A DNA stretch of 64,000 nucleotides from Alphaproteobacteria bacterium. GTDB lineage: Bacteria; Pseudomonadota; Alphaproteobacteria; MPNO01; UBA830. The DNA lies in assembly GCA_965243135.1 (NCBI GenBank), contig OZ251539.1, positions 3,200,001-3,264,000 of the forward strand. Reading direction: 5' to 3'. The notes under the pieces are model-generated. The model made no database searches. It saw only the letters and a list, made by a program, of their open reading frames with translations, and was not told where the DNA came from. Both the position numbers and the translations under genes were made by a program. Shown in pieces: positions 1 to 64,000 of this stretch; position 1 is the stretch's first letter; every line of letters starts with the position of its first letter.

Positions 1-162
1 GCCCTCGATCTGGTCGACGACCTCCTGTTAGCCGTTCCGTCGCACGACATTCGTCCGATCGAACGCGTGGACTCCCGCCGATCCGAACGGAAGCGCGCCC
101 GGCCTTCCAAGACCGGAAGGCCCGACGCGCCATGGTCATGGGGAGACGAGTCGGGTGACTGA
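1..162 (+). CDS. C-terminal part of an XRE/HipB-like antitoxin (partial, runs off window start)
   Basis: Frame 1 reads ALDLVDDLLLAVPSHDIRPIERVDSRRSERKRARPSKTGRPDAPWSWGDESGD*. The stop at 160-162 overlaps the hipA GTG start, and the basic tail ending in WGDE resembles HTH partners of HipA-like kinases. Confidence 0.6.
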   Translation, partial: ALDLVDDLLLAVPSHDIRPIERVDSRRSERKRARPSKTGRPDAPWSWGDESGD

Positions 163-1436
163 CGCGAGCGTAAACCTCTGGGGGCGGCGGCGCCGTTTCG
201 TGGGACCAGGCGCGCGCCGTCGCGGTCTTTCAATACGACGCGAACTTTCTCTCTTCCGGCGTCGAGGTTTCTCCGATGCCCGTCCGGGAGGCGCCATACG
301 CGTTTCCGGCGCTTCGGCGGGAAACGTTCATGGGATTGCCGGGTCTCCTTTCGGACGCGTTGCCCGACAGATTCGGCAACAGGCTGATCGACGTCTGGTT
401 GGCGGAGACCGGAAGGCGGCTTGAGGATTTCAGTCCCGTGGACCGGCTTTGCTACATCGGAAGGCGCGCCGTCGGCGCGCTGGAGTTCGAGCCCGTCATC
501 CGGAATCCGAGTGGACGAAGCGAGATCGCCGAACTCGCGGACCTTGCCGACAGGCTTCTCAAGGAGCGGTCTCAGCTCGCCGGCAGAATCGGAAGCAAGA
601 ACGACCGCGCTGCGCTCGGCGACGTTCTCAACGTGGGAACGTCCGCAGGCGGCGCGCGGGCCAAGGCGGTCCTGGCCTGGAATCCGAAAACCGGGGAATT
701 TCGGTCGGGTCAGGCCGACCCGAAAGAAGGCTTTGAACATTGGATGCTCAAATTCGACGGCGTTTCCGGCGATAACGACCAAGAGCTGGCCGACTCCCAA
801 GGCTACGGGCGCATCGAATATGCGTATCCTCTCATGGCTCGCGAAGCCGGAATCGAAATGTCGGACTGCCGACTCCATCGCGAAGGCGGACGAAGTCATT
901 TCATGACCCGGAGATTCGATCGCGACGGGAAGGGACGCAAGATCCACATGCAGTCCCTCGGAGCGTTGCGGCATTTCGACTTCCGCGAGCCGGGCGCTTA
1001 CGCCTACGAGCAAGCGATCCAAACGATCGTCGAAATGAAACTCGGGATGGCCGTCGTCGAAGAGCAGTATCGCCGGGCGATCTTCAACGTCGTCGCCCGA
1101 AACCAGGACGATCACGTCAAGAACGTCTCTTTCCTGATGAATCGAAACGGAGACTGGCGGCTGTCGCCCGCCTACGACGTGGCGTACGCCTACAATCCTT
1201 CCGGCCTCTGGACCCGCGACCACCAGATGAGCATGGCCGGCAAGCGCAACGATTTCGAACGAGAGGATCTTTTGAAATTCGCGGCGTCCTGCGGTCTGAA
1301 AAAGTCGGTTGCCAATCGCATAATCGGCGAGGTCGTTTCCGCGGTCGGCAATTGGCGGAAGGCGGCTGACGAAGCGGACGTCGAGATAAGAGACGTTCAG
1401 CGTATCGAAAAGACGCATCGCACGAAACTGACATAG
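155..1436 (+). pseudogene. hipA: HipA-family toxin kinase with a frameshift near codon 12
   Basis: HipA motifs LLSDALPDRFG, TSAGGARAKA, WMLKFDG, HFMTRRFDR, NQDDHVKN and LSPAYD lie in ORF 276-1436. The N-terminus MTDASVNLWGR starts at GTG 155 in another frame. GAVSWDQARAVAVFQYDANF continues in the 276 frame from about 190. Confidence 0.8.
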
Positions 1437-1768
1437 TCGTCGACAGCGGGGCGATCCCGCGCCAATGCTTCCCCCTGCGCGACTTTAAGCGGTCGGCAGT
1501 CTCTGTCGCGGAGTTCCCTCGAACCACAGGCGTGCTGGAACTCCCGGACTGCGCGGCATGCCGTCGAAGTCGAACCCGGTTGTCGATGCCGGTTTCTCCG
1601 CAAGAAAAACGTGCAGCTGGGCCGAACCGCCGACCAAGGCGAACCCGCTGCAGCGAAGCTCCTAGCCGCGAAACAGTTCGCGGACGGCCCGGACAACCTC
1701 CATCAGAATGCCGGCCGGCTTCGACAGGTTGCCCAGTTTCACGAGGGAGCGCGAAGGGACATGGCGGT

Positions 1769-1975
1769 TCACGCGAACGTCGGGCGCTCACCCTTCGGTT
1801 CGGGAATCGAGTCGCCGAACTCCTTCGCCGTATCGATCCATAGCTGCATCGCGTCGTTGACGTTCTTGAGGGCTGCCTCCTGGCTATCGCCATGCGCCAT
1901 GCAACCAGGCAGTTCGGGGACTTCGGCGATGAAAGCGCGGTCTTCGTCGCTCCAGATGATCTCGAATTTGTACAT
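1769..1975 (-). CDS. hicB: HicB-like antitoxin (68 aa)
   Basis: MYKFEIIWSDEDRAFIAEVPELPGCMAHGDSQEAALKNVNDAMQLWIDTAKEFGDSIPEPKG is a classic HicB-like N-terminal domain. A GGAGA RBS lies upstream. Confidence 0.88.
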   Translation of the reverse strand: MYKFEIIWSDEDRAFIAEVPELPGCMAHGDSQEAALKNVNDAMQLWIDTAKEFGDSIPEPKGERPTFA

Positions 1976-2145
1976 CAGTCTCCCTCTCCCAACTCGTACT
2001 TCGAAATCGCGCGGCGAACCTGCTTCACCTGGCAGGGTTTCGCGTAGCCGTCGTCGCGTTGCAGGTTGATCTTCTCGGCAACACCCTGTTTCCTGCAAAT
2101 GCGATGGCTGCCGCGCATCATCCTCGCCCGCAGTCGGCCGATCAT
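1975..2145 (-). pseudogene. hicA: Truncated HicA toxin remnant
   Basis: Minus strand reads ...MRGSHRICRKQGVAEKINLQRDDGYAKPCQVKQVRRAISKYELGEGD*, with the GSH motif and the AKPxQVKQVR tail of HicA. TGATG overlaps the hicB start. The N-terminal half is not recognisable. Confidence 0.7.
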
Positions 2146-2307
2146 CCGCAACCGCCTGGATTTTTCAGCGGATTGCTACGGGTCGGCGAGCGCAACGTCG
2201 GCCAGCGTCGGTCCGCCTCGCGCCCGGAGAAATTCGGGACGCGCGCGCCCTTTCCCCGGCGCCGCGATCCACCGTCGTTGTCGCGAACCGCGACTCCGGG
2301 CGGAAAA

Positions 2308-2384
2308 TGGTGGGCCCGGAGGGACTCGAACCCCCGACAACACCGTTATGAGCGGCGCGTTCTGACCAACTGAACTACGGGCCC
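2308..2384 (-). tRNA. tRNA with CAT anticodon, most likely tRNA-Ile2 (lysidine-modified) rather than Met
   Basis: Reverse complement GGGCCCGTAGTTCAGTTGGTCAGAACGCGCCGCTCATAACGGTGTTGTCGGGGGTTCGAGTCCCTCCGGGCCCACCA folds as a cloverleaf with TTCGA T-loop and encoded CCA. The G1-C72 GGGCC acceptor stem matches alphaproteobacterial Ile2. Confidence 0.92.
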
Positions 2385-2401
2385 CGCCAACCTGAGCCCG
2401 C

Positions 2402-2430
2402 ATCCTGACAAGTTCGGGGCGGTTTCGCAA
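2402..2430 (-). promoter_or_regulatory. Putative sigma70 promoter of the tRNA
   Basis: Minus strand TTGCGA-17 bp-CAGGAT just upstream of the tRNA 5' end. Confidence 0.4.
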
Positions 2431-2441
2431 GCCGCCGGTCT

Positions 2442-3893
2442 TCAGTCGTAAAGATGCGGCCACTTGCGGCGTATGGAAGCCTTGAGATCGGGGCTCGCCT
2501 CGGCGACGCGCGGAAATTCGTCCTTCCAGCCATAGGGACGGCATGCGTCGACGACTGCGCGATTGTTCTGCCAGGGCGGCTCGCGCAGCAGCGGGTCGAG
2601 CGGCGTCGACCAGGACCGCTTGATGTACTGAATGTCCTCCGGCGGGTCGCAGCGCGTCGACATCGCCCACGTCACGTCGAAAAGGTTGGATGGATCGATA
2701 TCCTCGTCAACCACCACGACCCAGCGGCCGGCGTAGTTGCCCGCATGGCAGGTCGCAGCCAGCATCCCGGCCTGGGAGGCGTGTCCCGGATAAAGCTGCT
2801 CGATGGAAATCACGTTGAACAACCGCCCGGCGCCGGACTCGTGGCACCAGACGCCCTTGACGCCGGGCAAGCCTGCCTTTTCCACCTCGTCCCAAATCAT
2901 CGCCGACTTCACCGTCGCGCGGGCGAAGGTGAAGTTTTCGGGGGGCCGCGACGGAATGGCGAGGGTGAGGATCGGCGCGTTCCGCCAATAGACCCGCCTT
3001 ATTCGGACGATCGGTAGTTCGGAGGCATTGGACGCATAATATCCCATGAATTCGCCGAACGGCCCCTCCTCCCGCAATTCGCCCGGAATCATTTCCCCTT
3101 CGAGAACGACCTCCGCATAGGCGGGAATCGGCAATCCATGCAGTTCGCTCGGAACGATCTCGATGGGCCTGCCGCGCTGACCGCCGGCATAGGCGAATTC
3201 GTCGAGCCCGTAATCGACTTCCTGATGCGCCACAAGGAAAAGGTTGGGATCCTGGCCGCAGGAGATCAGGACCGGGCATGGCTGGTTCTTCGCGAAGTAC
3301 TTGTCGCTGATCAGCCGGCCATGCTTGCCGGGCGACATCCAGATCGCGACGGTATTCTTGTCGTGCACCATGACGCGGTAGGTGCCCACGTTGATCCAGC
3401 CGGAGTCGGGGTCGCGCATGATCACGAGGTCGTCGGTGCCGATATATCGGCCGCCGTCATGCTCGTGCACGAAAGGCGCAGGAAACCTGGACAGATCGAC
3501 CTCGTCGTCCCGATCGACGTTCTCGAGCACCGGTCCGGTCGGAACCTCCACCGGGGGCATCGGCCGAAATTCCTCCCTGGCGCGCGTCCGGTAGGCCCGC
3601 ACGAGATCCATTTCCGTTTCGGGCTCGGGAAGACCCAACACCAGCGCCAGCCTCCGGTAGGCATTGGCCGCGCCGGACAGAATCCGGAATCCCTTCGGAT
3701 AGCCCGGAATTCCGTCGAACAGCAACGCCTTGGATCGGCCCGGATTCGCGGCGGCGATCGTCTCCGACAGCGCGCCGATTTCGAGGTTCCAGTCCGCGCC
3801 CTCGACGCGTTCGAGTTCGCCCATCTCCGCGAAACGCTCAATGAGCTCGCGCAGGTCCAGATAACCTTCGTTGCGGCCTTGCAGCCCGGTCAT
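2442..3893 (-). CDS. UbiD-family prenylated-FMN-dependent (de)carboxylase
   Basis: DLRELIERF, LLFDGIPGY, DGGRYIGT, INVGTYR, EGPFGEFMGYY and VVVDEDIDP...WAMSTRCDP motifs. Start placed at MTGLQG (GGGAGA RBS). Confidence 0.9.
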   Translation of the reverse strand: MTGLQGRNEGYLDLRELIERFAEMGELERVEGADWNLEIGALSETIAAANPGRSKALLFDGIPGYPKGFRILSGAANAYRRLALVLGLPEPETEMDLVRAYRTRAREEFRPMPPVEVPTGPVLENVDRDDEVDLSRFPAPFVHEHDGGRYIGTDDLVIMRDPDSGWINVGTYRVMVHDKNTVAIWMSPGKHGRLISDKYFAKNQPCPVLISCGQDPNLFLVAHQEVDYGLDEFAYAGGQRGRPIEIVPSELHGLPIPAYAEVVLEGEMIPGELREEGPFGEFMGYYASNASELPIVRIRRVYWRNAPILTLAIPSRPPENFTFARATVKSAMIWDEVEKAGLPGVKGVWCHESGAGRLFNVISIEQLYPGHASQAGMLAATCHAGNYAGRWVVVVDEDIDPSNLFDVTWAMSTRCDPPEDIQYIKRSWSTPLDPLLREPPWQNNRAVVDACRPYGWKDEFPRVAEASPDLKASIRRKWPHLYD

Positions 3894-3989
3894 CGCATCG
3901 TCTCCCAGCGCCGCTTCAAACGGCGTTTCTTCCGCGCACGTGCATAAGTGCCGGACAGTAGCAAGGACAGCCAACGTTCACGCCGCAAG

Positions 3990-4310
3990 AGTGAACGGAG
4001 TTCGGTTTCTCGTCAAGACGATTGCAGCGACTCGTATTCTGCAGTTCCTTGCTCCGCTCGCCCTGTTGGCGGCCTGCGGTCAACCGGATCTCGAAACCGC
4101 CGGCGGCGGCGAAGTCCGGCCGCGCGAACGTGAAACGGCTCGAGGCGCCGTCGGACCGCTATTCGTCGATTCGCGTCGCGGACCCGTTCGTATGCCGGAC
4201 TGACGGCGCTTCCAGAAAACCTGCGGCGCTGCGACCTGCTGACGACGGAGCCGGTGACGCTGCCGCTGCGCGGCGACGAGACGGACAAAGCATTATTTTG
4301 GAAATTCTTT
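3990..4310 (+). pseudogene. Possible decayed lipoprotein gene
   Basis: A signal-like stretch with lipobox (LQFLAPLALLAACG) is followed by protein-like segments in shifting frames. Confidence 0.3.
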
Positions 4311-4311
4311 G

Positions 4312-5361
4312 CTAGCCGACGCGGGTCCTGCAGGCTTTCTCGTGCTGACGAACGTGGTCGCCAACGGTGCTCGCCAGTTTTACCGGAACCGCATTGCCGA
4401 TCTGACGCGCCATGGCTCCCATGCTTCCGGAAAATTCGAACGCATCGCTGAATGTTTGCAACCTCGCCGCCTCCCTTACGCTCAGCGCCCTGTTTTGCGT
4501 CGGATGCCCGTAGCGCCCGTTCGAAAGGCTGATGCACCGGGTGGTCAGGGCGGCGGCGGGCCGATCCTTGTGGAGTCTGCCATACACGTCAGTGTGACCC
4601 GCGTAGTTCCTGTGGCAGTCGAGTTTCAGGCGTTCGGGCCAGCTCTCCCGGCCGCTGCCGGGAGGCGTCGCCCTGATGCGCTCCAGATTGATCTGCGACA
4701 GCTTCGCCGCCCGGTGGTTCGTCACCTTCCCGCTGGACTCGCCGGCTTCGAGCGAAGGGAGGTTCCCGATCCATTTCCACACGGTCTCGAATTCGGGATG
4801 GTCGGTACCCGGTCCGTAAGTCTTCTTCGGCACCCCTATCGGGCCGAGCAGGCTCGCCAGCAGCACGAACCGCCGCCGGTACTGAGGCACGCCGTAATCC
4901 TGCGCCCGAAGTATTTTCGAGTCGCGTTTGTATCCCAGCTCGTCGAGCAGGTCGACGAAACGCCCCAAGGGCCCCTTTCTGGAATCGACTTTCTGGAGGC
5001 CGGCGACGTTCTCGACGAAAATGTAGCCGGGCCGGATAGCCTCGACGAAACGGTGGATTTCATCGAGCAGGGTCACGCGCTCGTCTTCGCGGTCCCGGCT
5101 CGTCCGTTGCCGAGTGAACGGCTGGCAGGGAGCGCAAGCCGAAAACAGCAAAGGTCCGTCCGCCGGGATCACGGGAAACAAATCCTCGGGATGAAGGGAT
5201 CGGACGTCCTTCAGGAAAAAATGCGCTTCCGGGAAATTCCCGGTAAACGTGCGTTCGGCGTCGGGGTCGTTGTCGATTCCCGCGAGAATCTTCATGCCCG
5301 CATCCCTCAGCCCGGCGCTCGTACCTCCGCACCCGCAGAAAAAGTCGATTACCCCGATCAC
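4312..5361 (-). CDS. DNA (cytosine-5)-methyltransferase, M.HgiDII-like
   Basis: Motifs I DFFCGCGG, IV CAPCQPF, VI ENV, VIII QYRRR, IX REAARLQTF and X QIGNAVP. The variable region DVYGRL...NGRYGHP resembles HgiDII-type MTases (from recall). Confidence 0.93.
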   Translation of the reverse strand: MIGVIDFFCGCGGTSAGLRDAGMKILAGIDNDPDAERTFTGNFPEAHFFLKDVRSLHPEDLFPVIPADGPLLFSACAPCQPFTRQRTSRDREDERVTLLDEIHRFVEAIRPGYIFVENVAGLQKVDSRKGPLGRFVDLLDELGYKRDSKILRAQDYGVPQYRRRFVLLASLLGPIGVPKKTYGPGTDHPEFETVWKWIGNLPSLEAGESSGKVTNHRAAKLSQINLERIRATPPGSGRESWPERLKLDCHRNYAGHTDVYGRLHKDRPAAALTTRCISLSNGRYGHPTQNRALSVREAARLQTFSDAFEFSGSMGAMARQIGNAVPVKLASTVGDHVRQHEKACRTRVG

Positions 5362-6229
5362 GGACGCCTCGCAGTCTGGAATCCTTCGTCCTCATATTAC
5401 CATGCATTTGCCCAATTTGTAGAATCAGGGTACTCTTCAAGAAGTGGTTTTGGAGCGGACGCGACGCATAGTGCGCTGACATCCTGCAGGCGGACAGGTG
5501 CGACTTGCGCTGGCCGGAATCGCGCCTCTGCGGTCCGGTACGAAGGGAGTGGAAGCGGGCGCTTCGCGGTTGGCGGCCTGTGACGAAGCTGCTTCCATGC
5601 TTCGGTGTAGCCAGAATGCGCCGACTTGGTGAGAACCGGGGCTTCTTTCAGGAACGGCATGCGGCGTTGGCCAAGGTCGTCCGGCGGAAACGAAAACCTG
5701 TCAGGTCAAGCGAACGAAGGGAAATTGTCATGTCCAATCAACCTCGTCGGGTACGCGGGGCAACGATCTGGGTCGGGTTGGAGGAAGGCTGAGGCTGTCG
5801 TTTCAAATTCATCCCCTTCTCCCTGAAAGCAGGAACCGCCTCAGGTGAGAAAGGTTTGAAATTTCGCACGCATCAAGGACCTTTTTCCGATGCACGAACT
5901 CTTGCAGCTACCGTCTCCATCACCCGCAAGAAGACGCCGAAACCTCCGGCAGGAGGAACTCCCTGCCGGTCGCTTCCTGGACAGCCGTAGGTCGTTTGCA
6001 ACCATTGCTACCGCAGACCGTCGGCCCATGCTGCTATGCGAACGTTCCCCCGATAGTTAGGCCAGTCAAGGCTGCAACGGATTGCGACGGGCAGGCTGGA
6101 CGTCGTGTCGACCGTCTCTTCGTATGCAGACTCGGGATGCGAGAGAAGCGTCGCGAGCCGAATGAATCTCGCGGCGCGACCGTCCACGTACGGAGCCGGC
6201 GTGTACAATCTCGATAGGAGGGAGAAGGA

Positions 6230-8368
6230 ATGAGCGAGCCTGCCCGGATCCCGTTCCGCATGCATCCGCGAGTGTTCGACGCTCTGGGCGCCGATCTCGT
6301 CACAAGCGATGTCGTTGCCGTGATCGAACTGGTCAAAAACGCGTATGACGCATTCGCCCGGAAAGTCGATGTAAAATTTCGGAAAAATCAAGATGGTCAC
6401 ACCCGGCTGGACATCGTCGACGACGGGCACGGAATGACGCGCGAGGAGATCGAAGACGTATGGTGCCTTGTGGCGACGCCCCACAAGGATCGGCATCCGG
6501 TAGCGAGAAGAGGCGCCGAAAGGCGCCGCGTTACCGGAGCGAAGGGCTTGGGGCGCCTGTCGGCCGCTCGGCTGGGAGGCCGCCTCAGCATGTTGACCAA
6601 GGCGCGCGGCGAACCCTGCTGGCGGGTTCGCGTCGACTGGTCCCGCGTGTCCGACGGCGCCGACATTGCGGAGAGTTATGTCGTTTGCGAGCGTGCTGAC
6701 GAAGCTTGGCCCAGCAACTCCGGCTCGGGAACCTGGCTCCGCATACGCGATCTTCGCGAAACCTGGGACGAGGCGCGTATTTCCGATCTTGAGCAAAATC
6801 TCGCCCGCCTGATCTCTCCTTTCGCCGAGCGACGCGATTTCCGGATTTTCCTATCCGTCTTTGGCGAATCCAAAGGGGGATCCAAACCGGTCGAGGTGCG
6901 CGCCCCGACTTTCCTCGCGCATCCGAAATACAGATTCCGTGGACAGGTCGACAACAGCGGAAACGTCAGCAGCGAGTACGAATTCAGACCGGTCGCGGCG
7001 GGCGAACCCAGAACCAGGAAACTGGGTCTGACATGGCGGCAGGTGCTGGACGCGGCGCAGGAGCGCATCCCGGAGGGAGACGCTGCCTGCGGTCCGTTCT
7101 CTTTCGAGATAAGGGCATGGGATATCGGCGGACAGGATACGGCCGAAATCGCCGACCGGTTCCGGGTCAATCGGTCCGATGTGCGAAAGGCGATCCGCGT
7201 CCACAAGGGAATATCGGTCTATCGGGACGAAGTGCTGGTCTTGCCCAAGTCAGACAACGCCCGCGACTGGCTCGGACTGGACCTGCGCCGGGTAAGCAGA
7301 GTGGGACAGCGCCTCAGCACGAATCAACTCGTCGGCTACGTTTCCATCACCGCCGACAGCAATCCGGGAATCGGGGATACCAGCGATCGCGAGCGGCTGG
7401 TGTCGACCGCCGAGGCCAGCCAGTTTCAGGAGATATTGAAAGCCGTCGTTGGCCAGATGGAGAACGAGCGGGCCGTCGATCGGTCGGAACCCGATCGGGA
7501 GCGACCGATGAAGAATCTTTTCGAGGGCCTTTCCGCGGACGAACTGCTCGACGAAATCAAGTCGCTTTCGGACGACGGCCTGCCTGCCTCCGAAGCCGTT
7601 CCATGCGTCAGAAATTTCAGGCGCACCCTCAAGACGACCCGGCATTCGATCGAGGAGCGTTTCGCTCATTACAGCCGCCTCTCGACCGTCGGCACGATCG
7701 CCCATATGCTGGTTCACGAAATAAGGGCCCGCACCACGGCCTTCGGAGGCTTTCTCGAATTTGTCAGGGAACGATCCGCGCCCTGCAACGACCCGGAACT
7801 GCAAGAACAGATGCGGCTGGCCGACCACGCCATCGAGGCGCTGGAATCGCTTGCGGACACCTTTCTGCCGCTAGCCAACCGGAATTTCCGGCGACGGAAG
7901 CGACAGTCCGTTCTCGAGGAGCGGATCAGTCATTGCCTCGCCCTTGCCAAGGGAGACATCAGGAAGAGGCGAGTGAAATGCAAGGTCCCGGAAACGGAGA
8001 CGATCGTGGCCGTGGATCCGGGCGAACTCGACGCGATCGTCCTCAATCTGGTCACCAATGCGGCGTACTGGATGGGCGATGTCGCGGGCGAACGCCGCAT
8101 CGATTTCGGGATCAGGCGCCGCCGCGGCGTTCCGCGGGTCGAAGTACGGGTTTCCGACACAGGCCCCGGCATCGAGCCGGAAGACGCCGACAGGGTTTTC
8201 TGGCCCGGAGTTACCGGCAAGCCCGACGGGATCGGAATGGGGCTGACGGTTGCCCGGCAATTGGTTCATTCGTACGACGGACGGATGACGGTCTCGTCGG
8301 CGCCGGGCGCCGGCACCGAGTTCACTTTCGACCTGCCGCTCCGCCGGAAAGGAAGCGCGAATGCTTAA
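6230..8368 (+). CDS. MORC-type GHKL ATPase fused to a C-terminal histidine kinase (copy 1)
   Basis: N-terminal GHKL motifs ELVKNAYDA, DDGHGM, GAKGLGRLS and GT. An S5-like region has GISVYRD...DWLGLDLRR. C-terminal kinase has H-box VHEIR, N-box NLVTNA, DTGPGI and GIGMGL. No transmembrane segments. Confidence 0.88.
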   Translation: MSEPARIPFRMHPRVFDALGADLVTSDVVAVIELVKNAYDAFARKVDVKFRKNQDGHTRLDIVDDGHGMTREEIEDVWCLVATPHKDRHPVARRGAERRRVTGAKGLGRLSAARLGGRLSMLTKARGEPCWRVRVDWSRVSDGADIAESYVVCERADEAWPSNSGSGTWLRIRDLRETWDEARISDLEQNLARLISPFAERRDFRIFLSVFGESKGGSKPVEVRAPTFLAHPKYRFRGQVDNSGNVSSEYEFRPVAAGEPRTRKLGLTWRQVLDAAQERIPEGDAACGPFSFEIRAWDIGGQDTAEIADRFRVNRSDVRKAIRVHKGISVYRDEVLVLPKSDNARDWLGLDLRRVSRVGQRLSTNQLVGYVSITADSNPGIGDTSDRERLVSTAEASQFQEILKAVVGQMENERAVDRSEPDRERPMKNLFEGLSADELLDEIKSLSDDGLPASEAVPCVRNFRRTLKTTRHSIEERFAHYSRLSTVGTIAHMLVHEIRARTTAFGGFLEFVRERSAPCNDPELQEQMRLADHAIEALESLADTFLPLANRNFRRRKRQSVLEERISHCLALAKGDIRKRRVKCKVPETETIVAVDPGELDAIVLNLVTNAAYWMGDVAGERRIDFGIRRRRGVPRVEVRVSDTGPGIEPEDADRVFWPGVTGKPDGIGMGLTVARQLVHSYDGRMTVSSAPGAGTEFTFDLPLRRKGSANA

Positions 8369-9444
8369 GCTATTGTTCATTGACGACCAACCAGACTCTC
8401 TTGGGCCTCTGAAGAACTTTCTCCGCCAGCACCTCAGCTTCGAGGAGAAGACTCGCAACTTCCCCGAGGCCCGGAATTGCGTTGCCGGATATCGCCCGGA
8501 TATCGTGATTCTCGATGTCGTCGACGCCGCCAGCCCCCAAGAATCCCGAAGTCGAGGCCAAAAATACGCTCAACCTTATCTGGAACGGGCATTTCTGTCC
8601 GATAATCGTATATTCCGCCAATCTCGACCTTCTTGAGGGCCATCGAGACCATCCTTTCGTCGTCAGAGTGTAAAGGGGGGCCCGGAATCCACAAAAGGTG
8701 CGGAACGCGATCAGAGAATTCGAACCTCATATCGCGGCGTTGAAGGAGGCAGAGGAAAGCGTCCGGCGGTCGTTCTCGGAAGCGATGCGCGATCTGGCTC
8801 CCGTCGCGCTCGGCGCAACCGGAAAAGTCAATGCCGATACCATCAGACGTGCGGGCCGACGACGGCTCGCCGCGCTTATGGACGAGCCGGCGGCTGATGG
8901 GGAATCGCCAGCCGCGTGGGAGCAATACCTGTTTCCTCCGGTATCGGAGGATTTCCTGCTTGGCGATGTATTGAAAAAGAGAGACGCCGAGGATCCGGCA
9001 GCGTACCGCGTCGTCCTGACTCCTTCCTGCGATATGGTCGCATCCGGGGAACGTGAGCCGAAGGTGCAGGAGATTTTTGTCGCGAAGTGCTGCTCCATGC
9101 AGCAAGCGTTGGAGCAAATCGGCCGCGCCGGAATCGGGCGTCGCAGGATCGAAAGAGACCTACCCAACAACATGCTGGACCCGGGTTACATGAGCCCGGT
9201 AATTCCTTTTCCCCGACTGAACGGCCAGATACCGCAGATGGCCGCCAACCTGCGCCAACTGGAATTGATTCCATTCGATAAATTGAATGACGATTACGAG
9301 CGGAAGGCCTCCATCGACAGCCCCTTTCGCGAGATGGTCGCCTGGGCTTATCTTCAGACTGCGGCCCGTCCCGGTCTCCCGGATCGGGACACGGCCAAAT
9401 GGGCGACGGAAATCGCTGACGAGATGGACACTCATCGAGGCTGA
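8361..9444 (+). pseudogene. Response-regulator receiver-domain protein with unknown C-terminal domain, disrupted
   Basis: REC start LLFIDDQ...PDIVILDV. A +1 frameshift near the C5 run at about 8534-8538 restores KNPEVEAKNTLNLIWNGHFCPIIVYSAN. An in-frame TAA at 8671-8673 follows, then ORF 8698-9444 (VVLTPSCD...ARPGLPD). Confidence 0.8.
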
Positions 9445-10933
9445 AAATCTCGTCGTCGGCGATTTTCGGGAGGTCGCTCCGCTCGGCGATTTCTCCGTCG
9501 ATTCGTCAGTCAATCGTTCGGGTCGCGCCAAGGAAATCGCTGACGGTCGTGGAGCCAAAACGCGTCTGACGTTCTTGTCCATGGAAAACTTCGTGCTCCG
9601 CCGTCTCGGGCGATCGTCAATCCCACAAAAAAGGCGGCTTTCAACGGCTTTTGGCGGATTCGGGAATCTCGAAAACGTGGGGGCCGCTGCGCATAGGCCG
9701 CGCTGAACCTTCACCCATCCTCGCCACTTATGGCGTCCAACGATGACAAACTCTTCAGCCCGTCTTCCGTTGCTTCATGTTTTTCATCGGCTCTCGACGC
9801 TCCAAGCGACCGAGCCGTTTCGCCGCAAGGTCGTGGAACGTCGAAGCGAAACGGTTGTTGAACTGTTTCGCAGAGCGCACAAGGTTGATCTTTCGGCGAA
9901 CGGGACGTTCCGGTTCCCCCCGCAGAGCCACGGACGCCGCTTGCCGCTCCGCCTCCGTGAACTTCCGCCTCCCCCGTCCCCGACCGCCTTCAGGCGTGTG
10001 ATCCTCGTGGCCCTCCAGATAGTGCGTGCCGACCGTTCAGCGTTCCAAGGATCCTTACTCTCCTGCAGGCTCGGCCGCCTGGATGCGCCCTCAAAGCGCG
10101 TTCTTCCGGCCCTGCGGAGAGCCGTTCGAGACCCCGTTCGACAGCCGCTCGGGCGGCCTCCGCACGGGGCGGTTCGCGAAAGCCTTCATGCGTTCGACAA
10201 GCTCTCCTGGTATTCGAGGATCGGCGTTCCGTCACGATGGTTATCGACGTCCTGAAGGAAATCTCGTATATTCTCCATGCAGGCTCCCATGTAATTCAGG
10301 ATCGGATCCCCTTGGAGGAATCATGCCTGGTTATGGGGGCCCGCCAGTCTTCCCAATATATGATCGTAATAGCTCGTTCCATCGCGCCTTTCCTTCGTCC
10401 CTTCAAGTTTCGCTGCCGCTTCGTTCACTGCGCAGCACCCTTTCTCGGGCGAAAGTTACTCGCAAAAACGGGAACACCACGGTTCGCGACATTAGGATCA
10501 GCAGTATCCCCGCTCTTCGCGCCGCCATCTCCCGCAGAGATGTTTCGCCGCGCGCTGCTGGTGAGTCCCTGTTTTCGCTCGACCGCATACGCTGAAAATC
10601 CGTCCATTGAGCGATAAAATGAGCACGAATCGCCTGATGGATCAAGGATGGGAGTGCAAATTTCTCTCCGCCTTCAAACAAAAATGAGGATCTCGGAGAG
10701 GGCAACACAAATCCGCGACGGGCATATAGACAGCACCCTGCCGTACGGTTGTCCGCCCGCGGATTTGACTGGCTTGAGGACCGGCTTCAGGAGGCACTCG
10801 AGGTCCACGGAACGTTACCGCGGCGGGAGTTGGACGAACTGGCCGAAAATCGCATAACGGGCGTCAGGCACTGTCTACAGCGACAGCGTGAAAGCGGTCG
10901 CCGTCCTGAATGCCGTGTGGCAACTGTCGTAAT

Positions 10934-12784
10934 TCAAACCTGAACGGGCTCCTCAAGCAGATTGGAAAAGAACCCTGCCTCGGGATTGCCGGGCAGCCCC
11001 ACGAGCGTCGACCGATCGAGAAACCGGTTGTATTCCTCGCAGGCTGTTTCAGGCGCCATCACGCAGGCATGGCACGCCGCCAGAGAAAGTCTGTCGGCAG
11101 CGGAAATCATCCCCTCGATACACAGAGGGTCGGACGAACACCATTCCATCGCCCGAATCGCTGCGACCACCGCACGTTCCGCACGCAGAGATTCTCCCTG
11201 GCGCTGCAATCCGCCAAGCGTTCCATCCGAACCGGAGGTCGCGGTGTAGATCAGGACGCCAGCCATTTCTTCCGGGTCTTCGTCCACGTACAGGCGCTCC
11301 CGCAACGCGGCCGTCGAGTAACCGCTTTCGAGAGTGAGTTGCCTCATGAGCGCGTGGGAAAATGTATGGACCATGAGGAAACGGGGCGTGATGCTCCGGG
11401 AAGGCTTTGCCTCCCCGTGGCGCTCCCTCCATTCCAGCTTCCATGCATCGTCGACTTTGCGGGCGCGTTCCATCACACGATCCTGTTTTTCCCAGGACCG
11501 TAGGGATTCCAGGTTGAAGGCAAGAAAAATCCCTTCTCCACGAACCTCGATCGCCGGGAGCCATTCCTTGCGAGCGGCCGAAAGCGGTGAAATTCCGGAA
11601 CTGTCTTCTGCATCCGGCGGATTTATTCTTGTGAAACCGTTCAACGCTCGCACTTCGCGCAATCGTACGACGCGCACTACGCGAGCGAAGAACGGGCGGA
11701 GCCGTTCGGGAATCGCTACGTTTCGAACCTCGAAGTCCTCGGCTTCGGGAGCGGTCGTATCCGAAGACAGCTGGCGATACTCCTCGCCGCGTATATCCAG
11801 AGTTGCGTCGTCGCTGTATATTTCAAGCCGGTTCTTGACCTCTCGAATCAGATCGTCGGCGCTCAGGTTCAATTCGGCTAGCGCCGTACTCAATTTCCCT
11901 CTGGCAAGTATACGAACGAAATCTGCCTGATCCGCTGGTTGAGTTTCGACGATGAGATGCCAGTAGGTTCCGAGGGCCTGCTGGAGCCGGTCCGTCCATG
12001 GCGGGATGCTGAGGGCGGACTCGATGACGGGAAAGTACAAGTTCGACGCGCCACGCTGCAAGGCTCTCGGGCGAGCGTCGCAGTCCTCGTTTGCGCCCGC
12101 AAGCCAGGGACGCCTTCCGCGACAGCGAACGCCTTGCCATGTCCCAGCGCTGAATATCCCGTCCATTGATCTGCTCGCCTTGCACGAGCGACATCGCAGT
12201 ATCAAGCCGGCCAGCCCGGGGCGTTCCGCCCGAAGTTGCAAGCGTGCTCTTTCCTTTTCCTCGCAATCCGGAGCGTGTCGGACCCACAGATGCCACGGAA
12301 AGTCGTCGAGGTGTCCCTTGTCGCAGGCCATAACGAAACGCGTCGGTACAACGAATTCCTCTCGCTGACCGGGGTTTGTCGCCGTGCATCCAGCGCAGTA
12401 GCGATAAGTCCGGCCCGCGACTTGGGCCCATGAGTTCGCCGGCGCGATGCGGTTGCATTGCGGACACAGAAGCCATTCGGGAAAACGTGCCGCGACGAGG
12501 GATCGCGTGTCGGGATTGCCGTTGTCGTCTCGCCAGTTTTCGTCGACGACAGGTGGCACGCGAAACCCGCCCACCAACAACTTCCGCTGCAATCTCGGCT
12601 CGGCGATTTTCTGCGGGTTGGCCAGTCCCGCCGGCGGAAAGCGTTTGTCCCATTCCTCAAGACCGGCCGCGACTGCCGATACGGGCGCTCCGTCGGCACG
12701 AAAATCCACCACGGAGCCGGGCCCGAAATTCATCACCGCAGCGCTTCGCCGCACTTTGCCCAAAATATTGTCAACCATCGGCAT
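10934..12784 (-). CDS. drmB: DrmB-like DUF1998 protein (DISARM-type)
   Basis: N-terminal VRRSAAVMNFGPGSVVD, CPQC and RFVMACDKGHLDDFPW. C-terminal HTFSHALMRQL...GTLGGL...CSSDPLC...AACHAC...ETACEEYNRFLDR is the DUF1998 Zn motif. Confidence 0.88.
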   Translation of the reverse strand: MPMVDNILGKVRRSAAVMNFGPGSVVDFRADGAPVSAVAAGLEEWDKRFPPAGLANPQKIAEPRLQRKLLVGGFRVPPVVDENWRDDNGNPDTRSLVAARFPEWLLCPQCNRIAPANSWAQVAGRTYRYCAGCTATNPGQREEFVVPTRFVMACDKGHLDDFPWHLWVRHAPDCEEKERARLQLRAERPGLAGLILRCRSCKASRSMDGIFSAGTWQGVRCRGRRPWLAGANEDCDARPRALQRGASNLYFPVIESALSIPPWTDRLQQALGTYWHLIVETQPADQADFVRILARGKLSTALAELNLSADDLIREVKNRLEIYSDDATLDIRGEEYRQLSSDTTAPEAEDFEVRNVAIPERLRPFFARVVRVVRLREVRALNGFTRINPPDAEDSSGISPLSAARKEWLPAIEVRGEGIFLAFNLESLRSWEKQDRVMERARKVDDAWKLEWRERHGEAKPSRSITPRFLMVHTFSHALMRQLTLESGYSTAALRERLYVDEDPEEMAGVLIYTATSGSDGTLGGLQRQGESLRAERAVVAAIRAMEWCSSDPLCIEGMISAADRLSLAACHACVMAPETACEEYNRFLDRSTLVGLPGNPEAGFFSNLLEEPVQV

Positions 12785-15700
12785 TCACTTCCGGCTGGCT
12801 TGCGCGAAGCCATTCCGCGAGTTTGAACCTCGTCGAGGGTTCGACGTCGCGCATGCTGTTCAGGGTGGGCCACGCCTCGCCGGGCATTCGTCCGATCGTG
12901 CGAAGCATCGCTGCGCGTTCGGCATCCTGAAGCAGGGAAATCCGGGTGTTGCGGTGCCAGTAGCTCTCGGGTTTACGCCTCTTCCATGCTCCAAGACAGC
13001 GCTCCAGTTCCGTCCTCACGTCGTTTTCCTCGGGATCGATCCGGCGGGCCCGTTCTACGATGTAATCTATAAAACTCAATGCCGCATGAAGCGCTTCGTC
13101 GTCGAATTTTGGATGGCTGAGCGTTCCGGGGGCCAGATGCCGGACCAGTGCAACCAGCACGGCGTGAAGCGCGCGATCGCGCGCACGGGAGGCGAACGGC
13201 GTTACGCTTGTCGGCTCCACGTCGCGATAGAGCGTTTGGTGCCAAGTGGAAAAGGTTTCATAACGCGAACGGTCGCGCGCCTTGGCATTGTTGAGCAACG
13301 ACACCACAAGGCCGGGAATGCGGCCTCGTCCGACACGGCTGGTCGCTTGGATATATTCCGCGATTCCCTTGGGTTGGCCGTTGACCAGCATCAATCCCAG
13401 GCGAGGTATGTCGACGCCGACACTGAGCATGTTCGTTGCCAGCGCAACGTCGAGGGCAGCATTGTCGTCCCCGGCCGAGGTTTCGAGCTTGACCAGCATA
13501 TCCCTGATCTCCTCCTGGGTTCGTCTTGAAGTCAGCTCTTCGATGCATTCCGGTTCCCTAGCATCTTCCCGTCGCCTGTCGGCGAGTACGCTCAGACTGT
13601 CGTTGACGTCGTCCCGCATAAGGGCGAGCGCGCCTCCCAGTTCCCGCAGCGAATTGAAGTAGGAAACCAGCGTCCAGTAGGGATCCCGAGTCTGATCGTC
13701 GTCCGTGCCGCCCTCTGCGGATTGGAGAAGCGACGCGGCAACCGCCTGAAGGGCGAACTTCGCCGACCGCCCGGCCGTTGTCACCGCCGCATAAACGCGG
13801 CCGGGCGAATCCGGATCCTCGACAGCGAAACCGGAATCTCCCGCATTCAGGCATGGCGGCGGAAATTGCTCGGTCTTGCGGTCGAACAGCGCCCTGACCT
13901 GTTCCGGAGCACGGCGAATTGTCGCGGTCGAGCCAATAATCTTGGGCCGAGAACCGTCGTTGGCGAACATGCAGTCGATTGCAGCCTCGTACAGACCGGC
14001 GACCGTTCCCAACGGCCCGGAAATCAAGTGCAGTTCGTCCTGGAGAACCAGATCCGGCGGACAACGGCCGTCCAGTCCGAAAAGCTCATTTACTTCCGCT
14101 CGCCGGACGATCTGGGCGAATTTGTCGATGGTGCCGATAAGAAGGGTCGGCCGTTCCCGGTAAACGTCCTCATCGACGGTCCAGACAGGAAGCGGTTCAT
14201 CCGGATGAAAGAGAATGCAGGCTTCATGAAGACAACGAACGTGTATGGCATCGCGCATCGCAGTGGAAGACCATTGCAATTTCTTTTGGCACGCGGGGCA
14301 ATTCAACAGTTGCTCCGGCGTTGGCTGACTTCTGGTCGCCAGCGCATCAGCTGCTTGGCGGATGCCGTTCGGTGTCGCTTCGCCGCCAACCCAGAGACCG
14401 GCCGAGAAAGGTACACTGCCAAGATCTCCGGTTTCGATATCACCGGCGCTTCCGCGCCGGATCGCCTCGCAGGCGAGCATGACGGAACAGGCGCGCGTAA
14501 ACTGTTGCGTCGTAAGCAGCCGCAGCGTGTAACGCATGACGGCGACCACGCCCGCACCGGCATCCGGCCCTTCCGAAGCGGCGAGTCGGCGATAGAACGC
14601 CAGAAAGGCGATCAGCGCGAGATAGGCTTCTGTCTTGCCGCCGCCGGTCGGAAACCACAGCAGATCCATTACGGCGCGGTCAGGATGTTCCCGATCGACG
14701 ACCGAGTCCGCGGCCATGAGAATGAAACCCAGCTGGAAGGGTCTCCAGTTGAGAGATCCGCCTGCGCCCTTTATTGGATCCCAGCCGTATTGAAGGTCCA
14801 TCGCCATGTTGGCCAAGCGAAACGCTCGCGAAGCTTCGGGATCCCGGACAATGCGCACGACGCCGTCCGATATGCGTTTCAGAACCCTTCTGCAGGTCTG
14901 GATGTTGCATTCGGCCTGCTCCCGAAATTCCTGAGGTATGTCGCCGAGACCCGCCTCCTGTAATTCGATCCACCGCTCGTACGTCTCCGGCATCATCGTT
15001 AACGCCTCGTCCAGTTCCTGCTGCGTCGCGTGCGCGAGCCATCGGGCAGACAGAGGTTGTCGCTTCCCGTCCTGGCGCAAGGCATCGAAGAGAGCGTGAC
15101 CCTCGGGGCTGGTTCCCGGCACCTTGACGCGCGGTACCCATGTTATGCCAACCATGATGGCGAACTCCGGATCCGGTCCGACCTCCCGTTTCGCCGAGCA
15201 TGTATGTCCGGTCGCAAACTCACGGGTGCTGCGATAGAGCAGCTCCGCGCTCCGGTCGTCATCATCGAGAACGACTCTCCGGGATGGCCGGGCAACGAGT
15301 CTTGTCCCCTCTGACGGCCGGATTTCCATTTCAACCTGAAAAAACGTCAGCCCCTCAATTCCTTCGCGTCCCTTGTCCTCGTCGGGTCGTGCGACATTCA
15401 CCAAGGTGATAGTCGCGAGGGTTCCCCCGGTCCAGGGCACCGTCCGGACGTGCAACTTCGCCTCCTCCGGTAATTCCTCGAGTGCGACAAACCCGGCGTC
15501 CCTGTCCAAGGCAAGCCGTACCGTTCCATCGTGGAAGAGCCTTCGCCAACGCTTTTCGAACCTGCCCTCGGACTGTCCATCCACTTCAACGGGCTCGTAG
15601 GTCGCGAAGCGGACCCTTACGGTCACGACGGGAGAACCCTCGTTCAATCCGACAGCGAAAGAAACGCCGGCAGAACAGGGACGCGCCTGCCCGAACACCG

Positions 15701-15914
15701 GGGTTTCTTCTTCCTCCGCCGTCCCGCCAGCATGATTATCCTCGTTTCCGCCGGAATTACCGAGCCTGTCGTCTTCCTCGCCGCCCATTCTGGCTTCCTG
15801 CGGCCAGAGTACGCCGGTCAGATAGACATCGGACGGGCGGGATGCCAGTTCCTCGTTGTCGTCATCCGGGCCGATCAGATCTCTTTCCAGCCGTTCCAGC
15901 AACAGGTCGCGCAT
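12771..15914 (-). CDS. drmA: DrmA-like SF2 helicase (DISARM-type)
   Basis: WRPFQLGF, FPTGGGKTEAY, RYTLRLLTTQQF, GTIDKFAQ, QDELHLISGPLGT, STAT, ATNMLSVGVDIPRLG and YIQATSRVGR. Overlaps drmB. Confidence 0.9.
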   Translation of the reverse strand: MRDLLLERLERDLIGPDDDNEELASRPSDVYLTGVLWPQEARMGGEEDDRLGNSGGNEDNHAGGTAEEEETPVFGQARPCSAGVSFAVGLNEGSPVVTVRVRFATYEPVEVDGQSEGRFEKRWRRLFHDGTVRLALDRDAGFVALEELPEEAKLHVRTVPWTGGTLATITLVNVARPDEDKGREGIEGLTFFQVEMEIRPSEGTRLVARPSRRVVLDDDDRSAELLYRSTREFATGHTCSAKREVGPDPEFAIMVGITWVPRVKVPGTSPEGHALFDALRQDGKRQPLSARWLAHATQQELDEALTMMPETYERWIELQEAGLGDIPQEFREQAECNIQTCRRVLKRISDGVVRIVRDPEASRAFRLANMAMDLQYGWDPIKGAGGSLNWRPFQLGFILMAADSVVDREHPDRAVMDLLWFPTGGGKTEAYLALIAFLAFYRRLAASEGPDAGAGVVAVMRYTLRLLTTQQFTRACSVMLACEAIRRGSAGDIETGDLGSVPFSAGLWVGGEATPNGIRQAADALATRSQPTPEQLLNCPACQKKLQWSSTAMRDAIHVRCLHEACILFHPDEPLPVWTVDEDVYRERPTLLIGTIDKFAQIVRRAEVNELFGLDGRCPPDLVLQDELHLISGPLGTVAGLYEAAIDCMFANDGSRPKIIGSTATIRRAPEQVRALFDRKTEQFPPPCLNAGDSGFAVEDPDSPGRVYAAVTTAGRSAKFALQAVAASLLQSAEGGTDDDQTRDPYWTLVSYFNSLRELGGALALMRDDVNDSLSVLADRRREDAREPECIEELTSRRTQEEIRDMLVKLETSAGDDNAALDVALATNMLSVGVDIPRLGLMLVNGQPKGIAEYIQATSRVGRGRIPGLVVSLLNNAKARDRSRYETFSTWHQTLYRDVEPTSVTPFASRARDRALHAVLVALVRHLAPGTLSHPKFDDEALHAALSFIDYIVERARRIDPEENDVRTELERCLGAWKRRKPESYWHRNTRISLLQDAERAAMLRTIGRMPGEAWPTLNSMRDVEPSTRFKLAEWLRASQPEVNADG

Positions 15915-15915
15915 G

Positions 15916-17802
15916 TCACTTCTTCCAGCTATGGGATTTTCTTTTCGGGAACGATATCGTAGGGTAGCCCAGAATGAGCGGTGCCAAAAGTACTCCGCTT
16001 TGGGACCATGGCTCGTGCAGACGTTCGCATTCCGGCGATTCCGGCGGCAAGACGATGGTGCGCAATCCCCACAAGTGGAGAAAAGGGATAAAGTTCGGCG
16101 GGCGAAGTTTGGGCGTCTTGTGCCTGTGTTTTACATCCTTCGCGATCTTGAAAAGATCGCTGTTTACCTCGTTGGAAAGGATACCCAAGCAAGGCCCTTC
16201 TTCAATCTCCCCGAACCGGTACAGAAACTTTGTATCTGGATCCGACTTCGCCTTGAGCGGAAGCATCGCACCAACCATTCTAAGAAGATTCTGGTTGCGT
16301 TGAACTTCGTCCGCCGAGGCGAAAACTGACCGCCCTGCCAATCCTTCTGCTGTGACATCTCCTTCAAGCCCGATCTCCACCTGCGCACGCGGACCGTCCC
16401 TCTTTCTGAGAACGCGATACGCCCTGCCGGATTCCAGTTTGCTTGCAATACCCCGGTAACTGCTTCCCGACAACAATTTCGATCTTGCCCGCGTGGCGCC
16501 GACAAATATAACGCGCGCCTCCTCTTCCTGATCTGTGGTTCCGCTGTAATTTGGCGGAATCATCAGGTGGACGGTATTGGCTTCCCTACCTTTCGACGCA
16601 TGAATCGTTCCGATTATCGGCCCGTTGTCTCCCAGCTCGGGCGAACAGAGGTCCACCGGGGGGCGTCTGCGACCGAGACGGTTACGCAGGTCACGCATGC
16701 TTACGGTTCGCCCCCTCCTTCCAACCCCGGCGAGCCGTACAAGCCGGGCCCACGCTCCATAGCAATCCTCGGACAAGGAGATATCGTCCGGCACTCTGCC
16801 TTCCCAAAGCATCTCGAATTTCTTTTGCGTCAGTCGCGCTTCGGTATAATCGGCCAATACCATTCCGATCCAAGGCGTCAATATTTGCGGCAATCCCGAC
16901 ATCCGTATTCTGTGAGGAACACCGGCGTTCACAAGATAAGATGATCGTTGGAGAACATCCGCCCTGCGGCGGTAAAGAACGAAAGCGTCGTTCCCCATAT
17001 CGCGAATTCGCTCGTTTTCCTTGTTGTCGGTTGATTCGTGCGCATAGCGTTCCACCTTTTTAACCACATCCTTCAGGTGAGTCTGTTTATCGGGAGACGA
17101 CAGCACAGTGCGACGCACTTTCGTGAAAATTTTTTTCAGTTTCTTCGAGTCTGTGCGATAAACTTTTTCGAGATCGTGTTTATCGAATGGTTTCCCGGTC
17201 CAATGTTTTATCCTTGCGGCGAGGGTTTGTTCTCCATCCTCGCTCTCCTCAACTTCCCGGTCATCCGCAAATCCGTAAATCGCTTGCGCTTCATCGGCAA
17301 AAACCGTGACCCCGCAGTTGTCGGAAAGCTTCTCGATGAATGCGGCCAGCAGGTCGGAGCGCATGCCGACGATATCCTGAGCTTCGTCTACGATCAAATG
17401 TTCCAGCTGTTCGAGGTATTCCGACACTCCCGTGTTGCTCCGCACCAGATCAAGTACCCGTTTAATGTTTTCTTCGTAAGATCCAAGAATTTTGGCATCT
17501 TCGTCGAAACCGGAATGGATGGTCCATGCGTGCGAATCCAGCGTAGCGATTTTCACCGTGAAGGCATCCGCATCGTTTTCCATATATTCGGCTATCCTGT
17601 CGCGAATCTCGTTGACCGCGGTTCGGGTGAAGCTGATCAGCCATATGTTGCTCGCGGCCAGATCCTCGCCGACCAGCCACGCTACCCTCGCGCAGGCCAC
17701 AGCCGTTTTTCCGGTGCCCGGCCCGGCGCTGACGTGCAGCCGGGCCGAGGGAGCAGCCTCGATAATCTCTCTCTGGGAGCGGTGCCACTTTACGTCAGAC
17801 AT
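15916..17802 (-). CDS. UvrD/Rep-like SF1 helicase with unknown C-terminal extension
   Basis: AGPGTGKT, ISFTRTA, DEAQD, QAIYGF, TIHASKGREA and EEARVIFVGATRAR motifs. Start placed at MSDVKW (GAGGA RBS). Confidence 0.88.
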   Translation of the reverse strand: MSDVKWHRSQREIIEAAPSARLHVSAGPGTGKTAVACARVAWLVGEDLAASNIWLISFTRTAVNEIRDRIAEYMENDADAFTVKIATLDSHAWTIHSGFDEDAKILGSYEENIKRVLDLVRSNTGVSEYLEQLEHLIVDEAQDIVGMRSDLLAAFIEKLSDNCGVTVFADEAQAIYGFADDREVEESEDGEQTLAARIKHWTGKPFDKHDLEKVYRTDSKKLKKIFTKVRRTVLSSPDKQTHLKDVVKKVERYAHESTDNKENERIRDMGNDAFVLYRRRADVLQRSSYLVNAGVPHRIRMSGLPQILTPWIGMVLADYTEARLTQKKFEMLWEGRVPDDISLSEDCYGAWARLVRLAGVGRRGRTVSMRDLRNRLGRRRPPVDLCSPELGDNGPIIGTIHASKGREANTVHLMIPPNYSGTTDQEEEARVIFVGATRARSKLLSGSSYRGIASKLESGRAYRVLRKRDGPRAQVEIGLEGDVTAEGLAGRSVFASADEVQRNQNLLRMVGAMLPLKAKSDPDTKFLYRFGEIEEGPCLGILSNEVNSDLFKIAKDVKHRHKTPKLRPPNFIPFLHLWGLRTIVLPPESPECERLHEPWSQSGVLLAPLILGYPTISFPKRKSHSWKK

Positions 17803-17909
17803 GTCGATCCTCGCATTACGTCGACCGGGGCGAGTATAGGCCGCTTGCACGAGACGTGCCGCGCCGTTCCCTTTGCCCTGCGGCAAACCGCTCCCGTCGA
17901 TCCGGCGGA

Positions 17910-19103
17910 TCAGACGGCGCGGCGCACTTGCCCGACGAAGCTCTCAAGAGTTAGCAGATGCGGACGAACGGATGCGGGAAATTTTACGGCGAGAGGCTCG
18001 GGAACCACGAGCCGGACGCCGGACGCGGTCATCTCCCGGAACTGGGACTCGGACACGCCTTCCTGCAACGTGAGGAGATCCTTGCGTTCGATCCGCGCCG
18101 CCTCGTTGAGAATCTGCCGCCACCGGTCGCGGCATGTGGTCTTGACGGCGAGCATACGCAGGCGCCCGGCAGGGAAGCCGGGGTTGCGGTAGGCTTCGGC
18201 CGAGGGAAAGAGGAAATCGGGGCGATGGCCGGGCTCGGACTCCGCCTGCCAGGAAAATTGCCGTCCCTCTTCCAGCCCCTCTTCGAGGAATATCTTCCGG
18301 ATATGGAGTTCGAGCGACCGCCCGGATCTCGACTTGCGCCGCTGGAGTATCGGCTGGGCGAGCCTGGCGAAAGCTTCGACGCTGTCCACGTGGTTTCCGA
18401 AGTCGTGGATTTTCGGGAACTCGATGGCCTGTTCCACGCTCCGGAACAGCACGAGTTCGCAGTCCCGCCGACGAAGCAGCCGACGATCGACCCCGAAACC
18501 GGGCCGCAACCCGGCAGCCTTCTCGACAAGTTCCGTCGGAGAAGGAAATTTTTCCAGCCACTCCGGCGGCATCTCTTCGGGTTCCAGCCAGCAATCGGCC
18601 TGGATCTCCCGTTCCCCGAAACCGGCATCGCCTGCGGGATGCCACAGCCACCATTTCCCGGGCTCGGTCGGACCGATGCGATCCTGCACGACCTCTTCTT
18701 CGGCCTCGTCCCGGCATACCCAGACGCGGCACGCGGCGCCATCGAATACGAAGACGCAGAGTGCGCCGGTGTTTTCCGGGTCGAGCAGCGCCGACGCCGC
18801 GCCGCCGAGATTGGTGATGCGCGCTTCGTTCCGGGTGCCGCCGCGAAGCATGTTGTTGTACCAGACCGCCCGCACGAGCCGCCGGTCGCCGTGCGACGCG
18901 ATATCGAGGTCGAACCGGACATCGGGATTCGCCTCGTCCGGACGGTTCAGCCCGGGCAGCAGCCGCAGCAGGAGATCGCGCGGAACGTAAGGTCCGGCCT
19001 GATGCGCGCCGTTGGCCAGCGTGTCGTTTCCCGACAGGCGCTTCGCGAACCACGCAAAACCCCGGCGGGAATGCTCGTCGAGCCAGTCCCGGAGTTCAGG
19101 CAT
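17910..19103 (-). CDS. EcoRII-like type IIE restriction endonuclease
   Basis: N-terminal effector domain KRLSGNDT..HQAGPY..TRNEARIT. C-terminal catalytic domain RRKSRSGRSLE...PDFLFP...LAVKTTCRDRWRQILNEA. Confidence 0.9.
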   Translation of the reverse strand: MPELRDWLDEHSRRGFAWFAKRLSGNDTLANGAHQAGPYVPRDLLLRLLPGLNRPDEANPDVRFDLDIASHGDRRLVRAVWYNNMLRGGTRNEARITNLGGAASALLDPENTGALCVFVFDGAACRVWVCRDEAEEEVVQDRIGPTEPGKWWLWHPAGDAGFGEREIQADCWLEPEEMPPEWLEKFPSPTELVEKAAGLRPGFGVDRRLLRRRDCELVLFRSVEQAIEFPKIHDFGNHVDSVEAFARLAQPILQRRKSRSGRSLELHIRKIFLEEGLEEGRQFSWQAESEPGHRPDFLFPSAEAYRNPGFPAGRLRMLAVKTTCRDRWRQILNEAARIERKDLLTLQEGVSESQFREMTASGVRLVVPEPLAVKFPASVRPHLLTLESFVGQVRRAV

Positions 19104-19551
19104 CGCCCTTCAGCTCGAGATATCCGTCGCCGGATCGCAGCCATCGGGCCGCCTCTTCTGAAACCTCGTCCCCGCCGCGTTTCAGCCGTCCCTTCAGCGC
19201 GCACTCCCAGACCACGAGAACGCGCCATCCCGCATCCCTGAGGCGCACGAGATTTCCGGCGTCCCTCTCGCGATTCCCCGAAATCTTCTCCTTCCAGAAC
19301 TCGGTCCGCGAAGCCGGCCACTTGAACAGGTGGCAACCATGGCCGTGCCAGAAACAGCCGTGCACGAGAATCACGGCTTTCAGCCCCGGGAATACCAGAT
19401 CCGGCTTGCCGGGCAGTTTCCGGTCGTGCAGCCGGTACCGGAATCCCCTGGCGTGAAGACCGCGGCGCACGACCAGCTCGGGACGCGTGTCCTTTCCCCG
19501 GATGCCCGACATCATGCGGCTCCGCGTCTCCCGGTCAACGACGTCAGCCAA
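19096..19551 (-). CDS. vsr: Very-short-patch repair endonuclease
   Basis: DVVDRETRSRMMSGIRGKDTRPE, LPGKPDLV, HGCFWHGH, FWKEKISGNRERD and VWECAL. The TTG start overlaps the MTase stop. Confidence 0.95.
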   Translation of the reverse strand: MADVVDRETRSRMMSGIRGKDTRPELVVRRGLHARGFRYRLHDRKLPGKPDLVFPGLKAVILVHGCFWHGHGCHLFKWPASRTEFWKEKISGNRERDAGNLVRLRDAGWRVLVVWECALKGRLKRGGDEVSEEAARWLRSGDGYLELKGDA

Positions 19552-20821
19552 AGAGCGGCAACTCCCGCTGGCGGAGATCTCCGCCGGCAATCTCCGGGAC
19601 GCCCAGCCACGGCGCCATGTGGCGGGCTACGGCCTCGACGCAGGGAACGACCACGGCGTTGCCGAACTGCCGGTACGCCTGGGTATCGGAGACGGGGATG
19701 GCGAAGGAGCTTTCGCCGGGTTTCTCGAAACCCATCAGCCGCGCGCATTCGCGCGGCGTCAGCCGCCTCGGGTTGCGCCCGTCCTGCCTCACGAGGATCT
19801 CGGACCCGTCCTTGTAGTAGCGCGCCGAAAGGGTGCGGGTGACGTCCTCGGGGCCGACGAGGCCGTAGCCGAAACCGTTGCCCGCCGCCCGATGCTTCAT
19901 CGCGTACGACTGGAGGTAGTTCCAGAGATGGTCCGACAACGTGTACTTGCCGACGACCGCCGCTCTTTCGCCCTCGGTGAACGGGCTCTCGGCCGGCTCG
20001 CTGCCGTCCTCCGGGTGCAGCACGCTCCGCAGCCGCGGGCCTCCCGCGGGCGCGTCCAGGTCGTCGAAAGTGAAACCGTTCGGTTCCCGGAACCCGGCGA
20101 TGAAGATCCGTTCGCGATGCTGCGGCACCCACGGTTTGGCGTCGAGCACCCTGCAATGGACCTGATAGCCCAGCTCTTCCGTCAGGGTCCGCCGCATGAT
20201 CGCGAAGGTCCGTCCGCGATCGTGGCTGAGGAGGTTCTTGACGTTCTCCAGCAGGAAGGCGCGGGGACGATGCGCCTCGACGATCCGGGCCACGTCGAAG
20301 AAAAGCGTTCCCTGCGCCTCGCAGCGGAAGCCGTGCGGCCGGTTGAGCGCGTTCTTCTTGGACACGCCCGCGATCGAAAACGGCTGGCACGGAAAGCCGG
20401 CGAGCAGGAGGTCGTGTTCCGGGATGTCGCCGACGGAGATCCCGGTGATGTCGCCGGCGATTTCGTGATCGCAATCGTGGTTGGCGGCATAGGTGAACCG
20501 GGCGTACCGGTTCCATTCGCAGGTGTAGACGCAACGGCCGCCGAGCGGTTCGAAGCCGCGCCGCAACCCGCCGATTCCCGCGAACAGATCGACGAAGCGG
20601 AAGGGCGGATCGTTGGCCGCCGGTAGACGAGCGGCGCTTGCCAGCCGGTCCAGGTAATGGATCGCAGCCTTCCGAGGCGGATGCTCGCCGCGATCCCACC
20701 GGTATACCGTGCGGGCGGAGAACCCGATTCGGTCTGCGAGCTGCTCGATCGACAGTCCTGCCCTCTCCCTCAGCAGGGCGAATTCGGACGTAGCGGGATT
20801 TGCGATCATCAAGGCTTCCAT
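19544..20821 (-). CDS. dcm: Dcm/M.EcoRII-like C5 methyltransferase with N-terminal XRE HTH
   Basis: HTH LRERAGLSIEQLADRIGFSARTVYRWDRG, then DLFAGIGG, GFPCQPFS, ENV and QHRER. The target-recognition region GNGFGYGLV...RTLSARYYKDGSEIL matches Dcm (CCWGG predicted). Ends with QFGNAVVVP. Confidence 0.93.
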   Translation of the reverse strand: MEALMIANPATSEFALLRERAGLSIEQLADRIGFSARTVYRWDRGEHPPRKAAIHYLDRLASAARLPAANDPPFRFVDLFAGIGGLRRGFEPLGGRCVYTCEWNRYARFTYAANHDCDHEIAGDITGISVGDIPEHDLLLAGFPCQPFSIAGVSKKNALNRPHGFRCEAQGTLFFDVARIVEAHRPRAFLLENVKNLLSHDRGRTFAIMRRTLTEELGYQVHCRVLDAKPWVPQHRERIFIAGFREPNGFTFDDLDAPAGGPRLRSVLHPEDGSEPAESPFTEGERAAVVGKYTLSDHLWNYLQSYAMKHRAAGNGFGYGLVGPEDVTRTLSARYYKDGSEILVRQDGRNPRRLTPRECARLMGFEKPGESSFAIPVSDTQAYRQFGNAVVVPCVEAVARHMAPWLGVPEIAGGDLRQRELPLFG

Positions 20822-20835
20822 TAGGGGAATAATTT

Positions 20836-20868
20836 TGACATAGTGACAGTCTTTCTCACAGATGTAAA
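20836..20868 (-). promoter_or_regulatory. Putative promoter/operator of the dcm operon
   Basis: Minus strand TTTACA-17 bp-CACTAT. TGACA direct repeats and an imperfect GTGA..TCAC palindrome overlap it. Confidence 0.35.
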
Positions 20869-20970
20869 GAGATGCGATTCGGCCGGACAAAAAAAATTCT
20901 GCGCTTCGGACGCTTCCGCTCGCTGCGACGCCGCGCTTGCGAGGACTGCCGACGCTGCCGCGGCACGGAA

Positions 20971-21734
20971 TCACGCTGCATTGCAGACGTGCGTCTTGTG
21001 GGCGCGGCAGAAATTGTAGTGCACGAAGTAAAGCGACAGCATGTGAAGATGGTTCTCAATCTTCTTGCTGAACGCATAGGCAGCCGGGTGAACCGGCGCA
21101 TCCCCATCCGCATGGTCAGATTGTGACGTTCGACATGGCTGATCGAAAACTGCCTTGGGTCGGGGCACCCTCCATCCGCCACGTCATGGTCCCGGTACAC
21201 GTCCAAGGCGAGCACTCGTGCTCTGCGCCCTTCCCTTGTTCTCGCCATCATGCAGCTTAACTGTCATGGTGTAGCCGATATCCCGCCGAACGCGCCCTCG
21301 ACAGCGGCCAGATACACCTTATGGTCGTCCGTCGTTAGCTGCACCCGACTGCCAGCTACGCCCGCAGATCGTCCATGAGACCGGTTGCCGTCGCCCCCGA
21401 GCGACCTCCGACCCGGCACGATAGGACATCTTGCTATCGGTGCACAGCGCGGTCCAAGTCCATACATCGCCAGCATCGACCGGCGCGGCCTTTGCGTGCG
21501 GGATATTCTTCTCTTTCGCGTACCAGAAAATCCAAATCTCGTCGCACTGAACCTCGCGGGCTTCGACATCGCGCTGCCTCATCGTGACACGCGGCGCAAG
21601 CCTCGCCCGCTTCGACCTCAGCTCGGTGACGGTGTTGATTGACCCCCGCCAGCCGCGTCTTCAAACGCACCGATATCCCCTCGACCGGCATGGTCGGGAT
21701 CATCGTACGCTTTTCCTGAAGGGAGCCTGTTCAT
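20971..21734 (-). mobile_element. Degenerate IS1-family-like DDE transposase (multiple frameshifts)
   Basis: Fragments in shifting frames: MNRLP..KR, INTVT, EAGEACAACHDE, VQCDEIW..YAKEKN, GDVWTWTAL, RVQLTTDDHKVYLAAVEGAFGG, SHVERHNLTMRMGMRRFTRL, AFSKKIENHLHMLSLYFVHYNFCRAHKT. Confidence 0.8.
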
Positions 21735-21736
21735 GC

Positions 21737-21762
21737 CCTCGGCAATAGTCCTATCGCCGAGG
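21737..21762. terminator. Hairpin between the MTase-HNH stop and the transposase start
   Basis: CCTCGGCAATAG-TC-CTATCGCCGAGG, a 12-bp stem with one G-U-compatible mismatch. Confidence 0.45.
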
Positions 21763-21778
21763 ATTATTTCACCGCAAT

Positions 21779-23086
21779 TTAGGCTGCGATATGCAACTTG
21801 GCCCGGAGATATTCCATGCCCCGATGTCCTTTCACGCGGTTGCAGTGCCCGCAAAGCAACTGGAGGTTTTCGAGATGATCCGTACCACCCTTCGCACGGG
21901 GCACTATATGATCGACTTCAAGGTTCTGCGGCGGAAAATGCAGCTGGCAGCCGGTGCAAAACCCGCCCTGTTCACCGTAAAGGTATCGCTTGTTCTTGGC
22001 GTGGTCGTATCGGAGAACGACGCCAATGTCCGTGCGGGAGGGGATGTCCGTCCGATGCGCTCCTTGAAAGAATAGACCGAGCTCGTTCCTCATGCGCTGG
22101 GCAACGAGTTCCGCCGCCTTTTCGCTAATGTCGATGCCTGCCCACTGGCGCTGTAGATTTTGCGCCGCGATACAGGCTGTCGCACAGCCACAAAACGGAT
22201 CCAGCACCATATCGCCTTCGTTCGACGACGCACGAATGATCCTGTCCAACAGCTTTAACGGTTTCTGCGTCGGATAACCAACGCGTTCTTTCTTCAATCG
22301 TCCGACCGGAGAAAACCCAGTCCACCAAGTCTCGGGGACTTTGCCAACCCTCAAGTATTCGTCTCGTTGGTCAGACGTGAGTGCCTCGTGGATCATCGCA
22401 CCAGCCTGGTTGGTGTTCAACTTCTTGTGGGGGACACGGATGTCCTCGCGGTTGAAGGTCCACGTCTTCCCAACCGTGTACCACAACAGCGTATCGTGCT
22501 TCCGGTTAAATTGGCGCATTCCCGGCGAGCCTGGCCCCGTGTAGCACCAGACGATTTCATTCCGAAACGCCTTGCGCCCAAAGATCGCGTCCATGACGAG
22601 CTTGAGGTATGCGCCCATCGTCGGGTCGCAGTGGAGGTAGATCGAGCCGGCAGGCTTCAAGAGCCGCCGCATTTCGAGCAGCCGCGCCGCCATGTAGGCG
22701 AGATAGGACTTGTCGCTATCCGTCATCGCCGCGAGCAGCACGCGGTAGAGCACGGGATGCTTGGCCTCGATCAGGTTGATCCATTCGACGTCCACATCCG
22801 AAAGCGTCCAGATGTCCTTGAACGCCGCGCCCGCCGCCTTGGACCCTATCGGTGCTGCATAGTTGGCTTTGGAGTTGAACGGCGGGTCGAGATAGATCAG
22901 GTCAACCGACGCGCTGTTCATCCCTCGCATGATGGAGATGTTGTCCCCGGTCCAGATTGTCTGGTTGGCCCAGTTCGGATCGCCTACTTGATTCGGGCTG
23001 GCGGGCTGGCGGGCTGGCGGGCTGGCGGGCTGGCGGGCTGGCGGGCTGGCCCTTTTCAGGGTACCCGTTCTGTCGGGGCTTGTCAC
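21779..23086 (-). CDS. Beta-class N6A/N4C DNA methyltransferase fused to a C-terminal HNH domain
   Basis: IYLDPPFNS (motif IV) precedes YPTQKP and LDPFCGCAT (motif I). C-terminal CTGC...EVDHIVPRAKGGTDHLENLQLLCGHCNRVK. The GTG start at 23086 overlaps the upstream TGA. Confidence 0.88.
   Translation of the reverse strand: MTSPDRTGTLKRASPPARQPASPPARQPASPNQVGDPNWANQTIWTGDNISIMRGMNSASVDLIYLDPPFNSKANYAAPIGSKAAGAAFKDIWTLSDVDVEWINLIEAKHPVLYRVLLAAMTDSDKSYLAYMAARLLEMRRLLKPAGSIYLHCDPTMGAYLKLVMDAIFGRKAFRNEIVWCYTGPGSPGMRQFNRKHDTLLWYTVGKTWTFNREDIRVPHKKLNTNQAGAMIHEALTSDQRDEYLRVGKVPETWWTGFSPVGRLKKERVGYPTQKPLKLLDRIIRASSNEGDMVLDPFCGCATACIAAQNLQRQWAGIDISEKAAELVAQRMRNELGLFFQGAHRTDIPSRTDIGVVLRYDHAKNKRYLYGEQGGFCTGCQLHFPPQNLEVDHIVPRAKGGTDHLENLQLLCGHCNRVKGHRGMEYLRAKLHIAA
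22994..23049. repeat. Perfect 8-bp tandem repeat (CGGGCTGG)7, (CCAGCCCG)7 on the coding strand
   Basis: Read directly. It lies within the 5' coding region of the MTase-HNH ORF and encodes ASPPARQP repeats. Confidence 0.95.
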
Positions 23087-23319
23087 TCTTTGTTGCCCCA
23101 CCGCACGGATGCCGCTGCTGCCACGATTTCGCTCTGGCGTTCCGGCTTCAAGGATGTAGCGTGGGCCTTTCCGCCCATGCGGCCGCCTTTTGCCCTGTTC
23201 GAGCAGCAGGGTTTCGCGTCAAGGGTCTTCGCGATTTCGCTTGTGGCGATCTTTCCTACCGTGACGAAGCACCCTACTGGATCGGCAGGGTGTCGCTCTC
23301 CTCGCGATCCTGTCAGCAT
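23083..23319 (-). CDS. Small basic protein of the kind found beside IS1-like transposases (possibly decaying)
   Basis: GERHPADPVG...KIATSEI...AKGGRMGGKAHATSLKPERQSEIVAAAASVRW fits a GGxARAxxLxxERRxEIAxxAAxxRW-type motif. Confidence 0.6.
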   Translation of the reverse strand: MLTGSRGERHPADPVGCFVTVGKIATSEIAKTLDAKPCCSNRAKGGRMGGKAHATSLKPERQSEIVAAAASVRWGNKE

Positions 23320-23401
23320 GGTCAGCCTGTTCTCCTTCCATGAATTTTGTCGTTTCCTCTACCCTCTGTCAATGCATAATATGGAATGCGTCGGGAAACC
23401 G

Positions 23402-23422
23402 ATTTCAAACTGAGACACTACC
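23402..23422 (-). mobile_element. Putative IS1-family terminal inverted repeat
   Basis: Reverse complement GGTAGTGTCTCAGTTTGAAAT fits the GGnnnTG end of IS1-family elements. No partner end was found. Confidence 0.5.
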
Positions 23423-23928
23423 ACATGGCGCGTTGCATTGACGCGCCGGAATATGGCTGCCAATCTTCTCGGAAAGCCGAACCGGCGAGGGGTGCGGTCT
23501 GGTTTGGTCTCTTCACCGCACAGGTGGCGCTGATCGTTTTCAGTGGGGACCTTTGCCAGATCTGGCTGCACGAGCCGGAGACGGGAATCACGGTACCTCG
23601 TCCGCCATGGAGAATGGAACGATGCAATCCGCTCGCGAAACACGGGATGTCCGCCAAAGATGTCCGTAGATACAAGGCTTGGTCTCCTTTTCCTTCCGTA
23701 TACGGTCGGTTGCCGAAGACTGTTGGACGGCTCTGCCGGATACCCGTCGGATGTCCTGCTGTTGTTCGGCAGATCGAGACCGTGCGCCACGCTGTCGGTG
23801 CCGCCACGCACGGCGCGTGGCTCGTCCGGGCAATTCCGCTCAGTAGCGACTTCGCGGAGTTGTTTCTGTTATCCGTGTGCAATCCCGGGTTCTGCCGCGT
23901 CGGTTCCTCGTGATCTGGATGCAGCAAG

Positions 23929-26112
23929 ATGAACGCCCGTGTCGCCGGTGCCCTTTCTGGAGACCAGTCGCTGGATCTGCCGTTTAGGCCGCGCGCGCGC
24001 ATTCTTCAGCTTCTCGGAGACGAACTCATCGGTTCGCCTCGAATTGCCATCTTCGAGTTGGTTAAAAATGCTTACGACGCCGATGCCGAGACGGTATGCG
24101 TGGTCATGAACGATATCGACAATTCCGAGGCGTCGATCATTATCCAGGATGATGGCGAAGGCATGACGCTGAAAACCATCCGCAACATCTGGCTGGTCCC
24201 CGGACACGACCATCGCGCACGGCAGCGTGCAGCCCACGAACGGACCCGTCTGGGCCGCCTGCCGCTTGGGGAAAAAGGGCTTGGCCGGTTCGCGGCCCAC
24301 AAGCTCGGGGATCGTATCGAAGTCGTGACGCGGGCGGCGAATGCGAAGGAATGCGTCGTTTCCATTGACTGGACCAAGCTGCTTCGGCGAACGGACCTTT
24401 CGGACGCGAAGGTTCGAGTGGAAACGCGCGCCCCCGAGATATTTCGGAAAAAGCTGACGGGAACACGGATAACGATTTCCAGACTCCGCGAGAAGAACTG
24501 GACCCGCGGCGAGGTGCGCCGTCTGCAGCGACAGGTCACCTCCATTTCGTCGCCATTTACCGGGGTAACCGACGAATTCACTCCGAAGTTGGAGGTACCC
24601 GGTCATAAAGACTGGCTGACCGACGTGCCGGACATCGGCGCCCTGTTGAAACGGGCGCCATGGGATTACGAATTCCGTTTCGATCAAGGCCTTTTCAACT
24701 GGCGTTACCGTTTCCGGGGTATCCACGGCATCAATCTCCAGCCCCGCGAACTCCCCGAAATCGAGCAACCGCTCCAGGTTCGGTCCGAGCGCGACCTGGA
24801 CCCGTTCGGCCAAGACGACGAGGATGGCCGCCGCCGCCGAAGTTCCGTCATTGCGGATGCATCCTTCGCGGAGGGCATCGGCCCGGTCACGGGCGAGTTT
24901 TTCGTCTTCGACAGGGATCCTGCCGTGCTGGCCCGGTTGGGCGAGCGCCAGCTCATTCGGGAATATCTGGACGAGAACGGCGGCATTCGCGTGTATCGCG
25001 ACGGTATACGGGTCTACAACTATGGAGAACCGGACGACGACTGGCTGGGACTCGACTTGCGGCGAGTCAACCTGCCGACACGCAATCTCAGCAAGAATAT
25101 CGTCGTGGGCGCGGTCAATCTTTCGCTGGAAGACAGCCACGGTCTGATGGAAAAAACGAACCGGGAAGGATTTGTTGAAAATCAGGCATTACGGCAATTG
25201 AAACGAATTGTTATCGGCGCACTGACTCCGCTGGAAGTAGAACGCAAGAAAGACAAGGACAAGATACGGCAGCTTACGGGTCGTGGCAAAAAATCGGAAA
25301 CGCGGCGCATACGACAGCCGCTACAGGAACTCCGTCGCGCAGCTCGCAAGCATAACGTACTTGAGCAACTCGAACCCATAATAGATCGCGTGGAGAAGGA
25401 GTACGACGAATTGCGGAACCTCATGCTGCGCGCAGGACTTTCCGGGATGGGGCTCGCTGTTGTCTTCCACGAAGTTGAACAGGGCGTTCGAGGGCTTTGC
25501 AACCTGATCGAGGCAGGCGGAGAGCACAAGGTCATCCGATCAAGCGCACGCCAACTTGCGCGCGTCTTGAATGGATTCACCGTTCTGTTGCGCAAGGACT
25601 CCAGCCGGTCGAACAGCCTGAAGAAGCTCGTGCGCCGGATCCACGACATCAACAGTGTCCGGTTCCAGAAGCATCGGGTTCGCCTAGACAGCCCAACGCT
25701 GCACGGCGACTCGCCGGACGTCAAGGCGGATTTCTCATTCGGTCTCGCGCTCGGCGCGCTGAACAATCTGCTCGACAACGCCTTCTACTGGCTTCGGGTC
25801 CGCTGGCCGGACGCAGACGACGAGCCGTTGGAGCGGGCGATCTACATGAATACAAGCCTTGATCTGGCGGACGGACCCGCCATCGTCGTCGCCGATACCG
25901 GACCCGGATTCTCCGACGGACCGGAAGAGTTGACAAGCCCGTTCTTCAGTCGCCGTCCGGAGGGAATGGGACTCGGGCTCTATTACGCCAGTCTCGTGAT
26001 GGAACTCGGAGGCGGAAAACTTGCGTTCCCTGACGCGAGTGAAGTAGGTGTACCGGAAGAGTTCGCCGGCGCCGTTCTGGCTCTGGTTTTTCCAAAGGAG
26101 AAGCAGCCGTGA
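23929..26112 (+). CDS. MORC-type GHKL ATPase fused to a histidine kinase (copy 2)
   Basis: ELVKNAYDADA, DDGEGM, GEKGLGRFAAHKLG, GTRITI, GIRVYRDG..DWLGLDLRR and EKTNREG. Kinase H-box VFHEVE, NNLLDNA, DTGPGF, PFF and GMGLGLY. Confidence 0.9.
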   Translation: MNARVAGALSGDQSLDLPFRPRARILQLLGDELIGSPRIAIFELVKNAYDADAETVCVVMNDIDNSEASIIIQDDGEGMTLKTIRNIWLVPGHDHRARQRAAHERTRLGRLPLGEKGLGRFAAHKLGDRIEVVTRAANAKECVVSIDWTKLLRRTDLSDAKVRVETRAPEIFRKKLTGTRITISRLREKNWTRGEVRRLQRQVTSISSPFTGVTDEFTPKLEVPGHKDWLTDVPDIGALLKRAPWDYEFRFDQGLFNWRYRFRGIHGINLQPRELPEIEQPLQVRSERDLDPFGQDDEDGRRRRSSVIADASFAEGIGPVTGEFFVFDRDPAVLARLGERQLIREYLDENGGIRVYRDGIRVYNYGEPDDDWLGLDLRRVNLPTRNLSKNIVVGAVNLSLEDSHGLMEKTNREGFVENQALRQLKRIVIGALTPLEVERKKDKDKIRQLTGRGKKSETRRIRQPLQELRRAARKHNVLEQLEPIIDRVEKEYDELRNLMLRAGLSGMGLAVVFHEVEQGVRGLCNLIEAGGEHKVIRSSARQLARVLNGFTVLLRKDSSRSNSLKKLVRRIHDINSVRFQKHRVRLDSPTLHGDSPDVKADFSFGLALGALNNLLDNAFYWLRVRWPDADDEPLERAIYMNTSLDLADGPAIVVADTGPGFSDGPEELTSPFFSRRPEGMGLGLYYASLVMELGGGKLAFPDASEVGVPEEFAGAVLALVFPKEKQP

Positions 26113-27422
26113 TACCGCCCAGCTACGTAGTCGTGGACAACAGGGAGGAACACCTGAAGGCCATTCTGGAGGTGTTTCAACGGCTCGAAACGCCCTGTCT
26201 GGGAATCCGCTACGATCCTGCGGACGGTATCGGGGAAAGGAAGCTCCGGAACGTTCGGGTCCTGTTTCTGGACTTGCACCTCATCGATGCCTCGGCGACT
26301 ACGGACGAGAGGCAGCACTATACGGCGATCGCTGGCATACTTCGGGATAACGTCAGCCCGGACGGAGGGCCTTTCGTTCTGGTTGTCTGGACCGAGTACG
26401 AGGACAAGGCGGAAGGACTCGGGAATTACCTGAACGAAGACGCCGATCTGGGGTTTGGCGTGCCTCTTGAGATTATCATACTGCCAAAGAGTGAATTCAT
26501 CGATACCAATTCGGGCGAGCCCCTTCCAGGCAATACGCTGCGCGAAAGAGTTCAGGATGCGATTTCCAAGAACCCTCGGCTCAACGCTTTGCTGTCGTGG
26601 GAGGCGGACGTTCAGGCGGCCGCCGGAGAAACGCTCGCGGAGTTGATGAAACTCGTTCCCGACGACAAGCGAAACGCTGGTCAGTACGACGCCGGGCTAG
26701 ACGAGGTGCTGAGCGGCCTCGCAAGTGCAGCCGTTGGAAGAGATCATGTGGACGACGACCCGCGTGGCGCGATCTCTTCCGTTCTCGCCCCGATACTGGC
26801 TGACAGAATTCTCAACCAAGAGAACAAATCCTTAGAGTTATGGAACGAAGCGATTACCCAGCACCGAAACGGCGAAATACCGTCGACGCCGCAAAACAGC
26901 GGCCGGGTCAACCGCTTGCTGCATGTGGCGGTTACTTCGTCGGAGAAAATCGCCCCTAGCGACTGGGGCGCCGTCGTGGAGCTTCCTTCCGAATTGCGGG
27001 ACGACGACGGATTTCAGGACCGCTTCAGCGTGGATAGAGACGGACTTCTCGATAAGGAATTCAAACTCAAAAACGAAGGAGACTACGCCCGGTGCCGCTG
27101 GAGGCTTGTCCGTATCGGAGCTGCGTGCGACTACGCGCAAAATCGTTCCGGTCCGATTCCGTATTTGCTCGGAATTGAAATTCCGCATGACGTCAGACGG
27201 GATCAGCCGTCGGCAGCGGAGTGGAAATCACCCGTTCTCCTTAGCGACTCGAACGACGAACCGTTCAACCTCGCTGTCAACGCGCGTTATTCCCTGAGCG
27301 TTGCGCCGACCGACATTGGGGAATGGAACTCCGTTTACCGACTTCGCGAACAATTGCTTATGCAGCTTATCTCTCATGTCAGCGGCTATCTTTCCCGGCC
27401 CGGCATCATAGCATTGTACTAA
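26109..27422 (+). CDS. Receiver-domain protein with unknown C-terminal domain (copy 2, intact)
   Basis: VVVDN, VLFLDLHL (phosphoacceptor D), VVWT and LPK form the REC motifs. C-terminal IGAACDYAQ...SRPG. GTGA overlap with the kinase. Confidence 0.8.
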   Translation: MIPPSYVVVDNREEHLKAILEVFQRLETPCLGIRYDPADGIGERKLRNVRVLFLDLHLIDASATTDERQHYTAIAGILRDNVSPDGGPFVLVVWTEYEDKAEGLGNYLNEDADLGFGVPLEIIILPKSEFIDTNSGEPLPGNTLRERVQDAISKNPRLNALLSWEADVQAAAGETLAELMKLVPDDKRNAGQYDAGLDEVLSGLASAAVGRDHVDDDPRGAISSVLAPILADRILNQENKSLELWNEAITQHRNGEIPSTPQNSGRVNRLLHVAVTSSEKIAPSDWGAVVELPSELRDDDGFQDRFSVDRDGLLDKEFKLKNEGDYARCRWRLVRIGAACDYAQNRSGPIPYLLGIEIPHDVRRDQPSAAEWKSPVLLSDSNDEPFNLAVNARYSLSVAPTDIGEWNSVYRLREQLLMQLISHVSGYLSRPGIIALY

Positions 27423-27903
27423 TCACTTCCCGGGAGTCCTTCAGACCAACATAAGTTCCTTCGTTCCGCCGTCGCCCTCCTGAATACAGAATTCTGCCTC
27501 CCGGAAACGCTGGACAGCCGGAACTGCAAGCAGAGCGGTTACCCGATCCCGCATGGGGAGCACTGTGCATAGTCGCGGGACGGTTCGGCGGCAGTTTTGC
27601 ACATACAGCGAGCCCGGGTCGTCCCATTCGTTTCGGAGCACGAACGAAATGCAATCGTGCGTACAGTTGATGGTCGAAGCGTCTGCGGCAACTCTGGAAA
27701 ATTTCAAGAGGTCCGTTCGCCAGCGACGATCTGTATCGCAGACCGCAAGTTGTCCGACGAGCCGAGAGCCGCGCCCGACTTTGGTAACGGGTTGTCGATG
27801 ACTGTTATTATCATCGGTAACGTTGTCTACGTTTACGCCTGCCCCCGAGGAATCACTCGCCATCGTAGTGGATCATGTGATCGGGAGCATCGCAGGGTTA
27901 GAC

Positions 27904-29850
27904 CTACGTTTTCCGGGCAATGACTTTCGTAAGTACCTGCGGAAGAATGGCGACTCCGAAGAGACCGAGCCCTGCCAACGGATAGTACAACCCGGGACCG
28001 ATCAGAAGCAGGCCGCCGACGAAGGCAAGCAGGCGCTGAAGCGAACCGAGCGCCGAAACGGCGTAGCCCCGGATGGCGGTCGCGAGCGCGGTCGCGCCGA
28101 GCACGGCGGTGACAAGGGCGAGCAATACTGCGGTTGCACTGCCCCGCATCAGCAATCCTTCGTTGAGAACGAACGCGAACGGGATCAGAAACGCGGCGAT
28201 GCCCAGTCTCACCGCCTCCCAACCGGTGAGCCAGACGCGGCTTCCCGCGATGCCGGAAGTGACGAAGACGGCGATGCAGGTCGGCGGCGTGAAAAACGAC
28301 GCGAGACCCCAATAGATCACGTATAGATGCGCCGCGATATCGGGGACCCCGAGCCGCACGAGCGCAGGCGCCATCAGCGTCGCGAGCGTGATGTACGCGG
28401 GCGTCGCGTCGAGTCCCATTCCCACGATCAGGCTCACGATCCCGACGAAAAGCAGGGTGAGGATGAGGTCGCCGCCGGCCAGGTCGACGATGAAGCGCGA
28501 AAACTTGATGCCGACGCCGGACAGTTCGAGCGCTCCGATCATGATGCCGACGGCCGCGGTGATCGCGGCGATCGTTATCCAGCGGACGACGGCGTCCTCG
28601 AAGGCGGCGACGATGCGTCGCGGAGTCAGCCAGTGCGCGCGGTCCCCGGAAAGGAAACTGACCGCGACGACGAACGCGCAGCTGTAGATCGCGGCCATTC
28701 CGGGCGGCAGCGACTTGAAGACCAGAAAGTAGACCAGCGCGGCGATCGGAATGAAATAGTACCAGCCCCGCCGAAGCGTCGGCGCAAGCGGGGGAAGTTC
28801 GCCGCGCGGCAACGCCGCGATGCCCTGTTTGCGCGCCTGCAGATGCACGGACACGAACACGATCAGAAAATAAAGGCCCGCCGGCGCCGCGGCGGCGATC
28901 ACGATCTCCGTGTAGGTCGTCTCGATCCATTCGGCCATGATGAACGCGATCGCGCCCATGACGGGCGGCAGGATGATTCCGCCGGTGGACGCGACCGCCT
29001 CGACCGCCGCGGCGAAGGCTGGCGTGTAGCCGATGTTCTTCATGAGCGGGATGGTGAACACGCCCGTGGTCGCCGAGTTGCCCGACGGCGAACCGGAAAT
29101 CGATCCGAACATGGCGCTCGCGACGACGGCCGCCTTGGCCGGCCCTCCGCGCGACCAGCCCGTCAACCCGAGCGCAATGTCCATGAACCATCTGCTGGCG
29201 CCCGCGCCTTCCATCAGCGCCCCGAAAATGAGGAAGACGATCACGATGTTCGCCGCGATGCCGAGCGGCAGCCCGAAAATGCCGGCCTCGCTCACGTAGG
29301 CCGAATAGAGCATGCGGTCGAGCGGATAACCCCGGCCGTACAGGAGGCCCGGCAGATACTGCTGAAAAATCGTGACCAGAACGAAAAAGAGAATGATGGC
29401 CGGCAGAACCCAGCCGGTCGTTCGCCGCACGGCCTCCAGAACCGGAACGGCGAGCATTGCGCCGAGAATTATCCCCTTGGCGTCGAGAAACCCGTACTCG
29501 CCATAGTCGAGAATGGCCTCGTGATCGACGATCACGAAGCCGGCGCCGACCAGCCCCGAAGCCAGCAGCAGCAAATCGTACCAGGGCGCCCGTCGAAAGC
29601 GTGAGTCGGCCCTGGTGTCCTCGCCATGCTTCTTGCCGGCCGCAGGCAGCAAAATGAAAATCAGCGCCATCGCGCACGAGATGCTGACCGCCTTGTGCAC
29701 CTGGGTCGGCAGAAAGATGCCGAGCCATGTCGGCCCCTGCGCCACGACCACCAGATGGTAGACGGCGACCAGCGACGCGAACCATGCGAGCGCGCCGACG
29801 CCGCGCTTTGCCGGTTCTCCTTGCCGCGGCCCTTCCTGCCGCGCTCGCAT
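27904..29850 (-). CDS. TAXI-TRAP transporter fused 4TM/12TM permease
   Basis: Highly hydrophobic, with LEAVRRTTG, GIFGLP, RGGPAKAAVVASAMFGSISGS, AVEAVASTGG..PPVMG and FTPP. Confidence 0.92.
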   Translation of the reverse strand: MRARQEGPRQGEPAKRGVGALAWFASLVAVYHLVVVAQGPTWLGIFLPTQVHKAVSISCAMALIFILLPAAGKKHGEDTRADSRFRRAPWYDLLLLASGLVGAGFVIVDHEAILDYGEYGFLDAKGIILGAMLAVPVLEAVRRTTGWVLPAIILFFVLVTIFQQYLPGLLYGRGYPLDRMLYSAYVSEAGIFGLPLGIAANIVIVFLIFGALMEGAGASRWFMDIALGLTGWSRGGPAKAAVVASAMFGSISGSPSGNSATTGVFTIPLMKNIGYTPAFAAAVEAVASTGGIILPPVMGAIAFIMAEWIETTYTEIVIAAAAPAGLYFLIVFVSVHLQARKQGIAALPRGELPPLAPTLRRGWYYFIPIAALVYFLVFKSLPPGMAAIYSCAFVVAVSFLSGDRAHWLTPRRIVAAFEDAVVRWITIAAITAAVGIMIGALELSGVGIKFSRFIVDLAGGDLILTLLFVGIVSLIVGMGLDATPAYITLATLMAPALVRLGVPDIAAHLYVIYWGLASFFTPPTCIAVFVTSGIAGSRVWLTGWEAVRLGIAAFLIPFAFVLNEGLLMRGSATAVLLALVTAVLGATALATAIRGYAVSALGSLQRLLAFVGGLLLIGPGLYYPLAGLGLFGVAILPQVLTKVIARKT

Positions 29851-29854
29851 CGCC

Positions 29855-30841
29855 CTACTTGCGCGCGAGAAGTCTCTCCTGGTTGGCTTCGTGCGCTTCC
29901 GTCCAGAGACCCGCTTCCTTGAAATACCGGATGACGCCGTCGTGGAACGGCAGCGGCACGTTGTTCAGCGCCCGCTTGAGGCTCCACTGCAGCGCCGCCT
30001 TGTGGTAGGAGCCGAACTCCTCGGTGTTCTCGAAGATCGCCTTCGCGACCTTGTAGATGACCTCGTCCGAAACGTCGGGCCGCGCCAGGAAGTAGGTGTT
30101 GAGGCCGACCAGGTGCACGTCCTTCGACTGCCCCTTGAAATTGCCCTTGGGCACGGTGGCCGGCCACATCATCGGCGGCAGATGCGCGAGCATCGCGTCC
30201 CGCCGTTCCTTCGACAGATACAGAAAGTCGATCACGCCGTCCTGCATCGGTTTCGCCACGGCGGCGGCGCGCCGCGCGAAAGGCATGACGGCGGCGTCGA
30301 TGCTTCCGGCGCGGAACGCCTTGTAGGCTTGGGGCGAATTGGTCGTGGCGACGGCCTTGACTCCGGTCACGCCCGAAACCTTCCGCATCGCGTCCCAGAC
30401 CAGCTCGATCTCCGGAAGCGCCCGCCGCTTCGCGATGATCGTCCGTCCTTCGAGATCGGACAGCTTCTCGACGCCGCTCCCCTTGCGAACGAGCATCCAG
30501 CGATAACTCGACTGTCCCTGCAAGACCAGACGGACATCGACGGGCTTCTTGAAATTGTGGGTGCCGTTGTAGCCGCTGAAGGCCGCGAAGGAATTGGCGA
30601 GAGCGAATTCGATGCGCTTCGCGGCGAGGCCTCGCACGTTGGCCGAAGAGCCTCCTACCGGTTCCACGGTGGCGTTTATTTTCGCGTGCTTGGTGATGAT
30701 TTCCGACGCGCCGATGGCGACCGTGTAAAAAACGCTGCCGACGCTGGACGTGCCGATGCGAACGGCGTCCTGAGCATGCAGCGGCGAGACGGACAGCAAC
30801 GCGCCGAGCGCGACGAACGCCCCGCTGGCAACGACCTTCAT
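29855..30841 (-). CDS. TAXI-family TRAP substrate-binding protein
   Basis: Signal peptide, then IGTSSVGSVFY, GGSSANV, SDLEG and PFHDGVIRYFKEAG. GGAGG RBS. Confidence 0.9.
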   Translation of the reverse strand: MKVVASGAFVALGALLSVSPLHAQDAVRIGTSSVGSVFYTVAIGASEIITKHAKINATVEPVGGSSANVRGLAAKRIEFALANSFAAFSGYNGTHNFKKPVDVRLVLQGQSSYRWMLVRKGSGVEKLSDLEGRTIIAKRRALPEIELVWDAMRKVSGVTGVKAVATTNSPQAYKAFRAGSIDAAVMPFARRAAAVAKPMQDGVIDFLYLSKERRDAMLAHLPPMMWPATVPKGNFKGQSKDVHLVGLNTYFLARPDVSDEVIYKVAKAIFENTEEFGSYHKAALQWSLKRALNNVPLPFHDGVIRYFKEAGLWTEAHEANQERLLARK

Positions 30842-31497
30842 GACGATTCCTCCCTGCTTTTGCGCAAAGCTTACCAGAACCCGGATGCGCATCAAGCGCC
30901 GCGAACCCGGCGCCTGCCGGCCGCCGCGGGCAGCGCCGCCTCCCCCGCGTTTCGTTCCCGCGCCGAACGCGCGGACGCGCCCGGCCGGGGTGAGACTCCG
31001 GTTGCGCGCTCGGCAAACCGGTTTCGCGGGCGTCGCCGGGCGGTTTTTCGGGAACGGCAGCTTCGAGACGGGAATCGCGGACGGCGGGGCGAAGGGAGGC
31101 GTCCGCCCGTCTTTCCGGAAGACGGCGGCCGGAGGTTTCCGGCGCTTCGCCGTCCGACCCGGAGCGTCTTGCGGCAAGCGCGGCGGCGAAACGCCGCACG
31201 CCGAGTTCGGCGCGTCCCCTCGACAGGCCGTGCAACGGATTCCCCGGCGCCGATCGCTTTTCGCGATTCCGGCGCTCGCGATGGTCGAACGCGGCCTGAC
31301 GCTGCGGCCATCGGCCCGCGGCGTCGTCCGGCCGCGGCAACGCCTTCTGCCGGCGTCTCTTCGCCCCGGGCGGACATGCGTTGCGCCCGTCGCCGGCGTT
31401 GCGCCCACGTTGCCCGACGAGGCGCGGCGGACTCAGCCGCTCGTCCCGCCGGGCGAGGGGCGTTCTTCCGCGAACCGGGCGCGCGCGGCCCGGCGCC

Positions 31498-33360
31498 TCA
31501 GCTGTCGAGAAAGCTGCGCAGCATGCGCGAACGGCTCTTGTGCTTGAGCTTGCGCAGCGCCTTGGCCTCGATCTGCCGGATGCGCTCGCGCGTCACCGAA
31601 AACTGCTGGCCGACCTCCTCCAGCGTGTGGTCGGTGTTCATGCCGATCCCGAAGCGCATGCGGAGGACGCGCTCCTCGCGCGGCGTAAGGGACGCCAGCA
31701 CCCTCGTCGTGGTTTCCCGCAGATTGCCCTGGATGGCCGCGTCCAGCGGCTGAACGGCGTTCTTGTCCTCGATGAAATCGCCGAGATGGCTGTCCTCCTC
31801 GTCGCCGACCGGCGTCTCCAGGCTGATCGGCTCCTTCGCGATCTTGAGCACCCTCCGAACCTTTTCCAGCGGCATCCCGAGCCGCGACGCCAGTTCCTCC
31901 GGGGTCGGCTCGCGGCCGATCTCGTGCAGGATCTGGCGCGACGTGCGCACGAGCTTGTTGATGGTCTCGATCATGTGCACGGGAATGCGGATCGTGCGCG
32001 CCTGGTCGGCGATCGAACGGGTGATCGCCTGGCGTATCCACCAGGTGGCGTAAGTGGAGAACTTGTAGCCGCGGCGGTATTCGAACTTGTCGACCGCCTT
32101 CATCAGGCCGATGTTGCCTTCCTGGATGAGGTCGAGGAACTGCAGGCCCCGGTTGGTGTACTTCTTGGCGATGGAGATCACGAGGCGCAGATTGGCCTCG
32201 ACCATCTCCTTCTTGGCGCGGCTCGATTCCCGCTCGCCCCGCTGGACCTCCCCGACCAGTTGGCGAAACTCGTTGACCGGCATGCCGATCTCGTTCGAAA
32301 GCGCCACGATCTGCGCCCGCAAGTCGCGGATCTCGTCCTTGTTGTTCTTGGTGAACGCCTTCCAGTTCTTGTCCGACAGCCTCGACACCTTGTTCAGCCA
32401 CCGCGAATTGTTCTCGTCGCCGAGATACCGCTCGAGAAAGTCTTCCCGGCGGATCTTCGATTGCGTCGCCATTCGCAACAGCCGCCCCTCGAGGGCGAGA
32501 AGGGTCTTGTTGTAGGTGTAGAGTTCCTGAACCAGCTGCTCGATGCGGAAATTGTTCATCCGCACGCTCTTCACGTGCTTGACGATGTCCTCGGTGTACT
32601 GTTCCAGGTTCCTCGCGGAAATCTTGCCGAAGCTGCCCTTGCCGGCGGCGGCGTCCGCGCGGCGTCCGCGCAGCTTGGCCAGCTTGGCGTGCGTCGCCGC
32701 GATGTCGTCGAAGGTCTTCAGGCTCCTGGGCCGCAGCCACTCCTCCATGGCCGCCGCCGACATGCTGACCTCTTCGGAGCCGTCCTCCCCGTTGGCCGAC
32801 GCCCCGTTCGCCTTGCCCGATCCCGTATACGCCGCTTCCAGATCGACGACTTCGCGCAACAGCATCTCGTCGTTCCGCAGGCCTTCGCGCCAGCTCAACA
32901 TCGCCCGGAAGGTGAGCGGGCTCTCGCAGATCGCGCTGATCATCTTTTCCTGACCGGCCTCGATCCGCTTGGCGATCGCGATCTCGCCCTCCCGCGACAG
33001 CAGTTCGACGCCGCCCATTTCCCGGAGATACATGCGGACCGGGTCGTCGGTCCTCCCCAGTTCCTCGGCGTCGTCGTTCGCGGCCGTGACGGCGGCCCGC
33101 GCCGCCTCGCCGCCGGAGTCGTCCGTATCCTCGTTCTCCACGACGTTGATGCCCAGCTCGGACAGCTGGGTCATCGTGTCTTCGATCTGCTCCGAGGACA
33201 CCTTCTCCTGCGGCAACGCCGCATTCAGTTCGTCGTAGGTGACGTATCCGCGTTCCTTGCCGCGTTCGACCAGCTTCAGGATCGACGCGCCGACGGAATC
33301 GATCACCGGCGCGTCGGCCTGCTGCCTGTCTTCCGGTCGCTTCTTGAGCTTCGTCGCCAT
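31498..33360 (-). CDS. rpoD: RNA polymerase sigma factor RpoD
   Basis: [84 protein letters not shown] and [17 protein letters not shown]. Confidence 0.98.
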
Positions 33361-33396
33361 AGGTCTCCCCAAAATCAGCGCCGGACCTCGACCTTC

Positions 33397-35172
33397 TCAG
33401 GCCGCCCGGCCCCCGGTCCGCACATCGGTTTTCAGTCTTTCGAACCGTTCCCAGTTCTCGAAAGTCGGATCGTCGGCGAACCTGTGAAGTCCTTCCTCGA
33501 CCTCCGCCCGGCGCAACGGCTCGAGGCGCCGCCGGAGCGCTTCGCCGAAGCCGTCGCGCACCTCCTGCCAGTCCGTGCCGTCGCGCGCGAAACGCCCGTG
33601 AACGTAAACCTCCCCGCACAGCAGCGTGCCCAGAAGCTCCGCCTTGCCCCGATCATTCAGTTGGGTTCTGAGGGCCTTGGAGTCAAGGTCCGAAGCTGCG
33701 GAGTATATCTCTAGAATTTCCTCGAGGAGCTTGTCAAGCTCCGGATCGGCGATCTCGATCGCGGCGAGATCCTCGGCGTGGTCGTCGAGAAGCGCCGGAT
33801 GATTGAGCGTCGCGGCCAGCAGGAGCTGGTCGTGGCGCTTCCCGAGAACGGACCTGGCGGCGCCGGCCCGCAGCGAGGACGGCGGCGCCATCTCCTGCGC
33901 CCCTCGCCAGCGGAAACCCAGCTCGCGCAGCTTGCTGCGGAACAGCGCGACGTACTGATATTGAACCTTGCGGTCGTCGATCGAGCGCGCCCTGTCCTCC
34001 AACCTTTTCTCGAGGCCGGCCAGGCGTTCGGGCGTGTCGTGGGAGCGCCCCTCGGTCTCCAGCGACCAGATCAACGCGTCGAGCGGCGCGGCCTCTTCGA
34101 GCGCGCGCTCCAGCGCCGCGGCGCCTTGAGACTTGACCAGGCTGTCGGGGTCCTCGCCCGCGGTCAGGGCCGCGAAACGGAGGGACCGCCCCGGCGTGAG
34201 CAACGCCAAGGCCCGTTCCGCCGCCCGCGCCGCGGCGCGGACGCCGGCGGCGTCGCCGTCGAAGCAGAGAACCGGCTCCGCGGCGTAGCGCCACAACGCG
34301 TGAATATGGCTCTCGGTCAGGGCGGTCCCCAGCGGCGCCACGGTTTCCGAAAACCCCGCCTGGGACAACGCGATCACGTCCATGTATCCTTCGACCACGA
34401 CGATGCGCCGCCTCTCCTGCGCCGCCCGGCGCGCCAGCGCGAGGCCGTACAGCGTGCGCCGCTTGTCGAACAACGGCGTGTCGGGCGAGTTCAGGTATTT
34501 GGGCTCCGCGTCGCCCATGGTCCGGCCGCCGAACGCGATGACCCGCCCCTTCCCGTCGGAGATCGGAAAGATCACGCGCTCGCGGAAGAAATCGTAGCTG
34601 CCGCGCCCGTCGTCCGGCCGCCGCAGCAACCCCGCTTCGACGAGCAGCGACTCCGGCATCTCCGGGCCGGCGAGCCGCGACTTCAGGCGGCTTCCCGGCG
34701 GCGCGAAGCCGAGCCGAAAGCGCGCGACCGTCTCCGCCGACAACCCGCGGCGCTCCAGGTATTCGCGCGCCGCGGCGCCCTCCGGAGACCGGAGAACCTC
34801 CTCGTAGAACGCGCACGCGGCCTCCGTCGCGTCCAGCAAGCCCGCCCGGCGCTGTTCCCGCTCGCGTTCCTCCGGCGTCGCGACGGGCACCTGCAGGCCG
34901 GCTTCCGCCGCGAGCTTCTCCACGGCCTCGGGAAAGGACAGCCCCTCGATCCGCATCGCGAACCCGACCGCGTCGCCGTGCGCGCCGCAACCGAAACAGT
35001 GGAAAAAATCCTTCTCGCCGCTGACGGTGAAGGACGGAGTCTTCTCGTTGTGAAAAGGGCACAGGCCGACATGCTCGCGGCCCCGGCGCTGCAGCTTGAC
35101 GTGACGGCCGACCAGATCGGGAAGTCCGATCCGAGCCCGGAGCTCGTCGAGAAATTGCGGCGAAATCGCCAT
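33397..35172 (-). CDS. dnaG: DNA primase
   Basis: CPFHNEKTPSF..HCFGC zinc finger, KYLNSPDT, VEGYMDV and CFDGDAAG toprim motifs. Confidence 0.97.
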   Translation of the reverse strand: MAISPQFLDELRARIGLPDLVGRHVKLQRRGREHVGLCPFHNEKTPSFTVSGEKDFFHCFGCGAHGDAVGFAMRIEGLSFPEAVEKLAAEAGLQVPVATPEEREREQRRAGLLDATEAACAFYEEVLRSPEGAAAREYLERRGLSAETVARFRLGFAPPGSRLKSRLAGPEMPESLLVEAGLLRRPDDGRGSYDFFRERVIFPISDGKGRVIAFGGRTMGDAEPKYLNSPDTPLFDKRRTLYGLALARRAAQERRRIVVVEGYMDVIALSQAGFSETVAPLGTALTESHIHALWRYAAEPVLCFDGDAAGVRAAARAAERALALLTPGRSLRFAALTAGEDPDSLVKSQGAAALERALEEAAPLDALIWSLETEGRSHDTPERLAGLEKRLEDRARSIDDRKVQYQYVALFRSKLRELGFRWRGAQEMAPPSSLRAGAARSVLGKRHDQLLLAATLNHPALLDDHAEDLAAIEIADPELDKLLEEILEIYSAASDLDSKALRTQLNDRGKAELLGTLLCGEVYVHGRFARDGTDWQEVRDGFGEALRRRLEPLRRAEVEEGLHRFADDPTFENWERFERLKTDVRTGGRAA

Positions 35173-35232
35173 GCCCGCCCTTCGCGTAGCCGGCCCGAAC
35201 TCGCGCCGCGCCGTATGCCGTGCCGTATTCTA

Positions 35233-35691
35233 TCAGGACGTGAGCCGCGTCTTCAACGCGGCGGCCGCCTTCCCGAAATCCATGCGTCCCGCGTAACGTC
35301 GGCGCAGCAGGCCCATCGCCTTGCCCATGTCCTTGACCGATTCGGCGCCGGTCTCGGAAATCGCGGCGGCGATCGCCTCGGCAATTTCTTCCTCGCCGAG
35401 CTGGCGCGGCATGAACTGCTCGATGACGGCGATCTCGCGCTCTTCCCTGTCCGCGAGCTCGTCGCGGCCGCCCTTGCGATAGAGCGCGATGGATTCGTTG
35501 CGCTGGCGCACCATGGTCTGCAGGACGTTCAGAATCTCGGTCTCGCTGATGCCTTCGTCCTCGCCCTTGGAACGCGCGCCGATGTCGCGATCCTTGACGG
35601 CCGCCAGAATCAACCGCAACGTGGACACGGCGATCTGGTCCTTTTCCTTCATGGCCGACTTGAGAGCTTCGCTTAGCCGGTTCCTGAGCAT
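35233..35691 (-). CDS. GatB/YqeY domain protein
   Basis: LKSAMK, STLRLI, QRNESI..Y..GGR.ELA.RE, KDMGKAM. Usual position upstream of dnaG. Confidence 0.92.
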   Translation of the reverse strand: MLRNRLSEALKSAMKEKDQIAVSTLRLILAAVKDRDIGARSKGEDEGISETEILNVLQTMVRQRNESIALYRKGGRDELADREEREIAVIEQFMPRQLGEEEIAEAIAAAISETGAESVKDMGKAMGLLRRRYAGRMDFGKAAAALKTRLTS

Positions 35692-35804
35692 TCGTTCCGT
35701 CCTGACCGTTCGAAGGCGCGGAAAGCTAGCTTAATCGGGATACCGGCGCAAACCGTCGGCGGGCGCGATAATCTTTTGAAATTGAAGCGTTTACGTCGCC
35801 GCGG

Positions 35805-35833
35805 TTGACGCCCGCCGGACAATCGCCTATGAA
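35805..35833 (+). promoter_or_regulatory. sigma70 promoter of carAB
   Basis: TTGACG (35805-35810)-17 bp-TATGAA (35828-35833), 5 nt before the carA ATG. Confidence 0.55.
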
Positions 35834-35838
35834 GCGGC

Positions 35839-37038
35839 ATGATCTCCGCCTCGCCCCTCGATGGCAATGACCCCGCGCCGCCCCCCTGTTCGCGCTCCCC
35901 GGAGGGAGCGACGGCCGCGCTGGTTCTGGCGGGCGGGGACGTCATATGGGGCAAGGGGCTCGGCGCCGCCGGATCGACGGTCGGCGAAGTCTGCTTCAAT
36001 ACGTCGATGACGGGATATCAGGAAATCCTGACGGATCCGTCCTACGCCGGCCAGATCGTCACCTTCACCTTTCCCCATGTCGGCAACGTGGGCGTCAACC
36101 CGGAAGACGTCGAGACGACGGCGCCGGCGGCCCGCGGCCTCGTCCTCAGAGCCGACGTCACGCCGCCGTCGAACTGGCGGGCGACGGGGCATTTGAACGA
36201 CTGGCTGGCTTCGAGAAACCTGATCGGCCTCGCCGGCGCCGACACCCGCCGGCTGACCAGGGCGATCCGCGACTCCGGCGCGCCGACGGGGGCGCTCTGC
36301 CATTCGCCGAACGGCGAATTCGACATCGACGCGCTGCGCGAGGCCGCGACCGGGTGGCCGGGCCTGGAAGGAATGGATCTCGCGCGCGAAGTGACCTGCC
36401 TCCAGACCTACGAATGGGACGAGAGCCTGTGGACGCCGCGCGAGGGCTACGGCAGGCAGGCCGCCCCCCGGCACCACGTCGTCGCCGTCGATTACGGAGC
36501 CAAGCGCAACATCCTGCGCTCGCTGGCCTCGGCCGGCTGCAGGATCACCGTGGTGCCGGCGACCGCCAGCGCCGAAGACGTGCTGCGCCGCCGGCCCGAC
36601 GGCGTCTTTCTTTCGAACGGTCCCGGCGATCCGGCGGCGACCGGCGCCTACGCGGTGCCGGCGATCCGGCAGATCCTCCGGTTCGGCATTCCGGTATTCG
36701 GGATCTGCCTCGGCCATCAACTGCTTTCGCTCGCTCTCGGCGCGACGACGGAGAAGATGCGTCGCGGCCATCGCGGCGCCAACCATCCCGTGAAGGAGCT
36801 CGATACCGGAAGGGTGGAAATCACCAGCCAGAACCATGGCTTCGTCGTCCGCCGGGACTCCCTGCCGGACAATCTGGAGCCGACCCACGTCTCGCTGTTC
36901 GACGGCTCCCTCGAAGGCTTCAGAGCGAAGGACGCGCCGATACTGTCCATCCAGTACCACCCCGAAGCGTCGCCCGGTCCCCGGGACAGCCACCATCTGT
37001 TCGAGCGTTTCGTCGGAATGATCGCGGAGCATGCCTAG
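35839..37038 (+). CDS. carA: Carbamoyl-phosphate synthase small subunit
   Basis: [39 protein letters not shown] and [10 protein letters not shown]. Confidence 0.98.
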
Positions 37039-40000
37039 GCGCTCCGACATTCGGTCCATCCTGACCATCGGCGCCGGGCCGATCGTCATCGGGCAGGCCT
37101 GCGAGTTCGACTATTCGGGCACCCAGGCTTGCCGGGCGCTGAAGGACGAAGGTTACCGGGTCGTCCTGGTGAACTCGAACCCGGCGACCATCATGACCGA
37201 CCCGGAGTTCGCCGACGCGACCTATATCGAGCCGGTCACGCCCGAACTGGTGGCGAGGATAATCGAACGCGAGAGGCCGGACGCGCTGCTTCCCACCATG
37301 GGCGGCCAGACCGGGCTCAACACGGCGCTCTCGCTGGCCCGGATGGGCGTTCTCGAACGGTTCGGCGTCGAGATGATCGGAGCCCGCCGCGAAGCCATCG
37401 ACAAGGCGGAGGACCGGGAGCTGTTCCGGGAGGCGATGAGCCGGATCGGCCTCGAATCGCCGCGCGGACGCCTCGCGCACTCGATCGAGGAGGCGCGCGC
37501 GGCGCTGGAGGAAACCGGCCTCCCCGCCATCGTCCGGCCCAGCTTCACGCTCGGAGGCACCGGCGGCGGGGTCGCCTACAACAGGAGCGAGTTCGACGAG
37601 ATCGCGAATCGCGGACTCGACGCGTCGCCCACCAGCGAAGTGCTGGTCGAAGAATCCATCATCGGGTGGAAGGAATACGAACTCGAGGTCGTGCGCGACC
37701 GGGCCGACAACTGCATCGTCGTTTGTTCGATCGAGAACGTCGATCCGATGGGCGTGCACACCGGCGACTCCATCACGGTGGCTCCCGCCCTGACGCTGAC
37801 GGACAAGGAATTCCAGATCATGCGCGACGCGGCGATCGCGGTGTTGCGCGAAATCGGCGTCGATACCGGCGGCTCCAACGTCCAGTTCGCCGTCAATCCG
37901 GCCGACGGCAAGCTGGTCGTCATCGAGATGAATCCGCGCGTTTCGCGGTCGTCGGCGCTCGCGTCGAAGGCGACCGGGTTTCCGATCGCCAAGATCGCCG
38001 CCAAGCTGGCGGTCGGCTACACGCTCGACGAGCTCGACAACGACATCACCGGCGTGACGCCCGCCTCCTTCGAACCGACCATCGATTACGTGGTGACCAA
38101 GGCGCCGCGGTTCACGTTCGAAAAATTTCCCGGCACCGAGCCCGTTCTCAACACCCAGATGAAATCCGTCGGCGAGGCGATGTCGATCGGACGCACGTTC
38201 CAGGAATCGCTGCAGAAGGCGCTGCGCTCCATGGAAACCGGCCTGACCGGCCTGAACGAGACGGACATCGACGGCTGCGACGCGGAAACCGGCGAGGTGG
38301 ACGAAAGCGCGGTTCTCGCGGCCTGCGGCGTCCCGCATGCCGACCGCGTCCTGCGGGTCGCCCAGGCCCTGCGCCTCGGACTCTCGATCGACGCCGTTCA
38401 CGGAGCGAGCGGCTTCGATCCCTGGTTCCTGGCCCAGCTGCAGGACATCGTCCGGGCGGAAGAGGCCGTCAGGCGCGAGGGGCTTCCCGACGATCGCGGC
38501 GGACTGCACCGGCTCAAGTCGATGGGCTTCTCGGACGAGCGCCTCGCCGAGCTCGCCGGGCGCGCGGCCCGCGACGTGGCGGCGAGCCGCGCCGCGCTCG
38601 GCGTGCGTCCCGTGTACAAGCGCATCGACACCTGCGCCGCGGAGTTCGCGTCGCAGACTCCCTACATGTATTCGACTTACGAAAGCGGCGGTCCGGAGGG
38701 CTGCGAAGCCGACCCCAGCGATCGGCGCAAGGTGCTGATCCTCGGCGGCGGCCCCAACCGCATCGGGCAGGGAATCGAGTTCGACTATTGCTGCGTGCAC
38801 GCGGTATTCGGGCTGGCCGAAGCCGGGATCGAATCGGTGATGGTCAACTGCAATCCCGAGACGGTGTCGACCGACTACGACACGTCGGACCGGCTGTATT
38901 TCGAGCCGTTGACGGCGGAGGACGTGATCGAGATCGTCCGGAAGGAGGAGAAGAACGGCGAAGTCCTCGGGGTGATCCTGCAGTTCGGCGGGCAGACGCC
39001 GCTCAAGCTGGCGGCGGCGCTGCAGGACGCGGGCGTCCCGATACTCGGGACGCCGCCGGACGCGATCGACCTCGCCGAGGACCGGGAGCGCTTTCAGGCG
39101 CTGCTCCGGAAGCTGGATCTGCGGCAGCCCGCCAACGGAACCGCCCGAAACGGAGAGGAAGCCGTCCGCGTCGCCCGAGGCATCGGATATCCCGTGGTCC
39201 TCCGGCCGTCCTACGTTCTCGGCGGGCGGGCGATGGAGATCGTCCACGACGAGGCGGGCCTCAAGCGCTACATCGAGAACGCGGTCCGGGTCTCGGGAGA
39301 GACGCCGGTCCTCGTGGATTCCTATCTGCGGGACGCGATCGAAGTGGACGTGGACGCCGTTCGCGACCTGTCCGACGACGTCCATGTCGCCGGCATCATG
39401 GAGCACATCGAAGAGGCGGGCATCCATTCGGGCGATTCCGCCTGCTCGTTGCCGCCGCACTCGTTGTCGAAGCCGGTCGTCGACGAACTGCGGCGGCAGA
39501 CCGCCGCGCTCGCGCGCGAGCTCGGGGTGATCGGCCTGATGAACGTCCAGTACGCGATCAAGGACGACGAGGTTTACGTCCTCGAAGTCAATCCGCGGGC
39601 CAGCCGCACGGTCCCGTTCGTCGCGAAGGCGACCGGCCTGCCGGTCGCGAAGATCGCGGCGCGGGCGATGGTGGGCGAAAGGCTGCGCGACCTGATCGCT
39701 CCCGACAGGCCCGCCCTCGACCATATCGCGGTCAAGGAAGCCGTGTTTCCGTTCGCGCGCTTTCCGAACGTCGACATCATCCTCGGGCCCGAAATGAAGT
39801 CGACGGGCGAGGCGATGGGCATCGATTCGGATTTCGGGCGGGCCTTCGCCAAGTCGCAGCTCGGCAGCGGCGTTTCGGTTCCCCGCGAGGGAACGGTCTT
39901 CATCTCCGTCCGCGACAGGGACAAGGCGTCGATGGTCGAGCCGGGACGGCGCCTTCGGGAAATGGGCTTCGATCTGGTCGCGACCACGGGCACCGCCGAG

Positions 40001-40285
40001 ACGCTCAACGAAGCGGGCGTCGAGACGCGCGCGGTGAAGAAGGTGCACGAAGGGCGTCCGCACATCGTCGACGCGATGATCAGCGGAGACGTGCAACTGG
40101 TGTTCAACACGACCGAAGGCGCGAAGGCGATCGCGGATTCGTACGCCCTTCGGCGAACCGCGCTGCTCGGAAGAATTCCCTACTACACGACCGTCGCGGG
40201 CGCGAAGGCGGCGATCGAGGCGATCGCGGCGACGCGCGCCGGCGCGCTTGATGTCGCGCCGCTGCAGTCGTATTTTAGGCGCTAA
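37031..40285 (+). CDS. carB: Carbamoyl-phosphate synthase large subunit
   Basis: [51 protein letters not shown] and a C-terminal MGS domain. Confidence 0.98.
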
Positions 40286-40367
40286 TTCAATCGACAACCG
40301 GAACCGTGCGCCGCCGGGCCGCAACAGGGCCCCGCTGCGGGCGGATTTTTCGTGCGAAGGGCAGATC

Positions 40368-40841
40368 ATGGACAGAGCGCCGATGACCGCGGAAGGCTAC
40401 AACAAGCTGGAGACGGAGCTGAAGCGGCTGAAATCCGAGGAGCGGCCGGCGATCATCAAGGCCATCGCCGCCGCGCGCGAACACGGCGACCTCTCGGAGA
40501 ACGCGGAGTATCACGCGGCGCGGGAACGCCAGGCGTTCGTGGAGGGCCGGGTCGAGACGATCGAGGATCTGCTGAGCCGGGCCGAAGTCATCGACATCGC
40601 GGCGATCAAGGGCAAGGTCATCAAGTTCGGCGCGACGGTTCGCGTCGCGGACGACGACACGGACCGCGAAAGCACCTACCAGATCGTCGGCGAGCACGAA
40701 GCCGACATCAAGTCGGGACGGCTTTCGATCACCTCGCCGATGGCGCGCGCGATGATCGGCAAGACCGTGGGAGACTCCGTCGAGGTGACGACTCCGGGCG
40801 GAGTCAGGTCGTACGAGGTGGTCTCGGTCCGCTACGCGTAG
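40368..40841 (+). CDS. greA: Transcription elongation factor GreA
   Basis: [39 protein letters not shown]. Confidence 0.97.
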
Positions 40842-40884
40842 GGCGCGGTCGAGCGCGGCCGACCGCCTGGAGGAGAAAGACGGC

Positions 40885-41832
40885 ATGGCGGAAGAACGCC
40901 GCACCAGAATCCTGATCATCGGCTCCGGCCCGGCCGGGTACACGGCCGCGATCTACGCGGCGCGCGCCTCGCTGTCGCCGGTCCTCGTCACCGGCATCGA
41001 AGTCGGCGGCCAGATGAGCATCACCACCGACGTGGAGAACTTTCCGGGCTTCGCCGACGTGATCCAGGGGCCGTGGCTGATGGACCAGATGCGCGACCAG
41101 GCGCGGCACGTCGGCACCGAGATGATCAACGACCTCGTCGTCGACGCCGACTTTTCGGAACGTCCCTTCCGTTGCACGGGCGATTCGGGCGGAACCTACG
41201 TCGCCGACTCCGTGGTGATCTCCACCGGCGCGCAGGCGCGGTGGCTCGGCCTCGAAAGCGAGGAGAAGTTCAAGGGGTTCGGGGTTTCCGCCTGCGCCAC
41301 CTGCGACGGTTTCTTCTTCCGGGAAAAGGAAGTCGCCGTGGTCGGCGGCGGCAACACGGCGGTCGAGGAGGCGCTCTATCTCACCAACCACGCGGTCAAG
41401 GTCACGCTGGTCCACCGCCGCGACCGGCTGCGGGCCGAGAAGATCCTTCAGAACCGGCTTTTCGCCAACGACAGGATCGAGGTGCAGTGGAACTCGGTGG
41501 TGGACGAGGTTCTGGGGACGGATTCTCCCCCGGGCGTCACCGGGGTCAGGCTGCGCGACGTCGAAACGGACGCGGTCCGGGACCTGGAGGCCGACGGGCT
41601 GTTCGTCGCGATCGGCCACGACCCGGCGACGAGCCTGTTCCGCGGCAAGGTCGACATGGACGACGACGGATACATCGTCACGGAGCCCGATTCGACGCGA
41701 ACGAGCGTCGCGGGCGTGTTCGCGGCGGGCGACGTGCAGGACAAGATCTACCGGCAGGCCGTCACCGCCGCCGGAACGGGCTGCATGGCCGCCCTCGAAG
41801 CGGAGAAGTTTCTCGCCGAGGAAGCCGGCTGA
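40885..41832 (+). CDS. trxB: Thioredoxin reductase
   Basis: IIGSGPAG, SACATCDGFF, GGGNTAVEE and GDVQD..YRQAVTAAG. Confidence 0.97.
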   Translation: MAEERRTRILIIGSGPAGYTAAIYAARASLSPVLVTGIEVGGQMSITTDVENFPGFADVIQGPWLMDQMRDQARHVGTEMINDLVVDADFSERPFRCTGDSGGTYVADSVVISTGAQARWLGLESEEKFKGFGVSACATCDGFFFREKEVAVVGGGNTAVEEALYLTNHAVKVTLVHRRDRLRAEKILQNRLFANDRIEVQWNSVVDEVLGTDSPPGVTGVRLRDVETDAVRDLEADGLFVAIGHDPATSLFRGKVDMDDDGYIVTEPDSTRTSVAGVFAAGDVQDKIYRQAVTAAGTGCMAALEAEKFLAEEAG

Positions 41833-41869
41833 CGCCCCGCGCAACCCGTTCCCGCCGCCGGCAGCCGGC

Positions 41870-42835
41870 CTACATGAACAGCTTTTCGCCCTTCATGTCC
41901 TTGTAGAGGTGCGCCACCTCCTCGGCGTAGCCGTTGTAGAGGAGGGTCGGCACGCGCTTGTCGGCGCCGAGCAGCCGTTCGGTCGCCTGGCTCCAGCGCG
42001 GATGCGGCACCTCCGGGTTCACGTTGGCCCAGAAGCCGTACTCGTTGCCCTGAATTTGTTCCCAGAAGCTTTTCGGCCGCTTGTCGGTGAAGGTGAAGCG
42101 CACGATCGACTTGATCTGCTTGAACCCGTACTTCCACGGCGCGATCAGCCTGAGCGGCGCGCCGTTCTGCTTGGGCATCGGCTTGCCGTAGGCGCCCGTG
42201 CCGATTATCGCGAGCGGGTTGACCGCCTCTTCGAGCGTCACGCCTTCGAGATAAGGCCACGGATACCAGACCTGACGCTGCCCGGGCGCGATCGACTTGT
42301 CGCTGAAGGTTTCCATCACGACGTATCTGGCGCCCGAAAGCGGCTGCGCGAAGTCGACGAGATCCTTCATCGGAAAGCCGGTCCAGGGCACCGCCATCGC
42401 CCACGCCTCGACGCAGCGGTGGCGGTACAGCCGCTCCTCCAGCGCCATGCCGCGCAGAAGCGCGTCGACGTCGACCGTCTTTTCCTTTTCGACCATCCCG
42501 TCGAAGGTGACGGTCCAGGGGCGGATCTTGAGTTTCTGGGCGGCGCGCCAGATGTTCTTGTGCGAGCCGAACTCGTAGAAGTTGTTGTAGGTCGTCGCAA
42601 TTTTTTCGGGGGTGACATCCCGGTCGAGCTCGTATTTCCCGTTGCGATTCGCCGGATAAAGATCCGACGACGGGTCGGCGGCGGCCGACGCCAGCCGGGA
42701 AAATCCGAGCAGCGGGCCGGCGAGGATCGTCCCGGCGGCAATGGACTTGCACAGCTCGCGGCGGTTGAAGAAAGCGGCTTCGGGCGTCGCGGCCGATTCC
42801 GGAAGCTCCCAGCGCGGCTTGGATCGAGTGAGCAT
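41870..42835 (-). CDS. msrP: Periplasmic methionine sulfoxide reductase catalytic subunit
   Basis: Tat signal NRREL, YNNFYEFG, ERLYRHRCVEAW, QNGAPLRL..PWKYGFK and EYGFWANVNP.VPHPRWSQA. Confidence 0.95.
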   Translation of the reverse strand: MLTRSKPRWELPESAATPEAAFFNRRELCKSIAAGTILAGPLLGFSRLASAAADPSSDLYPANRNGKYELDRDVTPEKIATTYNNFYEFGSHKNIWRAAQKLKIRPWTVTFDGMVEKEKTVDVDALLRGMALEERLYRHRCVEAWAMAVPWTGFPMKDLVDFAQPLSGARYVVMETFSDKSIAPGQRQVWYPWPYLEGVTLEEAVNPLAIIGTGAYGKPMPKQNGAPLRLIAPWKYGFKQIKSIVRFTFTDKRPKSFWEQIQGNEYGFWANVNPEVPHPRWSQATERLLGADKRVPTLLYNGYAEEVAHLYKDMKGEKLFM

Positions 42836-43042
42836 GGCATGTTCTCCTGCATCGGTTGCCGAACAACATAGAGCCCGCGCCGGGAAGGGCAAATCACATT
42901 TTCGTCAACTGCCCCCAGTTGAACTTCCGGAAGCAAGCGTCGACCGGCTCACGCGTGCTTCCGCAGGAAGCGCAATGCCTAGCTGTCGGCCCCGCCGGCC
43001 GACGCGCCGATCAGCGTTGACGAGAATCTCCCATGGCGTGCT

Positions 43043-44374
43043 TCAGCTATCTTCGCCATAATGTCGCGCAAGCAGTTTCGCCGTCTGGTTTTTGACGTCC
43101 GAATTTCTTCCCTCCATCGCCGATTTGACGAGCCTGGAAATTATGCGTTCCTTCAGCTTGATATCGGCAAGTTCATTCCGCTGCACCACTTCCGTCCACC
43201 GGCTGCGGGACTGATCGCTTCTACTGGTCAATTTTCCGAGAACTCTCGTATCCGCCGGCAGAACCTGATCCAGATAATACTGCCATCGATGTTCGCCGAT
43301 TTTTTCCAGAATCCTCGACGCGATCGGAGATGCCTCCCATGCTATCCCGTATTCATTTCCCAGAACTACGGACAACAGCGCGGTGATGCAGACGGGAAGC
43401 GCCGGAATTGGAATGGAAGTCCCCAGCCGGCCAAAACTTCTGGTAGGAGAAGTTTCATTATAGAAATTATTCATCCCGTCATGAGCGCGGAGGATCGCAT
43501 CAGCCGCTTTTGCGAAAGTATCGCTACGAAGATTCTCAGGAACGAAGTCGAATCCCTGCGCTTTCATAAGCGCTCGTTTCAAACCGCCTGCGGATATCGT
43601 TTTTCCGTCCAAGTAAACTTCTGCGTATGTACGTCCGACTTGCCATTTTTCGGGATCCTTAAGTTTCGGCCAAAGGATAGGTAAAATGAGATTGGCGTTG
43701 GCGAGAGAACGTTCCAACCGCGCTCCGGCAGAATTTTTGGCCGAATTCATTAAAATCTTTATCGTCAGCTTCCAAAAGAAGTAAGATGACGCAATCAAAC
43801 TGTCGATTTTATTCTTATCGGAGGAAAACGATTCCGACTCGAGCGCATTGCGAAACTCAACAAACTTCTCCGCTACTTCTATTTTCGGTTTTGCCAAAAC
43901 AGATTTCACGCAAACTTTCAGTGCACCAATCGCCTTCAACCCATCGACCTCTTCTTCGCCATCATTTTCCTCCATTTCTAGCTGATTGAAATGCGCGATC
44001 ATCTCGTGCGTGTGGCGCAACCGCATTGCCTCGGTTCCGTTGATAACCCCAAGCTCTTCGGCCAGCCTGATCGTATCCCGCGCCGTCAGTAAATCCTCCA
44101 CATCGTCTTGCTCGCTTACTTCCCTCCTGTCGAGCATTTCCCCAAGCAGTTGAAGGCCCACCGTCGCCAGTTCTTGTTTGAGCGAAGCGACGGTGCGCAG
44201 CCAAAGAAAGTTGAGGGCCATTTCGTAACGCTCCGCATCGAAAGCCGAGACGATCCGACGCTGGCTTTTCCTGCTGAGTCGCGCTGCATACCTCGTTATG
44301 ACTTTCGGGGTATTGGCGTCCGAAGGAACAAGTTCATTGTGTGCGGGCCGCCACAATTGCATCGGAACATTCAT
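43043..44374 (-). CDS. Hypothetical helical protein (about 443 aa), possibly with a HEPN-like N-terminal region
   Basis: Long ORF with AT-richer codon usage and a GGGAGA RBS before MNVPMQ. Contains RLRHTHEMIAH after a helical region. Confidence 0.7.
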   Translation of the reverse strand: MNVPMQLWRPAHNELVPSDANTPKVITRYAARLSRKSQRRIVSAFDAERYEMALNFLWLRTVASLKQELATVGLQLLGEMLDRREVSEQDDVEDLLTARDTIRLAEELGVINGTEAMRLRHTHEMIAHFNQLEMEENDGEEEVDGLKAIGALKVCVKSVLAKPKIEVAEKFVEFRNALESESFSSDKNKIDSLIASSYFFWKLTIKILMNSAKNSAGARLERSLANANLILPILWPKLKDPEKWQVGRTYAEVYLDGKTISAGGLKRALMKAQGFDFVPENLRSDTFAKAADAILRAHDGMNNFYNETSPTRSFGRLGTSIPIPALPVCITALLSVVLGNEYGIAWEASPIASRILEKIGEHRWQYYLDQVLPADTRVLGKLTSRSDQSRSRWTEVVQRNELADIKLKERIISRLVKSAMEGRNSDVKNQTAKLLARHYGEDS

Positions 44375-44577
44375 TGATGCGTCTCCCCGAACTCCGTCCA
44401 TCCGTCCCGAAATTGCGTGAAGGTTGCGAACACCCCTGCTCCAATCGGCGTATCAATGTTTCATACGCTCTTCTTCGCAGTATTGGAGTTAGGAAAGTAG
44501 TGGTCCATGCGATGAACCTTGCGTGCAGGATTCAACGGCTCGCCGCCCGTCCGCGCTTCCTCCAAAAAACTATCGAG

Positions 44578-45903
44578 TTAAATGCCCTCCAAATAAAGAT
44601 CAGAAAATGGCTTTGACAGCTCATGCTTAATTTTCGCGATCTTCATTTTGAAGTCGTCTTCAATTCGAACGGGATTTGGAAAATGATTAAGGGCAACGAA
44701 CCGTTCATTATCCGGATATTTGGTAATATGAACCTCTAGCCATTTTAGAATGTCCAGACTGTGAGTCGCGACAACAACTTTAACGCCGCCCTTTGCCAAT
44801 TGAAAAAGAGCTTCTGCCAAAACAACTTGCCAACTTGGATGAAGATGAGCTTCGGGCTCGTCTATAAAGAGCATCGTCCTGCGATCAATGATCTTGCGTT
44901 CGATCAACGCGGCAAGGATGCCGATATTCGCAACGCCCGTAGCGGTCATTTGCAAGGAATAGCTGCGCCCGTTCTCCTGAAACATCATTTCGCCTCGTTC
45001 CGAAACGGAAACATGGCCATTGATTACGTCGCTGCCAACAAGCGAATGATAAACTTCTGGATATGCCATCTCTCCAGAGTATTCATGGGCAAGCTTGGCG
45101 GCGATATCGTAGAAATACTCTGGGACGCCCGTCAAGGTATCTCTGTGAGCGTGACGCGGAAAGTGACGGCGTATATCCTGAAGAGCGGTGAGCAACTTCC
45201 AATAAACGGGAGATTCCAAGTAAACGACATTGGCAATTTCGCCGAATGCCGCAAACGTCGAGCGTCCAATTCCCAATTCGAGATCCTTACCCGAAATGGT
45301 CAGCTGAATTATTTCATCGACATTTACTTTTGAATCTTCGTTCGGTTGCCCATTAAGTTCAGAAACTCCAGGAATCTGAAAGTTTTTGATTAGATTTTGT
45401 TCGATGCGATGTTTTAGCACCGCTTGAGTATATTTCCATTCATCTATCCCATCTCCAAATTCTTTCAAAATGTTATCAAGCGCCATTGACAGCTCTGCGA
45501 ACGCAAGCATTTGTCGTTGCATCCCCGGATTTTCAATTTCAACATCTATGACCTTTTTCATTCCTTTTGCTTTCAGATTTAATTCCGAAACTATGTCATC
45601 GAAACCTTGAGTTCCATCCTCGGAATAGGATGCAACAGTTCTTTTCATTTCAGATATTTGATTCCGAATAAAATCAGCGAGAATCCGTTTTTCTTCTGGG
45701 ATCGCATGAGGTTTGAGCGAATTAACCGCGTGCCGAAGCCCGTCCTGCTTCAGATCGGCGTTCATTGGGTCCAAAAGCGAGTACAGAAGCCTCGAAACGA
45801 AACTCTTCCCCGTATTGTTGGGGCCTGCGAACACCGTAAATTCGCCTATGTCGATCTCGGCTTCTTTTATTTTTCCAAAATTTCTAACCTTCAGGCTTTG
45901 CAT
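44578..45903 (-). CDS. ABC-type (AAA_15/AAA_21-like) ATPase with a coiled insert
   Basis: LKVRNFGKI, Walker A GPNNTGKS, signature TATGV, Walker B FIDEPEAHLHP and H-loop VATHS. Confidence 0.88.
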   Translation of the reverse strand: MQSLKVRNFGKIKEAEIDIGEFTVFAGPNNTGKSFVSRLLYSLLDPMNADLKQDGLRHAVNSLKPHAIPEEKRILADFIRNQISEMKRTVASYSEDGTQGFDDIVSELNLKAKGMKKVIDVEIENPGMQRQMLAFAELSMALDNILKEFGDGIDEWKYTQAVLKHRIEQNLIKNFQIPGVSELNGQPNEDSKVNVDEIIQLTISGKDLELGIGRSTFAAFGEIANVVYLESPVYWKLLTALQDIRRHFPRHAHRDTLTGVPEYFYDIAAKLAHEYSGEMAYPEVYHSLVGSDVINGHVSVSERGEMMFQENGRSYSLQMTATGVANIGILAALIERKIIDRRTMLFIDEPEAHLHPSWQVVLAEALFQLAKGGVKVVVATHSLDILKWLEVHITKYPDNERFVALNHFPNPVRIEDDFKMKIAKIKHELSKPFSDLYLEGI

Positions 45904-46019
45904 TAGTGATCTCGCTCACGGCGGGTTTTCCATGCTTGGCGTCGACGCGCGGTCCGGCGGAGACCGCGCCTCTCCGCTCAAACGCCGTAGTTCTTGTCGC
46001 CGTCGCCTCGCGTTATCGG

Positions 46020-48047
46020 CTAATGCGCCCGCTCCTCTTCGCGTTTCGCGGCGCGCTGCTGCACGATCTCGTCCGCGAGGCGGCCGCTCAGTTCCTGCAA
46101 ATGATCGAACTCCGCCGTGTACCTCCCCACGCCCTGGGTCAGCGACCGCAATTCGATGATCAGATCGTAGATCTCCGATTCGGGCATGTTCGCGAACAGC
46201 GAATCCCAACCGGTCCAACCCTCCTTCGGCTCGAAGCCCAGGATCTGGCCGCGCCGGCCGCTGACCAGCCCGTGCACCTTGTTGGTGTGCTCGGAAGGCA
46301 CGTCGATGGTGACCTTGGCGATCGGCTCGAGCAGCACCGGCGCGCATTTCGGCATGCCTTCCGTCATCGCGACCCGCGCCGCGAGCTTGAACGACATCTC
46401 GTTGCTGTCGACGGAATGGAACTTGCCGTCGGTGAGCGTGACCGCGAAATCCACGACCGGAAAGCCGAGCGGCCCCTCGGCCGCGAACTCCTTGATTCCG
46501 GCCTCCACCGCCGGAATGTATTGCTTCGGTACCGCGCCGCCAACGATCTTGTCGGCGAATTCGAAACCCTCTCCCCGAGGGCGGGGAGCGATGTCCACCA
46601 TGACGTCGCCGAACATGCCGTGGCCGCCGGTCTGGCGCTTGAAGCGGCCGTGCTGCGTCACGGACTTCTGGATCGTCTCCTTGTAGGGCACGCTCGGGCG
46701 CGCCGACTTGGCGGAGACGTTGTACTTGCCGCGCAACTTCTCGAGCGAAATCCGCAGGTGAATGTCGCCTTGCCCGTAGAGGACGAGCTCGTGGGTATCC
46801 TCGTTCTGCTCGTAACTCAGCGACGGATCCTCCTCGTTCAGGCGCTGCAGGCCGCCGGTCAGCTTGACCTCGTCGTTCCGGTTCTCGGGCGTGATCGCCA
46901 GCGAATAGACCGGGGTGAGCGGGACCGGCCAGGCGGATCCGTCGGGCGCGTCGCCGTCCGCGGTCAAAACGTCGCCGGTGCGCACGGACTCCATGCGGCC
47001 CAGGCCGACGACGACGCCGGCGGAAGCGCTCTGGATCGGCTCCGTCTGGCTTCCCAGCATCTTCGACAGGCTGCCGATCCGGCCGCCGTCGAGCGTCTGA
47101 CCGTCCCGGACCTCTCCCGCCCAGACCCTCGCGAGCGAAATCTTGCCGCTGTGCTGGGCATGGCAGGTCTTGAACACCTGAAGCGTCGCGCCGGCGGCGG
47201 AACCGAAGCCCAAATTCGCGGCGCGAACCTCGGGCCCGGGCGTATCGTGCCGCAGCGCCTTGAGCAGACGGCGAACCCCGTGAGTCCGTTCCGCCGACCC
47301 GAAGAATACCGGCACCAGCCGCCCCTCCCGCATGGCGCCCGCCGCCTTCGCGTAGATTTCGTCGACGTCGGGCACTTCGTCTTCGAGAAGCTTCTCGAGG
47401 ATCGAGTCGTCGAAATCCGCGAGCGTCTCGAGCATCTCCCCGCGAGCGATTTCTATCTCGTCGGAAAGCGCTTCGGGAAACTCGATTTCCTTCGACTCCG
47501 CGCCGTCGACGTAGCTGTAGGCCCGGCGGCTGCTCAGGTCGACGTACCCGGTGACCGCCTCGCCCTCGGTAATGGGATACTCCCGCAGCAGCAACGGCGC
47601 CGCCGCCACGTTCTTGAGGGACGCCGCCACGTCGGGAATCGGCTCGGCCAGCGTGTCGACCTTGTTGACGAAGACCATGTGCGGCAGCTTTCGCGCCTCG
47701 AGCGCCCTGAAGATCGGCGAAAGCGTCGCCGCGCGGTCGGCCACGGGCTCCATGACGACGACGCCGACGTCGGCGACGTTGAGCGCGTTCAACGCCTCCT
47801 GCAGCAACTCGATCGATCCGGGGCAATCGACGATCGACCAGTCGTCTCCGAGATAGTCCATCGATGCGGCGTTGAGTTCGGTGCTCATCTGGCGCGCCCT
47901 CGCCTCGCCGGACGAATCCCCGACCGTATTGCCCTCCTTGACCGATCCCTTGCGGTGGATCGCGCCCGCCGTGAAGAGCATGCTCTCGAGAAGGGTCGTC
48001 TTGCCGCTGAGATAGGGTCCGACCAGCGCGGCGCAGCGTGCACTCAT
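46020..48047 (-). CDS. Elongation factor G paralogue (EF-G2-like)
   Basis: Divergent G motifs GPYLSGKTT, DCPGS and NKVD. EEDPS, GQGDIHL, KRQTGGHG, GPLGFPV, HSVDS and VLLEPI domains. Confidence 0.92.
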   Translation of the reverse strand: MSARCAALVGPYLSGKTTLLESMLFTAGAIHRKGSVKEGNTVGDSSGEARARQMSTELNAASMDYLGDDWSIVDCPGSIELLQEALNALNVADVGVVVMEPVADRAATLSPIFRALEARKLPHMVFVNKVDTLAEPIPDVAASLKNVAAAPLLLREYPITEGEAVTGYVDLSSRRAYSYVDGAESKEIEFPEALSDEIEIARGEMLETLADFDDSILEKLLEDEVPDVDEIYAKAAGAMREGRLVPVFFGSAERTHGVRRLLKALRHDTPGPEVRAANLGFGSAAGATLQVFKTCHAQHSGKISLARVWAGEVRDGQTLDGGRIGSLSKMLGSQTEPIQSASAGVVVGLGRMESVRTGDVLTADGDAPDGSAWPVPLTPVYSLAITPENRNDEVKLTGGLQRLNEEDPSLSYEQNEDTHELVLYGQGDIHLRISLEKLRGKYNVSAKSARPSVPYKETIQKSVTQHGRFKRQTGGHGMFGDVMVDIAPRPRGEGFEFADKIVGGAVPKQYIPAVEAGIKEFAAEGPLGFPVVDFAVTLTDGKFHSVDSNEMSFKLAARVAMTEGMPKCAPVLLEPIAKVTIDVPSEHTNKVHGLVSGRRGQILGFEPKEGWTGWDSLFANMPESEIYDLIIELRSLTQGVGRYTAEFDHLQELSGRLADEIVQQRAAKREEERAH

Positions 48048-48140
48048 TTCATTCCTCCTTCGGACGGCTGGAGGGGCAGCCCCGCAAGCCGCGTTGTTTC
48101 TTGGCCTTCGTTCCTGCGAGAGGCAGGCAAGGATTTCCGT

Positions 48141-51601
<3,461 letters not shown>

Positions 51602-51649
51602 CGGCGCGGCGCCGGCGGGAGCGCACTCCCGCCGACGCCGCCCGGCGCG

Positions 51650-52081
51650 TCAGTACCCGATCGCGAACGCGACCGCTGCGCCCGCCTCCGAAAGCGACAC
51701 CGAGGCGTCGCCGAAGCTGGGCGGCCCCATGACGCCCTTGGCGTCGTTGGCGAAGCCGTAACCTTCCAACGGGATGCCCAGAATGTTCGCGTCGAGCTCT
51801 CCGTTGCCGTTTTCGTCGTGGAACGCGTTTACGGCGTAGCGCGCCGGCGGCAGACCGCGAAACACGACCCGCAGTCCTCCGGCCTGGGCCAGATTCCAGG
51901 CGCCGGAGATCATGCCGGCGGAGGCGGGAAACTCGACTCCGTCGACGGCGGCGTGGACCGCCACGTAGACCTTGCCCTTGTCGGACCGGATGCCGTTCAC
52001 CTCGACGGCCAGATCGGCCGCGGCGGCGGGCAACGCGAAAGCGAGAACTGCGGCGAGGGATGCCGCGAATCGTCGAACCAT
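51650..52081 (-). CDS. DUF2141-family secreted protein
   Basis: Signal peptide, then YAVNAFHDENGNGELDAN.LGIPLEGYGFANDA..MGPPSF. Confidence 0.88.
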   Translation of the reverse strand: MVRRFAASLAAVLAFALPAAAADLAVEVNGIRSDKGKVYVAVHAAVDGVEFPASAGMISGAWNLAQAGGLRVVFRGLPPARYAVNAFHDENGNGELDANILGIPLEGYGFANDAKGVMGPPSFGDASVSLSEAGAAVAFAIGY

Positions 52082-52152
52082 GATGCATATCCTTCGGATG
52101 GTTGATAGACTGCGGCCGCTCAGGGCGGCGCGCCGAACGAACATGCAGGAGA

Positions 52153-52995
52153 ATGTCGATCGCCAGCAATCGGGAATCCGTAGAATGCGCCGATTCTTCG
52201 CGAACCGTCGCAAGCGCGCCGTTCGCGATACGCGAATGGCGCCGAAGCGGCCGACTCCGTCGCCACCTGCTCGGTCTCGCGCTGGCGATCGCCGTCTTTT
52301 CCTATCTCGGGCCGTTCGGCACGGGAACGCGGCTGAGCCCCGTCGAACTCGCGATCTATTGGACGATCGCCATGACGGTGAACTGGGCGATCGCCGTGGC
52401 GATCATCCCGTTCAGCGCGGCGGCGCTCAAACGAGCCGGAAAGCCGGCCTGGTTCGGCGTGATCGTCGGGGCGCTCGTGGCCGCGACGCCCGGCACGGCC
52501 GTCGTCGTTGCGCTGGAGGCGGCCTTCAACCGTACGCCGACGCGGGCGGCGGACCTCGTCTACGTATATTCCTGCGTCGCCGTCGTGTTCGTCGTGGTCG
52601 GCTTTCTGGCGTACCGGCTGATCGACCGCGCGGAGACCGCGGCGGGCGACGGCGCGCCGCGTCAACCGGCCGCGCCGCGGCCCGGAGCGCCGTTTCTGTC
52701 GCGCCTGTCGGCGCGGCGCGGACGCAATCTGTTGCACCTGCACATGCAGGACCATTACGTGGAAGCGCATACCGACAAGGGGTCCGAACTCGTTCTGCTC
52801 AGGTTTCGGGACGCGATTCGCGAACTGGAAGGACTCGACGGCATGCAGGTCCACCGCTCGCACTGGGTCGCGGCTTCCGCGGTGGACCGCGCGTTGCGCC
52901 GCAACGGGCGGCTGTTCCTCAAGCTAACGAACGGCGACGAAGTTCCGGTCAGCCGTTCCTTCGTTCCCGCGCTGAAGGAGCGGGGCTGGATCTGA
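52153..52995 (+). CDS. Membrane-anchored LytTR DNA-binding protein
   Basis: Four hydrophobic segments, then QDHYVEAHTDKG...LRFRDAI.EL...QVHRSHWVA...VPVSR. AGGAG RBS. Confidence 0.88.
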   Translation: MSIASNRESVECADSSRTVASAPFAIREWRRSGRLRRHLLGLALAIAVFSYLGPFGTGTRLSPVELAIYWTIAMTVNWAIAVAIIPFSAAALKRAGKPAWFGVIVGALVAATPGTAVVVALEAAFNRTPTRAADLVYVYSCVAVVFVVVGFLAYRLIDRAETAAGDGAPRQPAAPRPGAPFLSRLSARRGRNLLHLHMQDHYVEAHTDKGSELVLLRFRDAIRELEGLDGMQVHRSHWVAASAVDRALRRNGRLFLKLTNGDEVPVSRSFVPALKERGWI

Positions 52996-53245
52996 GCGCC
53001 CCGAAGCCTTGCCCTGCGCGCCGAAGACCCGCGGCGGAATCCCGACGGCCGGGCGCGGACCGCGCCGACGGCCGGCGAGGCGGGCGTTCCGCCTCCCCTC
53101 CCGTTGCGGAACCGGCGTTCGAACGCCCCGCGGGCCGGCTTCCGGTCGAGAGGTCGCGGCCGTTCCCGAGAGGAAACGGGTCGCGATTCCTTGCCGCGGC
53201 GGATTATGTTACGAACCCTGAACCACAGCGCTCCGTTCCCGCACC

Positions 53246-54223
53246 ATGACCTATCTTCTCACCATCGCCGGCTTCGCCCTGCTGCTGGCCGGCGGCGAAG
53301 CGATCGTCCGGGGATCGGTCGCGCTCGCGGACCGGCTGGGCGTTTCCCCGCTGGTCGTGGGCGTGACCGTCGTAGGCTTCGGAACGTCGCTGCCCGAAAT
53401 GGTCGTCTGCGTGAACGCCGCCCTCACCGGCGCGCCGGGCCTCGCGGTCGGGAACGTCGTCGGCAGCAACATCGCGAACACGATGCTCGTCGTCGGGGTC
53501 GCCGCGTTGATCCTGCCGATCGCGGTCAATCCCAAGGCCGTGCGCCGCGACGCGCTCGGCATGGTCCTGGCGACCTTCGTTTTCGTCGCCGTCGGAGCGA
53601 CGACCGGCGGGCTCGCTTGGTGGCACGGGGCGCTGCTGCTCGCCGTGCTGTGCGTATACGTCGGCTTCACTTTCTGGCACGACGACAAGACCGACGACGA
53701 CGCGGCGAAGCTGCATCGCGAGGAAGCGGCGGAAAGAGGCACGATTCCCCTTCGCCTCGCCAGCCTGTTCTCCATCGTCGCCGCCGGCCTCGTCGCCGTG
53801 GTCGTCGGCGCGGAATGGCTGGTGACCGGCGCCACGCAGATGGCGCGTTCGTTCGGCGTTCCCGAAGAAGTCATCGGTCTGACCCTCGTGGCGGTCGGCA
53901 CCTCGCTGCCCGAGCTCGCCACCGCCGTCGTCGCGGCGTATCGCGGCCATTCCGACGTGTGCGTGGGCAACGTATTGGGCAGCAACGTCTTCAACCTTTT
54001 CGGAATCGCCGGCGTCACGGCGCTGTTCGCGCCGCTGCCGTTCTCTCCCAAAATCCTGGAGTTCGACCTGTGGGCGCTGCTGGCGAGCGCCGTCGTCATC
54101 CTGCCGTTCATGCTGACGGGCTTCCGGATCAGCAGGATCGAGGGAGCGGCGCTCGCGGCGCTTTACTGCGCCTTCGTCGCCGCCCAGTTCACCGGCCTGA
54201 GCGGCCTGGTTTCCGGGGCCTGA
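53246..54223 (+). CDS. Calcium/sodium antiporter (YrbG-like)
   Basis: Two alpha repeats GTSLPE...GNVVGSNIAN and GTSLPE...GNVLGSNVFN. Confidence 0.94.
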   Translation: MTYLLTIAGFALLLAGGEAIVRGSVALADRLGVSPLVVGVTVVGFGTSLPEMVVCVNAALTGAPGLAVGNVVGSNIANTMLVVGVAALILPIAVNPKAVRRDALGMVLATFVFVAVGATTGGLAWWHGALLLAVLCVYVGFTFWHDDKTDDDAAKLHREEAAERGTIPLRLASLFSIVAAGLVAVVVGAEWLVTGATQMARSFGVPEEVIGLTLVAVGTSLPELATAVVAAYRGHSDVCVGNVLGSNVFNLFGIAGVTALFAPLPFSPKILEFDLWALLASAVVILPFMLTGFRISRIEGAALAALYCAFVAAQFTGLSGLVSGA

Positions 54224-54229
54224 ACGATC

Positions 54230-55009
54230 ATGGCGACCGACGCCCGCATGGTCCCCAAGGGAAACGCGCTCGTCACCGGAGCGGGCCGGCGGATCGGACG
54301 CGCCATCGCGCGCGCGCTCGCGAGCGACGGGTGGACGGTCGGCATCCACTGCCGGAATTCCGTCGACGAGGCGGAGGCCGCGCGCGCCGAAATCGTTCGG
54401 CGGGGCGGCAACGCCTACGTCGTCGTCGCGGACATATCCGACGAGGGCGAAGGCCGGCGGATTCTGGAACGGGCCGCCGAAGAAGCGGGGCCGGTCACCT
54501 GCCTCGTGAACAACGCCTCCGTCTTCGAGCGCGACGAGGTCCCGTCGGTCACGCGCGAAAGCTGGGATCTCCACATGGACGCCAACCTCCGGGCGCCCTT
54601 CTTCCTCGCCCAGACGATGGCGGCGAACCTGCCGCCCCGGCTGGAGGGCAACGTCGTCAACATCCTGGACCAGCGCGTGATCAACATGACCCCGGGCTTC
54701 GTTTCGTACACGGTCAGCAAGGCGGGCCTCTGGGCGCTCACCCGCAGCATGGCGCTGGCGCTCGCGCCGCGGATCCGGGTCAACGCGGTCGCTCCCGGCC
54801 CGACCCTGCCGAGCCCGCGCCAGTCGGCGGAGCAATTCAGGCGCCAGACCCTGCGCACGCCGCTGGGCCGCGGCGCGACGCCCGAAGAAATCGCCGACGG
54901 CGTTCGCTTCGTCCTTTCGGCGCCGTCGATGACGGGGCAGATAATCGCGCTCGACGGCGGCCAGCATCTGGGATGGGACGTTCCGCGAGCGCCCCCGATC
55001 GAGGAGTGA
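54230..55009 (+). CDS. SDR oxidoreductase, pteridine reductase/FolM-like
   Basis: TGAGRRIG, NNAS, YTVSK and VNAVAPG. Adjacent to folB. Confidence 0.88.
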   Translation: MATDARMVPKGNALVTGAGRRIGRAIARALASDGWTVGIHCRNSVDEAEAARAEIVRRGGNAYVVVADISDEGEGRRILERAAEEAGPVTCLVNNASVFERDEVPSVTRESWDLHMDANLRAPFFLAQTMAANLPPRLEGNVVNILDQRVINMTPGFVSYTVSKAGLWALTRSMALALAPRIRVNAVAPGPTLPSPRQSAEQFRRQTLRTPLGRGATPEEIADGVRFVLSAPSMTGQIIALDGGQHLGWDVPRAPPIEE

Positions 55010-55013
55010 CGGC

Positions 55014-55421
55014 ATGTCCGCCGCACCGCCGCAGACGAAATCCGTTCCCGGGCGTTCCGCGACGGAAAGCACGCGTAGGGTCTTCGTGAACGGTCTCGTT
55101 CTCGATTGCCTGATCGGAATTCACCGTCACGAACGCGACGGCGCGCAACGGGTGCGGATAAACCTGGATCTGGAGGTCAGGGAGTCGAAGCGGCCCATCG
55201 AGGACAAGCTGTCGAACGTGCTGTGCTACGAGCAGCTCGTCGCCAGGGTGCGAAAGCTGGCCGTTTCCGGACACGTCAATCTGGTCGAGACGCTCGCCGA
55301 GCGGGTAGCCTCGCTGTGCCTGGAAGAGCCGGAGGTCGCGGCGGCGAAGGTGCGGGTCGAAAAACTGGACGTTTTCGCCGACGCGGCCAGCGTCGGCGTG
55401 GAGATCTCGCGAAGAAAGTGA
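55014..55421 (+). CDS. folB: Dihydroneopterin aldolase
   Basis: IGIHRHER..AQRVRINLDL, CYE, LVETLAE, VEK...VGVEI. Confidence 0.92.
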   Translation: MSAAPPQTKSVPGRSATESTRRVFVNGLVLDCLIGIHRHERDGAQRVRINLDLEVRESKRPIEDKLSNVLCYEQLVARVRKLAVSGHVNLVETLAERVASLCLEEPEVAAAKVRVEKLDVFADAASVGVEISRRK

Positions 55422-55550
55422 CCGGACGACGCCGGACGTTCAACAGGTCCGCATTTCGCCGCGAGGCCGACGGGCGCGGGACAATCCGGACGACGGCGTC
55501 ATTCGTTTTTTTCGGGGCGCAGCCTGGCAGCGCCGGCCGCGCACGCGAAG

Positions 55551-55931
55551 TCAACGAGGCTTCGGCGCCCCTGGAGGAGGGTTTTCGCCGTCCGGCGCCG
55601 TCCGGTTTCTCTGCGCGCCGAGTACGGCGAGACTCCACCCGTCGAGCCTTCCCTCGATATTGGCCACCCGTTCGCCAAGTTTGGACACCTCGCCGCGGAG
55701 CGACGCGACATCGGCTCGCAGCGAGGTAAAATCGCGGCGCTGCGCCGCAATGCTTTCGTTCGTCGATATACGCAGGGCCTCAATGCTTTCGTTCGTGGAC
55801 ATCCGCGACGTCTCGAATCTCTCGTTCATGTCCACGCGCAACACTGCGATTTCCTTGCTCGTAGCCATGCGTCCTTCCACGATCAACGCAGCCAGCGCAA
55901 TCCCGACTCCGAGTATGGTCCCCGTCTTCAT
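55551..55931 (-). CDS. Small membrane-anchored coiled-coil protein with 11-aa repeats
   Basis: GGAGG RBS, then MKTGTILGVGIALAALIV followed by heptad/hendecad repeats ending LGERVANIEGRL. Confidence 0.7.
   Translation of the reverse strand: MKTGTILGVGIALAALIVEGRMATSKEIAVLRVDMNERFETSRMSTNESIEALRISTNESIAAQRRDFTSLRADVASLRGEVSKLGERVANIEGRLDGWSLAVLGAQRNRTAPDGENPPPGAPKPR
55748..55846. repeat. Three imperfect 33-bp tandem repeats
   Basis: CAATGCTTTCGTTCGT at 55748 and 55781, and a diverged copy at 55814. Confidence 0.8.
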
Positions 55932-56639
55932 CGTTCCGTTCCTCCGAGGCGCGCCCGGCAGCCTCTCGCCGGAGCCACTCCCTTCTTCCGCCCGACCAGT
56001 TGCAACGGATGGAATAGCGGAAATCGCCCCCGATTGCTTGCGCTTGATAAAGGCGCCCTCCGCCGCCCGCCGATCTTTGCGCCTGGCATCCACGAGGCGC
56101 CGTCCGCCGCTGCCGACGGAATTCGGGAACCTCTCCGACGAGAACGGGCTGGGGATCTCCCTGGCTGTCCGGAAAGGGAACGGCTCTTTGTTTTGTCCGC
56201 CTCCCGGCGATCCCGCCTGCCTGCGGAACGGTTGTTTCGGTCGCTTGCGTTCTCCACGAACTTGTCCGGGCGGGCCACGGAAACGGATACATAGACCATG
56301 CCGACCGCCCGACGGCAGCTGTTCCGGAAGATCGGAGAAACGGTAAAATGAGGACGGTCGGAACGGCGCGAGAGCGGCGGCGCGGGCTGCGAACGCGGTA
56401 AATGGCGCCCGGCCGAAGATCCTTGGACGCGGGCTCAGTCCAGCAGGGCGGAAGAGGCAATCATCGCGCGCTCCAGCGCCCGGACCGGCGACCCCGTCTT
56501 GGCCGTCCGGAACGGGAGACGCGGGAAGGGCGGGCCGCGACGCTGCGGGCCGCCCGAAGAGCGGCGCGACCGTCGAAGTTGACCGCAACGCGTTACTCTG
56601 GAACACATGGCGGCGAGACTACGTGCACGCGGGTTCCGG

Positions 56640-58499
56640 ATGCCTGACGCGGACCTATCGACCGGACCGGAAGTTATCGCGGCGCGACTGCGGTCGCTGC
56701 CGGCGGCGCCGGGCGTCTACCGGATGATCGACGCCAAGGGCGACCCTCTTTACGTCGGCAAGGCGCGCAACCTTCGCAAGCGGGTCTCCGCCTACGCCCG
56801 CCCGCAGAGAATGCCGGAAAGAATCCGGCTGATGGTCGCCCAAACGGCCGACCTCGAAGTCGTCACGACCCATACCGAGGTCGAAGCGCTGCTACTCGAA
56901 AGCAACCTCATCAAGCGCCTGAAACCCCGCTACAACATCATTCTGCGCGACGACAAGTCCTTCCCCTACATTCTGCTCAGAACGGATTCGCCCTGGCCGC
57001 AGCTCGTGAAGCATCGGGGGTCCAAGACCGACGGGGGAGAGTACTACGGGCCCTTCGCCACGGTCGGGGCCGTAAACCGGACGCTCAACGTCCTGCAGAA
57101 GGTCTTCCCGCTGCGCAGCTGTTCGGACGGCGTGTTGGCGCATCGCACGCGTCCCTGCCTGCAGTTTCAGATCAAGCGCTGCGCCGCGCCCTGCGTCGAC
57201 CTCGTCTCGCGGGAAGACTACGCGGAGATCGTCGGGCAGGCTCGCGAATTTCTCGCGGGCCGGACGCGCCATCTTCAGCGGTCGCTCTCGGAACGCATGA
57301 CCAGGGCGAGCGACGAACTGGAATACGAAAACGCCGCCGTCTATCGCGACCGCATTCGCGCCCTGACCCAGATACAGGCTCAGCAGGACATCAATATCGA
57401 GGAGATCGGCGAGGCGGACATCGTCGCCGCCCATCAGGACGGCGGCCATACCTGCGTCCAGGTCTTCTTCTACCGGGCCGGCCAGAACTACGGCAACCGC
57501 ACGTATTTCCCCACCCACGCCAGGTCCGTCGACGTCGACGAAGTGCTCGAAGCCTTCGTCGGCCAGTTCTATTCCGACAAGCAGCCGCCGCGAACGGTTT
57601 TGACGAGCCACGCCCTTCCGAACCAGGAACTCGTTCAGGAAGCGCTGTCCGTCCGCGCCGGCCGCAAGGTGACGCTGGCCGCGCCGCGCCGCGGCAGGCG
57701 GCGCAGCCTGGTGAGCAACGCGTCCGCCAACGCCGCCGACGCGCTCGCGCGCCGTCTCTCGGAAAGCGCGACGCAGCGCAAGCTGCTCGAAAGAATCGCC
57801 GATCTGTTCTCTCTCGACGCGCCGCCGCGGCGGATCGAAGTTTACGACAACAGCCACATTTCGGGCGCCAACGCTCTCGGCGCGATGATCGTCGCCGGCC
57901 CGGAAGGACCCGTCAAGAACGCCTATCGCCGCTTCAACATCAAGAATCCCGAGACGGCTCCGGGCGACGACTACGGGATGATGAAGGAAGTCCTCACCCG
58001 GCGCTTCTCGCGGGCGTTGCGGGACGATCCCAACCGCGAAGGCGGCGTCTGGCCGGACCTGGTGATCGTCGACGGCGGGCACGGCCAGCTGTCGACCGCC
58101 GTCGACGCCCTCGACGAACTCGGGATCCGGGACCTCGCGATCGTCGCCATCGCCAAGGGCCCCGACAGGAACGCGGGACGGGAACGCTTCCATGTTCCCG
58201 GCAAGCAGCCGTTCGTCCTGCCGCGGAACGACCCGGCGCTCTACTTTCTGCAACGGCTGCGCGACGAGGCGCACAGATTCGCCATAGGCGGGCACCGTTC
58301 GCGGCGCCGAAGGGACATCGGCAAATCCGGCATCGACGAAATCCCGGGCGTCGGCGCCAAGCGGAAGCGCGCCCTGTTGCATCATTTCGGAGCCGCGTCG
58401 AGCGTCGCCAAGGCCGGCCTTCACGATCTCGAGGCGGTGGACGGCATCAGCCGAACGGTCGCGAGAAGAATCTATGATCATTTTCATTCGGAAGAATAG
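56640..58499 (+). CDS. uvrC: Excinuclease ABC subunit C
   Basis: PGVYRM...YVGKARNL GIY-YIG, RDDKSFPY, RIEVYDNSH, DGGHGQ, QRLRDEAHRFA and HhH. Confidence 0.98.
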   Translation: MPDADLSTGPEVIAARLRSLPAAPGVYRMIDAKGDPLYVGKARNLRKRVSAYARPQRMPERIRLMVAQTADLEVVTTHTEVEALLLESNLIKRLKPRYNIILRDDKSFPYILLRTDSPWPQLVKHRGSKTDGGEYYGPFATVGAVNRTLNVLQKVFPLRSCSDGVLAHRTRPCLQFQIKRCAAPCVDLVSREDYAEIVGQAREFLAGRTRHLQRSLSERMTRASDELEYENAAVYRDRIRALTQIQAQQDINIEEIGEADIVAAHQDGGHTCVQVFFYRAGQNYGNRTYFPTHARSVDVDEVLEAFVGQFYSDKQPPRTVLTSHALPNQELVQEALSVRAGRKVTLAAPRRGRRRSLVSNASANAADALARRLSESATQRKLLERIADLFSLDAPPRRIEVYDNSHISGANALGAMIVAGPEGPVKNAYRRFNIKNPETAPGDDYGMMKEVLTRRFSRALRDDPNREGGVWPDLVIVDGGHGQLSTAVDALDELGIRDLAIVAIAKGPDRNAGRERFHVPGKQPFVLPRNDPALYFLQRLRDEAHRFAIGGHRSRRRRDIGKSGIDEIPGVGAKRKRALLHHFGAASSVAKAGLHDLEAVDGISRTVARRIYDHFHSEE

Positions 58500-58550
58500 A
58501 ATCGCGCGCGGCGGCGGACGCTTCGCGGCGATGCGCGGCTCGCCCGGAAA

Positions 58551-59132
58551 ATGATTCCGACGCTGCCGAACGCCCTGACGCTTGGCCGCGTCGCCGCCGT
58601 CCCGGTCATCGCGGCGCTCTTCTTTCTGGACACTCCCGTTGGGCAGTGGATCACTCTCGCGATCTTCGCGGTCGCGGCGATCACCGACTTCCTCGACGGC
58701 TACATCGTTCGCCGCTATGATCAGCACACGGAATTCGGCCGGTTTCTCGATCCGATCGCGGACAAGCTGCTGATCGCGACCACCTTGATGATGATGGTCG
58801 CGTTCGGACAGATCGCGGGCCTCGCGATCGTTCCCGCGGTCGTCATCCTGTGCAGGGAAATCCTGGTATCCGGCCTCCGGGAGTATCTGGCGGGCATCGA
58901 CGTCGGCCTGCCGGTGAGCTGGCTGGCAAGATGGAAAACGGCAATTCAGATGATCGCGCTCGGATTCCTCATTATCGGCGACGCGGCGCATCCGCCGGTG
59001 CCCGAGGAACTTCCCGTCCGCCTGATCGGCGAGGCCGGCCTCTGGATCGCCGCCCTGATCACGCTGTTCACCGGCTTCGACTACATGCGCATCGGACTCC
59101 GTCACATGGACGGCCCGACGGACCCCGAATGA
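58551..59132 (+). CDS. pgsA: CDP-diacylglycerol-glycerol-3-phosphate 3-phosphatidyltransferase
   Basis: PNALTLGR, TDFLDGY..R...T.FGRFLDPIADK and REILVSGLRE. Confidence 0.95.
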   Translation: MIPTLPNALTLGRVAAVPVIAALFFLDTPVGQWITLAIFAVAAITDFLDGYIVRRYDQHTEFGRFLDPIADKLLIATTLMMMVAFGQIAGLAIVPAVVILCREILVSGLREYLAGIDVGLPVSWLARWKTAIQMIALGFLIIGDAAHPPVPEELPVRLIGEAGLWIAALITLFTGFDYMRIGLRHMDGPTDPE

Positions 59133-59647
59133 ACCGCCGGGTCATCGGAATCACGGGCTGGAGCGGCAGCGGCAAGACCGCGCTGATCGTCAGGCTGATT
59201 CCCGAGCTTTCCGGCAGGGGACTCCGGGTGGCGACCGTCAAGCACGCCCATCACGACTTCGACCTCGACAAGCCGGGCAAGGATTCGTACCAGCATCGGG
59301 CGGCCGGCGCCGTGGAAGTCGCGGTTTCTTCGGCGCGCCGATGGGCGATCGTCCACGAGAATCGCGAGAACGCCGAGCCGTCGCTCGAAGAGATTCTCGA
59401 AAGGATGTCGCCGGCCGACGTCGTTCTTGTCGAAGGATACAAGAGAGAACCGCATCCCAAGCTCGAAGTGTGGCGCGGCGCGACAGGAAAGCCGCCGCTC
59501 TACAGAAGCGATCCGACCGTAATCGCCGTGGCGACGGACGACCCGGCGGCGCATCCCGACATCGAAGCCCTCGACCTGAACGATACCGCGCTGGTCGCGC
59601 GGTTCATCGTCGAAAGATGCGCGCAACCGGAGCGGGGAGCGGCCTGA
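59129..59647 (+). CDS. mobB: Molybdopterin-guanine dinucleotide biosynthesis protein B
   Basis: GWSGSGKT, KHAHH.FD.D.PGKDS and LVEGYK. Confidence 0.95.
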   Translation: MNRRVIGITGWSGSGKTALIVRLIPELSGRGLRVATVKHAHHDFDLDKPGKDSYQHRAAGAVEVAVSSARRWAIVHENRENAEPSLEEILERMSPADVVLVEGYKREPHPKLEVWRGATGKPPLYRSDPTVIAVATDDPAAHPDIEALDLNDTALVARFIVERCAQPERGAA

Positions 59648-59648
59648 C

Positions 59649-60902
59649 ATGGCGCAATTGTCGGACGACTGCTTCGCCTTCGGCGGCGAATTGATGCCGA
59701 CCGCGGAAGCGCTGCGGCTTCTGGACGAGCGGCTGGACGTCGTGGTCGACGCCGAAGACGTGGAACTGGAGCGGGCCGACGGCCGCGTTCTGGCCGCCGA
59801 CGTCGCTTCGGACAGGGCGGTGCCGCCGCACGACAACGCGGCGGTCGACGGCTACGCGGTCAGATTCGACGATCTTGCGCCGGACGCGGAAACGAGCCTC
59901 CCCGTTTCCGGACGGATCGCGGCGGGCGACGTGCCGGATGCGCCGCTCCGGGCGGGCGAGGCGGTGCGCATCCTCACCGGCGCGCCCATGCCGGACGAGG
60001 CGGATACCGTCCTGATGCAGGAGGATTGCCGCGAGGAGGAGAATCGCGTGATCATCCCGCCCGGCATCAAGCGGGGCGCGAACCGGAGGTTCGCCGGCGA
60101 GGACATAGAAGCGGGCGCCGTCATCCTCGCGTCGGGCGACCGGTTGCGGCCGCAGGATATCGGGCTCGCGGCTTCCATCGGCCGAACCCGGCTTCCGGTA
60201 TACCGGCGCCTGAAAGTCGCCCTTTTCTCGACGGGCAACGAGGTGCGCGACGCCGGAGAGGATCTGCCTCCCGGCTGCATCTACGACGCCAACCGCCACG
60301 CCGTTCGAGCCGCTCTGAAGCGCCTCGGCTGCCGGGTGACCGATCTCGGCATTCTGCCGGACCGGCTCGACGCCATTCGCGAAAGCCTGGCGAAGGCCGC
60401 GTCGGAGCACGATCTGATCATGACTTCGGGCGGCGTTTCGACGGGCGAAAAGGATCATGTCCGAACGGCGGTCGAGGCGACCGGACGGCTTCATTTCTGG
60501 CGCCTCGCCATTCGGCCGGGCCGGCCGATCGCCTTCGGCCAGATGGGCGCCGTTCCTTTCATCGGCCTTCCGGGCAATCCGGTCGCCGTGCTCGTGACGT
60601 TCATGCGTTTCGCGCGTCCGGCGATATTGCGCCTGAGCGGCTGCGCCGACACGGAGCCGCAAGCGTTTCCCGTGCGCGCGGCGTTTCCGATCCGCAAGAA
60701 GGGCGGCAGGCGGGAATGGTTGCGGGTCCGGCTGGAACGGGACGCGGACGGTACGCCGCTTGCGCGCAAGTTTCCGCGCGACGGCGCCGGAATCCTGACC
60801 TCCATGGTGCAAGCCGACGGACTTGTGGAACTTCCGGAAGATTTGACGTATCTGGAACAAGGCAACATGGTCGATTTTCTGCCGTTCAACGAGTTGGAAT
60901 GA
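59649..60902 (+). CDS. moeA: Molybdopterin molybdotransferase
   Basis: NAAVDGYA, ILTGAPMP, STGNE, SGGVSTG..D, RPGRP and LPGNP. Confidence 0.96.
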   Translation: MAQLSDDCFAFGGELMPTAEALRLLDERLDVVVDAEDVELERADGRVLAADVASDRAVPPHDNAAVDGYAVRFDDLAPDAETSLPVSGRIAAGDVPDAPLRAGEAVRILTGAPMPDEADTVLMQEDCREEENRVIIPPGIKRGANRRFAGEDIEAGAVILASGDRLRPQDIGLAASIGRTRLPVYRRLKVALFSTGNEVRDAGEDLPPGCIYDANRHAVRAALKRLGCRVTDLGILPDRLDAIRESLAKAASEHDLIMTSGGVSTGEKDHVRTAVEATGRLHFWRLAIRPGRPIAFGQMGAVPFIGLPGNPVAVLVTFMRFARPAILRLSGCADTEPQAFPVRAAFPIRKKGGRREWLRVRLERDADGTPLARKFPRDGAGILTSMVQADGLVELPEDLTYLEQGNMVDFLPFNELE

Positions 60903-61153
60903 TGCAGATTCTGTATTTCGGCTGGGTCCGGTCCCGCATCGGCATGCCCGGCGAGGAGATTTCGCTGCCGGAGGGGGTCTCCACCGTCGCCGGCCTGATG
61001 GAGTGGCTGAAGGGCCGCGGGGAACGCCATGCGCGCGCGTTCGAGGATGCCGACGCGGTGCGCGCGGCGGTCAACCAAGAAATCGCGCCGCCGGACGCCG
61101 CCGTCGCGGAGGACGACGAGGTGGCGTTTTTCCCGCCGATGACGGGAGGTTGA
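60899..61153 (+). CDS. moaD: Molybdopterin synthase sulfur carrier
   Basis: ILYFGWVR...AVNQ...DEVAFFPPMTGG C-terminal diglycine. Confidence 0.95.
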   Translation: MMQILYFGWVRSRIGMPGEEISLPEGVSTVAGLMEWLKGRGERHARAFEDADAVRAAVNQEIAPPDAAVAEDDEVAFFPPMTGG

Positions 61154-61156
61154 GGC

Positions 61157-61609
61157 TTGATCAGGGTGCAGGAGGAGGACTTCGACGTCGGGGCCGAGTT
61201 CGCCCGGTTGACAGACGGCAGGACGGACGTCGGCGGCGTCGCGAGCTTCGTCGGCATCGTGCGCGACGCCGCGGGCGCGGTGAACGCGATGACCCTCGAG
61301 CACTATCCGGGAATGACGGAACGGGAGCTCGAGAAGATCGAGGCCGAGGCGCGGCGGCGCTGGCCGCTGCAGGACGTCCTCGTCGTTCACCGTTACGGAA
61401 GGCTGGAGCCGGGCGAACGCATCGTGCTCGTTCTCACCGCTTCCGAGCACCGCGGCGCGGCTCTGGAAAGCTGTCAGTTCCTCATCGACTGGCTGAAGAC
61501 GAAAGCGCCGTTCTGGAAGCTCGAGGAGGGAGAGTCCGGCGAAAGTTGGGTCGAAGCCCGACAATCCGACGACGACGCGGCCGAACGGTGGGCCGGCGAC
61601 CGGCCGTGA
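61157..61609 (+). CDS. moaE: Molybdopterin synthase catalytic subunit
   Basis: GGVASFVG.VR, LEHYPGM, HRYGRL and DWLKTKAPFWK.E. Confidence 0.96.
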   Translation: MIRVQEEDFDVGAEFARLTDGRTDVGGVASFVGIVRDAAGAVNAMTLEHYPGMTERELEKIEAEARRRWPLQDVLVVHRYGRLEPGERIVLVLTASEHRGAALESCQFLIDWLKTKAPFWKLEEGESGESWVEARQSDDDAAERWAGDRP

Positions 61610-61949
61610 CCTTCCGCCTATACCCAGCCTCGACGCCGCCCTGGATTTCCGGCACGACAACGCTGAACCACGTCATCGTCAACAAGTTTTCCGGTTCGCT
61701 CGGAGAGGCGTCGAGCGGCTTGGCCAAGAGCGGCCAGCCCGCTCGGTTGGCAGCGATCCACGCGCGCAGGCGGTTCCGGCCGTAACGTTCCGATCGCGCC
61801 GGGCGGCCGATTTTCGAGGATGCATGAGCGAACCCGAGCAAGCAAAATCATGCGTCCATCTACCTCGTAAACGGAGGTAGCCGACGACGGTATGGTCCGC
61901 GCAAAGCTGGCTGTACGCAAAACAGTTCGAGGGTAAGACAGCGGGCAGC

Positions 61950-62748
61950 CTGAACATCGGCAACCTCATCTGGGGCATCGCCGACGACGTGTTGCGGGAC
62001 ATCTACGTGCGCGGCAAATATCGGGACGTCATCTTGCCGATCACCGTGCGCCTCGACGCGGTGCTTGATCCAGCCAAGGATGCCGTGCTTAAGGTGAGAG
62101 ATCGGCTGGAACAAGCGGGCGTCGCCAACCAAGAAGCGGCCCTTTGCCAAGCCGCCAACGAGGCGTTCTACCGCCCTTCCGGCTTCGGAACCTCGCCTTC
62201 CGTGCACACCGTCAGACCCTCAAGGCGGACTTCGAGGATTGCCTGGACGACTTTTCGCCCAACGTCCAGGAGGTCCTGGAGAAATTCCGGTTCCGCAACC
62301 CCGACGCTGCTGGAAGCCGAGGCGCTTGGTTTGGAGCAATTTAACGCCGCAGACTGCTCAAGGAACCGCTCGGGATCGGAAACCCCGAAGCAAAACCCGT
62401 GGAAGGTTTCACGGAAAGAGGGTAAGCGCAGTGCGCTCCACGGCCGTTACTGCGTGGAGACTGGCGGCAAGGGCCGTCACCGCGGAATACGAGGCGGACA
62501 AGGAACTGCGCGAACAGGTGCCGTTGCTGGAAGACGGAGGCATCGAGGCATTCTTCCGGCGCGAGGCGCCGCCCTATGCACCCGACGCCTGGATCGACGA
62601 TTCGAAGACCGCCATCGGCTACGAGATTTCGTTCGCCCGGCGCTTCTACAGGCCGATGCGAACCCTCAAGGAGATCGAAACCGACATCCGGGAGATGGAG
62701 AAGGAAACCGAGGGATTTCTTGACGATTTGCCGGCGGGAAGCGATTGA
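61950..62748 (+). pseudogene. hsdM: Type I R-M HsdM remnant with internal deletion and frameshifts
   Basis: N-terminal LIWGIADDVLRDIYVRGKYRDVILP..RLDAVL and FSPNVQEVLEKFRFRN. C-terminal EQVPLLEDGGIEAFFRRE..PYAPDAW...IGYEISF.R.FY. The catalytic middle (DPxxGxG, NPPY) is absent. Confidence 0.82.
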
Positions 62749-62796
62749 CGGGCCTTGGCAGCGACTCGGTCGCATGGCGTTCGCTGTCCGTCAATG

Positions 62797-62813
62797 TTAT
62801 CGGCAAACGATAA
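62797..62813. promoter_or_regulatory. Inverted repeat upstream of fic (possible operator)
   Basis: TTATCG-N5-CGATAA in an AT-rich spacer. Confidence 0.3.
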
Positions 62814-62967
62814 TATGCACAGCATCGCGCCCTATAGTATCGTCAGCAGATAACACTGACAGGATTATGCTCTATAGTGCTGCCAACTCATAACATGGAA
62901 AGCGGGGCGATCCATATTATCGTCAGAATGCAATATGGAAGCAATCACTTCTCGGCGGGAGCAAGCC

Positions 62968-64000
62968 ATGGCGGAAGCAAGCGGAACTGACGACCGAGGC
63001 AGAGCCGGCAGTTACGTCCTGCAGCCCGCCGGGTACCGGGCATTCGTACCCGCTCCGTTGCCGCCGCGGCCACCGATTCGCATGATGGGAACCATACAGG
63101 CCATGTTGTCGGCAGCCGATCGCGCCCTGGGCAGGCTGGACGGCGCCATCCACACGTTGCCCGAAGCGGACCTCTTCGTGCTCATGTACATACGCAAGGA
63201 GGCCGTGCTCTCCAGCCAGATCGAAGGCACTCAAAGCTCTCTGCAGGACGTGCTCGCCGCCGAGGCGCGTCTGTTGTCGCCCGGCGGCGCCGGGGACACG
63301 GGCGAAGTGATTAACCATATTGCGGCCATGAACCACGGACTCGAGCGGTTGTCCGACCTTCCTCTGTCCGTTCGCCTTATCCGCGAGATGCACGAAAGGC
63401 TGCTGCGCGGCGTGCGCGGCGGCCGTTCGACGCCGGGCGAACTGCGCCGATCGCAGAACTGGATCGGTCCGGCCGGTTGCACCCCTCGCGATGCGGTCTT
63501 CGTTCCTCCTCCGTTCGAGGAGGTTCCGCGCGCATTGGGCGATCTGGAGACCTTTCTCCACCAGGACGACGATCTGCCCCCACTCGTTCGGATCGGGTTG
63601 GCCCATGCCCAATTCGAGACGGTTCACCCCTTCCTCGACGGCAACGGCCGGGTGGGGCGGTTGTTGATTGCGTTTTTTCTCTGCGAAAGGAGAATTCTCG
63701 CGAAACCGGTCCTCTACATCTCGCATTTCTTCAAACGACATCGGGCCGAGTATTACGAGCGTCTCCAGGCGGTGCGCGACGCTGGCGATTGGGAAGGCTG
63801 GCTGGCGTTTTTCCTGCGCGGCGTGGCGGAGGTCGGCGACGAAGCCGTCGCGACGGCCCGGCGCATCCTCGACCTGCGAGAGACGCATCGCGCCGCCGTC
63901 ACCGCTCACCTCGGTCGGGCCGCCGGCAACGGCCACCGGGTGCTTGAAGCGCTATACAGGAAACCCGCGATAACGGTTTCCGACGTTCGGGAAATCGCCA
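62968..64000 (+). CDS. Fic-family protein (partial, runs off window end)
   Basis: YRAFVPAPLPP, ADRALGRLDG, KEAVLSSQIEGT, RRSQNWIG and the catalytic HPFLDGNGRVGR (His codon at 63625, in frame with ATG 62968). Missing from the ORF track because there is no stop in the window. Confidence 0.93.
   Translation, partial: MAEASGTDDRGRAGSYVLQPAGYRAFVPAPLPPRPPIRMMGTIQAMLSAADRALGRLDGAIHTLPEADLFVLMYIRKEAVLSSQIEGTQSSLQDVLAAEARLLSPGGAGDTGEVINHIAAMNHGLERLSDLPLSVRLIREMHERLLRGVRGGRSTPGELRRSQNWIGPAGCTPRDAVFVPPPFEEVPRALGDLETFLHQDDDLPPLVRIGLAHAQFETVHPFLDGNGRVGRLLIAFFLCERRILAKPVLYISHFFKRHRAEYYERLQAVRDAGDWEGWLAFFLRGVAEVGDEAVATARRILDLRETHRAAVTAHLGRAAGNGHRVLEALYRKPAITVSDVREIA

What the first reader, a model, noticed from the sequence alone, without database searches (positions are those of the whole stretch)
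4312..27422. Two MORC-ATPase/histidine-kinase + receiver modules bracket an R-M/defence island: candidate phosphorelay-controlled defence system
Seen: two divergent, co-oriented, soluble proteins (6230-8368, 23929-26112) each join an N-terminal MORC-type GHKL ATPase and S5-like region (shared VYRD..DWLGLDLRR) to a complete His kinase. Each overlaps a receiver gene with no HTH output, and copy 1 is divergent from an HgiDII-like C5 MTase. Established: prokaryotic MORC ATPases associate with R-M operons, and R.HgiDII has a GHKL domain; MORC-kinase fusions have been noted in comparative genomics, but I know of no mechanism. Inference: the MORC clamp senses DNA or methylation state and signals to an effector receiver protein, giving a two-component immune system with the MTase marking self.
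Basis: partly seen in the sequence, partly recalled or inferred. Interest (0 to 1): 0.82.

Follow-up and report, generated by a model that had tools for sequence, protein, structure and literature searches.

The report
Methylase-linked MORC-kinase and receiver-toxin pairs
Two soluble sensor kinases with a MORC-like DNA-ATPase head, each followed by a receiver protein, are real and belong to a methylase-linked signalling system first predicted in 2021; one copy is dead, and the intact receiver seems to carry a toxin-like output domain.

Summary
The observation mostly holds. Genes 6230-8368 and 23929-26112 each encode an N-terminal HATPase_c_3 (MORC/MutL-type) ATPase, a conserved middle region, a His-Glu box and a kinase ATPase domain. 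Each overlaps a receiver-type gene. The first receiver gene (8361-9444) is a pseudogene with one frameshift and one in-frame stop. The idea is not new. Bellieny-Rabelo et al. (2021) described such kinase/receiver pairs linked to C5 methylases and Vsr, and a related system, Ambrosia, blocked phages in a 2025 preprint.

Neither window pair matches that paper's Pfam families (PF19191, PF19192). A third, canonical copy elsewhere in this genome does. So the window holds two uncatalogued sister families.

- In relatives the kinase always precedes the receiver (20 of 20 and 63 of 63 loci).
- A C5 methylase is adjacent in 18 of 20 and 62 of 66 loci.
- The pair sits where BbrUII/HgiDII-type systems hold their GHKL restriction enzyme.
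- The intact receiver has a REC fold plus a C-terminal domain predicted to adopt the CcdB/MazF toxin fold (Z 8.1). I found this in no paper I searched.

My reading is a methylation-linked His-to-Asp relay that switches on a toxin-like effector. The function is untested. It is a new variant of a known kind, of moderate interest.

The parts
4312..5361 (-). C5 cytosine DNA methylase, divergent from kinase 1. It is a close paralogue (76% identity) of the methylase of this genome's canonical PF19191/PF19192 system.
   Evidence: Pfam DNA_methylase E 8.6e-57. TIGR00675 dcm 153.6 bits. Quick tree. 38% identical to the methylase beside a BbrUII/HgiDII-family enzyme.
6230..8368 (+). Kinase 1 (712 aa). 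GHKL head at nt 6311-6655, His-Glu box at H496 (nt 7715-7717), kinase ATPase domain at nt 8015-8344. Appears intact.
8361..9444 (+). Receiver gene 1, a pseudogene with a frameshift near 8540 and an in-frame TAA near 8671. Intact homologues are 362-375 aa, with a receiver domain and a conserved C-terminal domain of unknown fold.
10934..17886 (-). DISARM-type genes DrmB (10934-12784) and DrmA (12771-15914), plus a UvrD-like helicase (15916-17886). This is a neighbour, not part of the kinase/receiver pairs.
   Evidence: NCBIfam DrmB_fam 528 bits (cut-off 240). DrmA 893 bits (cut-off 950). PADLOC DrmA and DrmB. Pfam UvrD-helicase.
17910..20974 (-). EcoRII-type restriction enzyme (17910-19103), Vsr (19096-19590) and an HTH-fused Dcm-type C5 methylase (19544-20974). 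This methylase groups with the methylases found beside two relatives of pair 2.
21779..23101 (-). N6/N4 DNA methylase fused to an HNH nuclease, divergent from pair 2.
   Evidence: Pfam N6_N4_Mtase E 1.1e-44 and HNH E 4.1e-13..
23386..23913 (+). 175-aa ORF that ends 16 nt before kinase 2. No family match and no relative in the fetched loci.
23929..26112 (+). Kinase 2 (727 aa). GHKL head at nt 24040-24387, His-Glu box at H514 (nt 25468-25470), kinase ATPase domain at nt 25759-26031. Intact.
26109..27422 (+). Receiver-effector 2 (437 aa). REC-fold domain at about nt 26109-26600, with D10, D55 (nt 26271-26273), T95 and K127. A helical linker follows. The C-terminal domain of predicted CcdB/MazF fold lies at about nt 26952-27404.

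Best explanation
Each pair is a self-contained two-gene cassette: a soluble MORC/MutL-type GHKL ATPase fused to a histidine kinase, followed by a receiver protein with a non-DNA-binding output domain. In nature the cassette travels with a C5 cytosine methylase and usually Vsr.

Shown here:
- The domain make-up of the four genes.
- Invariant ATPase, His-Glu, N, G1 and G2 motifs in the kinases, and Asp, Thr and Lys in the receivers.
- Strict kinase-receiver adjacency, and tight linkage to a C5 methylase.
- A CcdB/MazF-type predicted fold for the output domain of receiver 2.

Inferred:
- The GHKL head with the middle region acts as an ATP-driven clamp on DNA, as in MutL and MORC proteins. It reports DNA that lacks the partner methylase's mark.
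- This drives autophosphorylation of the conserved His (H496 or H514) and transfer to the receiver Asp (D55 in receiver 2).
- Phosphorylation switches on, or releases, the output domain. In the pair-2 family that domain would stop growth or kill, like a MazF-type RNase or a CcdB-type gyrase poison.
- The pair therefore plays the restriction part of a restriction-modification system without an obvious DNA nuclease.

In this genome pair 1 is a decayed remnant: the receiver is broken and there is no downstream methylase or Vsr. Pair 2 looks intact but lacks its usual methylase. It sits 3 kb from a complete EcoRII-Vsr-Dcm unit, whose methylation it may share.
For: - Domains.
- All catalytic motifs are invariant in 62 of 62 kinases of three families.
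- Receiver 2: D10, D55 and K127 are invariant and T95 nearly invariant in 34 sequences. REC fold Z 9.6, rmsd 2.9, 114 residues aligned.
- The receiver-1 family profile matches solved receiver domains, E 1.1e-6.
- A kinase lies directly upstream of the receiver in 20 of 20 genome loci. The same holds in 63 of 63 metagenome loci with at least 300 nt upstream.
- A C5 methylase lies within 2 kb in 18 of 20 pair-2-type loci and somewhere in 19 of 20. Vsr is present in 15 of 20.
- A co-oriented C5 methylase follows the receiver in 62 of 66 pair-1-type loci. Vsr is present in 21 of 23 loci with enough flank.
- A true BbrUII/HgiDII restriction enzyme with the same kind of GHKL head lies beside a C5 methylase and Vsr.
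- Output domain model: pLDDT 90, pTM 0.86. The best 15 of 48,161 chains are all MazF, CcdB, Kid, ToxN, AbiQ or CptN toxins, Z 8.1 to 4.4. The next chain scores 3.7. Foldseek lists the same toxins first, but weakly.
- The one pair without its own methylase and Vsr (pair 1) is also the one whose receiver gene is broken. That fits a harmful effector which needs a protecting methylase.
- The cassette is found on conjugative plasmids (5 of 7 plasmid records) and across several phyla at 52-70% kinase identity. Defence cassettes typically spread this way.
Against: - No experiment bears on these two families.
- Pair 2 is intact although its usual methylase type is absent from the whole genome (best match 33% identity over the N-terminal half). 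A plain restriction logic would make that lethal unless another methylase protects.
- In one genome locus (L014), one plasmid (R. gallicum) and this window, the pair sits by a complete methylase-Vsr-restriction enzyme unit. It is therefore not always the only restriction part.
- Pair-2-type kinases that are 59-70% identical to each other sit with methylases of at least four very different clades (quick tree only). It is unclear how specificity would be matched.
- The toxin fold is predicted only. Foldseek's best E is 0.026. No Pfam toxin family matches at E up to 10. Catalytic residues were not compared.
- The output domains of the three receiver families could not be aligned to each other. 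The toxin fold may therefore hold for the pair-2 family alone.
- The only tested relative, Ambrosia, is read by its authors as a transcriptional switch and showed no host toxicity (section 8 of the preprint).
Confidence: 0.5

Rival explanations
1. The pairs are regulators, not effectors. The kinase senses infection or DNA state, and the phosphorylated receiver controls expression or activity of neighbouring restriction-modification genes. The 2021 paper speculated this, and the authors of Ambrosia propose it.
For: The Discussion of PMC8011034 (read) proposes signalling that controls R-M systems. In Ambrosia the receiver carries a winged HTH, its Asp is required, and reporters replacing the methylase or HNH gene rise on infection (bioRxiv 10.1101/2025.09.30.679545, section 8 read). 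In this window, L014 and the R. gallicum plasmid, the pair lies beside a complete R-M unit.
Against: No HTH or other DNA-binding family was found in either receiver. The output domain of receiver 2 matches toxins and not transcription factors. In most loci I recognised no separate restriction enzyme to regulate beside the methylase and Vsr. I did not annotate every neighbour.
Confidence: 0.17
2. The cassette is an addiction or guard module. The receiver-toxin is held off while the partner methylase keeps the chromosome marked. It fires on the host itself when methylation lapses, for example on loss of the mobile element or when a phage inhibits the methylase. This stabilises the element rather than attacking incoming DNA.
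For: Toxin-type predicted fold. Location on conjugative plasmids and next to an integrase. Tight coupling with the methylase. Decay of the receiver where the methylase is missing.
Against: Pair 2 is intact here without its usual methylase. No antitoxin-like partner is evident. This reading differs from the main one only in its target, and sequence cannot settle that.
Confidence: 0.15
3. The GHKL head works as a MutL-like helper of Vsr in repairing T:G mismatches left by 5-methylcytosine deamination. The kinase/receiver part couples repair load to a cellular response. On this reading it is a repair accessory and not an immune system.
For: Vsr is present in 15 of 20 and 21 of 23 loci. The head is of the MutL/MORC type. 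That E. coli MutL stimulates Vsr is recalled, not checked here.
Against: Vsr accompanies C5 methylases in general, so its presence is explained without the kinase. Vsr is missing in 5 of 20 loci that keep the pair. A toxin-fold output and spread on plasmids fit repair poorly.
Confidence: 0.05

Closest known systems
HEF_HK (PF19191) / Response_reg_2 (PF19192) two-component-like pairs linked to type II R-M systems and paraMORC ATPases (Bellieny-Rabelo, Pretorius and Moleleki 2021, PMC8011034; Results and Discussion read)
   Same: Soluble kinase with HATPase_c_3, a His-Glu helix pair and HATPase_c. An adjacent receiver-like protein with no known output. Linkage to C5 methylases and Vsr. Kinase 2 aligns with this genome's canonical HEF_HK kinase in three segments, including the His box (E 3e-17, 9e-14, 3e-10).
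   Different: Neither window kinase matches PF19191 and neither receiver matches PF19192, even at E 10. PF19192 matches 0 of 34 members of each receiver family. The window proteins are shorter (712-727 vs 991 aa, and 363-437 vs 573 aa). The receivers are not alignable to the canonical one. The paper reports no fold for the output domain. Its supplementary tables could not be seen, so I cannot say whether its wider orthologue group held members of these two families.
Ambrosia anti-phage system of Pseudomonas aeruginosa (AbrR XRE, AbrA N6 methylase, AbrB HATPase kinase, AbrC receiver-wHTH, AbrD HNH; bioRxiv 10.1101/2025.09.30.679545, section 8 read)
   Same: A methylase plus a kinase/receiver pair in one defence cluster, with the receiver Asp required for defence. 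The window also has an XRE-type HTH (fused to Dcm), an N6/N4 methylase and an HNH (fused together) right beside pair 2.
   Different: The Ambrosia receiver has a winged HTH and is read as a transcription switch. Receiver 2 has a toxin-fold output and no HTH. The conserved partner of the window's families is a C5 methylase with Vsr, not an N6 methylase with HNH.
BbrUII/HgiDII-family type II restriction enzymes (NCBIfam NF050001) and paraMORC families (Iyer, Abhiman and Aravind 2008, PMC2292703; passages read)
   Same: The same kind of N-terminal GHKL head: window kinases match positions 7-198 of NF050001 at E 1.8e-23 and 4.7e-26. The same neighbours: a C5 methylase and Vsr. The methylases are related (38% identity).
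   Different: The similarity stops after about 200 residues. Scores are 83-92 bits against a cut-off of 550, and BLASTP aligns only aa 21-175. The restriction enzyme is a single chain. Here a kinase and a separate receiver-effector take the place of its C-terminal part.
MazF/PemK/Kid and CcdB toxins of toxin-antitoxin systems, and the ToxN/AbiQ/CptN RNases
   Same: Predicted fold of the C-terminal domain of receiver 2: Z 8.1, rmsd 3.8, 112 of 115 residues of S. aureus MazF aligned; Z 7.6, rmsd 3.0, 94 of 95 residues of CcdB aligned.
   Different: No sequence similarity (and 6-15% identity). The domain is fused to a receiver domain instead of being paired with an antitoxin. Active-site residues were not compared, and no activity is known.
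Detocs (defensive two-component system with a receiver-fused enzymatic effector).
   Same: The concept: a kinase senses infection and phosphotransfer activates a receiver-fused non-transcriptional effector.
   Different: As recalled, Detocs has a different sensor, a buffer receiver protein and a nucleosidase effector, and no methylase. No PADLOC model other than the head region of a type II restriction enzyme matched the window proteins.
VcSduA, a Shedu-type nuclease with a GHKL head formerly called paraMORC3 (PMC12137116; passages read)
   Same: A GHKL ATPase head controlling a C-terminal effector in phage defence. Both ATPase and effector residues are required.
   Different: It is a single protein with a PD-(D/E)xK nuclease. 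It has no kinase, no receiver and no methylase linkage.

Membership tests
HEF_HK / Response_reg_2 system (Pfam PF19191 + PF19192) | Kinase carries an N-terminal HATPase_c_3 and a C-terminal HATPase_c | tested here: met
   both domains are present in both kinases.
HEF_HK / Response_reg_2 system (Pfam PF19191 + PF19192) | His-box region matches PF19191 (HEF_HK) | tested here: not met
   No match at E up to 10 in either kinase. No match inside the window in the whole-genome search. Positive control: the kinase at 4.16 Mb scores 90.5 bits.
HEF_HK / Response_reg_2 system (Pfam PF19191 + PF19192) | Receiver matches PF19192 (Response_reg_2) | tested here: not met
   No match at E up to 10. The only genome match is at 4.16 Mb. 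0 of 34 members match in each receiver family at E up to 1.
HEF_HK / Response_reg_2 system (Pfam PF19191 + PF19192) | Kinase and receiver genes adjacent; C5 methylase and Vsr in the neighbourhood | tested here: met
   Adjacency in 20 of 20 and 63 of 63 loci. Methylase in 18 of 20 (within 2 kb) and 62 of 66 loci. Vsr in 15 of 20 and 21 of 23 loci. In the window itself, pair 1 has only a divergent methylase of another clade and pair 2 has none adjacent.
Classical two-component system | Kinase H box (His followed by an acidic residue) and N, G1, G2 boxes | tested here: met
   H496/H514-Glu, the N-box Asn residues, DxGxG and GxGxG are invariant in 62 of 62 kinases. Pfam HisKA models do not match.
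Classical two-component system | Receiver with acidic pocket, phospho-acceptor Asp, Thr/Ser and Lys on a (beta-alpha)5 fold | tested here: met
   Receiver 2: D10, D55 and K127 invariant, T95 nearly so; fold Z 9.6. Receiver-1 family: D9, D53 and K106 invariant. PF00072 matches 26 of 34 members but below Pfam's cut-off. PDB receiver domains match at E 1.1e-6. The window's own receiver 1 is broken.
Classical two-component system | His-to-Asp phosphotransfer | not testable with these tools
   Needs biochemistry.
MORC / paraMORC GHKL ATPases (Iyer et al. 2008) | GHKL motifs I-III intact | tested here: met
   E..KN..D, DxGxGM and GxKGxG are invariant in 62 of 62 kinases.
MORC / paraMORC GHKL ATPases (Iyer et al. 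2008) | S5-fold domain after the GHKL domain | not tested
Only the conserved YRD..DW..RR block was seen.
BbrUII/HgiDII restriction enzyme family (NF050001) | Full-length match above 550 bits | tested here: not met
   82.9 and 91.5 bits, covering profile positions 7-198 of 659 only.
MazF/PemK and CcdB toxin superfamily | Shared fold covering the whole toxin | tested here: met
   Z 8.1 to 6.2 for 12 toxin chains, with 92-115 residues aligned. The next unrelated chain scores Z 3.7. This rests on a predicted model, pLDDT 90.
MazF/PemK and CcdB toxin superfamily | Sequence-family membership and active-site residues | tested here: inconclusive
   No Pfam match at E up to 10. Residue-level superposition was not available.
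Ambrosia | Five genes: XRE regulator, N6 methylase, HATPase kinase, receiver with wHTH, HNH nuclease | tested here: inconclusive
   All five domain types occur within 19.5-27.4 kb of the window. However the receiver has no wHTH, and the methylase-HNH fusion is not a conserved partner in relatives.
DISARM (genes in the middle of the island) | DrmA and DrmB present, with a methylase | tested here: inconclusive
   DrmB is over its cut-off and DrmA just under (893 vs 950 bits). No DrmC or DrmE was seen. A Dcm methylase lies in the same gene string.

The most novel reading that the evidence does not exclude
Restriction-modification without a restriction nuclease. A MutL/MORC-like clamp reads the C5-methylation state of DNA. 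It passes the verdict by His-to-Asp phosphotransfer to a receiver-fused CcdB/MazF-fold toxin, so that unmarked DNA triggers growth arrest or death rather than DNA cleavage. The three receiver families of this genome (PF19192-type, pair-1 type, pair-2 type) would then be divergent versions of one phospho-switched toxin. That would give the system described in 2021 its missing effector.
Probability: 0.25. Interest if true: 0.75.

Novelty: new variant of a known kind. Interest (0 to 1): 0.45.

Why it matters
If the reading is right, these cassettes join an epigenetic self-mark to two-component signalling and a toxin-type effector. That combination is not among the established modes of bacterial immunity. 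The families are large. The output domain of receiver 2 alone matches 668 clusters at 50% identity. They are spread across phyla and on conjugative plasmids, yet RefSeq names the genes only 'ATP-binding protein' and 'hypothetical protein', and PADLOC does not detect them. The window shows that the published Pfam models miss at least two sister families, and it gives a testable guess for the effector. It also offers a natural comparison within one genome: a canonical copy, an intact orphan copy and a decayed copy.

Tried and rejected
- Homodimer prediction for the C-terminal domain of receiver 2 gave no verdict (score 0.11, mark 0.42). It counts neither way.
- Profile comparisons between the three receiver families found nothing significant. 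hhalign gave at best probability 21%, E 0.001, and only over the receiver region. hmmsearch gave nothing below E 0.01 in small sets. The best local hhalign hits did fall on a shared 'strand + (S/A)-C-D' motif in co-linear order. I treat that as a lead only.
- ESM Atlas look-ups gave only own-family clusters and a weak lead (0.81-0.82) to clusters where 10-18% of members carry PF19192.
- The PDB sequence search with the receiver-2 family profile found nothing below E 0.08.
- The 175-aa ORF before kinase 2, the 140-aa ORF after receiver 2 and the ORFs after receiver 1 have no family match and no relative in the fetched loci. No methylase or Vsr remnant was found near either pair at E up to 0.01.
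- No RNA holder was listed among the sequencing runs, so nothing can be said about expression.
- One record labelled as a phage held a 30% identical relative. It is a 5.5-kb unannotated metagenome contig, and I draw nothing from it.
- The careful maximum-likelihood tree of the methylases did not finish in the time allowed. Only the quick tree is reported.
- Chance co-location of two ordinary two-component systems in an island is rejected by the adjacency and methylase counts.

Full report
**What is in the window.** Third-position GC sets apart an island from about 4.0 to 27.9 kb. GC3 there is 0.57-0.82, against 0.83-0.90 in the genes to its right. The flanks hold HipA, tRNA-Met and UbiD on the left, and a TRAP transporter, RpoD and DnaG on the right.

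The island holds, in order:
- a C5 methylase, 4312-5361(-)
- kinase 1, 6230-8368(+)
- receiver gene 1, 8361-9444(+)
- one uninterrupted minus-strand string: HTH-Dcm (19544-20974), Vsr (19096-19590), EcoRII (17910-19103), a UvrD-like helicase (15916-17886), DrmA (12771-15914) and DrmB (10934-12784)
- an N6/N4 methylase-HNH fusion, 21779-23101(-)
- a 175-aa ORF
- kinase 2, 23929-26112(+)
- receiver 2, 26109-27422(+)

These assignments rest.

**Checking the observation.** Both kinases carry an N-terminal HATPase_c_3 and a C-terminal HATPase_c. Their heads are closest to the head of BbrUII/HgiDII restriction enzymes (E 1.8e-23 and 4.7e-26, far below that family's cut-off). They are 30% identical over 447 residues.

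I aligned 62 kinases: the two from the window, the canonical one from this genome, 19 relatives of kinase 2 and 40 of kinase 1. These features are invariant:
- GHKL motifs I-III
- a His-Glu pair (H496 / H514)
- the N, G1 and G2 boxes

No stretch looks membrane-spanning. The receiver genes overlap the kinase genes by 8 and 4 nt.

Receiver gene 1 is broken, however. Intact homologues of 362-363 aa align to two frames, with a shift near 8540. They meet a TAA near 8671 where they have Gln. Contigs of three runs from one study cover these places without a single difference; one of those runs may be the source of the assembly. The lesions are therefore not a slip of this assembly alone.

Receiver 2 has no Pfam match at all. 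Its family of at least 424 proteins keeps D10, D55 and K127 invariant and T95 nearly so. Its predicted N-terminal domain superposes on receiver domains (Z 9.6, rmsd 2.9, 114 residues, and Foldseek rows).

**It is a known kind.** A full-text search found Bellieny-Rabelo et al. 2021 (PMC8011034; Results and Discussion read). That paper describes soluble kinases with HATPase_c_3, a new His-box domain (HEF_HK, PF19191) and HATPase_c. They lie next to receiver-like proteins (Response_reg_2, PF19192) with 91.6% linkage, in regions rich in C5 methylases, Vsr and type II R-M genes. The authors relate them to paraMORCs (Iyer et al. 2008, PMC2292703; passages read).

A 2025 preprint validates Ambrosia as an anti-phage system. 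Ambrosia comprises an XRE regulator, an N6 methylase, a HATPase kinase, a receiver with a wHTH, and an HNH nuclease. Its receiver Asp is required.

Searches for HEF_HK / Response_reg_2, paraMORC and a five-term search found no experimental work on the C5-methylase-linked pairs themselves. Earlier notes of this scan reached the same closest-known family for similar cassettes in other genomes.

**But not the catalogued families.** Neither window kinase matches PF19191 and neither receiver matches PF19192, even at E 10. The same genome holds a canonical operon at about 4.16 Mb that does match:
- a C5 methylase of 361 aa
- a kinase of 991 aa, HEF_HK 90.5 bits
- a receiver of 573 aa, Response_reg_2 117.7 bits

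Kinase 2 aligns with that canonical kinase in the head, the middle block and the His-box/ATPase region (E 3e-17, 9e-14, 3e-10), so the kinases are homologous. The three receivers are not alignable by BLASTP, HMM or profile-profile comparison. PF19192 matches 0 of 34 members of either window family. The receiver-1 family is a recognisable receiver by sequence: PF00072 matches 26 of 34 members below its cut-off, and PDB receivers match at E 1.1e-6. The window therefore adds two sister families to the published one.

**Neighbourhoods of pair-2 relatives.** I examined 20 loci from named genomes: Gammaproteobacteria, Sphingomonas, Bradyrhizobium, Comamonas, Propionivibrio, Chlorobiaceae and three acidobacterial lineages.
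- The kinase lies directly upstream of the receiver in 20 of 20 loci, at 52-70% identity to kinase 2.
- A C5 methylase lies in 19 of 20 loci and within 2 kb of the pair in 18. One exception ends 270 nt after the receiver.
- Vsr is present in 15 of 20.

**Neighbourhoods of pair-1 relatives.** I kept the best 80 of 176 confirmed metagenome loci.
- A kinase frame ends at the receiver start in 63 of 63 loci with at least 300 nt upstream.
- A co-oriented C5 methylase starts right after the receiver in 62 of 66 loci with at least 600 nt downstream. Two of the four exceptions have the methylase upstream instead.
- Vsr is present in 21 of 23 loci with enough flank.

**Other contexts.** Pfam confirms the gene identities in examples. 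On plasmids, 5 of 7 records that carry a receiver-2 relative are typed conjugative. A Burkholderia glumae plasmid has kinase, receiver, Vsr and methylase in a row next to an integrase. A true BbrUII/HgiDII enzyme (719 bits) sits beside a C5 methylase and Vsr, and that methylase is 38% identical to the window's 4312-5361 methylase. The kinase/receiver pair thus occupies the place that a GHKL-headed restriction enzyme occupies in a related R-M operon.

**The effector.** I folded residues 256-437 of receiver 2 alone, with 18 orthologous segments. The model has pLDDT 90.2 and pTM 0.86. I compared it against 48,161 representative chains.
- The 15 best are all toxins of the MazF/PemK/Kid, CcdB or ToxN/AbiQ/CptN kind.
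- Z runs from 8.1 (S. aureus MazF, rmsd 3.8, 112 of 115 residues) through 7.6 (CcdB, rmsd 3.0, 94 of 95) to 4.4.
- The next chain scores 3.7.

Foldseek ranks the same toxins first, but with weak E-values (best 0.026). There is no sequence-level match. The family keeps a set of invariant polar residues (N, H, C-D, S, several R, E), as an enzyme would. A profile of this domain finds 668 clusters at 50% identity. The 150 best listed are proteins of the same receiver-plus-domain build, or fragments. I found no mention of this fold in the papers read. The earlier scan notes report HEPN RNase outputs in other variants (not checked here), which would be in keeping.

**What this genome's copies look like.** In a quick tree of 80 methylases (the careful search did not finish):
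- The 58 methylases that follow pair-1-type receivers form one group (support 96).
- The window's 4312-5361 methylase lies outside that group. It is 76% identical to the methylase of the canonical 4.16-Mb operon.
- Pair 1 therefore has a broken receiver, no downstream methylase and no Vsr, and its neighbour is a methylase of another lineage. It is a remnant.

Pair 2 looks intact and is closest (70%) to kinases whose partner is a convergent methylase-Vsr pair of one clade. No such methylase lies after receiver 2 or anywhere in the genome (best 33% identity over half the length).

The window's Dcm, 3 kb away, groups with the methylases that accompany pair-2 relatives in L014 and L018 (support 99; 68% identity to L018's). 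In L014 the string is methylase, Vsr, an MvaI/BcnI-type enzyme, kinase and receiver. A Rhizobium gallicum plasmid has kinase and receiver followed by dcm, vsr and a type II enzyme. So the pair can ride with a complete R-M unit, as it does here.

**Mechanism.** My best reading has confidence about 0.5. The GHKL head and middle region act as an ATP-driven DNA clamp that reports DNA lacking the partner's C5 mark. This drives His autophosphorylation and transfer to the receiver Asp. That in turn activates a toxin-type output, giving a restriction-like or abortive response.
- Shown: the domains, the invariant residues, the gene linkage and the predicted folds.
- Inferred: DNA binding, the signal, the direction of control and the activity of the output.
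- Against a plain R-M logic: the intact orphan state of pair 2, the diversity of partner methylases for rather similar kinases, and the co-occurrence with complete R-M units.

The rivals are a transcription-type regulator of R-M genes (the reading given for Ambrosia), an addiction or guard module aimed at the host itself, and a MutL-like helper of Vsr repair.

**Verdict.** Three things are new here:
- two uncatalogued sister families
- a very tight four-gene operon for one of them
- a predicted CcdB/MazF-fold effector for the other

Interest is moderate.

Noticed in passing
window 10934-20974 (- strand): Six genes run without gaps on the minus strand: HTH-Dcm, Vsr, EcoRII, a UvrD-like helicase, DrmA and DrmB. 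DrmB passes its NCBIfam cut-off and DrmA falls just short (893 vs 950 bits). No DrmC or DrmE was seen. This may be a DISARM variant that uses a Dcm/EcoRII unit and a UvrD-type helicase.
   Followed up: partly
G000:C1 about 4,160,400-4,166,100 (L030 8404-14113, - strand): A third, canonical methylase / HEF_HK kinase (991 aa) / Response_reg_2 receiver (573 aa) operon lies in the same genome. Its methylase is 76% identical to the window's 4312-5361 methylase.
   Followed up: partly
L002, L015, L016, L017, L020 (and partly L007): In 5-6 of the 20 pair-2-type loci the kinase-receiver-methylase-Vsr cassette is embedded in a larger conserved set. A DUF499 protein and a DUF7680 protein lie directly upstream. 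An AAA_15/AAA_21 ATPase, a DUF1156 protein and an SNF2/PLD helicase lie downstream. This looks like a bigger defence system hosting the cassette.
   Followed up: partly
window 21779-23101 (-): A single protein joins an N6/N4 DNA methylase to a C-terminal HNH nuclease. It lies between the Dcm unit and pair 2. With the XRE-type HTH on Dcm, all five Ambrosia domain types lie within 8 kb. The fusion is not a conserved partner of the pair in relatives.
   Followed up: partly
window 43043-45903 (-): A low-GC patch (GC 0.49-0.56, GC3 0.45-0.56) in the high-GC flank holds an AAA_15/AAA_21 ATPase (44578-45903) and a 452-aa protein with no family match. It may be a small separate acquired two-gene defence-like unit.
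   Followed up: no
window 276-1436 (+) and 2308-2384 (-): A HipA-type kinase toxin gene and a tRNA-Met gene lie just left of the island. No integrase was seen in the island itself.
   Followed up: no
window 31084-31173 (+): ARAGORN calls a 90-nt tRNA-Arg(CCG) inside the coding region of a substrate-binding protein gene (29855-31408, -). It is probably a false call.
   Followed up: no
whole genome: At least eight places in the genome match a C5 methylase query. One of them has an internal TGA. That is an unusually rich set of cytosine methylases for one organism.
   Followed up: no
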